Source of the DNA: Malacoraja senta
Taxonomy: Eukaryota
Length of the DNA: 64,000 bases
Assembly: GCA_038087875.1 (NCBI GenBank)
Contig: CM075991.1
Location: 7,814,001 to 7,878,000 of the forward strand
Reading direction: 5' to 3'
This document shows, in pieces, positions 1 to 64,000 of this stretch (the stretch's first letter is position 1; each line of letters starts with the position of its first letter). The position numbers were made by a program, and so were the translations under genes. The notes under the pieces are model-generated. The model ran no database searches. It saw nothing but the letters and a program-made list of their open reading frames with translations, and was not told where the DNA came from.

Positions 1-125
1 CGATATGAATGCATATTAGTTGGCAAGTGATGTTACAGAATGTGTAGAAGCTGGGAGGTCATGTTACAGTCATACAAGACATTGTCGACACCACGTTTAC
101 AGTATGTTGTTCAGTTTGGGTACCC

Positions 126-926
126 TGGAAGTGGCGGTGCTGGTGGAAGTGGCGGCGCTGTTAATCGGCTGCGGCTCGCCTGCAGTCCGTCTGTTTTTAC
201 TTTTTCTGTTGTTTTTTTTTGTCCTGTTTTGTTAAGTTTTAGTTTGTTGGGTTGTGTTAGGGGGGGGAGAAACATGTCCTCTGTCTCCTCCTTCAGGGGA
301 ATGCGACTTTTTCGTGTTGTATCCCCCTTCCCTGCCTCCGTCTGCGGTGAGGCCTAATGGCGGAGCTGGCCGCCTCCATCCTGCGACCGACCCCGAGGCT
401 ACGGAGGCAGAGCCAGCCAGGACTTACCAACGGGAGGCTGGCCGTCTTCGGGGCTGAGGCAGCGGTGGCCCGACTTGCTGGTGCGGCGTTCTGGCTTTCG
501 GTGGCGGCCTGGAGCTGATGCAGCGGGGTCCGGAGCGGAGACTGTGGGGCCTGGAGCTGGGGCGGTGGCCCGGAGCGGAGACTTCGGGACCCGGGGCTGA
601 TGCTGTGGCGGGCCGTCTCGGAGCGGAGACGGCGTTCCGGCTTTCGGCGGCGGCGACATCACCACGGAGGTCCGCTGGACTGGAGGGCGGCATCTTCGGC
701 CTGGATCGATCGCCTCAGCGCAGAGGGAGAACAAGGAGGGAAGAGACGGAGACTAAGACTTTGCCTCCATCACAGTGAGGGTGTGCTTGGTGAACTCACT
801 GTGGTGGATGTTTAATTTGTGTTTATTGTATGTTTTGTTATTATTGGTTCTGTGTATGACTGCAGGCATCACAATTTCGTTCAGACCGAAAGGTCTGAAT
901 GACAATAAAGGAAACTTGACTTGACT
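126..926 (+). mobile_element. GC-rich non-autonomous retroposon with Rex1/Babar-type 3' tail
   Basis: Starts with a duplicated TGGAAGTGGCGGYGCTG. Has GGAGCGGAGAC three times, a hairpin at 767-807, and ends TTTCGTTCAGACC-GAAA-GGTCTGAATGACAATAAA...(CTTGA)n like the Rex tails at 17441 and 31905. Confidence 0.55.
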
Positions 927-1460
927 GTTGTAGGAAAGATGTTTAGGAAGGAACTGCAGATGCTGGTGTACAGTGGAGTTAGACACAAAATGCTGGAGAA
1001 ACTCACCGGGACAGGCAGCATCTCTGGAGAAAAGAATGGGTGACATTTCGCGTCAAGCCACTTCACCCGTCTGAAGACTGGTCTCGACCCAAACCGTCAC
1101 CGATTCCTTTTCTCCAGAGATGCTGCCTGACCCGCTGAGTTACTCCAGCATTTTTGTGTCTATCGTAGGAAAGATGTGGTTAAGCTGGAAAGAGTGCAGA
1201 AAAGATTTACGAGGATGTTGCCAGGACTCGAGGGCATGAGCTGCAGAGAGAGGTTGAGCAGGCTAGGACTTTGTTCCTTGGAGTTCAGGATGTTGAGGGA
1301 TAATCTTATAGAGGTGTATAAGATCGTGGGTGGAATAGATAGGCCAAATGCACAGTCTTTTACCCATCGTGGTGGAATCAAGGACCCGGGGACATAGGTT
1401 TAAGGTTGTGGGGGGGGAGATTTAATAGAAACCTGAAAGGCAAGTTTTTTTACACGGCAA
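927..1460 (+). mobile_element. CR1 LINE ORF2 C-terminal fragment, interrupted by a PLE fold-back
   Basis: ORF 1176-1397 LERVQKRFTRMLPGL...LIEVYKI matches the CR1 C-terminus seen in ORF 52625. Confidence 0.85.
943..1164. mobile_element. PLE-derived fold-back element
   Basis: Inverted arms flanked by the direct repeat GTAGGAAAGATGT (930-942 / 1165-1177). Confidence 0.8.
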
Positions 1461-1614
1461 GTTTTTTTGAATGTTGTTTTGTGTTGTTATATTTTTCCTT
1501 GCATATTTATGTTTAATTCTCTTGGCCTGGCAAGTGTTGACAGAGTTGTTCAGACTGGGATGCTCTCCAAGTACCAAAGCCCTGAATGGCCAGGCAGTCT
1601 GTTATGAAAGTGTA

Positions 1615-1920
1615 GTTGATTAGTTTAGTGTTACAGCGCGGAAACAGGCCCTTCGGCCCACCGGGTCCGTGCCGACCAGCGATCCCCGCACATTAACACC
1701 ATCCTACACCCACCAGGGACAATTTTTTACCTTTACCAAGCCAACTAACCTACAAACCTGGAGTGTGGGCGGAAACCGAAGATCTCGGAGAAAACCCACG
1801 CAGGTCACGGGGCGAACGTACAAACTCCGTACAGACGGCACCCGTAGTGGGGATCGAACTCGGGTCTCCGGCGTTTCATTCGCTGTAAGGCAGCAACGCT
1901 ACCGCTGTGCCACAGTGACA
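1615..1920 (-). mobile_element. HE1 V-SINE
   Basis: tRNA-like head with A/B boxes, V-domain (GGAGTTTGTACGTTC...) and CR1-type tail. Confidence 0.9.
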
Positions 1921-1994
1921 ACCAAATGTTGGCCAGGATCCTGGGAGTGGAGTTGGGAACAGTTCCTCACGTCAGTGTATTAAGTTTAGACTTT

Positions 1995-2200
1995 TGACGT
2001 TAGAGACAGAGTGCGGAAACGGGGCCCTTCGGCCAACCACGTCCACGCCAACCAGCGGCACCCCGTACACTAGCCTACACAAGAGGGGCAATTTGCAATC
2101 TTTACAGTCAACCTACAAACCTGCGTGTCTTTGGAGTGCGGGAGGAAAGCGGAGCGCCCGGAGAAAACCAACGCAGATCACGGGGAGAAGGTACAAACTC
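1995..2200 (-). mobile_element. HE1 V-SINE, 5'-truncated
   Basis: V-domain and tail similarity to other copies. Confidence 0.75.
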
Positions 2201-2427
2201 AGTGTGGTCTACTATATTACAATCTTATACTTAGTATGATTGTCCCTGATGTATAGCAGGATTGTCACTGAAATGTATGCATAAACACATGCCACTGTGC
2301 TTAGGTACATGTGACAAAGTACTGTTGAACCATTGAAACGTTGGCCTGCAGGAGAATACTACCACAGTGACTGAAAGAATAACGATCGATTAAACACCTG
2401 AAATAATTCTATTTAATCGTGGCTCCC

Positions 2428-2620
2428 TGTACAATTTTACAGAAGCCAATTGACCTACATACCTGCACGTCCTCGTAGGGCGGGAGGAAAGCGGAGCTCC
2501 CGGAGTAAACCCACACAGGTCACGGGGAGAACATACAAACTCCGTACAGGCAGAACCCGAGGTCAGGATCGAACCCGGGTCACTGGCACTGTCAGGCAGC
2601 AGCTCTGCCACCGTGCCAGC
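2428..2620 (-). mobile_element. HE1 V-SINE, head plus V-domain
   Basis: B-box GGTTCGATCC and V-domain. Confidence 0.8.
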
Positions 2621-3319
2621 CTATGCCCTGCACCACGTTCTATGCTATGATTTCTCTGCGCCAACCCTTTCCGTGTGAGTCTGCTGGCACTGTTCTCTCG
2701 TACAGACTCTTCTTCGGTGTCTGGGTGCCAGGGATGTGGAACAGTTAGTTCCTTCCTCCACCTCCCCTCCTGCCCTGCGACATTTTCACATCTTTGTAAA
2801 TCTGCAGCGTTTAAACCCGCCTGAGTTCTGCAGATGTCTATCATGCTATTTATTTTTAGCAGTTCCTACTTAATATTTCTGACACTTTTTCCCCTCCTCG
2901 CCTGGTTTACCACAGCTATTCTGATCTTCCTGTGCATGTTGCGTGATCAGAATGTTTAAACAGCAACACACGCACACTTTCTAATCCACGAGTCTGCTGC
3001 ACCATTAACCCCCTATCTCTTTACGTCTGGTCCAACCACCCCCCCAATCCTCTCCATTCAAAGGCCTTCATCTCAGTACTTGGGTCCAGAATTGTAAAAT
3101 CACGTCAAAGGTTTCATCCCAAATGGCGGCCAGTGCTAGTCTTCCTCCTCAATGCATTCATCCTAGTTTCCTGACTACTTTTACAAGACACAAGTGGAAA
3201 CAAAAGGTTGCAATGCCCACAGTTCACAATTCATTTAATTGCCACTGCAACAGCATGCCTTGTATTTGGATGGCATTGAAAGTGCACTGCTGAATAATAG
3301 TTTCCAAGGGCCCTTTCTG

Positions 3320-4173
3320 TCTTTGCCTCTCTCACTCCCTGCCACTCTCTCTCTGCCTCTCTCATTCTCTCTCCTTTTGCCTCTGCCCCTCTCTCTGCCC
3401 CTCTCTCTGCCCCTCTCTCTCTCTCTTTGCCTCTCTCTCTCTCTCTCTCTCTTTGCCTCTCTCTCTCTCTCTCTCTCTCTCTGCCTCTCTCTGCCTCTCT
3501 CTGCCTCTCTCTGCCTCTCTGCCTCTCTCTCTCTCTGCCTCTCTCTCTCTGCCTCTCTCTCTCTCTGCCGCTCTGCCTCTCTGCCTCTCTCTCTCTGCCT
3601 CTCTCTCTCTGCCTCCCTCTCTCTGCCCCTCTCTCTGCCCCTCTCTCTCTCTCTACCCCTCTCTCTCTCTCTGCCCCCTCTCTCTCTCTCTGCCTTCTCT
3701 CTCTCTCTCTGCCTCTCTCTCTCTCTCTGCCTCTCTCTCTCTGCCTCTCTCTCTCTGCCTCTCTCTCTCTGCCTCTCTCTCTCTGCCTCTCTCTCTCTGC
3801 CTCTCTCTCTCTGCCTCTCTCTCTCTGCCTCTCTCTCTCTCTGCCTCTCTCTCTCTCTCTGCCTCTCTCTCTCTCTGCCTCTCTCTCTCTCTCTGCCTCT
3901 CTCTCTCTCTCTGCCTCTCTCTCTCTCTCTGCCCCTCTCTCTCTCTCTGCCTCTCTCTCTCTCTCTGCCTCTCTCTCTCTCCCTCTGCCTCTCTCTCTCT
4001 CTCTGCCTCTCTCTCTCTCTGCCCCTCTCTCTCTCTCTGCCTCTCTCTCTCTCTGCCCCTCTCTCTCTGCCTCTCTCTCTCTGCCTCTCTCTCTCTGCCT
4101 CTCTCTCTCTGCCTCTCTCTCTCTCTCTGCCTCTCTCTCTCTCTCTGCCCCCTCTCTCTCTCCACCCCTCTCT
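3320..4173. repeat. (CT)n microsatellite with periodic CTGC interruptions
   Basis: Read directly from the sequence. Confidence 0.97.
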
Positions 4174-4574
4174 CGGCAACGGAGGCCATTCCCCATAAAG
4201 TACTTTAAGTTGGGAACTGAAGATGCTAAAACATGTACAGTATAGGGAAGACAACCAGGATAAGACGGCAACATAATAGTATTTGACTATCTATTATCTG
4301 GTGGGGGATATGTGAATACTGATGAGATCATATAGCATGTACTAACATTGATATAGTTCAATTTCAGCATCAATTGATTCCATTTTATTAAATGCTAATT
4401 TTTTTTCTGTAAGATGATCATGGGAAAAAAATGAAACCTACAATTTAATGCCTGGTCATAATTTGCAATATTTTAAGTATGCCTCATATTATTTGACCTT
4501 GCCCTGCTCTGCACAAACATACTAAGTAAGATCAGATTCTCAGCTGCAGCAAAGGGTTAGAAAATAACAGTGGA

Positions 4575-5330
4575 TAGACACACAATGCTGGAGTAACTCA
4601 GCTGGTCTGATGTCCCTTTTCCCTGACTCAGTCTGAAGAAGGGTCTCGACCCAAACATCACCTATTCCATTTTTCACTGGTAGAAAATGACAGTGTTGAT
4701 TATAGGCGGAAATGTCACTTAAGATTCAAGGCTTATTGTGAAAAGAAATTCTTGGGAGAATAATATTTCCCTGTAGAGCCAAGACAGACATAAAGGTCTC
4801 CCAAATGTTGGAGTAACTCAGGGGGACCGGCAGCATCTCGGGATTGAAGGAGTGGGTGACATTTCGGGTCGAGACCCCTCTTCAGACTGAGCATCAGGGG
4901 AGAGGGAGTTACAGAGATAAGGAAGTGTGAGAATCAAAAGAAATGAAGAACAAGGAAATGTAGAATAGACCATTGTAAGCTCGAAGTAGCAACAAAGCAA
5001 ACAGATGCAATGTATTGGGGGGGGGGGGATAGTCAGACTGGTTGAAGAACCGGGAAAGGGGAGGGAAAGCATGGGTTACTTAAAGTTAGAGAAGGCAGCA
5101 TTCATGCAAGCTGCCCAAGCGAAATATGAGGTGCTGTTCCTCCAATTTGCTCTGGGCCTCACTCTGTCAATGGAGGAGGCCCAGGACACAAAGGTTAGTG
5201 TGGGAATGGGAGGGGGAGTTAAAGTGTTCAGCAACCAGGAGATTAGGTAGGTTTAGGCGGACTGGGCGGAGGTGTCCGGCCAAACGATTGCTGAGTCTGC
5301 GCTTGGTTTCGCCATTATACAGGAGCCTGT
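4575..5330 (-). pseudogene. Penelope-like element 3' remnant: GIY-YIG endonuclease fragment plus terminal repeat
   Basis: ORF 5167-5355 LYNGETKRRLSNRLAGHL...VAEHFNSPSHS resembles the PLE YIGET..R..EH..HF signature. It is followed on the minus strand by the same repeat that forms the fold-backs. Confidence 0.8.
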
Positions 5331-5430
5331 TGAATTGGGGACTCGTTACTCTCAATATGTGGCACTAGATCTTGTTTTGTTCGGCCTTAATTGGCTGTAT
5401 GCCCCTGGGTGGATGAGTTGGGTGTCACTG

Positions 5431-5654
5431 TGTAGGAAGGAAATGCAGATGCTGGTTTAAATCGAAGATAGACACAAAAATCTGGAGTAACTCAGCGGGG
5501 CAGGCAGCATCTCTGGAGAAAAAGGATGGCTAACGTTTTGGTTCAAGACCTTCTTCAGACTGACGAAAGGTCTCGGTCTGAAACGTCACCCATTCCATAT
5601 CTCTAGAGATGCTGCCTGTCCCGCTGAGTTACTCCAGCATTTTGCGTCTATCTT
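5431..5654. mobile_element. PLE-derived fold-back element
   Basis: Inverted arms; flanking direct repeat AGTTGGKTGTCACTG (5416-5430 / 5655-5669). Confidence 0.85.
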
Positions 5655-5803
5655 AGTTGGTTGTCACTGCCTGGTTGCCTGATGTAAAAACAGTAGGTTT
5701 GGGGGGGGGGGGGAAAGGAAAAAAAAGTCAATTAATGATGCATGTTTGCTCTCTAGCTCAAAAGCCAGTCCAACAGATTTTTGACTTGATTTTTTAAGTT
5801 GTG

Positions 5804-6003
5804 NNNNNNNNNNNNNNNNNNNNNNNNNNNNNNNNNNNNNNNNNNNNNNNNNNNNNNNNNNNNNNNNNNNNNNNNNNNNNNNNNNNNNNNNNNNNNNNNN
5901 NNNNNNNNNNNNNNNNNNNNNNNNNNNNNNNNNNNNNNNNNNNNNNNNNNNNNNNNNNNNNNNNNNNNNNNNNNNNNNNNNNNNNNNNNNNNNNNNNNNN
6001 NNN
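5804..6003. other. Assembly gap (200 N)
   Basis: Run of N. Confidence 1.
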
Positions 6004-6521
6004 CCAATGCTCCTGTCTTTTCCTCACCTCCAGCGCTTCTTTGAATTGGGAAATCAGTAATTGTGCATGGAAAAGCATCCTGTCATGTTGATTGATGGGA
6101 ATACTAAAGTCGAGAATCTTGTTAAGAGTGCTTATTGTTGAAAACCCTTGGCTCTGCTGAAACTTTATTATCGAAGCAATGAGGAGTTTATCTCTTAGTG
6201 CCAGTAGTGGAAGTGACACGGAGCAACTGATCTTATTTCATTATATTTCATGTCATGGGTGGGCATTAAATTCAATCTTCAGATTGATGAAGCCTTTATC
6301 GGAGTATATATCAGGCTGCTAAAGTTAGGGTGAGAACTGCATCAGTATTCTCATCTGGTAAACTGCACGATAGACTTGCAAATAATGTTATGCTGCATCT
6401 TTATCTTGTGCTTCGCTGTTTGTATTTTAAATCGGCACTTGTGTCGGGATTTGGATACAAATCAGCAAAGTCGTTTTAGAATCAAAATATAGCAAGCTTC
6501 AGGGCGCAGCGGTAGAGTTTG

Positions 6522-6762
6522 GTCAGAGTGTGGTGGATCTGTGGAATTCTTTGCCCTAGAAGGCTGTGGAAGCCATGTCAATGCAGTGGAATATTTTTAA
6601 GGTATAGATAGATAGATAGATTCTTGATTAATAAGGGTGTCAGAGGTTATGGGGAGAAGGCAGGAGAATGGGGTTATGAGGGAGAGTTATCTAGATCGGC
6701 CATGATTGAATGGCGGAGTAGACTTGATGGGCCAAATGGCCTAATTCTACTCCTATTCCTTA
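6522..6762 (+). mobile_element. CR1 3' end
   Basis: CAGAG..TGGTGGATCTGTGGAATTC through GGCCAAATGGCCTAATTCT tail. Confidence 0.8.
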
Positions 6763-6913
6763 TCAGGCAGCATCCCTTGAGAACATAGGCAATGTTTCGG
6801 ATCTGGAGGAGTGGGCCTGACCTGAAATGCCACCCATCCATTTTCTCCAGAGATGCTGCCTGACCCGCTGAGTTACTCCAGCACTTTGTGTCTATCCAAG
6901 TTGTCATTGTCTA

Positions 6914-6981
6914 CGTGTGTGTGTGTGTGTGTGTGTATATATGTGTGTATATGTGTGTGTGTATATGTGTGTGTGTATATA

Positions 6982-7020
<39 letters not shown>

Positions 7021-7167
7021 GTGTGTGTGTGTATATATATATGTGTGTGTATGTGTATATATGTGTGTGTGTGTGTATATGTGTGTGTATATGTGTGTGT
7101 GTGTATATATGTGTGTGTGTATATATGTGTGTGTATATATATGTGTATATATATATGTGTATATATG

Positions 7168-7239
<72 letters not shown>

Positions 7240-7455
7240 GTGTGTGTGTATATATATATGTGTGTGTGTATATATATATGTGTGTGTGTGTATATATATA
7301 TGTGCGTGTGTATATATATATATGTGCGTGTGTATATATATATATATATGCGTGTGTATATATATATATATGCGTGTGTATATATATATATATGCGTGTG
7401 TATATATATATATGCGTATATATATATATATGCGTGTGTATATATATATATATGC

Positions 7456-7487
<32 letters not shown>

Positions 7488-7710
7488 GCGTGTATATATA
7501 TATATATATATATGCGTGTGTATATATATATATATATGCGTGTGTATATATATATATATATGCGTGTGTATATATATATATATGCATATATATATGCATA
7601 TATATATGCATATATATATGCATATATGTGTGTGTACTTGTGTATATACACATCCAGTGTACATATATATGTGTGGGTATGTATATATTTATGTGTATAT
7701 ATGTATGTGT
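6914..7710. repeat. Compound (GT)n/(TA)n microsatellite
   Basis: Read directly from the sequence. Confidence 0.97.
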
Positions 7711-8016
7711 AACCAGGTACGGAATTCTTCATTGCATGTTGCAGCTGCAGTATCTTTCTATACTACGTGATGGATTATTGAATAAAACGTGACTAATCGC
7801 TTTGTACACACACTGCATGGTTCCACGTGTTTGACTAGAGTTATCTAGGTGTAGGACAACACTGTACATTTGTAGTGGCGTCAACAATTATTTAGAGCAC
7901 ATTTTGAAGTTGAATGTCAAATTATTTCATGAATTCCAGCCTGTCAGCAGCTCAGTAGCCGGCCTTAATGACAAAGTCGAAGTCTGCTTCCAAAGTTAGT
8001 TGAAGGGAACGCGTTT

Positions 8017-8295
8017 GGGCGGCACAGTGGTGCAGCGGTAGAGCTGCCGCCTTGCAGTGCCAGGGACCCGAGTTCGATCGTGACTACGGGTGCTGTCTGT
8101 ATGGAGTTTGCACGCTCTCTGACCGCGTGAGTTTTCTCTGGGTTTTCTCCTCCCACACTCCAAAGATGTGGCTTTGGTAAAATTGTAAATTGTCCCTCGT
8201 GTTTATGATAGTACTAGTGTACGGGGTGATTGCTGGTCGGCATGGACTCAGTGGTCAGAAGGGCCAGTTTCTGCACTGTATCTCTAAAATCTAAA
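8017..8295 (+). mobile_element. HE1 V-SINE
   Basis: Head, V-domain and tail present. Confidence 0.88.
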
Positions 8296-8421
8296 AGGAA
8301 CCAACCGTCCCTTGGATGATAAATAACTTTACATCTCTCCCTCCTAGCCCCATTCTCCTGCCTTCTCCGCACAACCCCTGACACCCAAACTCATCAAGAC
8401 AACATTTCCTCCCAAACTTCA

Positions 8422-8594
8422 TGTGTAGAAAGGAACAGTACATGCTGGTTTATACCAAAGGTAGACACAAAGTGCTAGAATAACTCAGTGGGTCAGGCAG
8501 CTTCTCTGGAGGAAAGAGCGATGGTGACCCGAAGGTTCACCATCGTTCTTTCCACCAAAGAAGCTGCCTGACCCACTGAGTTACTCCAGCACTA
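8422..8594. mobile_element. PLE-derived fold-back, diverged
   Basis: Inverted TAACTCAGTGGGTCAGGCAGC arms. Confidence 0.7.
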
Positions 8595-9275
8595 TCATCT
8601 CAATCTTCCCCCACTGTCTCCTAAATCCACATTGTGTGAAGAAAATGCCCTTGAACCTTTTATTAAGATAATAGAAATTTTCTGACCTCTTTTGCTGAAA
8701 GTTGTTTGCAGCAGGTAAAACTTTGCGAAGTATTTGCTTCCATCCTTGACAATTTTCTCAGATCCATAATAGAACATAGCACGGCACAGCACAGGAGACA
8801 GGCCTTTCGGCCCACACTGTCTGTGCTGATTACAATGCCAAATGACATCGCAATGAACCTAGCTGATCAATCGGTGGTTTTAGTCAAGCTGTCAGTCAAT
8901 TGGAATTTGTTACTTTAACTTTGCGAAAACAATGATCCCAACCTTTATTGTATGCCATTCACCCAGCTGAACGTGTAGAGCTGCTAGGAATGGGAATGCA
9001 TAAACCTTTTCATCACAGGTCATGTAAGGTGGAAGAATGTGCCTATAGCTTTGCTCCTGATGTCAAAGGGACATGAAAGCCAATTATCTCACCAGTCACA
9101 TTCATGTTTAATGAAGGCAAGCATCTTGAAATTAAGGGTAAATTATGCAGTTTCCTTGTGGTTGTGTATTGGCTCATTCAGTACTTCCAATCTGAAAATA
9201 TGACCAATTTTCATCGATCTGAGAGCCATCATTTTGATCCAGAAATCCCTGACGTCCATCAGTTTGAATTCTTCA

Positions 9276-9500
9276 TAGGAAGGAACTGCAGGTGCTGGTT
9301 TAAACCGAAGATAGGCACAACATGCCGGAGTAACTCAGCAGGACAGGCAGTATCTCTGGAGAGAAGGAATGGGTGATGTTTTGGGTCGAGACCCTTCTGA
9401 TCAATCTGAAGAACGGTCTCGACCCGAAACATCACCTATTCCTTTTCTCCAGAGATGCTGCCTGTCCCGCTGAGTTAATCCAGCTATTTGTGTCTATCTT
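9276..9500. mobile_element. PLE-derived fold-back
   Basis: Inverted arms meeting at the CTGAAGA...CGAAAC motif. Confidence 0.8.
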
Positions 9501-9881
9501 TTGTGCAAATGTAAATGCTTTTGAAGCATTCAAATCTTGTGTCAGCGTTTGTACATCAGACAGGTAATAAACGATTCCTTTGTGTAACTCCATGAAATTG
9601 TTTTTACAGAACCTTCAATTCCTTTTGTGTATTCACAGCCATTTGTTAACAATGGTGCAAACTGGAAATTCACCACTTCTAGACTTATATTTTGAGATTT
9701 TAGCTAAACTCCATATGTACTCCCACAACATAGATACTGTTTCTTCAGAGGTGATGGAGATTAGTTGTCCATGTCTGTGTGAATACAGGTTAAAAATTAA
9801 ACAAAAGTGTCTGAGTTAACAGTTTGTGTCGCAGTTATGTTGCAAAGTTTATTTTGGTTATTTTACCTTCGTCTTCAACTA

Positions 9882-10465
9882 GGGTAACGGTGGAGCAGCG
9901 GTAGAGTTGCTGCCTTAAGGGTCTGTCCCACTGTTACGAGGTAATTCAAGAGTTCTCCCGAGTTCTCCCCTGAATCGAGCTCGTGTAATGTACGTAGCGG
10001 GTACGTAGGAGCTCGTGGATGTCTCGTAGCGGCTCGTACGAGTAACGGTAGGTACTCGGGAAATCCGGTAAACTCGTGACGTTTTTTCAACACTGTGAAA
10101 AATGTCCACGAGTGAAAAAAATACTCGTGATGGAAAATATTGTAACTTTTTACTCGTACGAGCCCCTACGTACCCGCTACGTACATTACACGAGCTTGAA
10201 TCGGGGGAGAACCCGGGAGAACTCTTGAATTACCTCGTACAGTGGGACAGGCCCTTTGCAGTGCCGGAGACCTGGGATCAATCCTGACAACTGGTGCTGT
10301 CTGTACAGAGTTTGTACGTTCTCCCTATGACCACATTGGTTTTCTCTGGGAGCTCCAGTTTCCTCCTGCACTCCAAAGACGTACAGGTTTGGAGGTTAAT
10401 TGGCTTTGTATAATTGTAAATTGTCCCTAGTGTGGGTAGGGTAGTGTTGGTGTGCGGGGATTGCT
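9882..10465 (+). mobile_element. HE1 V-SINE split by a MITE
   Basis: Head reads ...GTTGCTGCCTTA, then the MITE, then TTGCAGTGCCGGAGAC and the V-domain. Confidence 0.88.
9918..10255. mobile_element. PIF/Harbinger-type MITE (type A)
   Basis: Imperfect terminal inverted repeats (TIRs) of about 95 bp, AGGGTCTGTCCCAC / GTGGGACAGGCCCT; flanks TTA/TTG. Confidence 0.85.
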
Positions 10466-10722
10466 ACCCACACCGTTTTTGATTATTCTGAAGAAGATTC
10501 TGTTAAGTGCTGTGTGATGTCATATCATTGGTGCTACATAAATGCGTTGTTTTGCTGTTGCTTTGGTCTCCTGTTGCATTTTTGTTCCTTATGCTAAATG
10601 AATTATGGATTGTACGAATCATGTCTGCTAAACCCCTCAATTCAATTTTCTTGAAAGCAATTTACCATGTGCATTTATCTTGCCTGGTTAGCGCACAAAC
10701 CAAATTTCTCTCTACGCCCGTT

Positions 10723-11023
10723 TGGGTGGCACAACTGGTAGAGCCTCAAAGCGTCAGGTTGAGACCCAGGTTCGATCCTGACCTCGGGTGCTGTCTGAGT
10801 GGAGTTTGCACGTTCTCCCTGTGACCGCGTGGGTTTCCTCCGGGTGCTCCGGTTTCCGCCCACATCCCAAAGACGTGCGGGATAGCAGGTTAATTGGCTT
10901 CTGTAAATTGCCCCTAGTGTGTAGGAATGGATGCAAAAATTGTGGAAAAATCAGAACTAGTGTGAATGGCAATCGATGGTCATCATGAACTCGGGGTAAA
11001 GGGTTTGTTTCTCTGCTATATCT
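10723..11023 (+). mobile_element. HE1 V-SINE
   Basis: Head, V-domain and tail present. Confidence 0.85.
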
Positions 11024-11114
11024 CTAAACTAAATGGTTTGGAGGTCTTTATCCAATTGCTCCACGCATTACAGGATATGTGTTGCATCTTAATCCTCCTT
11101 TGGTTACCATTCTT

Positions 11115-11428
11115 GGTTTAGTTTAGAGATACAGCGCGGAAACATGCCCTTCGGCCCTTCGGCCTACCAAGTCCGCGCCGATCAGCAACCCCCTCACGCT
11201 AACATTACGCCACATACAATAGGGGCAACTTACAATTATACCAAGCCAATTAACTGACAAACCTGTAGATCTTTGGAGTGTGGGTGGAAGCAGGAGATCC
11301 TGGAGAAAACCCAGACAGGTCATGGGGAGAACGTACAAACTCCGTACAGACAAGCACCCGTAGTCGGGATCAAACCTGGATCTCTGGTGCTGTAAGGCAG
11401 GAACTCTACTGCTGCGCCACCATGCCAC
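11115..11428 (-). mobile_element. HE1 V-SINE
   Basis: Full head-to-tail similarity to other copies. Confidence 0.9.
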
Positions 11429-12319
11429 TTGTTAAGCATAGCGAAAAATTCTAGGCACTCATCTGAACATGGTTGAAGTTCTTAACTTGCTTTTAAACTC
11501 ACTTTGTGCAGTTTAATTTTCCCATGGTCATTTTGGATTTCAACTCTAACTTTACTATGAGAGTCCTCTCTGCATTTGACCACATTGAGAAAATGCTTTG
11601 TCATTGCGACGCCAAGCCTGAATAGCATAAGCAAGTAGAGCAGGCAGCTGACAAACTTGCTTTCCATAGAATCTGTGAAGTAGCTATGGTCTAATACGGT
11701 GAAGTTATTTCTTAAGGGGAATATTTCTAATTTATATTGAAAAGATAATGGGTAAAATCCAATTTTAACACGTGTAAACTTCTTCCCATTGGCATTTTAC
11801 AGTTCTGCTTTGAAAATGTGTGTATATTTTAATGTGAGCTAGCAGGAATGGTAGAAAGTAAATTGTGTTTTCTAATTGCATTCAGTTCCGGAGTGAAAGT
11901 TGTTAATTAAGTTGCAGTGAAAATGCAAAATGAACATGAACAAGGAGATTGCTTCCATCTTATTACATTAATATAGAAACATTGATGAAGCATTGAAGTA
12001 AGTAACTTAATTCTGGTAACAATCTAGTTAGGGAAAATTGAACTGGTTTGCAACTCCCTATCTTTTAGCAAAAGAATACTGAGTGGTCACCTGAAAATGC
12101 ACCTGCAGTTTTTTTGAGCCCATCAGCTGCTTCAGTCAGACTCTGCACCTGGGTCATTTCAGTTTGCTCTGAAACCTTAAACATTGTTCGCTGATTATGA
12201 AAATGTCCCCCATCATCCCACTCCTTCCCCACCTCTTGTCCAACTCCCCATGAAGAATAAACCCAACTTGCTTTCCATTGAATAAACCCAACTCCCATGA
12301 ATTTGACACCCTAGGTAAG

Positions 12320-12545
12320 CTGCACAGTGGCCCAGCGGTAGAGTTGCTGCCTTGCAGCGCCTGAGTTTCTACAGTCTCCTCCCACACTCCAAAGACGTAC
12401 AGGTTTGTAGGTTAATTGGCTTTGGTAAAATTGTGAATTATCCCTAGTGTGCAGGATAATGCTGGTGTACGGGGTGATCGCTGGCCAGCGCAGACTCGAT
12501 GGGCCGAAGGGCCTGTTTCTGCCCTGTATCTCTAAAGTCTAAAGT
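12320..12545 (+). mobile_element. HE1 V-SINE with internal deletion
   Basis: Head joined directly to the distal V-domain and tail. Confidence 0.8.
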
Positions 12546-12715
12546 GTCCATGTTGCTTTGATTCGGGTAGACTGCCCAGCTTGAAGATCTTGGTGCATAC
12601 AAGGCAGCACAAGACCCAGAATAGCACTTCCTTTCCGAACAATTCCAATGCCAGACCTCAAAAAAAGAAAGTGCAAGAAAGATAATGCAAGAAATAGCAT
12701 CAGCAGAGGAAAAGA

Positions 12716-13324
12716 GCAGGGAGGTTCTACTGCAGTTGTACAGGGTCTTGGTGAGGCCACACCTGGAGTATTGCGTACAGTTTTGGTCTCCTAATCTGAG
12801 GAAAGACATTCTTCCCTCTGAGTACAGAGAAGGTTCAACAGACTGATTCCTGGGATGGCAGGAATTTCATATGAGGAAAGACTGGATAGACTTGGCTTGT
12901 ACACGTTGGAATTCAGAAGACTGAGGGGGGATCTTATAGAAACGTACAAAATTCTTAAGGGGTTGGACAGGCTAGATGCAGGAAGATTATTCCCGATGTT
13001 GGGGAAGTCCAGAACTAGGGGGTCACAGTTTAAGGATAAGAGGGAAGACTTTAGGACCGAGATGAGGAAATCATTTTTTACACAGAGAGTGGTGAATCTG
13101 TGGAATTCTCTGCCACAGAAGGTAGTTGAGGCCAGTTCATTGGCTATGTTTAAGAGGGAGTTAGATGTGGCCTTTGTGGCTAAAGGGATCAGGGGGTATG
13201 GAGAGAAGGCAGGGATGGGATACTGAGTTGGATGATCAGCCATGATCATATCAAATGGCGGTGTTGGCTCGAAGGGCCGAATGGCCTACTCCTGCACTTA
13301 TTTTCTATGTTTCTATGTTTCTAT
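12716..13324 (+). mobile_element. CR1 LINE, 5'-truncated
   Basis: ORF 12855-13226, (TTCTATGT)n tail and probable TSD GAAAAGA. Confidence 0.93.
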
Positions 13325-14057
13325 GAAAAGAAGCCTGTATTTATCTCGAGTTTTGCAAGATATCCTCCAAGATGCCAAAATCCTGTCGGTGCGCAGTGAT
13401 TATAATGCATTTAAAGCTGCTTTGCCATTAATGGGAGCGTAGCAGAAAAATACTTTGTACCTTCATAAGGTTATAAGTATTTTGGGCATTTTGTTAATTA
13501 TTCTAATAGAATGCATGTCATTTACCATGGAGAGAATGAAAATAATAGAATTAATGTAGGATTTGTGCAAATGGATGGTTGGTGTGGACTTTTAAAGGGG
13601 TTGTGCTTCCATGCTTGATGTCTCTGTAACAGAGCCTCTTTGCTTCTTTAGTTACCACAGGGAGGTTTGTATTGTGATGGCTTTTAGAAGCCAATCTTTG
13701 TTTCTCCGGAGTTGCACAGTAATTATGTTTTGATAAGAGCAATGAGCTATTCATTTAAGCAGTGTAAATACTTAAATTGAAACTAGAATAATAATTTGCC
13801 TAAATATTCACCCGCTGCTTAGAGGAATCTCTGCATGGTATCCTGGTAGATGCAAGTTCCATTGGGTTCCGTGGACTTCAATGTAGGTACGATTTGGAAG
13901 GGAAATAGTGTATGCAATGGCAAGTCTGCAGTTCATTGTCTGCCACTCTTGGCACATTCATTTTAAGCAGTTTTCCCTGAATTAAATGAATAAATAATTT
14001 GGTGTCTGTTCTACGTGGCAAAGTGGCGTACAGAGTAGGGCCACCTCCAGTACCCTG

Positions 14058-14288
14058 GGTTTGAGTTTGAGTTTAGTTTATTGTCACGTGCACAGAGGTA
14101 CAGTGAAAGGCTTTTGTTGCGTGCTAACCAGACAGCTGAAAGACAATGCATGATCACAATGGAGCCGTCAACAGGTTACAAATACATGATCAAGGGAATA
14201 ATGTTCAGTTTAAGGTAAAGTCCGATATAAGATAGTCCGAGGGTCTCCAATGAGGTAGATGGTACCTCACGACTGCTCTCCAGTTGTT
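14058..14288 (-). mobile_element. Rex1/Babar-type 3' tail fragment
   Basis: On the minus strand TTTCACTGTACC..CACGTGACAATAAA; similar to 60345-60592 and 31845-31945. Confidence 0.6.
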
Positions 14289-14304
14289 CCCTGACTTTGC
14301 GTGT

Positions 14305-14630
14305 GACAATAGGTGCAGGAGTAGGCCATTCGGCCCTTCGAGCCAGCACTGCCATTCAATGTGATCACGGCTGATCATCCCCAATCAGTACCCCGTTCCT
14401 GCCTTCTTTCCATATCCCCTGACTCCGCTCTTTTTAAGAGCCCTATCTAGCTCTCTCGTGAAAGTTTCCAGAGAACCGGCCTCCACCGCCCTCTGAGGCA
14501 GAGAACTCCACAGACTCACAACTCTCTGTGAGAAAAAGTGTTTCCTCGTCTCCGTTCTAAATGGCTTACCCCTTATTCTTAAACTGTGGCCACTGGTTCT
14601 GGACTCCCCCCCAACATCGGGAACATGTTT
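14305..14630 (-). mobile_element. CR1 3' end
   Basis: ORF 14385 ...FSQRVVSLWSSLPQ...GYGKKAGTGY. Confidence 0.9.
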
Positions 14631-15356
14631 CTTGCGTGTGTGTTTGTGTGTGTTCCTGCGCTTGTGTGTGTGTGTTGTGTGATCTCCCCATCCCAATGCC
14701 TGTTCCTCCTGAGTACTCCCGTTTCTTCCCACATTCCTAAGACCCATCCGACCCATCAGTGAAGCCACTGACTGTCATCCGCCCTGCAGAGCTTGCAAGC
14801 CCTTCAAATTCGGTCTGAATGTGACTGGTCTTTGATATGTTATTGAAGCTTAAGGACTTCCTTACTTGTCTGTCTGGGGCAGCCCTCCCAAATTATAGAC
14901 CGCTAGCAAAATGTTCTTCTCTCGGTGTTCTTGTGGTATTGCTAAATTAAAATCTCTCTCCCCAAGTCCCCTGGACTGGTTGACTGCCATGAAACTTGTA
15001 AAACTTTCTCCAACTCGGCCTTCTGGAAGGTGTGAGGGTGGTTCTGCCTCACAGTTTTAGGGGCCTGGGTTTGTTCTCTACATCTGGTGCTGACTGGAGT
15101 GTTTGAGTGGTCTCCCTGGAACCGTGTGGGTTTTCCCCGGGTACTCTAGTTTCCTCCCACGTCCTAAGAACTCGCTGATGAGCCACTGGCATCAGTTACT
15201 CATCAGTGGCAAATCTGATGAGTAACTGATGCCAGGAAGTGAAGGAATGAGATCCGATGCTCTACTGCAAGCTAGAATGGATATAGTGGGCTGAATGGCC
15301 TGTCAGAATTGAATATATTCTGTTCTGCAGTAAGTAAGCTATCTTCTATACAGAAG

Positions 15357-15668
15357 GGTGGCGCATCGGTAGAGTTGCTGCCTTCCAGCGCTTACAACGC
15401 CAGAGTCCTGAGTTCGATCCCAACTACGGGTGCTTACCCGTGCGGAGTTTGCACGTTCTCCCCGTGACCTTGTGGGATTTTGCCGTGATCTTCGGTTTCC
15501 TCCCACCCTCCAAAGTCATACAGGTTTGTACTGTAAGTTAATTGGCTTGGTGTAAATGTAAATTGTCCCTAGTTTGTGCAGGATAGGTTTTAGTTCGCGG
15601 GGATCACTGGTCGGCGCGGACTCTGTGGGCCGAAGGGCCTGTTTCTGCGCTGTATCTCTAAACTAAAG
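15357..15668 (+). mobile_element. HE1 V-SINE
   Basis: Head, V-domain and tail present. Confidence 0.88.
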
Positions 15669-15991
15669 TGTGCAAGGTATTAAAGATGTGTGATCATAGT
15701 TATACATCCTGTCCTTCAGCTTCCCCTTGAGTCTTCATGCCCACTTGATGTGTAAGCAAGTTTGAAAAACGTCCACATATCATTATCTCCACCTTATCAA
15801 AGGTCACTTCTGAAGGGATGACACCAGCAATTATTCCTAATGTGTTCAGATCCCTAGTGCATTCCTGTTAGCATTTATGATTTTTTTTTTTTCCCCAAGA
15901 ATAAAAAAAACAGAAAGTGCAACAAAAAACCACTCAGCAGGTCACACATCCCCAGCAGAAAGCAAAACCACATTGACATTTAAAATCTTTA

Positions 15992-16436
15992 AGGGCCTGT
16001 CCCATGAGCATGCGACTGCATGCGGCAAGTGCGATCTAATGTGGTCGCGCTAGCCGTGCGGCCTCGCGGGGCCGGTCCCACTTCGATCGCCGGAGTTGTG
16101 CGGAGCTGGTCCTGACATCGCGCGGGGCTCCGAAAAACTGACAGTGTTCAAAAATTCCGTGTGGCAACGGCCTGCCAGCCCGCTACCGCGTGGAGGCCGC
16201 ACACAGCATCTTGACGCCGTACGTCACGCGCGAACTTCCCGCGGACTTCGCTCGAACTTCACGTCAATCACTCGACCTCCGCGTGGCCCCTGCTTCCGGT
16301 TTGGTCGCACTCGCCGCATGCAGGCGCATGTTGATGGGAACGGCCCTGTACGGGGATCACTCGACCTCCGCGCAGCCCCCGCTTCCGGTTTGGTCGCGCT
16401 TGCCGCATGCAGTCGCATGCTCGTGGGACAGGCCCT
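15992..16436. mobile_element. PIF/Harbinger-type MITE (type B)
   Basis: TIR AGGGCCTGTCCCA, TSD TTA and an internal duplication; inverted near-copy of 29954-30409. Confidence 0.88.
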
Positions 16437-16489
16437 TTAAGCTCTTTCTCATTCCACTGATGCTGTCTGACTTGCGAAGTCTTTAATTT

Positions 16490-16720
16490 AGTCCAATTTA
16501 GAAAAGTAGCGCGGAAACACACGAGGGACAATTTACATTCATACCAAAGCCAATTACCCTCAAACCTGTAAGTCTTTGGAGTGTAGGAGGAAACCGGAGC
16601 ACCTGGAGAAAACCCACGCGGTCCCAGGGAGAACACTGCGTAGTCAGGATCGAACCCATGTCTATGACGCCGAACGAGCTGTAAGGCAGCAACACTACTG
16701 CTGCGTCACCGTGCCACCCT
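16490..16720 (-). mobile_element. HE1 V-SINE with deletions
   Basis: Head and V-domain similarity. Confidence 0.8.
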
Positions 16721-16754
16721 CTTAGGTCTCTTAGTTCGTTCAAGGGACTGATTG

Positions 16755-17498
16755 TGAACTTTGGTAGGGGAAGAATGAGGACCCACAATCCTGGTTACAT
16801 CAACGGTGGAGAGGGTCAAAAACTTCAAATTCATGTGCGTGCATATTTCCAAAGATCTTTCCTGGACCCAGCACACTGATGCAGTTACAAAGAAGGCACA
16901 TCAGCGACTACTCCCTGAGAAGATTACGGAGATTCAGCATGTCAAAGAGGATTCTCCTGAACTTCTGCAGGTGCACAGTAGAGAGCACTCTGACTGGTTG
17001 CATCGTGGCCTGGTTCGGCAACTTGAACGTCCAGGAGCGGAAAAGAATGCAGAAAGTTGCGACCACTGCCCAGTCCATCACCGGCTTTGACCACCCCACC
17101 ATCGAAGGGATCTATCGAAGTCGCTGCCTCAAAAAGGCAGCCAACATCATCAAAGACCCACAACATCCTGGCCACACACTCATTTCACCATAGCCATCGG
17201 GAAGAAGGTACAGGAGCCTGAAAACTGCAACGTCCAGGTTCAGGAATAGCTGCTTCCCCACAGCCATCAGGCTATTAAACACAACAACAAATAAGCTCTG
17301 AACTGCAACAGACTACTATTATTATTGCACTATATTTGTTATTTATTGAGTATGTGTGCATGTGTATACACACACTGAGCTTTTTATCTTCTCCTGTTAT
17401 GTACTATGTTCACATATTCTGTTGTGCTGCAGCAAGTAAGAATTTCATTGTCCTATCTGGGACGCATGACAATAAAACTCTCTTGACTCTTGACTCTT
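16755..17498 (+). mobile_element. Rex1/Babar LINE 3' fragment
   Basis: LRRLRRFSMSKRILLNFCRCTVESTLTGCIVAWFGN...KDPQHPGH is a Rex1/Babar RT C-terminus; ends in a (CTCTTGA)n tail. Confidence 0.88.
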
Positions 17499-18230
17499 GG
17501 ACACCTGGACACCACTGAGGTAGATAGACTTTTGGACAAGCATGCAAGTTCAAAATGAACTGAACAGCAAGCAGCTGACAGGAGACAGCACCCCACAGAG
17601 CTGCCGGTGATCAGTCAACTTGTTTCACTCCAGTTCCTTCGCTGCCTTTTAACTTAGCTAATCATGAACTCCAATTGAACAGCTGACTGTAAACCAAGTA
17701 ATTACACAATGAAATGATGACCAAATTAACGATTCGCCATATTACAAACTTTCACTCCGCACTGTTGAATTAATTACAAAATTGCAATTAGACAGCAATT
17801 ATGATGTAGTAATTAGAAAACAAACAACAAATGGTTTGCATGCTGAGTAAAATCTCTAATCGAACCACTTCATAAATTATCGGGAGACTTGGCAAAATAC
17901 ATTTTTAAAAATTGAGAAAATGTGTTTTAACAGTTTCAATTATATATCTAAGCATGAAAATAATTGATTATATTTTGATTAAATGGAACATTTCTAAAAC
18001 TGGAGCAGATAGTGTGAAACAAGGCAATTATGAATGGGAGTTGTGCGTAGTTTGTTTTTAATGACTATTACAGTCTGTTCTTTTCGTTGATAATAGATCT
18101 CGGTCTTGTTACCAGATGTGTTTTGGACCTCTCTTCTACAGTGCTGGTGTGTTACCCAAACCTAGTGCATCTGAGCTTGCTTAGTCCATAGTGTCCTTGG
18201 GTCAAGTCAGTTAGTCACTGTATCAGAGAT

Positions 18231-18455
18231 CGGCACGGTAGCGCAGCGGTGGAGTTGCTGCCTTAAGGGCCTGTCCCACTTACGCGACCTTTACAGGCGA
18301 CTGCCGGCACCCATGATAGGTCGCCGAAATTTTCAACATGTTGTCCCTAGTGTGTGTGTGTGTAGGGTGTTCATTAATGTGCGGGGATCGCTGGTCAGTC
18401 TGGACTTGGTGGGCCAAAGGGCCAGTTTCAGCGCTGTATCTCCAAACTAAACACT
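18231..18455 (+). mobile_element. HE1 V-SINE containing a truncated MITE
   Basis: Head runs to GCCTTA, then the MITE left end, then the HE1 tail. Confidence 0.82.
18266..18343. mobile_element. PIF/Harbinger-type MITE left half (type E)
   Basis: TTA then AGGGCCTGTCCCACT...TTTTCAACATGTTG; right half lost. Confidence 0.75.
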
Positions 18456-18465
18456 AATCTAAGGA

Positions 18466-18677
18466 GGTAGACAAAAATGCTGGAGAAACTCAGCAGGTGA
18501 GGCAGCATCAATGGAGCGAAGGAATGGGTGACGTTTCGGGTCGAGACCCTTCTTCAGTCTTCACCTGAAACTAAACCCATTCCTTCTCTCCAGAGAATCT
18601 GCCTGTCCCGCTGAGTTACTCCAGCATTTTGTGTCTATCCTTGGTTTAAACCAGCATCTGCAGATCCTTCATACACA
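18466..18677. mobile_element. PLE-derived fold-back
   Basis: Inverted arms; intact hammerhead core on the minus strand. Confidence 0.8.
18527..18558 (-). ncRNA. Minimal hammerhead ribozyme motif (PLE type)
   Basis: Minus strand reads CTGAAGA-A-GGGT-CTCG-ACCC-GAAA-CG-TC. Confidence 0.65.
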
Positions 18678-19303
18678 CTTCATTCCAGTACTACTTCCTG
18701 CAAACAACACTTCCGCGATAAACATGTTCTCGGCAACTTTCATCGGCAGACTTATTAGTTTTTATCTTTGTAGATTACAATTAATGAATCTCTCCCTTCA
18801 AAAGCATCCAACTCATATTTGGCAAACCGTTGCTTCTCGAATTACAGAAGTTTAAACTCTCAGAGGGCAGAAATGGATTGGGCACTGCCTCTGAAATTTA
18901 GTTCTATCAAAATCTTGTCCAAGCTGGGTGTATTGGACTTGAAATACTGTGTGTGACTGGGATCGATTGTTATGTGTTGAGTGCTTTTTTCATCCTAAAC
19001 TTTCCCTTTCCAGAGTGTCTGATCCCCATTTCTTTATCTCCATCTTGCTCCTCTTCAGGCCCTTCGGCCCACCGTGTCCATGCCGACCAGCGATCACCCT
19101 GTGCGCTAACAATATCCTACGCCCTTGGGACAATTTACAATCGTTTTACTGAAGCCAATTGTCCTACAAACCTGTACGTCTTTGGAATGTGGGAGGAAAC
19201 CGGAGCACCAGGAGGAACCCCATGCAGGTCATGGGGAGAAAGTACAAACTCTGTACAGACAGTACCCATAGTCAGGATTGAACTTGGATCTCTGGCGCTG
19301 TAA

Positions 19304-21502
19304 TAGCCCTGTCCCACGGTGCGAGTTCATTCTAAGAGCTCTCCCGAGTTTAAAAATCACTCGTGGTAAGCACGGAGAATGAACGTAGCGGGTACGTCGG
19401 AGCTCGGGGACGTCTCTTAGCGGCTCGTAAGCTAACGGCAGGTACTCGGGAAGACTCGCTAATGGCAGGTAAGCACTGGAAGACTGTGAAGATTTTTCAA
19501 CATGTTGAAAAATGGCCACGAGAGCCCCGAGTACCGACGAGTGGCCATTACCGTAAATCTCCGAGTTCATAGATACATAGATACATAGAAAATAGGTGCA
19601 GGAGTAGGCCATTCGGCCCTTCGAGCCTGCACCGCCATTCAATATGATCATGGCTGATCATCCAACTCAGTATCCCGTACCTGCCTTCTCTCCATACCCC
19701 CTGATCCCTTTAGCCACAAGGGCCACATCTAACTCCCTCTTAAATATAGCCAATGAACTGGCCTCAACTACCCTCTGTGGCAGAGAGTTCCAGAGATTCA
19801 CCACTCTCTGTGTGAAAAAGTTTTTTCTCATCTCGGTCTTAAAGGATTTCCCCCTTATCCTTAAGCTGTGACCCCTTGTCCTGGACTTCCCCAACATCGG
19901 GAACAATCTTCCTGCATCTAGCCTGTCCAACCCCATAAGAATTTTGTACGTTTCTATAAGATCCCCTCTCAATCTCCTAAATTCTAGCGAGTATAAGCCA
20001 AGTCTATCCAGTCTTTCTTCATATGAAAGTCCTGACATCCCAGGAATCAGTCTGGTGAACCTTCTCTGCACTCCCTCTATGGCTATAATGTCCTTCCTCA
20101 GATTTGGAGACCAAAACTGTACGCATTACTCCAGGTGTGGTCTCACCAAGACCCTGTACAACTGCAGTAGAACCTCCCTGCTCCTATACTCAAATCCTTT
20201 TGCTATGAAAGCTAACATACCATTCGCTTTCTTCACTGCCTGCTGCACCTGCATGCCTACTTTCAATGACTGGTGTACCATGACACCCAGGTCTCGCTGC
20301 ATCTCCCCTTTTCCTAATCGGCCACCATTTAGATAATAGTCTGCTTTCCTGTTTTTGCCACCAAAGTGGATAACCTCACATTTATCCACATTATACTGCA
20401 TCTGCCAAACATTTGCCCACTCACCCAGCCTATCCAAGTCACCTTGCAGTCTCCTAGCATCCTCCTCACAGCTAACACTGCCCCCCAGCTTAGTGTCATC
20501 CACAAACTTGGAGATGTTGCCTTCAATTCCCTCATCCAGTTCATTAATATAAATTGTAAATAGCTGGGGTCCCAGCACTGAGCCTTGCGGTACCCCACTA
20601 GTCACTCCCTGCCATTGTGAAAAGGACCCGTTTACTCCTACTCTTTGCTTCTTGTTTGCCAGCCAGTTCTCTATCCACATCAATACTGAACCCCCAATAC
20701 CATGTGCTTTAAGTTTGTATACTAATCTCTTATGTGGGACCTTGTCGAAAGCCTTCTGAAAGTCCAGATACAACACATCCACTGGTTCTCCCCTATCCAC
20801 TCTACTAGTTACATCCTCGAAAAATTCTATAAGATTCGTTAGACATGATTTACCTTTCGTAAATCCATACTGACTTTGTCCAATGATTTCACCACTTTCC
20901 AAATGTGCTGCTATCCCATCTTTAATAACTGACTCTAGCAGTTTCCCCACTACCGATGTTAGACTAACTGGTCTGTAATTCCCCATTTTCTCTCTCCCTC
21001 CCTTCTTAAAAAGTGGGGTTACGTTTGCTACCCTCCAATCCACAGGAACTACTCCAGAATCTAAAGAGTTTTGAAAAATTATCACTAATGCATCCACTAT
21101 TTCTGGAGCTACTTCCTTCAAGTACTCTGGGATGCAGCCTATCTGGCCCTGGTGATTTATCGGCCTTTAATCCATTCAATTTACCCAACACCACTTCCCG
21201 ACTAACCTGGATTTCACTCAGTTTCTCCATCTCCTTTGACCCGCGGTCCCCTGCTATTTCCGGCAGATTATTTATGTCTTCCTTAGTGAAGACGGAACCA
21301 AAGTAGTTATTCAATTGGTCTGCCATATCCTTGTTCCCCATGATCAATTCACCTGTTTCTGACTGCAAGGGACCTACATTTGTTTTAACTAATCTCTTTC
21401 TCTTCACATATCTATAAAAACTTTTGCAGTCAGTTTTTATGTTCGAATCAGGGTAAATTCGGGAGAGCTCTTGGAATGAACTCGTACCGTGGGACAGGGG
21501 TT
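19304..21502. mobile_element. PIF/Harbinger-type MITE (type A) split by CR1
   Basis: TIR CCCTGTCCCACGGT and TSD TAA; the rejoined halves match the reverse complement of 40285-40615. Confidence 0.88.
19569..21444 (-). mobile_element. Young CR1 LINE, 5'-truncated, RT disabled
   Basis: ORFs 21006-21407, 20126-21121 and 19667-20071. Has a frameshift near 21120, a stop at 20126 and FADD changed to FVDD; GTTC at both junctions. Confidence 0.97.
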
Positions 21503-21683
21503 TAAGGCAGCAGCCCTACAGCTGCGCCACCGTGCCATCCTGGTTGCAGTCTCGGATTCAGTGGTCACTGTGAAAGTGTGAAGTCCCATTTGTCCTCCCT
21601 TTCTGGGCTCCATGTGAAGTAAGGGACAGAGCTGTGATCCGCTTTACCTTTCTGATCCCACTGTCAATCCTGGTGTAGGATTA

Positions 21684-21923
21684 AGGTCCTGTCCCACTTT
21701 CACGACCTAATTCACGACCTTTTTTACTCGAAGACATTTTTCATCAGGCTAGAAAAACTCCCCGACCTACTTGATGCCACGAGTACCTACGACTAGCATC
21801 ACGGCCTGCTACGAGTACCTACGACCTCCTACAACCTTGTGATGACCATGCTGCGAGTGAGTATGAGTCCAGGGCAAACTCGGCAGCGGTCGTGAATTAG
21901 GTTGTGAAAGTGGGACAGGCCCT
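21684..21923. mobile_element. PIF/Harbinger-type MITE (type C)
   Basis: TIR ..CCTGTCCCACTTTCACGACCTAATTCACGACC and TSD TTA; inverted copy at 61113. Confidence 0.9.
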
Positions 21924-22224
21924 TTAGGGATCCTCTCTTTGTGATGAGATTCTCAGCATGTGGATTAGGAATCAAATAGCAAGTGTTTGCTTTCAAATAT
22001 ATTGAAATTGGTTTAACATTTTTAAGAGTTTAATGTAGTTAAATAACTATTGTTAAATTAGCTACATTGATTGTAATGTGTTTTATGTCTCTGAATGTCA
22101 TTTAAAAAACGTTACCTTGCGTCATAGCCAAATATTAATTTAAAGTTGGATCCCCAACTCGAGTTAAAGCCTCTCTGTGGTGTTCCAGAGTAGAACCTCT
22201 GCACAATGCTACCAGTACGTAAGA

Positions 22225-23005
22225 TCGTGAGACCTTAATAAGGCGCTGGGCAGGCCATATGTGGAATATCGTGAGCAGTTGTGGGGCCCCATATCTGAGG
22301 AAGGACGTGCTGGCTTTGGAGAGGGTCCAGAGGAGGTTTGGACCCGGAGATGGTTGGGTTAAGATGTGAAGGAAGTTTCATGGCCCTGAGCCTGTACTCG
22401 CTGGAGTTTAGAAGGATGAGGGGAGATCTCGATGAAACCTACCGAATAATGAAAGGCCTGGATGGAGTGAATGTGTAAAGGATGTTTCCAGTAATGGGAC
22501 AGTCTAGAACCAGAGGACACTGCCTCAGACTAAATGGAGATATGGAAGAACTTCTTTAGCCAGAGGGTGGTGAATCTGTGGAATTGATTGCCACAGACAG
22601 CTGTGGAGGCCATGATGTTGGGTAATTTTAAAGCGGAGAATTGATGGGTTCGTGCTTGGGAAGGGCGTTGTTATGTGTTAAGTGCTTTCTTCATCCTGAA
22701 CGGGGATGAACTTTCCCTTTCCAAAATGTCCGACCTGCAGTTCATTTTCTCCGTCTTGCTTCTCTTCTTGTTTCCCCATTTTGAACTTTTTCTGCCTGCT
22801 CTTCATCCACTGTAAATCTTTTAATATTCTTCCTTCCTTCCCACCACCCATTCAGAAAGGGGAGTGATTTTCTTGAAACAATTGACACTGGCTGAAAATC
22901 CTTTAGCCATGATTGAAGGGGTGGGATTGATAGGTTCTTGATTAGGAAGGGCATCAAAGTTTACGGGGAGAATGGGGGTTGGGAAAATAGATCGGCCATG
23001 ATCAA
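22225..23005 (+). mobile_element. Older CR1 3' fragments
   Basis: Diverged match to the CR1 C-terminal coding region and tail. Confidence 0.7.
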
Positions 23006-23030
23006 TGTTATGATCATTGCATCGATGATC

Positions 23031-23055
<25 letters not shown>

Positions 23056-23061
<6 letters not shown>

Positions 23062-23271
23062 CAGCTCAAAGATGGATACAAAATGCTGGAGTAACTCAGC
23101 GGGACCAGCTGCATCTCTGGAGAGAAGGAATGGATGACGTTTCAGGTCAAGACTCTTCTTTAGACTGAAGAAGGGTCTCGACCCGAAACATCACCCATTC
23201 CTTCTCTCCAGAAATGGTGCCTGTCCCGCTGAGTTACTCCAGCATTTTGTGTCTATCTTTGAGCTGTATAT
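23056..23271. mobile_element. PLE-derived fold-back
   Basis: Inverted arms; plus-strand hammerhead core at 23165-23192. Confidence 0.82.
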
Positions 23272-23291
23272 CATAATCTGTAGTTATTTCT

Positions 23292-23490
<199 letters not shown>

Positions 23491-25675
23491 GTATATGTGT
23501 ATATAATGTATATATGTATCTATCTCATATGTATATATGTATATACTATCTCATATATCTCATACATCCATCTCATATATCTCATACATCTATCTCATAT
23601 ATGTGTATCTATCATATCTATATGAGATGGTTCACTGGTAGAAGAGTCTTAAGGGTGTTATGGGAGATGAGGTGCTTACGGACTTCTCACAGAGGGTGGT
23701 GAATCTCTGAAACGTTGTACCTTTAGATGGTTTTGGAATCTAGATCATTTAGGGTGTTTAAAGAGGAAGTGGTGCAATTTTTTTAACGTTCGAGAAATAG
23801 AGAGCTGTGGGTCGCAACGTCAGTCCGAGGAAGGGTCCCGATCCAAAATGTCACCTATCAATGTTCTCCAGAGATGCTGCCTGACCCGCTGAGTTACTCC
23901 AGCATTTTGTCTTTTTGTTTTGAGTGTTTGGGGGATTCACCATTGCTGAGGAAATGAGGTCTAGGGGAAGGTTTGTCGTGATATTGAACATCGGGGCTGG
24001 CTTGAGGGGCCAAATGATCTACTCTTGATCTATTTTCTTGTGTTCGTGCAGTGTTTTATTACAGTAGGTGGACATGTGTTTAACATATTATAGTGTACAA
24101 TTTATACGTCCATTTAAAACGTGGATCGTGGCTACTCAGCAAGGATCCATAAATTTTAATATAAAAACATCAGTTGTACATTCTGGTCCATAAAAAGGCA
24201 TTTGATTTAGCTATTAAGAACATTTTAAAATCAATAAAAAATCAGTTATTTTAAGGTATAATCAGTATAATAAAAGCTGCATATTTAGAGTAATTTCCAG
24301 TTGTAATATGTACATTCTTCAATCTTATAATGGGGACCTTTGCATTTACTAAAGTGCTTGTAATCTCAGAATTTTGTAGTCTCTTTATTTAAAGTTATAG
24401 TCATACAGTGTGGAAACATATCCCATCCACGCTAGTCCCACCTGCCTATATTTGGCTGATATCTCCCAGAACCTATCCTATCCATGTACCTATCTAAATG
24501 TTTTTTTATTCATTTTGATAGTACCTACCTCAACTACCTCTTCCAGCAGCTTGTTCCATATGTCCACCACCCTTTGTGATTTTAAAAAAAAGTTGCCCCT
24601 CAGATTCTTATTAAATCTTTCCCCCCTCACCTTAAACCTGTTTCTACATTTCATACATTCTGCATTTACCTAATCTATTCCTTTTGTGATCTTGCACTGG
24701 CCAATATTGTAAAGTGTAGCCTGGTTTGTTCATCCTATTCCTAATTTAAAGATTTATGCAATGGATTTAACATTTGTTGCATTTGGTAAAAATATGGAGC
24801 CTTGTGATTTTCACAATGTTAGTTAATCCTACTTAAACTCAACCAGCAAGATTTCTTTTAAGTATCATAATGATTGGGGGCCCACCTATTCTTCCCTCCA
24901 AAGATAGGCCGAGTCTCGACCCGAAACGCCACCCATTCCTTCTCTCCAGAGATGCTGCCTGTCCCGCGGAGTTACTCCAGTTTTTTGTGTCTATCTTCGG
25001 TTTAAACCAGCATCTGCAGTTTCCTTCCTACACGCTTCTCTTCCTCTGAACCAGTCATTACTGACCAGTGTAACCTGTCAAGGGGAGGGTCGATGAGAAT
25101 ATCTTCAACCTAGGAAGTGCAAGGGAACAGAGTAGAACACTGGCGCAGCGCTGAGAAAGGTGCGAAATATTAAGTGACATTTTTGCTGAAACGTGTGAAT
25201 TTCTAAAGTATCATTTAATGTGCAGGCCATTTACAGGAAAGCTGTGTCTGAGTAATTACTGGGAAATGAATCTGGAAATTAGCTTGGTGGTCTGATGGCA
25301 GATTGCTGAACATTGAACATAATATCATAACGTTTGAATTAGCTATGTGGAAGGATATGGATCGCTTCAACTCTCAATAGTCTATTGGACAAGATCCAAC
25401 TTCCAGGAGATACAAATAGATCTGATCCATGTCATTTCGAGTCAACGTTTGGCAGGCAAAACTGTGATGGAACAGTAGGGAGCTGTTAAATGAGGTGTTT
25501 CAACTGCAATCTCGGTATTTTCCCATGAGGGGGAAGAGGAGGGGAAATGGAGGCCAGGGTTCAATGGATGATCAAAAAAAATTAGTGTGCAACAGAAAGA
25601 AAGAGCTTTTGACAGATGCCAGGTTGAAAATGCAAGTGAGAACCAAGCTGATGACTGGAAGGAAATAAGAGAGGG

Positions 25676-26275
25676 CAAGTTCAAGTTCAAGCGAGTTTAT
25701 TGTCATGTGTCCCTGATAGGACAATGAAATTCTTGCTTTGCTTCAGCACAACAGAACATAGTAGGCATTGACTACAAAACAGATCAGTGTGTCCATATAC
25801 CATTCTATAAATATATACACACATGAATAAATAAACTGATAAAGTGCAAATAACAGATAATGGGCTATTAAAGTTCAGAGTTTTGTCCGAGCCAGGTTTA
25901 ATAGCCTGATGGCTGTGGGGAAGTAGCTATTCCTGAACCTGGTCGTTGCAGTCTTCAGGCTCCTGTACCTTCTACCTGAAGGTAGTAGGGAGATGAGTGT
26001 GTGGCCAGGATGGTGTGGGTCCTTGATGATGCTGCCAGCCTTTTTGAGGCAGCGACTGCGATAGATCCCCTCGATGGAAGGGAGGTCAGAGCCGATGATG
26101 GACTGGGCAGTGTTTACTACTTTTTGTAGTCTTTTCCTCTCCAGGGCGCTCAAGTTGCCGAACCAAGCCACGATGCAACCGGTCAGCATGCTCTCTACTG
26201 TGCGCCTGTAGAAGTTAGAGAGAGTCCTCCTTGACAAACCGACTCTCCGTAATCTTCTCAGGAAGTAGAGGCGCA
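25676..26275 (-). mobile_element. Rex1/Babar LINE 3' fragment
   Basis: ORF 25875-26276 LYFLRRLRR...LPSGRRYRSLKT...FPTAIRLLN plus 3' tail. Confidence 0.92.
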
Positions 26276-26399
26276 AAGAGAGTTTTCAGGAGGAAAGACT
26301 GGCGGCGAACTTAAGATTAGATCTGAAAGGATTCTTCAGATATGCGAACAGGCAAGGGATTGCAAGGGGTGATTTGGGAGATCAATAAAGAACATTTAT

Positions 26400-26752
26400 T
26401 CATGAGAGGAATAGATCGGGTAGATGCACAGAATCTCTTGCCCGGAGTAGATGTGTCAAGGACCAGAGGACATGGGTTTAAGGTGAAGGGGAAAGGATTG
26501 AATAGGGATCTGAGGGGTAACGTTTTCACACAAAGGGTGGTGGGTGTGTGGAACGAGCTGCCAGAGGAGGTAATTGAGGCTGGGACTATCCCAACGTTTA
26601 AGAAACAGTTAGACAGGTACATGGATGGGACAGGTTTGGAGGGATATGGACCAAGTGCAGACAGGTGGGACAAGTGTTGCTGGGACATTTGGCCGGTTTG
26701 GGCAAGTTGGGCCAAAGGGCCTGTTTCCATACTGTATCACTCTATGACTCTG
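26400..26752 (+). mobile_element. CR1 3' end (second subfamily)
   Basis: ORF 26342 ...FTQRVVGVWNELPEEV; CTCTATGACTCT tail. Confidence 0.88.
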
Positions 26753-27079
26753 AGAGTTGGGACAAACTTGCATTGTTTTCTCTGGAGCATTGGAGTCTGA
26801 GGGTTGAACGGATAGAAATATATAAAGGCACGGACAGGAGGGATGGACAGTCCGGGAAGAAATTGTCAAATGCTGGAGGGCATCGGTTTAAGCTGAGAGG
26901 GGAAACAAATTTAATGGGGATGTATGAGGCAGCTTTACACTCAAAGTGGTAGGAACCTGGAACTCTGCCAGGGGTATTTGTGGAAGCAGACTGAATTGAA
27001 TTGATCAAAAGATACCACAAGAAAATGGTCCCTTTAGCCCACTGAAACTACACTGACCATCTATTACCTGTTTACATTA

Positions 27080-27375
27080 GACTTTAGAGATACAGTACAG
27101 AAACAGGCCCATGAGCCCACTGAGTTGTGCCAACTAGCGATCACCCTGTATATTAGCACAATCCTACACAATAGAGACAGTTTACAATTTTTACAGAAGC
27201 CAATTAACCTACAAACCTGTATGTCTTTGTGGTGTGGGAAACCGGAGCGCCTGGAGGAAACCCACGCAGTCACATGGGGAACGTGCATATTCCATACAGA
27301 TAGCAACGTAATCGGGATCGGTCCCGGGTCTCTGGCTTTGCAAAGAGCAACTCTACCGCTGCACCATCGTGCCGT
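27080..27375 (-). mobile_element. HE1 V-SINE
   Basis: Head, V-domain and tail present. Confidence 0.85.
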
Positions 27376-28121
27376 ACTAATTCCTTGTTATTCCACTTTC
27401 ACATCTAAACCCCACACATATGATAGCAAAGCTTAAGAGGCACTTTGGCATGCACATAAACTGACAGTGTTTGGAGGGACGTATCTCAAGAAGGATCTCG
27501 ACCCGAAACATCACCCATTCCTTCTCTCCAGAGATGTCCCGCTGAGTTACTCCAGCTTTTTGTGTCGATCCAGAGCACATACAGACTGCTTTTCAGTATA
27601 ATTGGCATTGCAGTTGGCACACATATTGTGGGGTGAAGGGCTGGTTTCTGGTCTGTTCTGTTCTACAGATGTAAGACTTGGTGGGGACCTAAACAAGTGC
27701 TTTTCATCAGTATTCATCAAGGTAGAAGATGCCTCCAAAGAGGAGATCATTAAAATTCTGGATGAGCTATAAATTGATAAAGAGGAAACGCTGGAAAGTT
27801 TAGCTGCACTTGGAATTGATTAACCCCTGGACTGGATGATTTGTATTCCAGGCTGTTGAGGGAAGTTCAGGAGGAAATTGACTGTTGCCCTGACAATTAC
27901 AAATGTCACCTCATTGTTAAAATGATTGTCAGAATGAACCCAGCAACCATAGACCAGTCAACTTGCCGATGGTGGAGGGGAATGTTTGAGAGGCATTAAT
28001 CATTTGGCATTCATTTGTACCAGTATTAACTCGTTAAAGCAAAAGACTATATGTTAAAAAAAAAAATTGTATCTGTTTCACTGGACAAAGTTTTTTGATG
28101 AAGCAACCAAATACATTTAAT

Positions 28122-28279
28122 GGGGAGAAGGAATGGGTGACGTTTCGGGTCGAGACCCTTCTTCAGACCCGAAATGTCACCCATTCCTTCTCTCCAGAGA
28201 TGCTGCCTGTCCCGCTGAGTTACTCCAGCATTTTGTGTCTATCTTTGGTTTAAACCAGCATCTGCAGTTCCTTCCTACA
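28122..28279. mobile_element. PLE-derived fold-back with a short left arm
   Basis: Flanking direct repeat CAAATRCATTTAAT (28108-28121 / 28280-28293). Confidence 0.82.
28135..28170 (-). ncRNA. Minimal hammerhead ribozyme motif (PLE type)
   Basis: Minus strand reads GGGT-CTGAAGA-A-GGGTCTCGACCC-GAAA-CG-TC-ACCC. Confidence 0.7.
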
Positions 28280-29074
28280 CAAATGCATTTAATAATGGAG
28301 ATGTGCGTGTGGTATAAATGGGTATCCAGAAGGGTTCTGGTAAAGTTCCATGTGATGAAATGGGCTGTAGCAGCATGGATGGAAAATTGAATAAGCATCA
28401 GGGAAGAGTTACTAGTGGGGAAGGGTGGTTATTTAAACTGGAGAGGAGCATAGAGTGGATTTGTACGCTACACACTGCATGTAATTAATTTGGACCGAGC
28501 ACATCTACAAATGGGCGAAGTTTAGTGAATCAACTGTAAGAAATAAGAAGAAAAATAGTAGGCTTAAAGGCGTTTTTTTTTTTAATTTGGTGGAATGGGC
28601 GGCATGGTGGCAGATAACATTATTATGCAACATATCAAGTATTAAATTTTGGTAAGAAGAATAAGGGGGGGTGCTATCAATGGGGGGGGCAGAACTTTAA
28701 AAGAGTTACAACTTACAAGGACAGAGATTTGGAGCATATGCGAGTTGTTTACAGGAAATGTCAGGATTCAAAGATGCAGATAAAGGGGGAAGAATGGAGA
28801 TAACATGACAGTCTGTGATGGAGTGGAGGAGGAACTGAATAACTCCCATGGCAGTAAAGAGGGCAGTGAAGATTTTATTAGCTGCATTTAGTGTCAGTGG
28901 TCAAAGGAATCTTTTTGTTGCCTCTAATGCTCAGACCTCTGTTTCAATAGCTCTCAGTCTTCCTTCCTCTCAGTTCCAAAACAATTTGGTTGGATAGAGA
29001 AAACCAGAGTCTAAAATGCAGCCCATTGATTCCATACAAGCTTCATACAAGAATAACCCAGCGGGTCCTGGAGC

Positions 29075-29410
29075 TCCACGTGGTCACATGGAGAGCGTGC
29101 AAACTCCACACAGACAGCACCCAAGGTCAGGATCGAACCAGAGTCTCTGGCGCAGTTAAGGGCCTGTCACAATTGGGCGTCATTTACGCGACATAATTTA
29201 CGCGTCACGCCGCGCGCGACATGACATACACGTGATGCGTGCATTACACACGCATGGTGCGTGGTGACGTAGGCAGTGATGCGGGGTCACGCACGGTGCC
29301 CCAGGATTTTGTGATTCACAGAATCTTCGTGCGCCACTTGCGTGACGCGCAAATGACGTCCAGGTGGGACAGGCCCTTCAGGCAGCAGCTCTACCAGCTG
29401 CATCACCATG
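29075..29410 (-). mobile_element. HE1 V-SINE head split by a MITE
   Basis: TCTCTGGCGCAG-TTA, then the MITE, then TCA-GGCAGCAGCTCTACC. Confidence 0.82.
29159..29377. mobile_element. PIF/Harbinger-type MITE (type D)
   Basis: TIR AGGGCCTGTCAC / GGGACAGGCCCT; CpG-rich interior. Confidence 0.85.
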
Positions 29411-29476
29411 CTATATAACTATGTTGTATAGTCTAGCCTACAGGAACATGCCCCAAAATGTCAGAATATATAATTT

Positions 29477-29790
29477 GGGCGACACAGTGGCACAACGGTA
29501 GCTGCTGCCTTGCAGCGCTTACAACGCCAGAGACCCGGGTTCGATCCTGACTAAGGGTGCTGTCTGCATGGAGTTTGTACCTTCTCCCCGTGATTGCGTG
29601 GGTTTTCTCCGAGATCTTCGGTTTCCTCCCTCGCTCCAAAGACGTACAGGTTTGCAGGTTATATGGCTTGGTAAAATTGTAATAGTGTGTGTGGGATAGT
29701 GTTAATGTGCGGGGATCGCTGTTCGGTGCGGACTCGGTGGTCCGAAGGGCCGGTTTCCGCGCTGTATCTCTATAACTAAAACTAAAGCTA
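29477..29790 (+). mobile_element. HE1 V-SINE
   Basis: Head, V-domain and tail present. Confidence 0.9.
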
Positions 29791-29854
29791 AAATTAAATG
29801 AAGAGGAATTCCAAGGACAAATGGCCAGCGATGAAACGACGCGAAGAAAAGGCA

Positions 29855-30785
29855 AATTCCCTGAAGTTGGAAAATTCGCTGTTCAGTCCTTTAGGCTGGA
29901 ACGTGTTCAGATGAAAGATTAGATGTTGTTCCACCAGTTTACATCAGGACTTAAGGGCCTGTCCCACGAGCATGCGACTGCATGTGGCAAGCGCGACCAA
30001 ACCGGAAGTGGGGGCCGCGCGGAGGTTGAGTGATCCCCGTACAGGGCCGGTCCCACCAGCATGCAACTGCATGCGGCGAGCGCGACCAAACCGGAAGCGG
30101 GGGCCGCGCGGAGGTCGAGTGAGTGACGCGAAGTCCGCGGGAAGTTTGCGCGTGACGTACGGCGTCAAGACGCTGCGCACGCCCGTCGAGGCGGTGCGTA
30201 GGGCGAAGAGGCGGCTGCGGGCCGGCAGGCTGTTGCCGCGCGGAAATTTTGAACAGTGTCAGTTTTTCGAAGCCCCTGTGCGATGTCGGGACCAGCTCCG
30301 CACAACTCCACACGGCTCCGGCGATCGGAGTGGGACCGGCCCCGCGTGGCCGTACGGCTCAAGCGACCACGTTAGGTCGAGCTTGTCGCATGCTCGTGGG
30401 ACAGGCCCTTTACTGTCACAGTTCAGGAAGCCACAAACAGAGAGGTTAGAGTGGGATGGGGAAGTAAAAAGGCTATGAGCCCACGTGCTGTTTCCCTGAA
30501 GATAGACACAAAAAGCTGGAGTAACTTAAAGGAGAAAAGGAGTAGGTGAAGTTTCGAGTCGAGACCCTTCTTCGGACTGAGAGTCGGGGGAGAGAGAAAC
30601 GAGGGATATTGACGATGTTGAGAGAGAGATATAGAAGAAATAAATGAAAGATATGCAAAAAAAGTCTAACAGATAAAGGAAACAGGCCATTGGTAGCTGT
30701 GGCCTAGACGAGAGCGAGTACTGATAATGGTGACTCATCGAAGAGACGACTTTGAAGCTAGTACGACTTGGGTGGTTATGCATTT
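29855..30785 (-). mobile_element. Penelope-like remnants (endonuclease region and terminal repeat), split by a MITE
   Basis: 29855-29950 and 30413-30470 are colinear with 5075-5225; 30500-30785 resembles 4805-5070. Confidence 0.6.
29954..30409. mobile_element. PIF/Harbinger-type MITE (type B)
   Basis: TIR AGGGCCTGTCCCACGAGCATGCGAC; TSD TTA. Confidence 0.9.
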
Positions 30786-31587
30786 AGTGTGCTTTCTCTC
30801 ACAGTCACGGGCAAACCCATTGAAGGGTTGAGTTCGATGGGCACGAGTTGCCGTGTACGTAACCTTGTGCCTTTGTTGACGAGGTTTGTCCTCACAATTA
30901 GACAGCAACGGAGTGGCCCGCTGCCAGTTCATCAGAACTCTGCTGCAAACTCATCGAGCTCCCACTGCAACGTGGGCTACTTCTCACCTTTCAATTACCG
31001 GCCCATCACATCCTGTGTCAGCTCTTTGCTCTTAGTGCTGACAATGTGTCTCACGCAATGAAATCCTTTCAACACTTTAAGCTATCTCGGGGAGCCTGGA
31101 ATGAATGCAGCCTCCGTTTTGGTCTATATTCTACTGAGGATGACTGCAGCTGTTCACATCTCGGCAGCATTTTTATTAAACGGAAGGTCCCAAGACAACT
31201 TGCACATCTTGCTCCAGTCACTTTATTTTACTCTGCCCCTTTGTTGACCTCTATCTTGTTGGACAGTGCCCAAAAGAGACGTCGTCTTTCAGAGGCACAT
31301 AAAAGATTCTGAATTCGCGCTGCCCTTGGCAACAGCAGGAACCGAATCGAGTGCGGACTGAGTGTGTCAGTGTCTCTGAGATCATGGCGGAACTCACGGG
31401 GAAAATTGCGGCCTTGTTTTCAAATTGGTCGATTTCCTTCAGCCAACCCAGCGTCCAAGGTGGTGGGCAACCCAGGCGACTATTAGCGTGCTAGCCACAG
31501 AAACAGATCTACAGTTACATATTACAATCGCTCCACACTCTTAAATCTCTATTCTCACAGCATCATTTCTCACTTTAACTATGATCT

Positions 31588-31815
31588 TGTAGTGGCGCCT
31601 GTGGGCGTACGCAGAGATCGAACCCGGCGTTCGGAAGCCGCGGTCACGTGACTCGAGAGGGGCCGCTTGTTCCGTGCGTTTTTTCACTTGCTCGCGTTAG
31701 TTCAGCACTGGCTGCCGTTGCGGGCAGACGTGTCTGAAGAACCGGTATACTGGATATCGAACTTTTGAATAAAGATCTGTTGAAAGCTCCAGTAGTCATT
31801 TCTCAGACCACTAAA
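31588..31815 (+). mobile_element. Solo LTR, Gypsy-like
   Basis: TGTAGTGG...CCACTAAA inverted termini, internal AATAAA and a 4-bp TSD ATCT. Confidence 0.7.
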
Positions 31816-32139
31816 ATCTTCTTAAACTCCTCTCAGATATGCAGTGTAAACTGCTCGTAATCATGTATTGCCTTTCCGCTGACTGGTTAGCACGCAGCAA
31901 AAGCTTTCCACTGTACCTCGGTACACGTGACAATAAACAAAGCTGAAACAACCTATCGAGGAAAGAGCCATCTCATTAGAGCTGCAACTTGCTTCAGTGA
32001 TAACATGGATGCTTCACAGGTTGGGGGAAGGTTCCATGCTACAGTGCCAGACATTTGGAGAAAACCGTGCACAGTTGGTGCAATTGTTACTACTCATGCT
32101 GTTGGAAAGTGACGGGAGATTAAGGACGTTTCACTTTAA

Positions 32140-32447
32140 TTTTTAGTTTAGAGATACAGTGCGGAAATGGGGCCCCACGAAAAACCGAGTCCACACCAAC
32201 CAGCAATCCCTGCATATTAACACTACCCTACGCACGCGTACACGCACAACAATTTTACATTTACACTAAGCCAATGAACCTACAAACCTGTACGTCTTTG
32301 GAGTGTGGAAGGAACCTGAAGATCTCAGAGAAAATCCACGCAGGTCACGGGGAGAACGTACAAACTCCGTACAGGCAGCACCCGTAGTCAGGATCGAACC
32401 TGGGTCTCTGGCGCTGCGAGGCAATAGCTGCACCGCAGTGCCGCCCT
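32140..32447 (-). mobile_element. HE1 V-SINE
   Basis: Head, V-domain and tail present. Confidence 0.88.
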
Positions 32448-33164
32448 TTTCTGAAGCAATGCGCCACTGAATAGTAAAACCGGAATGAACAGTCCTCTAA
32501 TTGACTGCTGTGTTAGTAATAAACGAGACTCATCACTCTGTAAGTGCAGCTCCCAGCAGTTATAATGGCGCGGCAGAAAATTAATTGCAATTCATTACTT
32601 GCAATGAAAGTGGTCATGAAAAGCGCAAATGGCAAGAGGATTCCTCCCTGAGATATCAGATAAGAGCCTATTTGAAGATTTAAGGCTGCTGCCAACGCCA
32701 ATGTGCTGATTTACGCCTTCATTCATCCCTAATCATGGCGCTAAGTATTTGTGTCAATGATTTGTACTCCGCTTCCAAAATTCATTCCAAGTAATGGTCT
32801 CCATCACTGGCAGAAGCTTTATTTTCTGGTTTAAAACTCCCCATCTACTGTGGTAGGATTTGACCCTTCTGTGTGCTGGTCCTCTAACCTGTCCTCTGGT
32901 GCACTTTAATCCCAGCCCTGAATTCTGTTTCTCCTTCCGCAGATGCTGCCTGACCTGTTGGGTGCTTCCTCCATTTTTGATGGCAGCATGATGGCACTCC
33001 TGATTAGTTTACTTTCCAAACATGAACTTTATGCAGAATAAAAAGTGTGTGTGAAACAAAAACTGTGCAAAAAAAAACCTCTACAGACGTTCTCAATGTC
33101 TATTCATTCATTAGTGTGTCATACTCAGTCGTCTTTGCATTTATTTTTCAACAAAACCAAACAA

Positions 33165-33460
33165 GGGCGGCACGGTGGCGCAGCGGTAGAGTTGCTGCTT
33201 TGCAGTGCCGGAGACCCGGGTTCGATCCCGACTCTGGGCACTGTCTGCACTGAGTTTGTACATTCTCCCCGTGACCTCCGAGATCTTCAGTTTCCTCCCA
33301 CACTCTAAAGACGTACAGGTTTGTAGGTTAAATGACTTGGTATGGGTGTAAATTGGCGCCAGTGTGTGTAGGATAGTGTTAATGTGCGGGGATCGCTGGT
33401 TGGTGCAGACTCGGTGGGCCGAAGGGCCTGTTTCCGCGCTGTATCTCTAAACTAAACTAA
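33165..33460 (+). mobile_element. HE1 V-SINE
   Basis: Head, V-domain and tail present. Confidence 0.9.
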
Positions 33461-33559
33461 ACCCTTGCTACTCATGTGGCCACCTGGGGTGAACTCCCTT
33501 CTCATGTTTGAGGGGTGTCCCCACCGGACTCTGCCCCACAATGTCTCGTTGCGGAGGGA

Positions 33560-34090
33560 TCCCTGACTGTGGTCCTCCCCCCCCCCCAGACCCTTGGCCT
33601 TGGCTGCACCGAGCTTCAATGATAGACACAAAACAGCTGGAGTAACTCGGCAGCTCAGACAGCGTCTCGGGAGAAGAGGAACAGGTGATGTTTCCGGTTG
33701 AGACCCTTCAGATTGGAGAGTCCGGGGAAAGGGAAAGGAGAGATATGGACAGTGATGTAGAGAGATATAGAACAAATGAATGAGAAACATTCAAAAAAAG
33801 TAATGATGATAAAGGAAACGGGTCAGTGAGTCCCTCGGCACATATTCCTGGTGTCTGGAATGGGCCAGTCGGCAACAGTCCCTGCTGTGTCAGGAGGCCA
33901 ACAGGTTTTGGGTCGACCAAAGAAAGGTGATGATCTTCCAGCAACACTTGATGTCAGTCTCCAAATGTGTCCCAGAAACAGCCTGCAAAAAGAGTCCCCT
34001 TTCACAGAGTTGCTCTGGATGAACCATGAAATGGGGCCTACGTGTTTGGGCTCTGCCCTTGGGAACTGGAGCTTGCATCCAATGCATTTG
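33560..34090 (-). pseudogene. Tx1/L1-like ORF2 C-terminal remnant, split by a PLE fragment (33621-33822)
   Basis: Frame-shifted peptides GTHLETDIKCCWKII, LWSTQNLL, CCRLAHSRHQEYVPRDSL and LKLGAAKAK resemble Tx1 ORF2 ends (recognised from memory). Confidence 0.6.
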
Positions 34091-34369
34091 TGACCTGAGC
34101 GGAGAGAGTCACCAACTCCGCGCTGTAAAAGGGTTTCAAAACAGACGGGACGTGGGTTTGAAGAAGGGAAGTCCGACCCAAAATGCCGTCGGTTCTTTTT
34201 CTCCAGAGATGCTCAGCTTCCTGCTGAGTTGCTCCAGCACTTTGTGTCTATCTTCAGTGCTTGGGTCGTTTCAGCGAACTGGTGACTTATTGATACCAGA
34301 GGAATGAAGCGTAAAGAATTAAAAGTACTCCATTGCCTCAGCATCACCATTTATTCATCTCATTACACT

Positions 34370-35490
34370 TGAACTAATGATGCAGCGCTGAGTTCAAATC
34401 CCACCACAACTACTGGAAGCTTTAAATTCGGTTGTATTAAATAAATGTTGGATTTATAAAGCTCATGCGGTGATCGTGATGCTAGTGGATTGCTGTAAAG
34501 ACGAGTCTCATCCAGCTTACCAGGGCCCTTCGGGGAAGGAGATCAGATTCATGTCTGGCTTCTGTGCGATTCCAGTATTGTAGCAATGTGGTTGACTTCT
34601 AGCTGCCCTTGATAAAGGCTCAGCAGTTTAGTTTAGAGATACAGTGCAGGAACAGGCCCTCCTGGCTCACCGGACACGCGCCGAAAAAAGAGTTGGGAAT
34701 AATATTTAGTTTGGAAATAATAACATGGACACAGGCCCTTCGGCCCGCTGAGTCAATGCCAACCCCCGAACATCCGTTCACACTCATTCCACGTCATCCC
34801 ACTTTCTCGTTCATTCCCGACGCAGGAGAGGCGGTTTTCCAGAGGGCGAATTAACCTACAAACCTGCACGTCTTCGGGATGTGGGAGGAAACTGGAGCAC
34901 CAGTTCACAGGAATTTAGACGGATGTGTGGGGATCTTATAGAAACATATAAAATTGTTAAGGGATTGGACAGACTAGATGCAGGAAACATGTTCCCCGAT
35001 GTTGGGGGAGTCCAGAACCAGGGGTCACAGTTTAAGAATAAGGTGTAATAAGAATAAATTTAGGACTGAGATGAGGAAAAACCTTTTCACCCAGAGAGTG
35101 GAATTCTTTGTCACAGAAGGCAGAGGAGGCCAATTCACTGGATATATTCAAGAGAGAGTTAGATATAGTTCTTAGGGCTAATGGAATCAAGGGATATGGA
35201 GATAAAGCAGGAACGGGGTACTGAGTTGGATGATCAGCCATGATCATATTGAATGGCGGCGCTGGCTCGAAGGGCCGAATGGCCTACTCCTGCACCTATT
35301 CTCTATGTTTCACCCAAAGGAAACCCATGGGGAGAACGTGCAAACTCCACACTGCCAGCACCCGAGGTCAGGATCGAACCCGTGTCTCTGGCGCTGTGAG
35401 GCAGCAGCTCTACCAGCTACGCCCCATCTGCCCTCTGCTAGGGTAATTGGGGATGGACAATAAACTACAACGTTGCCATTGGCAACCGCC
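34370..35490 (+). mobile_element. Ancient tRNA-derived SINE with nested HE1 and CR1 pieces
   Basis: B-box GAGTTCAAATCCCACC. The body runs to GCAATGTGGTTGACT..GCCCT and resumes at GGGTAATTGGGGATGGACAATAAA. Confidence 0.45.
34930..35310 (+). mobile_element. CR1 3' end inserted in HE1
   Basis: ORF 34978-35175 plus CR1 tail. Confidence 0.88.
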
Positions 35491-35964
35491 TCCAGCGGTT
35501 TGAGTAATAAGAAACTTTAGCAACCAAACGAGCTATAATTTCCATCAAGACAGCAGCGAGTTCACAGCAGTGGGTCCATTCCTACTCGAACATTGCAAAT
35601 GACAGCAGAGACTTGTAAAATAAGCATCACCCATAATATCACAAATGCCTCTGAACAATTTCTTCTTGCAAACACTGAATTAATTTTTCCGGAAGGTTCT
35701 GGGAAGACCTTGCCCACTCCTGCGCTGATGATTGCTCTCTATTTGAATTATTTTTGCTGTCATAACACTTGAACCGTATTTTATTGTGTATCATTGCTTT
35801 GTTTACACATAATGCAATCGACACTGGGGGGAAAAAATCTATGGAAGGAAAGGCAATTCTGGAGCCTATTTCGACAGGTTTTTATGGACCCATCGTAACA
35901 CCGTATTGAATTTTTTATGAGTCAAAGGCTTCCATGCTAAAAGGAATTGAACAAAGGCATTTAT

Positions 35965-36419
35965 ACCGAAGATAGACACAAAATGCTGGAGTAACTCAGC
36001 GGGACAGGCAGCATCTCTGGGGAGAAGGAATAGATGACGTTCGGGTCGAGACCCTTCTTCAGACTGAGAGTCAGGGGAGAGGGAGTCCAGATTTATGGAA
36101 GGGTAAGATGTAAAAATGACAGATCAAAGCAGATGATGAGATGGAAATGTAGAATGGAAGATGAGAGGATAAGAGGCACACAATCGGTAAAATTAATCTA
36201 GCCAGTCAGACTAGTCATAAAACTAGGGTGGGGTTGGATGGAGAGGGAGGTTTTCTTGAAGTTAGAGAAATCAAAAATACTCTCAGTCTGAAGAAGGGTC
36301 TCAACCTGAAATGTCACCCATTCCGTCTCTCCAGAGATCCTGCCTGTCCCACTGTGTTACTCCAGCATTTTGTATCTATCTTCAATGTATAACCAGCATC
36401 TGCAGTTCCTTCCTGCACA
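35965..36419. mobile_element. Long PLE fold-back retaining a PLE body spacer
   Basis: Inverted terminal repeats around sequence resembling 4890-5095. Confidence 0.8.
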
Positions 36420-36431
36420 ATCACATTTATT

Positions 36432-38322
36432 CATAGATACATAGAAACATAGAAAATAGGTGCAGGAGTAGGCCATTCGGCCCTTCGAGCCTGCACCGCC
36501 ATTCAATATGATCATGGCTGATCATCCAACTCAGTATCCCGTACCTGCCTTCTCTCCATACCCCCTGATCCCTTTAGCCACAAGGGCCACATCTAACTCC
36601 CTCTTAAATATAGCCAATGAACTGGCCTCGACTACCCTCTGTGGCAGAGAGTTCCAGAGATTCACCACTCTCTGTGTGAAAAAGTTTTTCCTCATCTCGG
36701 TCTTAAAGGATTTCCCCCTTTTCCTTAAGCTGTGACCCCTTGTCCTGGACTTCCCCAACATCGGGAACAATCTTCCTGCATCTAGCCTGTCTAACCCCAT
36801 AAGAATTTTGTACGTTTCTATAAGATCCCCTCTCAATCTCCTAAATTCTAGCGAGTATAAGCCAAGTCTATCCAGTCTTTCTTCATATGAAAGTCCTGAC
36901 ATCCCAGGAATCAGTCTGGTGAACCTTCACTGCACTCCCTCTATGGCTATAATGTCCTTCCTCAGATTTGGAGACCAAAACTGTACGCAATACTCGAGGT
37001 GTGGTCTCACCAAGACCCTGTACAACTGCAGTAGAACCTCCCTGCTCCTATACTCAAATCCTCTTGCTATGAAGGCCAACATACCATTCGCTTTCTTCAC
37101 TGCCTGCTGCACCTGCATGCCTACTTTCAATGACTGGTGTACCATGACACCCAGGTCTCGCTGCACCTCCCCATTTCCTAATCGGCCACCATTTAGATAA
37201 TAGTCTGCCTTCCCGTTTTTGCCACCAAAGTGGATAACCTCACATTTATCCACATTATACTGCATCTGCCAAACATTTGCCCACTCACCCAGCCTATCCA
37301 AGTCACCTTGCAGTCTCCTAGCATCCTCCTCACAGCTAACACTGCCCCCCAGCTTAGTGTCATCCGCAAACTTGGAGATGTTGTTTTCAATTCCCTCATC
37401 CAGGTCATTAATATAAATTGTAAATAGCTGGGGTCCCAGCACTGAGCCTTGCGGTACCCCACTAGTCACTACCTGCCATTGTGAAAAGGACCCGTTTACT
37501 CCTACTCTTTGCTTCCTGTTTGCCAGTTCTCTATCCACATCAATACTGAACCCCCAATACCGTGTGATTTAAGTTTGTATCCTAATCTCTTATGTGGTAC
37601 CTTGTCGAAAGCCTTCTGAAAGTCCAGATACAACACATCCACTGGTTCTCCCCTATCCACTCTACTAGTTACATCCTCGAAAAATTCTATAAGATTCGTC
37701 AGACACGATTTACCTTTCGTAAATCCATGCTGACTTTGTCCAATGATTTCACCACTTTCCAAATGTGCTGCTATCCCATCTTTAATAACTGACTCTAGCA
37801 GTTTCCCCACTACCGATGTTAGACTAACTGGTCTGTAATTCCCCGTTTTCTCTCTCCCTCCCTTCTTAAAAAGTGGGGTTACGTTTGCTACCCTCCAATC
37901 CTCAGGAACTACTCCAGAATCTAAAGAATTTTGAAAAATTATCACTAATGCATCCACTATTTCTGGAGCTACTTCCTTAAGTACTCTGGGATGCAGCCTA
38001 TCTGGCCCTGGTGATTTATCCGCCTTTAATCCATTCAATTTACCCAACACCACTTCCCGACTAACCTGGATTTCACTCAGTTCCTCCATCTCCTTTGACC
38101 CGCGGCCCCCTGCTATTTTCGGCAGATTATTTATGTCTTCCTTAGTGAAGACGGAACCAAAGTAGTTATTCAATTGGTCCGCCATATCCTTGTTCCCCAT
38201 GATCAATTCACCTGTTTCTGACTGCAAGGGACCTACATTTGTTTTAACTAATCTCTTTCTCTTCATATATCTATAAAAACTTTTGCAGTCAGTTTTTATG
38301 TTCCCTGCCAGTTTCCTTTCAT
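36432..38322 (-). mobile_element. Young CR1 LINE, 5'-truncated, with a frameshift near 37520
   Basis: ORFs 37502-38266, 36927-37538 (PQGSVLGP, FADD) and 36531-36902. Confidence 0.97.
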
Positions 38323-38887
38323 CAACTTGAATGTCTGTGTGTGTCTTAGAGAGAAAGATTGAGGCAGAGAGAGGATGGAGGAAGTTTTTAAATTGTTGTG
38401 TAAATAGCTTTTATCATTGACTGAAGGAAAAGTTTAATCCTGAATTTCTGCGCTTTTCACTAATCCATTCGAACCAGCTTGAGATCTGGCACTGCTCACG
38501 GGTCACCTCAAAGGATTAAATGACAGGCTCTTGCGAATGCAGACGGCAAGTCACTTTTAAAATCCCATTATATTTGGAGAATTTTGTTGCGGTTCTCTTT
38601 TATCCAAATCTACCTTGGGCACCAGCGACGAAACTTGGCATCTGGCCCACAAAGTAATAGCTTTTCTCCAGTTTCCCTCAGCACTACTATAATCTGCGAC
38701 ATGTGATAAAATCGTTCCCCATCTCTTTCTCTCCCCATTCTGTTTTTCTTACCCTCTTTATCTCTCTTTGTATCTTACTCTCTCCTTGTCTCTTACTGTC
38801 CCTCCTTCTCCCTCTCCCTCTCCTGCCATCACTTTCTCTTTCTCCCTCCCTCCCTTCTCTCTCCCCTTCTCGCTCCCCTCTCCCAAA

Positions 38888-39629
38888 TTGGGGACATTTG
38901 ACTCAGCACTGAAATTTGACAAACAAGTCAATGCCGTGATAAAAGCTAGCTTCTTTCAGCTTCGGACGATAGCTAAAATAAAACAATTCCTCCAGTCTGA
39001 TGACCTCGAAAAGATCATCCACACATTCATCTCCTCCCGCCTAGATTTCTGCAACTCCCTTTACACTGGTATCAGCCAATCTTCCCTGTCCCGCCTGAAA
39101 TTGGTCCAAAACGCCGCAGCGAGACTCCTTGACGGGCACCCGAAAAAGGGACCACATCACCCCGATCCTGGCCTCTCTCCACTGGCTCCCTGTGCGGTTC
39201 CGTATAAACTTCAAGATCCTCCTCCATGTCTACAAAGCCCTCAATGGGCTTGCCCCCACCTACATAAAAAGTCTTCTCACCCACCACTCCACCTCCAGGC
39301 CCCTCAGATCGGCCGACTTGGGGTTGCTGAATATCCCACGGTCTAGGCATAAGCTCAGGGGCGACCGCGCCTTTGTTGCAGCCCCTAGACTGGAACAGCA
39401 TCCCCTTTCCCATCAGAACTGCCCCCTCCATCGACTCTTTTAAGTCAAGACTAAAAACTTATCTATACTCCCAAGCCTTTCCTGACGTCCTCTGAGTGAG
39501 GGCTATATGTATATATGTATGTAGTTTGTTTTGTTGTGCTATTCTTATAACAAATGTAAAGCACTTTGGCCAACAAGAGTTGTTTTTAAATGTGCTATAT
39601 AATTAAATGTGACTTGACTTGACTTGACT
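38888..39629 (+). mobile_element. L2 LINE 3' fragment
   Basis: ISSRLDFCNSLY...VQNAAAR and DHITPILASLHWLPV peptides; tail GTAAAGCACTTTGG...GTGCTATAT. Confidence 0.92.
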
Positions 39630-40245
39630 CTCCCCCTCTCTCGCCCCCCTATCTCTCTTTGTACCAAGCACGCGTAACATTCAATATCTTTATTTCCGAA
39701 TATCCCGATTTTTGTTGTTGCAATTCGTGCTTACAATTTTCAAGTATCGATCAACGTAAAGGCCATTAGATGCATAGCTTTGTGGTTGCCTGTAAATGAG
39801 TTTGTAGTGTGTCACAATATGTATGGGCGTACCTGATGGGGCTGCAGGTGACCCAATGTATGGGCAGCTTTACAAAAACTGATTCATGATGTAAACGTCT
39901 GTCCTTGTGGTCGATCACATTGGCCATAAAATGGCTGTGGAGCGTGATTCCATATCCGCCAATATTTTTTTTTGTCGCCTTTATTCATTCTGGCATTGTT
40001 GCAATGTGTATTATTTGCAGAGAAAAATGCTTAGAGGAAAATTCCATTTAATTCTGACCACTGGAGGGGTTGAAGAACATTCGTAAAGTGGCCCAAATAT
40101 GAGACCAAAGTTGGTGAATGGTGGCTGATTACGAACTATCTACAAAACATGCTGCACATAATTGCCTGGACAACTCTGGTAACTTATTCCCCGACCAGTG
40201 GCTTTAGATACCAGAAGGGCAAGGGCAGCAGACACTTTGGAGAAC

Positions 40246-40806
40246 TTGCGTAGGAAGGATCTTCAGATGCTGGTTTAACCCTAAAACCCCTGTCCCACGG
40301 TACGAGTTCATTCCAAGAGTTCTCCCGAGTTTGCCCTGATTCGAACTCGGAGATTTACGGTAATGGCCGCTCGTCGGTACTCGGGGCTCTCGTGGACATT
40401 TTTCAACATGTTGAAAAATCTTCACGAGTCTTCCCGTGCTTACCTGCCGTTAGCGAGTCTTCCCGAGTACCTGCCGTTAGCGTTACGAGCCGCTAAGAGA
40501 CGTCCCCGAGCTCCGACGTACCCGCTACGTTCATTCTCCGTGCTTACCACGAGTTTGATTTTTTTTTAAACTCGGGAGAGCTCTTGGAATGAACTCGTAC
40601 CGTGGGACAGGTCTATCAGATAGACACAAAATGCTGGACTTTGTGTCTCAGCGGGACAGGCAGCATCTCTGGGGAGAAGGAATGGGTGACGTTTCGGGTC
40701 AAGCCCCTTCTTCAGACTGACCCGAAACGTCACCCGAAAAGTCACCCATTCCTTCTCTCCAGGGATGCTGCCTGTCCCGCTGAGTTACTCCAGCTTTTTG
40801 TGTCTA
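40246..40806. mobile_element. PLE-derived fold-back split by a MITE
   Basis: Flanking direct repeat ACTTTGGAGAAC (40234-40245 / 40807-40818). Confidence 0.8.
40285..40615. mobile_element. PIF/Harbinger-type MITE (type A)
   Basis: TIR CCTGTCCCACGGTACGAGTTCATTCCAAGAG; flanks TAA/TCA. Confidence 0.88.
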
Positions 40807-41714
40807 ACTTTGGAGAACATCCTCTGTGCATGTCCTTCCAAGTTGCTCTCAATATTGCTTTAGATAAATGTTAAATTGTAGGTTGGAACTGTGTTTCGGA
40901 ATGTTTAACTTTTGTTAAATGTCCTGACTTTAAGCTATCAATTTTTATTTTGACAGTGGAGGTCCATAGGTTCACAAGTTAGTGGAGCAGAATGAGGCCA
41001 TTCTTCGGCCCATCGAGTCTACTCCGTGGCTGACCTATTTCCCCTTCTCAACCCCATTCTCCTGCCTTTTCTACCCGCGTAACCCCTGTACTAATCAAGA
41101 TTGGGATGGGGTCGGGGTGATCGAAAATGGTCATAATTGTCCGGAAGGCAGCTATAGACAAAACGGAACTAATCGCTCTGAACACTGATTTGCAGTTTCT
41201 GAAGAAACCTCGAAGTCAGTTACCGGATGAGCAAACAGCTCCCAATGAAAATGTTTGTTGGTAATGGATTTGTAATAGCGCTCGATGGGCTTTTTATATC
41301 AACGACCAGGCCTGTCGATAATGGGCCACGGCAAATGCACTGCAATAGGTTCAATGTTTCCATCAGTAATTTCATAGTTTAATATCTGAACTGCAACCAT
41401 ACAGGCACTGAAATTCAGTTCTTCCCTTCTCCTCTCACCATTAGATGTTACATCGGGGCAGAAGGCAATTTGTTCACCAGTTGAACCATTTGTAAAAAGC
41501 TCCCATTTCATCCGATCCACATGATGATGCTTTTTCAAATCTTCAGCTTTATTTATTTTATTTTTCTCTTTTTTCGCTTTCTTTTTATTTTGTTTTCACA
41601 TCTCTCTGGTTTTTTTATTGCTTGATCTTCGTCTTTTTTTCTCTTTTCTGTGATGTCTACCTTTTCTCTCTTTCTGTCTGTCTCTATTTATCATTGTCTA
41701 CTTCTATCTATTCC

Positions 41715-42220
41715 TCCCTACCCTCCCTTTCCTCTCCCCCTTCTCCCCCCCTTCTCCCCCCCTTCTCCCCCTTCTCTCCCCCCTTCTCCCCCCCTTTCTC
41801 CCCCCTTTCTCCCCCCTTCTTCCCCCCCCTTCTCCCCCCTCCCTCTCTCTCTCCCTCCCTCTCTCCCTCCCTCTCTCCCTCCCTCCCTCCCCCCTCCCTC
41901 TCTCCCTCCCCCCTCTCCCCTGCCTCTCCCCCCCTCCCTCTCCCCCCTCCCTCTCCCCCCTCCCTCTCCCCCCTCCCTCTCTCCCTCCCTCTCTCCCTCC
42001 CTCTCCCTCCCTCCCTCTCCCCTCCCTCTCCCCCCCTCCCTCTCTCCCCCCCTCCCTCTCTCCCCCCTCCCTCTCCCCCCCTCCCCCTCTCCCCTCCCTC
42101 TCCCCACCCTCCCTCTTCCCCCTCCCTGCCTCTCCCCTCCCTCTCCCCCCTCCCTCTCCCCCCTCTCTCTCTCCCCTCTCTCTCTCCCCCCTCCCTCCCC
42201 TCCCTCTCCCCCCCTCCCTA
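41715..42220. repeat. C/T-rich (CCCT/CT)n low-complexity tract
   Basis: Read directly from the sequence. Confidence 0.95.
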
Positions 42221-43129
42221 CCTCGGAACGACGTGTAATTATTTGGAAGTATTTTCCTGAGTTTCCTTATTCTGTGCTCGCCATCAAGATGCCTCTGTGA
42301 GTTCATCCTTTGGAAATTGTCTTATTTATTGACTTGTCCAAGTGTCCTATTGCTTCTAATCTTATGGATCAACCACATCCTTCCCTGAGGAGCTGATAGA
42401 GACACACTGATGGGGACCAGGCATGTAGCAGTATTTCATATACAGCTTGGCAGCTGTGAGACAATTCTGGATGCACTGCATGTTGTAGCTGGAGGGTTGT
42501 AGATGGCTGGGTCATCTGTACCACTGTAGCCTTGTCCATGGTGCTGAAGTTCCAGACCTGTAACAGTATTTCACATACAACTTGGCAGCTTCAACGTGAC
42601 GTTGGCAACATGAACACAATGGATTTGTGTTTCCGCACAGAGTCAATGACAGGCAACCAACTCTTATTCCTTCCACAGAGTTTACGGAACATGTTCGCTT
42701 CTGACATCCATTCAGATTTGAGGTAACTACCCAGAAACATTTTGTAATGTTGTTACTTGGCATTGTTCCAACTACATGAGGTGACGGGTGTGCAGATTTG
42801 TAGCTTTGTTCAGGCCATCAGAAGCGGCACGGTAGCACAGCGGGTAGAGCTGCTGCCTTACAGCGCCAGAGACCCGGGTTCCACCCCGATTACGGGCACT
42901 GTCTGTACGGAGTTTGTACATTCTCCCCGTGACCACGTGGTCTACAATCTCCAAATAAGGTCTGAACTATATAGACTTGCGTGCATTACTTTGGTCTTTG
43001 CACTATTATTTTGTTTTGTTGTTACATGTATATGTGCGTGTGTATCAAACGTCACCTATTCCTTCTCTCCAGAGATGTTGCTTGTCCTGCTGAGTTACTC
43101 CAGCAGGGTGTGTCTACCTTGTGCCTGTG

Positions 43130-43408
43130 TGGTTATGTATATGTGTCCGTATGTGTGGGTATGTATAATGCACACAGAAACACACGCACGTATATACTCA
43201 TATGTGTGTGTATATATTTATATACTCGTGTGTATATATTTGTATATGTGTGTGTATATATATATATGTGTGTGTGTGTGTGTATGTGTGTGTGTATGTG
43301 TGTGTGTATATATATGTGTGTGTGTATGTGTGTGTGTATGTGTGTGTGTGTATATATATATGTGTGTGTGTGTTGTGTATATATAGGTGTGTGTGTGTGT
43401 GTGTATAT

Positions 43409-43441
<33 letters not shown>

Positions 43442-43461
43442 GGTGTGTGTGTGTGTGTGTG

Positions 43462-43507
<46 letters not shown>

Positions 43508-43634
43508 TGTGTGTGTGTGTATATATGTGTGTGTGTGTGTATATATGTGTGTGTATATATGTGTGTGTGTGTATATATATATGTGTGTGTGTGTATGTGT
43601 GTGTATATATATGTGTGTGTGTGTGTGTATATAG

Positions 43635-43670
<36 letters not shown>

Positions 43671-43711
43671 GTGTGTGTGTGTATATAGGTGTGTGTGTGT
43701 GTGTATATATA

Positions 43712-43744
<33 letters not shown>

Positions 43745-43841
43745 GTGTGTGTGTATGTGTGTGTATATATATGTGTGTGTGCATATATATGTGTGTGTGT
43801 GTGTGTATGTGTGTGTTATATATATTGTGTGTATGTGTGTG

Positions 43842-43888
<47 letters not shown>

Positions 43889-43980
43889 GTGTGTGTGTAT
43901 GTGTGTGTATATATATGTGTGTGTGTATATATATGTGTGTGTGTGTATATATGTGTGTGTGTGTGTGTGTGTGTATATAT

Positions 43981-44013
<33 letters not shown>

Positions 44014-44057
44014 TGTGTGTGTGTGTATGTATATATATGTGTGTGTGTGTGTGTGTG

Positions 44058-44099
<42 letters not shown>

Positions 44100-44216
44100 T
44101 GTGTGTGTGTGTGTGTATATATATGTGTGTGTGTGTATGTGTGTGTATATATATGTGTGTGTGTGTGTGTGTGTATATATATGTGTGTGTGTGTATATAT
44201 ATTATGTGTGTGTGTG

Positions 44217-44258
<42 letters not shown>

Positions 44259-44365
44259 TGTGTGTGTGTATGTGTGTGTATATATATGTGTGTGTGTGTG
44301 TATGTGTGTGTGTGTATATATGTGTGTGTGTGTGTGTGTATATATTGTGTATGTGTGTGTGTGTG

Positions 44366-44396
<31 letters not shown>

Positions 44397-44696
44397 TATA
44401 TATTATGTATGTGTGTGTGTGTGTATATATGTGTGTGTGTGTGTGTGTGTATATATATGTGTGTGTGTGTATGTGTGTGTATATATATGTGTGTGTGTTG
44501 TGTGTATGTGTGTGTGTGTGTATATATGTGTGTGTGTGTGTGTGTGTATATATATGTGTGTGTGTGTGTGTGTATATGTGTGTGCGTGTTGTGTGTGTGT
44601 GTGTATATATATGTGTGTGTGTGTGTGTGTGTTGTGTGTGTGTGTGTATATATATGTGTGTGTGTGTTGTGTGTGATATATTATGTGTGTGTGGTG

Positions 44697-44735
<39 letters not shown>

Positions 44736-44742
44736 GTGTGTG

Positions 44743-44773
<31 letters not shown>

Positions 44774-44882
44774 ATATATAAGTGTGTGTGTGTGTGTGTG
44801 TATATATGTGTGTGTGTTGTGTGTGTATATATATGTGTGTGTGTATATATATATGTGTGTGCGTGTGTGTGTGTGTGTATAC

Positions 44883-44923
<41 letters not shown>
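43130..44923. repeat. 1.8 kb compound (GT)n/(TA)n microsatellite
   Basis: Read directly from the sequence. Confidence 0.97.
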
Positions 44924-44924
<1 letters not shown>

Positions 44925-45250
44925 CAAGTCGAGTCAGTTTATTGGACACATACACATACGAGATGTGGCAGTGAAATGAAAAGTGGCAATGCTCACGGAT
45001 TGGGTCACATACACATACGAGATGTGCAGTGAAATGAAAAGTGGCAATGCTCACGGATTGTGCAAACCCCCCCCAAAAAACAAACAAACTACAACAGAAT
45101 GGAAGAATAGAATCACATATTCTTTTACATATTCAATATTGTGGGCGGAAGGAAAAAGGAGGAAAAAAACAGGGGAAAAACAAAAAACAGCAATTTTTTT
45201 AAAAGAGTAGAGTGGTACAGTAATGTTAGTCCCTGGTGAGATAGGAGTTT
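44925..45250 (-). mobile_element. Rex1/Babar-type 3' tail with duplicated terminal stem-loop
   Basis: The unit TTTCATTTCACTGCACATCTCGTATGTGTATGTG is present twice on the minus strand. Confidence 0.55.
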
Positions 45251-45305
45251 ACTCATGTGCATATATTCTCTCGTATTTGTGTATATGTGTGTGTAGGTAT
45301 GTGTG

Positions 45306-45478
45306 TATCTATACTCCCAAGCCTTTCATGACGTCCTCTGAGTGAGGGCTACATGTATATATGTATGTAGTTTGTTTTGTTTATGCTATTCTTATAACAA
45401 ATGTAAAGCACTTTGGCCAACGAGAGTTGTTTTTTAAATATGCTATATAAATAAATGTGACTTGACTTGACTTGACTT
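45306..45478 (+). mobile_element. L2 3' end
   Basis: Near-identical to 39460-39629. Confidence 0.9.
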
Positions 45479-46469
45479 GTGTGTATATCTATGCATGTGC
45501 ATGTATATGTGTGTGTGTATATATGTGTGTGTGTGTATATGTGTGTGCATGTATATGTGTGTGTGTGTATATATGTGTGTGTATATGTATATGTGTATAT
45601 ATATATATATATGTGGGTATGCATGTGTATATATATATGTGTGTGTGTATATATATTTATATATAGCCAGATTCTCCAGCTGAACCTACCAACCCATTAT
45701 AGACACAAAGTGCTGGAGTAACTCAGCAGGTCAAAACAGCAACTCTGGATACATGGATGGCTGACGTTTCAGGTTGGGACGCGGAACGTCCCCTACAGAT
45801 GTTGCCTGATCCACTGAGTTACTCCAGCACTTTGTGTAAATCTTTAGTATATACCGGGCATCTGCAGTTCTTTGTTTCTACACCAACCCACCAAACCGCA
45901 CTTCTGCCGGACGCGGGAGCAAACCAGTACACCTGAGGGAAATGCACAGAGTGACGGGAATGAGGTGCGGACTCCACACGGAGGTCGGGATTGAACCCGG
46001 GTCTCTAGCGACGTGAGGCAGCGGCTCCATGGGCTGCACCACCGCCCTGTCCTGTGGTACGCTGTGCACGGGGCCGTGACCATCAGTCCTTCCCTGCTTC
46101 TGAGAGAAGCTATTATTTGAGAATCTTTCCCTGCCGTGAGCTGTCAAGATTATGCTTACTGAACAGCAGAGTGGAAGTTGTTGAGTTGCCTTTCTTGCCC
46201 GCTGGATAGAATTCATGCTCCACTACCTGACAGCAATATGCTAAGAATAGATCTTATTGATCAGACTCTAGTCCTGAGGGCGAGTTTGTTATTCCTCAAT
46301 GCCTGATTCGTTAATCGGTCAAAAATGGGTCTGCCCACACAATGTGTACATATGAGTTCTTCATCGGTTACAAAGAAAAGAATTCAGTCAAATATGTTAA
46401 ATGTCCCAAGTGGAGTAGGCATTTATTAGTTTTTGTTTTAGAGATACAGCGTGGAAACGGACCCTTTGT

Positions 46470-47265
46470 GAGCACCATATCTGAGGAAGGGTGTGCTGGC
46501 TCTGGAGAGGGATTGGAGGAGGTTTACATAGATAAATAGAAAATAGGTACAGGAGTATGCCATTTGGCCCTTCGACCCAACTCATGGCTTCAATGTGCTC
46601 ATGGCTGATCATCCATAATCAGTACCCCATTCCTGCCTTCTCCCCATATCCCTTGATTCCGCTAGCCCTAAGAGCTCTATCTAACTCTCTTTTGAATGCA
46701 TCCAGTGAATCGGCCTCCACTGCCTTCTGAGGGAGAGAATTCCACAGATTCACAACTCGCTGGGTGAAAACGTTTTTCCTCATCTCAGTTCTAAATGGCC
46801 TACCCCTTATTCCTAACAAGAATTATCCCAGGAATGAGTAGGTTAACCTATGATGAGCGTTTGTCGGCACTGGGCCTGTACCCGCTGGAGTTTAGAAGAA
46901 TGAGGGAGGAACCTCATTGAAACATGCAGAATAGAGAAAGGCTTGGATGGAGTGGATGTGGAGAGGATGCTTCCATTAGTGGGGGGGTCTAGGACTAGAG
47001 GTCATAGCCTCAGAATTAAAATACTTTATTTTAGGAAGGAGGGTGGTGAATCTGTGGAATTCTTTGCCACAGAAGGCTGTGGAGGCCAAGCCAGTGAATA
47101 ATTTTAAGGCATAGATAGATAGATTCTTGATTAGTACGTGTGTCAGGGGTTATGGGGAGAAGGCAGGAGAATGGGGTTAGGAGGGAGAGATAGATCAGCC
47201 ATGATTGAGTGGCGGAGTAGACTTGATTGGCCAAATGGCCTAATTCTGCTCCTATTCCTTATGAC
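46470..47265 (+). mobile_element. CR1 3' fragment with an antisense CR1 (46527-46818) nested inside
   Basis: GAGGAGGTTTAC, then the insert, then AAGAATTATCCCAGGAATG; ORF 46619-46819 on the minus strand. Confidence 0.8.
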
Positions 47266-48754
47266 CTTGTGACCTTAGGCCCACCGAGTCTTTGCAGACC
47301 AGTGGTCACCCACCCGTACACTAGTTCTATCCTACATTCCAGGGACAATTTGCAGAAGCCAATTAACCAGTTAACGTGCAATGATGAGGGCTCCTCCATG
47401 TAATTTACTTGGGACCCAGATACAGAGGAAATCATGTCTACCCTTGGTTTTATGTCCCAGAAGTTATTTTCTGCCTCTGGATCCACCCTGTCAGTGAGTT
47501 AGCCCAGCCATTTTAAGGTGACTCCTTAAACAGGCTTGACCAACTAATGATAGACACAAAAAGCTGGAGTAACTCAGCAGGAGTCACAGGAAAGGGAAAT
47601 GAGAGATATGTAGTGAGATAAAGAACAATGAATGAAAGATATGCAAAAAATCAACGATGATAAAGGAAACGGGGTCATTGGTAGCTGCTTGTTGGGTGGG
47701 AACGAGAAGCTGGTGCGACTTGGGCAGGGGGAGGGACGGAGAGATGGGGAATCCCGGGGTTACTTGAAGGACAAATCTCCCAAGCGAAATATGAGATGCC
47801 TTTCCTCCAATTCACGAGTTAGTTCGTTAATTCATTAACTAAACAGTTTTCGGCAAGATAAACACAAAATGCTGGAGTAACTCAGCGGGACAGGCAGCAT
47901 CTCTGGAGAGAAGGAATGGGTGGCGTTGCGGGTCGAGATCTCTTCTTCTGAAGAAGCACGTTGAGCATTTTCTGGCTTTGTAGCACGCAGGGAGATATCC
48001 AAGTCGCATGTGCTCCCTCCCCAGTGCACCGTTTGCTTGTGCCTTTCAATAAGTACTCCAGCATCTGTGGATATCTGGGGCGATGATTGGACTGAGTGCT
48101 CCTCTCATTCTGTCATTCGTGGCACAAAGATTTACATTGTACAAGCAATCTGAGTTCCCTATGGATCCACTACCGTATTGCTTGGCACCTTGCTGGTTTC
48201 TGCACGGCTCTTTGTTAGCTCGTTTCGTATCTGGTTGTATTTTATTTATTGTAATTAATCCTGTGACAATTAAACGTTGCCGTTTCCGCAGTGACAGGTG
48301 GATTTCTGTCGAGCGACTCTCGATGCGATCTTCATTCCCGTTTCTTCCTCCTAACCAGATGCCGCAAACTCATAAACAACCGGTCTCAACAACGTCCGTG
48401 TTCAATCAACGTTATCTGTTCAGACCTCGGCTAACGAAATCCTGCTGAGTGTTCCTGAAAACTCCATACACTTGGCATCAAGTCACGTACTCAAGCAAAT
48501 AAGAGGAGGAGTAGACACAAAATGCTGGAGTAACTCGGCCGGGACAGGCAGCATCTCTGGAGAGAAGGAATGGGTGGCGATTCGGGCTGAGACCCTTCTT
48601 CGGGTTCGTTGTCCACTCGAGGCAGTCCCACTGTTCAACATCATCACTGCTGAATCTATCTCGGGCTTCCCCCTCCTCCTCAGTGACAGATCCCCAGTGC
48701 CCGCAAACCTGCAGAATTTTATTCAAAAATCCACCTATCTTCACTTCGAATGAT

Positions 48755-48955
48755 TTAGGAAGCAACTGCAGATGCTGGTTAAATTGGAAGTTGGACACAA
48801 AAAGCTGGAGTAACTCAGCGGGACAGGCAGCATCCCTGGAGAGAAGGGAATGGGTGATGTTTGAAGAAGGGGCTCCACCCGAAACGTCACCCATTCCTTC
48901 TCTCCAGACATGCTGCCTGCTCCGCTGAGTTACTCCAGCTTTTTCTGTCTATCTT
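48755..48955. mobile_element. PLE-derived fold-back
   Basis: Inverted arms; possible degraded TSD CAYTTCKAATGAT. Confidence 0.75.
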
Positions 48956-49374
48956 CATTTCTAATGATCCACAACTCTGCGGGGTCGACGATTCCAGAGA
49001 TTCGTCATCCTCTGCGAAATGTTTCCGCGTTCCTCTGCTTTAAACGACCAGCCCTTATCTTGAAGCATTGCCCCCCCCCACCCCCTGTTCAAGACTGTCC
49101 TATTAGTACAGAGGATATTGAAGTACATCAAGGCCAGAGCTTTTATACTTAATGCTTCACACTGCTACTAACGATGGAACAATTTATCCCGTCAACGACA
49201 CTGTGATAGATGGAAATGTGAAGGACATTGGAGAAATTACGGATTCTGGTGATGAATATTTCCAGTCGTTTGGCGTCACTGGGATAATTTGCACGTGCGT
49301 TTGGAAGCATCGGTCACCCTTGTTTCAAATATCTCTCTCATTATCTTTTTGTAATGCTCTTTTAACCATGATAA

Positions 49375-50055
49375 TAGACATTAGGTGCATTCGTAGGCCA
49401 TTCGGCCCTTTGAGCCCGCACCGCTATTCACTGTGATCATGGCTGATCAACCACATTCAGTACCCCGTTCCTGCCTTCTCCCCATATCCCCTGACTCTGC
49501 TATCTTTAAGAGCTCCAACCGGCGCGGCCTGAAGACTACGGGCGTCGCAGTCTCCGGGGAGGGAGCGGCCGCTCCAGACACTTCCAACCGCTGAGGACTT
49601 TCCACCCGATGCCGGTGTTCCAGCTTCCCGGCGGGTGCGCCTACAACATCGGGCTGCCGTTGCGGCGACTGGCTGCGGAGGCCTCAAACTGGCCCCGACC
49701 TCGGGTGGACTAGGAGGAGGACTGGACATTTTGGTACTTTCCCTTACAGTGGAGAGTGTCGACTCTGCTGCGGGGGGGATGTTCATGTTGAATCTCTAAT
49801 TGTGTGTCCTGTCTTTTTTTTTATTCTACCTTTTTTATTTTTCATTTATATGGATAATTCTCTCTGTAAAGCACTTTGGCTTCAGTGATTTGATTGAAAA
49901 GTGCTATATAAATAAACTTACTTTACTTGACTTTACTTTACTCTATCCAACTCTCTCTTGAAAGCATCCAGAGAATTGGCCTCCACTGCCTTCTGAGGCC
50001 GGGAATTCCACAGATTCACAAATCTCTGAGTGAGAAAAAGTTTTTCCTCATTGCC
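49375..50055 (-). mobile_element. CR1 3' end split by an insertion
   Basis: TTTAAGAGCTC, then the insert, then CTCTATCCAACTCTC. Confidence 0.85.
49516..49940 (+). mobile_element. GC-rich non-autonomous retroposon with L2-type tail
   Basis: GC-rich body, hairpin at 49740-49779 and tail GTAAAGCACTTTGG...GTGCTATATAAATAAA. Confidence 0.6.
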
Positions 50056-50094
50056 GTTGACAAGAGCACTAGTCCCGGGAGCATTACTGACGAG

Positions 50095-50362
50095 CAGAGA
50101 CCCGGATTCGATCCTGGCTATCGGTGCTGTCTGTAGGGAGTTTGTACGTTCTCCCCGTGACTGCGTGGGTTTTCTCCGAGATCTTCGTTTTCCTCCCACA
50201 CTCCAAAGACGTACAGGTTTGTAGGTTAATTGGCTTGGATTTGTATACTTGGTATCAGTGTAACTTGTCCATGATGTGTGTAGGATAGTGTTAATGTGCG
50301 GGGATCGCAGGTCGGAGCGGTGGGCTGAAGGGCCTGTTTCCCTGCAGTATCTTTAAACTATA
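50095..50362 (+). mobile_element. HE1 V-SINE
   Basis: B-box, V-domain and tail present. Confidence 0.85.
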
Positions 50363-51969
50363 CTGCACTTGCCTTCATCCCTACGCCCTTTCCCACCACA
50401 CTGAACTCTCACCATCAACACTGCACCATCACCCCAGTTTCATCCATGTCCCATTCCCATCCCTGGATCCATTTTAATCTCCATTGAAAACGCTGGTCTG
50501 GGTTATTGCAGATCCCATTTCTCCCAATGCTGCTCCAACCTTTCCCCCATCCCCCTCACAATCGGTCTGAAGAAGGGACCCCGACTCGAAACATCACCTA
50601 TATCCATGATCTTCAGGGATGCTGCCCGACCCACTGAGCTACTCCAAACTTTGTGTCCATCTACCTAATGTGTTTTGGGTCCTTTTTGTCTTTGCCCATA
50701 CAACCAAACCCACCTCCCTCCCCCCCCCCCCCCCCCCCCAACGCAGCCCAGCCTCCCATCTGACCAAAATGCACCTTTTAACACGTTCATTGCTGGCCTG
50801 CATATAAGCCCCAATCCTTTCCATTCCCACCCAGTGATATTTCACCCCTCTCCTCCCCTTGCCTATCAGACATCTCCCTCTGCCTTAACAATACTGAAAA
50901 ACTCTGCTCCCATTTAGTCTTTAGTCTTTGAGATACAACATGGAAACAGGCCCTTCGGCCCACCGAGATCACGCCAACCATTAACACTATCCTGCACTGT
51001 ATGTATGTCTGTATGGAGTTTGCACGTTCTCCCTGTGACCATGCGGGTTTTCGTCTGGGTGCTCCGGTTTACCCCAAATCCCAAAGGTGCGGATTGTAGG
51101 TTCATTGGCCTTGGTAAATTTGCGTGAGGAAGTGGGATAAAATAGAACTAGTGTGAACGGGTGATTGGTTGGCATGGACCTGGTGGGCCGAATGGCCTGT
51201 CTCCATGCTGTATCTTTTAATTAATCAATTCAATGTGTAGGGAGTGGACGTGAAACTGGAATAAGACAGGGCAACTTTGATGGTTGGCATTGACTTGATG
51301 GACCAAAGGCCTTGCATCCATTCTATATCTTTCTTCAATTCAGTGAATATGCTGGTCGCAGCTCATGCAATGATATCAGGTGCTGTACCTCAATCTTTCC
51401 TTTACTATCACAAAAAAACACACTTGGCAAGACCATTGGAGCAGTTCAGCATCGCGGTTGAAGAACGCAATCATTTGCCTCAGGCAACTGTATAACATTG
51501 GGCCACGCTGACTCATGCACAGAAGCCAGCCCTTCTTTCTAAAGGCTGGGAATCTCTGAAGCATCAACAGAAACTGCTGATCTTGTCAAGGAGTGTGCAT
51601 TGATGCGGATGTACTGCAGACTCGAGCTGTTCCCTGAAGTTATGTGCTCGAGGTTAAGTCCCCAATAATTTGAGGAATCGGTTTCCTGTCTCCATTCATA
51701 TTCTGCGTTCAGTGTTTGATTGCCCGGACTTGAAGTGGGCCATAATTTGTGCCAAAATGTGGCTTCCATTTACTGCGTTGCTCCCGTTTGATGCAATGGC
51801 TGTACAAGCCTCAAGCAGAGGATTAAACATGCTGCTCTCCCAAAGAGAACTGTTGGACTGTTTGGCCGCATTTTTGTAAAACCAGGATAGAAAGACATGG
51901 ACATTTAACTCGAACAACGGCAGAATCAATCTGGAATATAGGACGGGCAGCATGTGGCTGCACAGTGAT

Positions 51970-52278
51970 GGCGGCAGGGTGGTGTAACAGTAGAGTTGCT
52001 TACTTACAGTGTCAGAGACCCCGGTTCGATCCTGACCACGGGCACTGTCTGTACGGAGTTTGTACGTTCTCCCTGTGACCGTGTGGGTTTTCTCCGGGTG
52101 CTCCGGTTTCCTCCCACACTCCAAAGACGTGCAGGTTTGCAGGTTAATTGGCATCGGTAAAATTGTAAGTTTGTCCCAAGTGCGCAGGATAGTGTTAGTG
52201 TACAGGGCGATCGCTGGTCAGTGCGGACTCGGTGGGCCGAAGGGCCTGTTTTCGTGCTGTATCTCTAAAGTCTAAAGT
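51970..52278 (+). mobile_element. HE1 V-SINE
   Basis: Full length. Confidence 0.92.
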
Positions 52279-52354
52279 TATAATGGCGCTGCAGTTAGTG
52301 CCTCTACCTCATTGTTCCCTGAACCAGTCTATGGTCCTAACCCCTGGTGCTGAC

Positions 52355-52620
52355 TTCGGCCCATTGAGTCAACGCTGACCAACGATCCCCACATACACGA
52401 GCACAATCCCACTTGCTGGGGACAATTTATAATCTTTACCAAAGCCAATTAACCCCATAAACATGTAGGTCTTTGGAGTTTGGGTGGAAACCAGAGCACC
52501 CGGAGAAAGCCCATGCGGTCACAGGGAAAATGTACAAATTCTGTGCAGAGAGCACCCATAGACGACATCAACCCCGGGTCTCTGGCACCGTAAGGCAGCA
52601 ACTCCACCGCTGTGCCACCG
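52355..52620 (-). mobile_element. HE1 V-SINE
   Basis: Head and V-domain present. Confidence 0.85.
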
Positions 52621-54235
52621 TAAATTGAATGGATTAAAGGCCGATAAATCCCCAGGGCCAGATAGGCTGCATCCCAGAGTACTTAAGGAAGTAGCTCCAG
52701 AAATAGTGGATGCATTAGTAATAATCTTTCAAAATTCTTTAGATTCTGGAGTAGTTCCTGAGGATTGGCGGGTAGCAAACGTAACCCCACTTTTTAAGAA
52801 GGGAGGGGGAGAGAAAACGGGGAATTACAGACCAGTTAGTCTAACATCGGTAGTGGGGAAACTGCTAGAGTCAGTTATTAAAGATGGGATAGCAGCACAT
52901 TTGGAAAGTGGTGAAATCATTGGACAAAGTCAGCATGGATTTACGAAAGGTAAATCATGTCTGACGAATCTTATAGAATTTTTCGAGGATGTAACTAGTA
53001 GCGTGGATAGGGGAGAACCAGTGGATGTGTTATATCTGGACTTCCAGAAGGCTTTCGACAAGGTCCCACATAAGAGATTAGGATACAAACTTAAAGCACA
53101 TGGCATTGGGGGTTCAGTATTGATGTGGATAGAGAACTGGCTGGCAAACAGGAAGCAAAGAGTAGGAGTAAACGGGTCCTTTTCACAATGGCAGGCAGTG
53201 ACTAGTGGGGTACCGCAAGGCTCAGTGCTGGGACCCCAGCTATTTACAATATATATTAATGACCTGGATGAGGGAATTGAAGGCAATATCTCCAAGTTTG
53301 CGGATGACACTAAGCTGGGGGGCAGTGTTAGCTGTGAGGAGGATGCTAGGAGACTGCAAGGTGACTTGGATAGGCTGGGTGAGTGGGCAAATGTTTGGCA
53401 GATGCAGTATAATGTGGATAAATGTGAGGTTATCCATTTTGGTGGCAAAAACAGGAAAGCAGACTATTTTCTAAATGGTGGCCGACTAGGAAAAGGGGAG
53501 ATGCAGCGAGACCTGGGTGTCATGGTACACCAGTCATTGAAAGTAGGCATGCAGGTGCAGCAGGCAGTGAAGAAAGCAAATGGTATGTTAGCTTTCATAG
53601 CAAAAGGATTTGAGTATAGGAGCAGGGAGGTTCTACTGCAGTTGTACAGGGTCTTGGTGAGACCACACCTGGAGTATTGCGTACAGTTTTGGTCTCCAAA
53701 TCTGAGGAAGGACATTATTGCCATAGAGGGAGTGCAGAGAAGGTTCACCAGACTGATTCCTGGGATGTCAGGACTGTCTTATGAAGAAAGACTGGATAGA
53801 CTTGGTTTATACTCTCTAGAATTTAGGAGATTGAGAGGGGATCTTATAGAAACTTACAAAATTCTTAAGGGGTTGGACAGGCTAGATGCAGGAAGATTGC
53901 TCCCGATGTTGGGGAAGTCCAGGACAAGGGGTCACAGCTTAAGGATAAGGGGGAAATCCTTTAAAACCGAGATGAGAAGAACTTTTTTCACACAGAGAGT
54001 GGTGAATCTCTGGAACTCTCTGCCACAGAGGGTAGTCGAGGCCAGTTCATTGGCTATATTTAAGAGGGAGCTAGATGTGGCCCTTGTGGCTAAAGGGATC
54101 AGAGGGTATGGAGAGAAGGCAGGTACGGGATACTGAGTTGGATGATCAGCCATGATCATATTGAATGGCGGTGCAGGCTCGAAGGGCCGAATGGCCTACT
54201 CCTGCACCTAATTTCTATGTTTCTATGTTTCTATG
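52621..54235 (+). mobile_element. Young CR1 LINE, 5'-truncated
   Basis: RT frame plus 3' UTR and (TTCTATGT)n tail. Confidence 0.97.
52625..54136 (+). CDS. CR1 ORF2 reverse transcriptase domain (open frame, but 5'-truncated with no endonuclease and no true start)
   Basis: 503 aa containing KSPGPD, NYRPVSLTS, QHGF, LDFQKAFDKV, GVPQGSVLGP and FADD. Confidence 0.9.
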   Translation: MNGLKADKSPGPDRLHPRVLKEVAPEIVDALVIIFQNSLDSGVVPEDWRVANVTPLFKKGGGEKTGNYRPVSLTSVVGKLLESVIKDGIAAHLESGEIIGQSQHGFTKGKSCLTNLIEFFEDVTSSVDRGEPVDVLYLDFQKAFDKVPHKRLGYKLKAHGIGGSVLMWIENWLANRKQRVGVNGSFSQWQAVTSGVPQGSVLGPQLFTIYINDLDEGIEGNISKFADDTKLGGSVSCEEDARRLQGDLDRLGEWANVWQMQYNVDKCEVIHFGGKNRKADYFLNGGRLGKGEMQRDLGVMVHQSLKVGMQVQQAVKKANGMLAFIAKGFEYRSREVLLQLYRVLVRPHLEYCVQFWSPNLRKDIIAIEGVQRRFTRLIPGMSGLSYEERLDRLGLYSLEFRRLRGDLIETYKILKGLDRLDAGRLLPMLGKSRTRGHSLRIRGKSFKTEMRRTFFTQRVVNLWNSLPQRVVEASSLAIFKRELDVALVAKGIRGYGEKAGTGY

Positions 54236-54954
54236 ACATGCTGCTGAGTTACTCCAGCACTTTGTGTCCTTTAAGGGACATACTGGACCTTGTGTTCGGA
54301 AATGAGCTTGGCCAGGTGACCAGTGTTTCAGTAGAAGAGTATTTTAGGGATAGTGATCACGACTCATTGAGTTATAACATTATTTTGAATGGAAGGGGGT
54401 GGGAGGCTATAATCAGCTGTGATCATATTAAATGGCCGGATAGGCTTGAGGGGCCGAATGGCCTACTCCTGCGCTGATTTTCATGTGTCCTTGGTCTTAT
54501 GCCCTTGGAGAAGGCATAGGAGACAGTGCCAGAATACAGATGAGGGGCTTGCATTATGTGGAGAGCCTTGGGAACAAGGAGGAAATCTGATGAGAGCATT
54601 TTTAATGGAGTAGATAAAAAGATTCTATTTCCATCGGCAGGTGGGCAGATAATCGCAGAGCAAAGTTAAGATAATTGCAGCAACTAAATCCAGGGAATTT
54701 GTAATTCTATTTACACAGAGGTTTATTGGCAGCTGCAATGCAGCCACGAAAGGTGGAAGCAGACCCAATCTTAGTTTTCGGTAAGACGGAAAGCCAGATC
54801 CAAACAGGCAGCTGAGAAGCGGGCAAATTAAGTTTGATAAAGTGTTGAAACAAGGAGATTAGCGCAGAAATGGAAAGCATGTAGAGAGATGCAAATAACT
54901 ATGGAAAGGGGTAAAATGAGGAGAGAGAGAGAGTCCTTGCTTTCTCTCTTGTTC

Positions 54955-55838
54955 TGTCCCTGTCCCACTTGGCCGTCATTTGCGCCTCATTTATGCGTCA
55001 TATGTAAAATAGGTCGACACGTTGTTACTCGCGACGTCACGTGCAAATCACACGTCATCATGCCGTCTGGTGCGCGTGACGTCATTAAAACAGCCTGCGG
55101 CGCGCGGCAACGGTGATCAAACCATGCGTCACCAGACGATACAAGGAAGTAAGTACGTTTATTTGCCAAGTATTCACATACAAGGAATTTGCCTTGGTGC
55201 TCCACCCACAAGTAACAACATGTCATACAGTGATAGTTACGAATGACTCAGAAAACACTAAACATTAATAATAATAAAGCATTAATGATAAAACACCATT
55301 GATCAAGCATGTGAACCAACAAAATACCAGATCAAAGGGAGGCTACAGATTTTTGGCTGTTGAGTAGAGCATAAACTGTTTTTATGTCTGGCTGTGGCAG
55401 CTTTGACAGTCCGGTGTCGCCTTGCAGAGGGAAGTGATTCAAAGAGTTTGTGGCCAGGGTGAGAGGGGTCAGAGGTGATCTTGCCCGCTCGCTTCCTGGC
55501 CCTTGCAGTGTACAGTTCATCAATGGAGAGAAGGTTGGAGCCAATAATCTTCTCTGCTGATCGGACGATTCGCTGCAGCCTCCAGGTGTCGTGCTTGGTG
55601 GCTGAGCCAAACCAAACCATGATGTGAGACGTCGGGACACCACCGTGCCACGCCAATGCGTCAGCGTGCGTACCCAATGCGTGCAGCACGAAATCCTGGA
55701 GTGCCGCGCGATACCGCGCGCAACTCCACACTCCTCCACGCCTCTTCATGCACCCGTCCCGCGCTACCCGTGCGTCACAACGCGATGACCACATTTTTGT
55801 AAATGGCGCATAAATGGCGGCCAAGTGGGACAGGCCCT
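54955..55838. mobile_element. PIF/Harbinger-type MITE (type D-like) split by a Rex fragment
   Basis: TIR CCTGTCCCACTTGGCCG / CGGCCAAGTGGGACAGGCCCT followed by TTA; left end degenerate. Confidence 0.8.
55141..55623 (-). mobile_element. Rex1/Babar 3' fragment
   Basis: VWFGSAT...LQRIVRSAEKIIG...DPSHPGHKLFESLPS peptide. Confidence 0.85.
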
Positions 55839-55979
55839 TTAGATTCAGCTCTTCGGGCTAATCAAGGGGTATGGAGAAAAAGCAGGAACAGGGTACTGAT
55901 TTTGGATGATCAGCCATGATCATATTGAATGGCAGTGCTGGCTTGAAGGGCTGAATGGCCTACTCCTATTTTCTATGAT

Positions 55980-55990
55980 AGAAGGAGAGG

Positions 55991-56068
<78 letters not shown>
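55980..56068. repeat. (GA)n microsatellite
   Basis: Read directly from the sequence. Confidence 0.98.
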
Positions 56069-56073
<5 letters not shown>

Positions 56074-56345
56074 CCTTAGGAAGTGATAACATCGCAGAGA
56101 GTGAAGTTAAAAGGAATTTAGTGGTGAGGAGATTCTGCACAGTGTGTGTCCAGTGAAGCGACGGATAACGAGACAGCCTATTGAGCAAGTGAAACCGGAG
56201 AGCGGCATGTTAAAATGTAGATTGGCCCTCGACGGCTGGGTTTGGTTCTGGCGAATGAGTGATCAATAAGGCATCCAGGCCTTTGAGTCACGGCAGAGTT
56301 GAAAGCAGACACAAGTGAAACTGATGTCTTGTAGCAAACCTCATG

Positions 56346-56618
56346 GGCGGCAAGCATAGTGGTGCAGCGGTAGAGTTGCTGCCTCACAGCGCCAGAGACC
56401 CGGGTTCGATCCTAACCACGGGTGCTGTCTGTACAGAGATTGTACTTCCGTGTGGGTTTCTCCAGTTTCCTCCCACACTTCTGGTTAATAGGCTTCGGTA
56501 AAATTGTAAATCGTCCCCAGTGCGTAGGATAGTGCTCGTGTATGGGGTGATCGCTGGTCGGCATGGACTCAGTAGGCCGAAGAGCCTGTTTCCACAATGT
56601 ATCTCTAAGCTAAACTAA
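56346..56618 (+). mobile_element. HE1 V-SINE
   Basis: Head, V-domain and tail present. Confidence 0.88.
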
Positions 56619-56764
56619 GACGACAAGGTGATAGGGAAACAGTGGAGAAATGTCCAAACACAAGGAACTGCAGATGCTGGTTTACAAATAAAAAAGTGCG
56701 GTACTGGAGCAACTAAGCAGGTTAGCCAGCATCTCTAGAGAACATGGATAGGTGACATTTCGTG

Positions 56765-57388
56765 TCTTTTTTTCCTTGGAGCGCAGGAGTCTGAGTGGTG
56801 ATCTTCACAGCAGTGTATAAAATGATGAGGGGGATAGATATTGTGAATGCACATTCTTCTACCCAGAGTAAAGGAATCAAAAACAAGAGGACAGATGTTT
56901 AAGGTGAGAGGGGTAAGATTTAATATAAACCTCAAGGGCAAATTTGTCGCTCAGAGGTAGTCACTTACGGGTATATGGAACGAGCTGCCAGAAGGGGTAG
57001 TTGAGGGAGATATGATATCAATGTTTAAAAGGCACTTAGGTAGACAAAATGCTGGAGAAACTCAGCGGGTGCGGCAGCATCTATGGAGAGAAGGAAATAG
57101 GCAACGTTTCGGGCCAAAACCCAAGGGTTTCGGCCCAAAACGTTGCCTCTTTCCTTCGCTCCATAGATGCTGCCGCACCCGTTGAGTTTCTCCAGCATTT
57201 TTGTCTACATTGGATTTTCCAGTTCCTTGTTGAACATTTTAAAAGGCACTTGCACAGTTACTTGGATAGGAAAGATTGAGAGGGATATGGGCCAAACACA
57301 GGCAAATGGGACCAGCTTAGATGGGGCATTTTGGTCGGCATGGTTGAATTGGCCTGTTTCCGTATCGTATATGACTCTATGATTCTAT
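56765..57388 (+). mobile_element. Older CR1 3' end split by a fold-back
   Basis: Similar to 26400-26752; TATGACTCTATGA tail. Confidence 0.75.
57038..57237. mobile_element. PLE-derived fold-back (second subfamily)
   Basis: Perfect flanking direct repeat TTTAAAAGGCACTT (57024-57037 / 57238-57251). Confidence 0.85.
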
Positions 57389-58329
57389 AACTCCAAGCAG
57401 AATCTGCAGCCCAGTTTAATGGAGGTACTGCCTCGCAAATTAGACGCAGAAGAATGTGGGCAAACTGAATTTGCCTGAGGATGTAACTGTTGAAAAAAGT
57501 AACGGTGATGATAAGGTTCAGCCTGATATCAACCAGCAGATATGACTGCAATGCCCCTTGCATGGCCTGGCCTTGGGGAAGGTGGGTGGGGAATCAATGG
57601 ATTTCCCTGCTGCGTTCAATTAGTCCCGTGCTTTTGATGATTGTTTCACAGTCTGTCTGCAGCTCCTCCCTCCACCTTTCAGAAGCAACGGCTTTTAATA
57701 AACTGCAAGGGATTCAGAAATTAAATACGTTTTTAATACAAGGGAGAAATAAAATATTTTTGATCCAATTTCTAAAATCTCGTATTAGATTTACTCAAGG
57801 ACTCCCTGATGGAAGCACCCACTTAATTTAAAAATATGTTCACAAATTCTTAATAGTAGAAGCAGAATTAGGTCATTCGGCCCTTCAAGTCTATTCCACC
57901 ATTCTATCATGACTAATCTATGCTTCCCTCTCAACCCCATTCTCCCGTCTTCTCCCCCATAGCCCCATAATCAAATCTTCGTTCATTGACATCGATCTCT
58001 TATGTACACCGGATGGGGGCATCGGTCGGTGGCAAGGCCAGCAATCGCTGGCGGTCTATTAACGGTGTTGCACTACGGCCTTGAGCTGACCGAGGGGCCG
58101 AGGGGCCATGTGCGAAGTGCATCCAGATTCTCAACACAGAGCGCGTGCTAAATCCAGGAGTGGAGTGGGAGGTCTGCTGTATCAACATCTGGCCCTCAGA
58201 ACACCCCTGATGTGCAAAGGTCAGAGGTTAACTGATCAGCAAAGACAATCTCCCCCAGTAGGGTCTGTGGAGTAGCAGTGAGGTTATGTTCTAACCCACT
58301 GTTGAGGCCACGTTTGGAGTATTTAGGAT

Positions 58330-58570
58330 GTTACGGTGGCGCAGTGGTAGAGTTGCTGCCTTACAGTACCAGAGACTCAGGTTCGATCCTGACTATGTGT
58401 GCTGTCTATTCGGAGTTTGTACGTTCTCCCCGTGACCGCGTGGGTTTTCACCATGTGCTTCGGTTTCCTCCCACACACCAAAGACGAACAGGTTTGGAGA
58501 TTAATTAGCTTTGGTGAAAACTGTAAGTTGTCCCTAGCGTGTCGGGGAGTGCTAATGTACAAGGATCGCT
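58330..58570 (+). mobile_element. HE1 V-SINE
   Basis: Head and V-domain present. Confidence 0.85.
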
Positions 58571-58977
58571 GTGCCGCCCTTTTTTTTAATCTTTCAATCA
58601 ATTCGCTCATTCATATCCATTATTGACGTCAACATTGTTTTAACCAAGTTAAATTATTTGTAGAACCCAAATGAAATTTCCATTTTAAATCAAGCTATAG
58701 ATTAATTTTCAAAAAAAAAAGACCAGCACTCTACATTTCAAACCAGTAGCTGGTCAAAAGCTCAAATATAGGAGCAACATTGATTTCTCTAATTTCAAGT
58801 AACCTCCTCATCCAACCCCCCCCAACCTAGTCGTCCAACTAGATCCACTTTTCGCATCCACTGTATCCCATCGTTTTCACCTTCAAAGACTTGATTGTTA
58901 TTCAAAAATACACCAACAAATGCAAGTCTGAACGAAATGTTGTTGCACCTCTTTCCCCGGCCGACAATGGGATATCA

Positions 58978-59637
58978 TGGGCAGCACGGTGGCGCAGCGG
59001 TAGAGTTGCTGCCTTGCAGCGCCAGAGACCCGGGTTCAGTCCTGACGACGGGTGCTTGTCTGTACGGAGTTTGTGCGTTCTCCCCGTGACCTGCGTGGGT
59101 TTCCGCTCCACGGTCTTCGGTTTCCTCCCACACTCCAAACAAAGACGCACGGGTTTGTAGGTTAATTGGCTTGGTATGAATGTAAAATTATCCCTAGTGT
59201 GTGTCGGGCAGTGTTAATGTGCAGGGATCGCTGGTCGGCGCAGACTCGGTGGGCTGATTTCCGCGCTGTATCTGTAAGGTAATAATAATAATAATAATGG
59301 ATGGGATTTATATAGCGCCTTTCTAATACTCAAGGCGCTTTACATCGCATTATTCATTCACTCCTCAGTCACACTCCGTGGTGGTGAGCTACTTCTGTAG
59401 CCACAGCTGCCCTGGGGCAGACTGACGGAAGCGTGGCTGCTAATCTGCGCCTACGGCCCCTCCGACCACCACCAATCACTCACACACATTCACACACATT
59501 CACACACATTCACACGCAGGCAAAGGTGGGTGAAGTGTCTTGCCCAAGGACACAACGACAGTATGCACTCCAAGCGGGATTCGAACCGGCTACCTTCCGG
59601 TTGCCAGCCGAACACTTAGCACTAAAGTAAACTAAAC
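58978..59637 (+). mobile_element. HE1 V-SINE with a SINE inserted in its tail
   Basis: Head runs to GCTGTATCT; the tail resumes at ACTAAAGTAAACTAAAC. Confidence 0.85.
59280..59620 (-). mobile_element. tRNA-derived CORE-type SINE with L2-type tail
   Basis: Minus strand shows B-box GGTTCGAATCC, CORE-like GTGTCCTTGGGCAAGACACTTCACC, and tail GTAAAGCGCCTTGAG...GCGCTATATAAAT..(ATT)n. Confidence 0.8.
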
Positions 59638-59753
59638 ACCCTTCCTTGAGCATCGGTTGCCAGCCCTGAGTTGTCCTGGCCTTTTCCCACCTCTTGTTCC
59701 CTTCCCTTGACTTTTAGTGAGGGGGGTTCTGAGTTAATAAAGTTCTATCGTAT

Positions 59754-60013
59754 CGAGATGAGAAAAACATTTTTCACACAAAGAGTGGTGAATCTCTGGA
59801 ACTCTCTGCCACAGAAGGTAGTTGAGGCCAGTTCATTGGCTATATTTAAGAGGGAGTTAGATGTGGCCCTTGTGGCTAAAGGGATCAGGGGGTATGGAGA
59901 GAAGGCAGGTACGGGATACTGAGTTGGATGATCAGCCATGATCATATTGAATGGCGGTGCAGGCTCGAAGGGCCGAATGGCCTACTCCTGCACCTATTTT
60001 CTATGTTTCTATG
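59754..60013 (+). mobile_element. CR1 3' end
   Basis: Near-identical to 53968-54235. Confidence 0.93.
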
Positions 60014-60344
60014 TAAACTAAAAATGCAATGCTTTAATCTCTCATTTTTTATCCATGAGCTGATATATAATTACTATTCTCCACGTTTGCTGTGTGTGCG
60101 TTTGTACTTATTATTGTGAATTTTATATTTACTCAATATTCCAATATTAAAAAGAAATTGGCAGTGTATTTTCTCTGCTGCCAACCCTGCTCTCCCACAC
60201 AAAGCAATTTATTGGAGTTAGCTAGCCTGGGGCATGAATCTGTTTTAAGACATCACCCATCCATTAGCCACTGGTTTAAATCCTTGGTTTTTAAATGGCA
60301 GCTTTGAAGTAATTTGTGGCATCAGTTATCCTAGAGCCAGTTCA

Positions 60345-60592
60345 GTTTAGTTTAGTTTATTGCTACGTGTTCCGAGGTACAGTGAAAAGTCCCCGTTGTG
60401 TGGAAACCAGTCAGTCAGTGGAAAGACAATACATGATGACAATCGAGCCATTTATAGTGTGTAGATACATGACAAGGGAATAACGTTTAGTGCAATGTAA
60501 AGTCTGATCGAAGGGTCACCAATGAGGTAGAAAGTAGTTCAGGACTGCTCTCTAGTTGTGGTAGGATGGTTCAGTCGCCTGGTGACAGCTGA
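60345..60592 (-). mobile_element. Rex1/Babar-type 3' tail fragment
   Basis: Similar to 14058-14288. Confidence 0.6.
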
Positions 60593-60714
60593 TCCATATC
60601 CCTCCCATTTCCTTTCATACCTGAGCACTAGTTTCAGTGACCTGGGCAGAAGATCACCTGGGTCCCGTTGACTATGCATTCCTCAATCCATCACCATTTA
60701 AAAAAAAAAAATTC

Positions 60715-60995
60715 TGCCTTACAGTGTTGCGTGCTGAAGTGGATGACTACGGGTACTGTCTGTACGGAGTTTGTACGTTCTCCCCATGACCTGCGTGGGT
60801 TTTCTCCGAGATCTTCGGTTTCATCCCACACTCCAAAGACGTACAGGTGTGTAGGTTAATAGGCTTGGTACAAGTGTAAATTGTCCCGAGTGTGTGTAGG
60901 GTTGTGTTTAATGTGCTGGGATCGCTGGTCGGTGCAGACTCGGTGGGCCGAAGATCCTGTTTCCGTGCTGTATCTCTAAACTAAACTAAACTAAA
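60715..60995 (+). mobile_element. HE1 V-SINE with damaged head
   Basis: V-domain and (CTAAA)n tail. Confidence 0.85.
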
Positions 60996-61112
60996 AAAAA
61001 AAGAAAGTTCTCTTTGACTTCCCTTCCCTTCCCCATTCCTTCTCTCCAGAGATGCTGCTTGTCCCACTGAGTTACTCTGGTATTTTGTGTCTCTAATGGG
61101 CAAGACCACTAA

Positions 61113-61329
61113 AGGGCCTGTCCCACTTTCACGACCTAATTCACGACCACTGCCGAGTTTGCCCTTGACTCATACTCGCAGCATGGTCGTCACGAGGTCG
61201 TAGCAGGTCATGATGCTAGTCGTAGGTACTCGTGGCATCAAGTAGGTCGGGGCGTTTTTTCTAGCATGATGAAAAATGTCCACGAGTAAAAAAGGTCGTG
61301 AATTAGGTCGTGAAAGTGGGACAGGCCCT
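61113..61329. mobile_element. PIF/Harbinger-type MITE (type C)
   Basis: Perfect TIR AGGGCCTGTCCCACTTTCACGACCTAATTCACGACC; TSD TAA. Confidence 0.92.
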
Positions 61330-61790
61330 TAAGTCTGGGAGCTTATGGACGAACGGTCCTAGGTTGAACACCCTGAAGACTGTGGTCATTAATTGAATGG
61401 TCGGTGTGGGCAAGATGGGCCGAAGTGCCAGTTTCCACGCTGTATGACTCTATGACTCTGTCACTGCGCCATTTCTCTGTAGCAAGCAGTGCATCATGAA
61501 GAAAATACCATGAAGGAACTTATTGACATTCTGAAATTGCTCACCAATAAATTGAAAAATCAGTACTCTACATTTCAATCCGGTCTCCAGTCTAAAGGGT
61601 CAGCTCAAATAAAGGAGGCCCCTTCTGAGCTAGGCCCAATGGATTCTTGCACAAAATGCTGGAGGAACTAGGCAGAGCAGGCAGCAGCTGTGAAGGGAAT
61701 GCATAGGTGACGTTTCAGGTCAGGACCCTTCTTCAGACGATAAGGAGAAACGGGTGCCAAAGAAACATGCAAATAGAACGATTGGAGATG

Positions 61791-61963
61791 TTTAAGAAAG
61801 AACTGCAGATGGTGGAAAAATCGAAGGTAGACAAAAATGCTGGAGAAACTCAGCGGGTGAGGCAGCATCAGTCTGAAGAAGGGTCTCGACCCGAAACGGC
61901 ACCTATTCCTTCGCTCCATAGATGCTGCCTCACCCGCTGAGTTTCTCCAGCATTTTTGTCTAC
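61791..61963. mobile_element. PLE-derived fold-back
   Basis: Perfect flanking direct repeat GAACGATTGGAGATG (61776-61790 / 61964-61978). Confidence 0.85.
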
Positions 61964-62748
61964 GAACGATTGGAGATGGCCAGTCGTTACTTTGGGCTGG
62001 GAAATGCTCTGTGCTTCAAACCAGGAGCCAGAAGGAGCCAGACTTGGGTGACAGGAGGCATGAGATATTTTTACCCGAGTGCTCCCGGCTAATGGAGTGT
62101 AGACCATACAGTCTCCAGATGGCAATCTGATGCAGCATGTCAATTGGGTTTGGTTGTTACATTCCGCTATCAAGGGGAGGAGAGCAACACTCAGCCATTA
62201 TCAAGACATGGGCCAAGTGCCAGAGGTTTGAAGTTCAAGTTCAAGAGAGTTTATTGTCATGTGTCCCTGATAGGACAATTAAATTCTTGCTTTGCTTCAG
62301 CACAACAGAACATAGCAGGCATTGACTACAAAACAGATCAGTGTGTCTAAGAAGGGTCTCGTCCCAAAACATCACCCATTCCTTCTCTCCAGAGATGCTG
62401 CCTGTCCCCCTGAGTTACTCCAGCTTTTTGTATCGTTCTTTGGTTTAAACCAGCATCTGCAGTTCCTTCCTACACATTTCGTCACCCTATAGAGACAGGG
62501 GGAACAAAACTGAAGGAACTAATTATCCATTTTGCTTCAGATTTCAAAACAGACTTCACAATGTTTATTTGTAGTGACTTTTGTTAAGTTTAGAGATACA
62601 GAGTGGGAAAAGGCCCTTCGTCTCAAAGAGTCCCGAGGGCAGCGTGCGCTGGTAGTGAGGTTCCGACGGTGCAGGAAGGATCTGACTGGGAGGGCCCCCC
62701 CTCACCACCACCCAAGCCAGATCTTGGTGCCTGTTGGTCAGTTCTGGC

Positions 62749-62920
62749 GTTGGAACATGGTCTCCTTTTATTGATTACTTAAAGGGTCAGAATAGTTCAG
62801 CACAGGAACCTGACTAGGACCCGGGCTAAAGAATGGATGAAATGCTATATTTAGAAATGTACGAATATATCTCGAATGAAGTTTTCTATTTTAATAAATT
62901 TTTCCATTCTTCTTTAACTA

Positions 62921-62959
<39 letters not shown>

Positions 62960-63154
62960 CTTCTCTTTCTTTTCTTTCTTTACTTCATCTTTCTCTTTAG
63001 TTCTATTTAGTTTAAAAAAAAAAAGGCAAAAGGTATTGGAGACAATGTAATAATAATTGACAATATTATCAATTTAAAAATGTAAGACTGTAATGATGTA
63101 ACTAGGCTGTGTACATATCTCCAATAAAAAAATATTAAAAAAAAAAAAAAAAAA
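62749..63154 (+). mobile_element. Poly(A)-tailed retroposed fragment, L1-like 3' UTR
   Basis: T-rich body, AATAAA at 63123, poly(A), and candidate TSD AGTTCTGGC (62740-62748 / 63155-63163). Confidence 0.55.
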
Positions 63155-63404
63155 AGTTCTGGCAATGAGCATTTTGCCAGACAAGCTGAGTTTCTCCAGC
63201 ATTTTTGTCTACGAATGATTGGAGATGGATCGACTGGAGATATGAACGATCAGTGAGCCACACCGTAGGATCCATTGAGTCTTTGTCTGCAGTACCTGTT
63301 CCATGCTGACCACTGCCCGATGGTCTTGTCAAAGGTGTTGGGCCTGAAAAACCTTTCAGTGAAGGGCAGAAGGTGCCCTGATCTATGAAGGCAAGCATAC
63401 CATA

Positions 63405-63595
63405 TAGGACTGACTTTGGTGCCTTCCCTCACAGTGGGAAACTTTTGATTCTGCTGTGTGGGGATGTTTTTATGTTGAACTCTATCGTGTGTGGTGTTCT
63501 TTATTGTTATTGTATGGCTGTATGGTGAACACACATTTCACTGTACCAACCGGCTCATGTGACAAATCAATGTATCTTGTATCTCTTGTATCATA
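63405..63595 (+). mobile_element. 3' part of the hairpin-domain retroposon with Rex-type tail
   Basis: Similar to 49722-49810, then TTTCACTGTACC..ATGTGACAAAT and (TATCTTG)n. Confidence 0.55.
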
Positions 63596-63711
63596 TGCCA
63601 TCTTCATCTACCTTCCCTGCACGTCTCATGGTTCCCGCCCCACTTGAAGTCCGGTTGTTGCACCTCTATCAGGCTCTCATTGTCTATGGTACCACCTCAC
63701 CCTACAGAATG

Positions 63712-63882
63712 ACGGCGCAGCGGTAGAGTCACTGCCTTACAGTGCCAGCGACCCAGGTTCGATCCTGACTATGGGTGCTGTCTTTGCGGAGTTTGTACGT
63801 TCCCCCCGTGACCGCATGGGTTTTCTCCGGGATCTCCCGTTTCCTGCCACACTCCAAAGACGCACAGGTTTGTGGGCTAATT
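63712..63882 (+). mobile_element. HE1 V-SINE head interrupted by CR1
   Basis: Head and V-domain present. Confidence 0.85.
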
Positions 63883-64000
63883 AGATACATAGAAAATAGG
63901 TGCAGGAGTAGGCCATTCGGCCCTTCGAGCCTGCACCGCCATTCAATGTGATCATGGCTGATCATCCAACTCAGTATCCCGTACCGGCCTTCTCTCCATA
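63883..64000 (-). mobile_element. CR1 3' end, running off the window
   Basis: Near-identical to the tail at 19580-19695. Confidence 0.92.

Follow-up and report, generated by a model that had tools for sequence, protein, structure and literature searches.

Fold-back insertions built from the terminal repeat of a Penelope-like element in a skate genomic window

The 64-kb window of Malacoraja senta DNA (the whole stretch that was analysed) contains remains of a Penelope-like element (PLE) on the minus strand. At 5089..5322 (-), protein similarity identified the C-terminal portion of an endonuclease domain of the PLE GIY-YIG type, interrupted by one in-frame stop. Next to it, at 4803..5088 (-), lie a 3'UTR with a pyrimidine tract, a minimal hammerhead whose core C is at 4885, and the pLTR end; the two intervals form one 5'-truncated PLE copy. 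The endonuclease remnant matches skate and shark proteins, and is 72% identical to P0001 from Leucoraja erinacea over 92% of its own length (E 1.5e-22) and identical to homologue P0002 at 47 of 73 residues. It was undetected by Pfam alone, and three homologues gave weak GIY-YIG Pfam matches, below the cut-off. In three copies the end of the GIY-YIG ORF, the 3'UTR and the terminal part of the repeat are contiguous. This repeat constitutes the 3' terminus (pLTR) of a PLE of skate type, and the C-terminal GIY-YIG domain present upstream of it marks this PLE as an EN+ element. A Penelope origin had been proposed in the initial annotation, which named the lack of any link to GIY-YIG-encoding elements as a ground against its reading; the similarity to the Leucoraja protein and the three joined copies bear this origin out.

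A tblastn search found no PLE reverse transcriptase in the window, and in homologue P0004 the endonuclease is preceded by reverse transcriptase-like motifs. A CX2-5CxxC linker stands before the endonuclease in homologues P0002, P0003 and P0008, and PMC8557442 gives such a linker as a criterion of the Neptune clade. Judged by these proteins, the source PLE is probably of the Neptune clade; the copies in the window are truncated before the linker. We also considered whether the +1 frame through the hammerhead and tail represents the start of an ORF. It is open for 43 codons in the consensus, but a stop at +58 in 10 of 43 arms does not support this assignment, and a search with 40 residues of this frame returned three matches, none of them to a PLE protein. 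The intronic setting mentioned in the initial annotation found no support: a Pfam scan of 117 of the 161 stop-free stretches identified no host gene exon (two weak matches fell below the cut-off).

A profile search of the whole window found 48 arms of one repeat, amounting to 4,730 bp or 7.4% of the non-N sequence. Fourteen loci are fold-backs, that is, head-to-head pairs of arms, where at least 12 short inverted-repeat elements had been reported; their density in this window is about one per 4.6 kb (0.22 per kb). They measure 133-458 bp rather than the 160-230 bp given initially, and most consist of two terminal arms only (133-236 bp). With +1 assigned to the C of the CTGAAGA core, 26 of the 48 arm 3' ends fall at +86..104 and 13 at +127..131, while 20 of the 48 arm 5' ends form a sharp hot spot at -4..0. 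Most outer ends of the fold-backs lie either close to +91..95 or at +127..131. These two sites are separated by about 36 bp, the known Penelope 'tail'. The second arm is therefore not variably truncated at its outer end, as had been thought; it is the inner junction that varies. Diagnostic sites divide the arms into three subfamilies (A, B and C), each of which includes fold-backs. The possibility that the arm 5' ends reflect spliced RNA was rejected, single arms having no common upstream exon. No tandem array of the repeat was found in the window. In the metagenome, genome and viral contigs searched, the repeat patterns gave no loci, and none of 127 pattern matches was confirmed in a protein-alignment scan of metagenome contigs.

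Seven fold-backs have flanking direct repeats (TSDs) that score at least 12. Six are those cited in the initial annotation, which were recovered together with their repeats: 943..1164 (tail on the left arm; 13-bp TSD at 930-942 and 1165-1177), 5431..5654 (tail left, symmetric junction at a 9-nt palindrome; 15-bp TSD with one mismatch), 28122..28279 (nearest the consensus at 98%, tail right, left arm extending to +46; 14-bp TSD with one mismatch), 40246..40806 (tail left; exact 12-bp TSD), 57038..57237 (a subfamily B variant within a LINE-like repeat, tail right; exact 14-bp TSD) and 61791..61963 (subfamily B, with the tail on the left and no difference between the arms at any of the 41 sites compared; exact 15-bp TSD). 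The length of 40246..40806, 561 bp, is due to a ~325-bp element with terminal inverted repeats nested in its tail at about 40287-40611. The seventh, 48756..48955 (tail left), was absent from the earlier list, and its 20-bp TSD has two mismatches, the first 7 bp overlapping the element end. TSDs are thus present as claimed, in 7 of 14 fold-backs, with lengths of 12-20 bp and not 12-15 bp. None was found at the tailless partial fold-back 6764..6896 (subfamily C), at 8424..8593 (subfamily C, tail left, six non-consensus bases common to both arms), at 9276..9504 (tail left) or at the chimeric 18465..18675, whose left arm is of subfamily B and whose right, tailed arm is of subfamily A. At 23057..23271, beside a (TA)n run, two tailless arms of equal length form a palindrome that runs about 11 bp into the non-element flank.

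None of 182 pairs of left and right flanks taken from different elements reached a score of 12 (maximum 11), and 15 of 397 random position pairs did so; of these 15, the 12 with scores of at least 19 probably come from simple repeats. TSDs were found in none of 15 single-arm copies tested, such as the tailed arm at 24913..25032 (+), as against 7 of the 14 fold-backs (Fisher p=0.002), the bounds of single arms being less sure. Another single tailed arm, 62345..62474 (+), extends from -1 to +131 and also has no TSD. A relaxed search at seven fold-backs and eight single arms added nothing convincing except a candidate at 45691, of 9 bp exact or 13 bp with two mismatches, beside the old subfamily C fold-back 45700..45881 (tail right). 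For the insertion at 57038, the target site is present once in each of two LINE-like paralogues, which are colinear through it. This was the one positive result among six paralogous empty-site tests; the other five were uninformative because no paralogue spans those sites. Among the 22 sequencing runs listed as matching 56100-63700, 21 contained part of it (12 studies), one contained at least half of the words, and none was an RNA run.

The pLTR carries a minimal type I hammerhead motif, with the core, a bulged base, a 4-bp stem II and a palindromic 15.2-16.2, features also described in PMC4209133. Of 10 pattern matches, 6 retain stem II. A search of Rfam was negative at the gathering score, and in 16 copies no covariation was seen beyond that of shuffles (176 of 500 were as high). 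The fold-backs had been described as ribozyme-bearing, with the axis of symmetry at the hammerhead. The motif is indeed there and the axis lies at its 5' edge, but not at the cleavage site, and the ribozyme does not define the ends: arm 5' ends bunch upstream of the scissile bond, at a distance of about 30 bp, and only 1 of 48 lies within 2 nt of the cleavage position, +29. In the predicted folds of the fold-backs the hammerhead is base-paired into the hairpin, and three of four single arms tested folded no better than shuffles. We infer that the predicted hammerhead is a passenger in the fold-backs and does not set their ends.

The two arms of a fold-back are related in a regular way. One tail is present in 12 of the 14, and two tails in none (p=0.012). 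Both arms belong to the same subfamily in 11 of 13 (permutation p=0.0004; 28122 was left out, its arm being too short). An origin after insertion, either by single arms inserting into one another or by replication template switching at a single arm, would draw on the abundance of single arms, on the chimeric 18465, which has no TSD, and on 23057, which could be a product of palindrome correction; the lizard PLE protein also cuts its own pLTR (PMC11167929). We regard it as very improbable, since in half of the loci one TSD surrounds both arms, and since both the one-tail rule and the concordance of subfamilies speak against it.

Twelve types of inner junction occur in the 14 fold-backs (13 were placed by a split-alignment script, and that of 35960 by eye). 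Two types recur, one in 5431 and 23057 and the other in 6764 and 28122; both have 3-4 nt of microhomology, and one of them spans two subfamilies. This bears on the proposal of the initial annotation that a MITE-like, non-autonomous fold-back family, or a few such families, moves as a unit, its transcripts being retrotransposed by PLE proteins. TSDs enclosing the whole fold-back, the recurrence of two junction types and the hot spot of 5' ends, which could reflect a short master RNA, agree with it, and non-autonomous PLE derivatives exist according to PMC8557442 and bioRxiv 10.64898/2026.07.22.740005. However, such a family should have one common junction, and no arm has a closest match that indicates a common fold-back source. 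Its transcript would also form a stem hiding the priming sites; the predicted stems are of 53-98 base pairs in 12 folded copies, which agrees with the long hairpins foreseen by the initial annotation if the copies are transcribed. A further difficulty is the long fold-back 35960..36417, in which an ORF end, 3'UTR, hammerhead and pLTR (35960-36278, -) stand head-to-head with a tailed arm (36279-36419, +). The presence of the ORF end ties the short form to the coding element and makes fold-back lengths a continuum. Movement as a unit is, in our judgement, improbable; the part of the proposal that ascribes the fold-backs to retrotransposition is supported. The check that accompanied it was run within the window, with TSDs, arm ends and junctions relative to the hammerhead tabulated for all 14 fold-backs.

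The fold-backs were most likely formed anew at insertion, because their junctions differ, each subfamily made its own and the 5' ends do not lie at the scissile bond. Each is probably a separate insertion of a PLE with an endonuclease, strongly truncated at the 5' end, rather than a copy of some fold-back master. This reading is based on only 14 events in a single window, 7 of which have no clear TSD. Junctions could also have come to look different through deletions at the hairpin axis that followed insertion, and 18465 may be two separate insertions.

Given independent insertion, we favour, by a narrow preponderance, a mechanism in which both target 3' ends prime on the RNA and the cDNAs are then joined. 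After a staggered cut in the target by the PLE protein, both 3' ends would serve as primers for reverse transcription, with +94 as the start for one and +130 for the other. The +94 cDNA would usually extend to about -4..+2, where the RNA probably has its 5' end or a strong stop, whereas the +130 cDNA would usually halt earlier. The two cDNA 3' ends would anneal by 1-4 nt and the gaps would be filled by repair, so that inverted arms with a single tail and a TSD result. In 9 of the 12 tailed copies each arm has sequence absent from the other, and therefore neither arm templated the other. Junction microhomology averages 2.6 nt in 13 fold-backs and the mini inversion at 47855, against 0.72 for random breakpoints, a value inflated because 5 of 14 breakpoints were set by hand in diverged copies.

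Self-priming at insertion is an unlikely alternative mechanism. Here one strand, either the first cDNA or an antisense RNA, would fold back at microhomology and copy itself, and the endonuclease would trim the hairpin so that one tail is left; the antisense version was proposed for rotifer PLEs in PMC3846280. The usual identity of arm subfamily is expected from it, as are the equal tailless arms and inverted flank of 23057, which fit snap-back synthesis better than double priming, but not the two subfamilies of 18465. Snap-back of a tailed first cDNA predicts that the tailed arm reaches further inward, which was seen in only 2 of 12 copies (9 vs 2, one symmetric; p=0.065, alone not significant), although an antisense template combined with a 3'-overhang cut, or self-priming with staggered resolution, would also yield this polarity. 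At 57038 there is no microhomology, and a loop of 2 nt would be required. In vitro, moreover, target DNA primes on sense RNA (PMC11167929).

The double-priming mechanism draws on the biochemistry of Poseidon_Ac from Anolis carolinensis, whose protein, predicted to be dimeric, cuts the two strands and extends each of them (PMC11167929). According to the same paper, synthesis starts at two internal positions that bound the tail; they lie within a stem-loop that is AC-rich, 111-118 nt from the beginning of an ORF that opens in the hammerhead. The protein requires RNA out to nt 172 and does not require hammerhead cleavage. The skate fold-backs likewise have a tail bounded by two start sites, an AC-rich end, a similar distance from hammerhead to start and ends not set by ribozyme cleavage. 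On the other hand, the biochemistry comes from a Poseidon-clade element and the skate element looks Neptune-type, with the CX2-5CxxC linker in its skate and shark homologues; the skate junctions often have 2-7 nt of target-template homology, and Poseidon_Ac primes in vitro without it. By analogy across clades, the fold-backs would probably be dead on arrival, because they have no sequence downstream of the start sites, which the lizard PLE needs.

Penelope insertions with an inverted pLTR, a one-sided tail of 30-40 bp and TSDs of 8-10 bp are described in PMC3846280 and PMC8557442. This combination is already published Penelope anatomy, and the asymmetry of the fold-backs, an inverted pLTR plus a tail, is the one described for ordinary PLE insertions; the fold-backs are not a new class of element. 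As in the EN+ PLE complex insertions covered there, terminal copies are inverted head-to-head, the tail is on one arm, the TSD surrounds the unit, junctions may be palindromic, the hammerhead lies in the pLTR and partial tandems occur, here at 47542..47951 (-), where an endonuclease end and 3'UTR with the hammerhead deleted (47542-47830) adjoin a second arm with the mini inversion (47855-47951). Unlike the insertions described there, the skate units consist mostly of two terminal arms at high density, with the sharp 5' hot spot and TSDs longer than in rotifers. The non-LTR retrozymes of animals (PMC7229834; bioRxiv 10.64898/2026.07.22.740005) are also short, non-coding, PLE-related and provided with a type I hammerhead, but they are head-to-tail tandems processed from hammerhead to hammerhead; skate fold-backs are head-to-head, have a minimal core, and end at positions that bear no relation to the cleavage site.

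Two further likenesses should be considered. In twin-primed L1 inversions, the second target strand reportedly primes on the RNA, giving a microhomology-joined inversion within one TSD, and the two cDNAs are said to cover different parts of the RNA, whereas both cDNAs of a skate fold-back cover the same ~90 nt and give a hairpin. MITEs are non-autonomous DNA transposons that are short and of high copy number, with inverted repeats and a TSD. The fold-backs resemble them in size, copy number, inverted repeats and TSD, but consist of retroelement-end sequence and have no termini fixed on both sides, no common interior and no fixed TSD length; their termini differ by the tail and their TSDs vary, hence they do not qualify as MITEs.

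The fold-backs are useful mainly as clues to Penelope insertion, the origin of inverted repeats and tails being called unresolved in PMC11167929 and PMC8557442. Being short and abundant, with both ends, the junction and the TSD inside 250 bp, they allow rival models to be counted from one assembly. Their resemblance to MITEs makes them relevant to the annotation of repeats in cartilaginous fishes, and they are a possible source of double-stranded RNA. Tentatively, and with less than even confidence, we suggest that one PLE complex primes both ends (+94 and +130), that an initiator-like TCAGT immediately ahead of the hammerhead marks the 5' end of the RNA, and that the short cDNAs anneal. We found no statement of this model in the literature searched, with Repbase, Dfam and most subscription papers outside the search. 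If true, such a strong-stop rule would account at once for the inverted repeat, the tail on one side only, the TSD and the hot spot of 5' ends, and, should the window be typical, such events would number of the order of 200,000 per Gb in batoid genomes. The fold-backs would then document PLE chemistry while often being taken for MITEs, and would give rise to many long RNA hairpins.

Forty-eight arms of one repeat, the 3' end (pLTR) of a Penelope-like element (PLE), were recovered from the window by BLAST and by a profile search in which the profile was made from 14 window pieces; together they occupy 7.4% of the non-N sequence. At 14 loci, starting at 943, 5431, 6764, 8424, 9276, 18465, 23057, 28122, 35960, 40246, 45691, 48756, 57038 and 61791, two arms are joined head-to-head. 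The initial annotation had claimed at least 12 such fold-backs, and the six that it cited are present in the sequence where it placed them, with their flanking direct repeats. A direct-repeat search at the element ends gave target site duplication (TSD) scores of at least 12 in 7/14 fold-backs and in 0/15 single-arm copies (Fisher p=0.002), the controls being 0/182 mismatched flank pairs and 15/397 random position pairs. When the element at 57038 and one repeat are removed, the sequence becomes colinear with two paralogous LINE-like copies (26542 and 24561), and because excision restores such paralogue-like sequence, this direct repeat is a true TSD; for the other five sites compared, no spanning paralogue was found in the window. 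At 63185-63229, 1.2 kb from the 61791 element, is a 45-bp near-copy of its right junction together with the TSD copy there.

Self-repeated sequence makes up 47% of the window, which also contains long microsatellite arrays (3316-4174, 6915-7711, 43267-44918) and a 200-base assembly gap (5804-6003); hits to a (TA)n array near 7100-7650 crowd the results of inverted-repeat searches. Fragments of LINE-type reverse transcriptase occur at 20696-21392, 37556-38251 and 52976-53107 (tblastn, chimeric homologue as query). Nested in the tail of the 40246 fold-back is an element of about 325 bp with terminal inverted repeats (40287-40611), whose terminal motif is seen at a further 10 places in the window, most of them flanked by TAA/TTA, as in PIF/Harbinger-type MITEs. 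The same motif adjoins both sites of an 89-bp unit present in about two copies each (16267-16436 and 29954-30122).

The proposed link of the repeat to a GIY-YIG element was borne out by three copies, in which the ORF end is followed by a pyrimidine-rich 3'UTR and the repeat's terminal part (4803-5330, 35960-36278 and, with the hammerhead deleted, 47542-47830). Read on the minus strand, 5322-5089 codes for the C-terminal part of a GIY-YIG endonuclease, with 72% identity to a Leucoraja erinacea protein and 47/73 residues identical to a second homologue; 19 of 50 candidates passed the homologue search, the named ones being from cartilaginous fishes. Judging by the best hits, the host is probably a skate or ray. 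Pfam detected no domain in this fragment itself and gave weak GIY-YIG scores in three of eight homologues. The family is probably Neptune, since the CX2-5CxxC linker, a mark of Neptune and Nematis (PMC8557442), is present in the homologue proteins P0002, P0003 and P0008; the window copies end before it. Further ORF-end fragments, lacking the terminal repeat, lie at 29860-29945 (-) and 58780-58831 (+). The hammerhead fits the minimal type described in PMC4209133; an Rfam search did not report it, and covariation among 16 copies did not exceed shuffles, as expected for decaying copies.

With +1 set at the C of the CTGAAGA core, 26/48 arm 3' ends fall at +86 to +104 (mode +91 to +95) and 13/48 at +127 to +131, the consensus end being +131; three values near +124 represent alignment overrun into flanks. 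The 36 nt separating these sites form the tail, described for PLEs in PMC3846280 and PMC8557442 and bounded by two reverse-transcription start sites in vitro (PMC11167929). Exactly one tail is found in 12/14 fold-backs and two in none (p=0.012). At the other end, 20/48 arms begin at -4 to 0, where junction overlap can add a few bases; this site is a short palindrome resembling an initiator. Lying 3' of a pyrimidine tract, it is possibly a splice acceptor; in Drosophila virilis the end of an intron coincides with the 5' edge of the hammerhead (PMC4209133). At 5089 (-), 47770 (-), 58789 (+) and 36265 (-) a donor-like site overlaps the stop codon of the PLE, and splicing from it to an acceptor-like site directly before the hammerhead would, in the consensus, keep the reading frame.

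The view that the fold-backs are a non-autonomous, ribozyme-bearing family moving as units fared poorly and is very unlikely. Only 1/48 arms begins within 2 nt of +29, the 5' end expected from ribozyme cleavage. Junctions, placed by split alignment in 13 fold-backs and by eye at 35960, are of 12 types among 14, those at 5431 and 23057 (at the palindrome) and those at 6764 and 28122 (different subfamilies) being identical within each pair. Each of three subfamilies, distinguished by diagnostic sites, has fold-backs of its own, and paired arms agree in subfamily in 11/13 cases (p=0.0004); 18465, for which no TSD was found, is clearly mixed, and 943 is ambiguous. Junction microhomology averages 2.6 nt vs 0.72 at random, with 5/14 breakpoints set by hand. 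This pattern fits fold-backs that formed anew again and again at microhomology hot spots, rather than ones spread from a single master. A lizard PLE needs RNA out to ORF nt 172 and starts copying at 111-118 (PMC11167929); if this holds across clades, copies whose ends lie at the start sites would lack the binding signal and be immobile.

Formation at insertion, by whichever route, seems highly probable. In 9/12 tailed copies the tailless arm extends further inward and the tail is exclusive to the other arm, each thus holding sequence that the other lacks; two show the reverse polarity and one is symmetric (p=0.065). One plausible explanation would be that both cut target ends prime reverse transcription on RNA and the two cDNA ends then anneal to each other. 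This fits the arm pattern, and the lizard protein, a predicted dimer, cleaves and extends both strands (PMC11167929). At the tail end, 4/7 TSD copies show 2-3 nt common to target and template; at the tailless end the shared stretch is about 7 nt in 48756 and, in imperfect form, in 40246. Counting against double priming, later deletions at the hairpin axis could give the same picture, and self-priming (PMC3846280) on an antisense template, if the trimming is staggered, would also yield this polarity. The 23057-23271 copy resembles what snap-back would produce: its arms are equal and tailless, and its palindrome reaches about 11 bp into non-element flank; it adjoins a (TA)n run, and its target duplication is inverted, not direct. 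Among these routes, double priming is slightly favored as the main one; literature searches showed no paper that proposes it for PLEs.

As had been suggested, the fold-backs could, if transcribed, form long dsRNA: stems of 53-98 base pairs were predicted on either strand in all 12 copies folded, two of which gave z = -13 and -24, and the pairing takes up the ribozyme core. No exon was identified in the window (117/161 stretches scanned).

The fold-backs are real, and their class is already known, the inverted pLTR, one-sided tail and TSD being published PLE anatomy (PMC3846280, PMC8557442); they are not MITEs. Retrozymes, including non-LTR ones, were ruled out, as their units are head-to-tail (PMC7229834; bioRxiv 10.64898/2026.07.22.740005), whereas fold-backs are head-to-head. 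Very short PLE insertions (median 128 bp) are also reported in Chlamydomonas (PMC9977147), and PMC8969392 and PMC5718144 contribute a general description of PLEs. Literature searches showed no paper on miniature PLE fold-backs of cartilaginous fishes, but these may already be on record in Repbase or Dfam, or in figures or supplements, notably Fig. S2 of PMC11167929. The value of the fold-backs is that they can be counted to study how PLE ends are formed.
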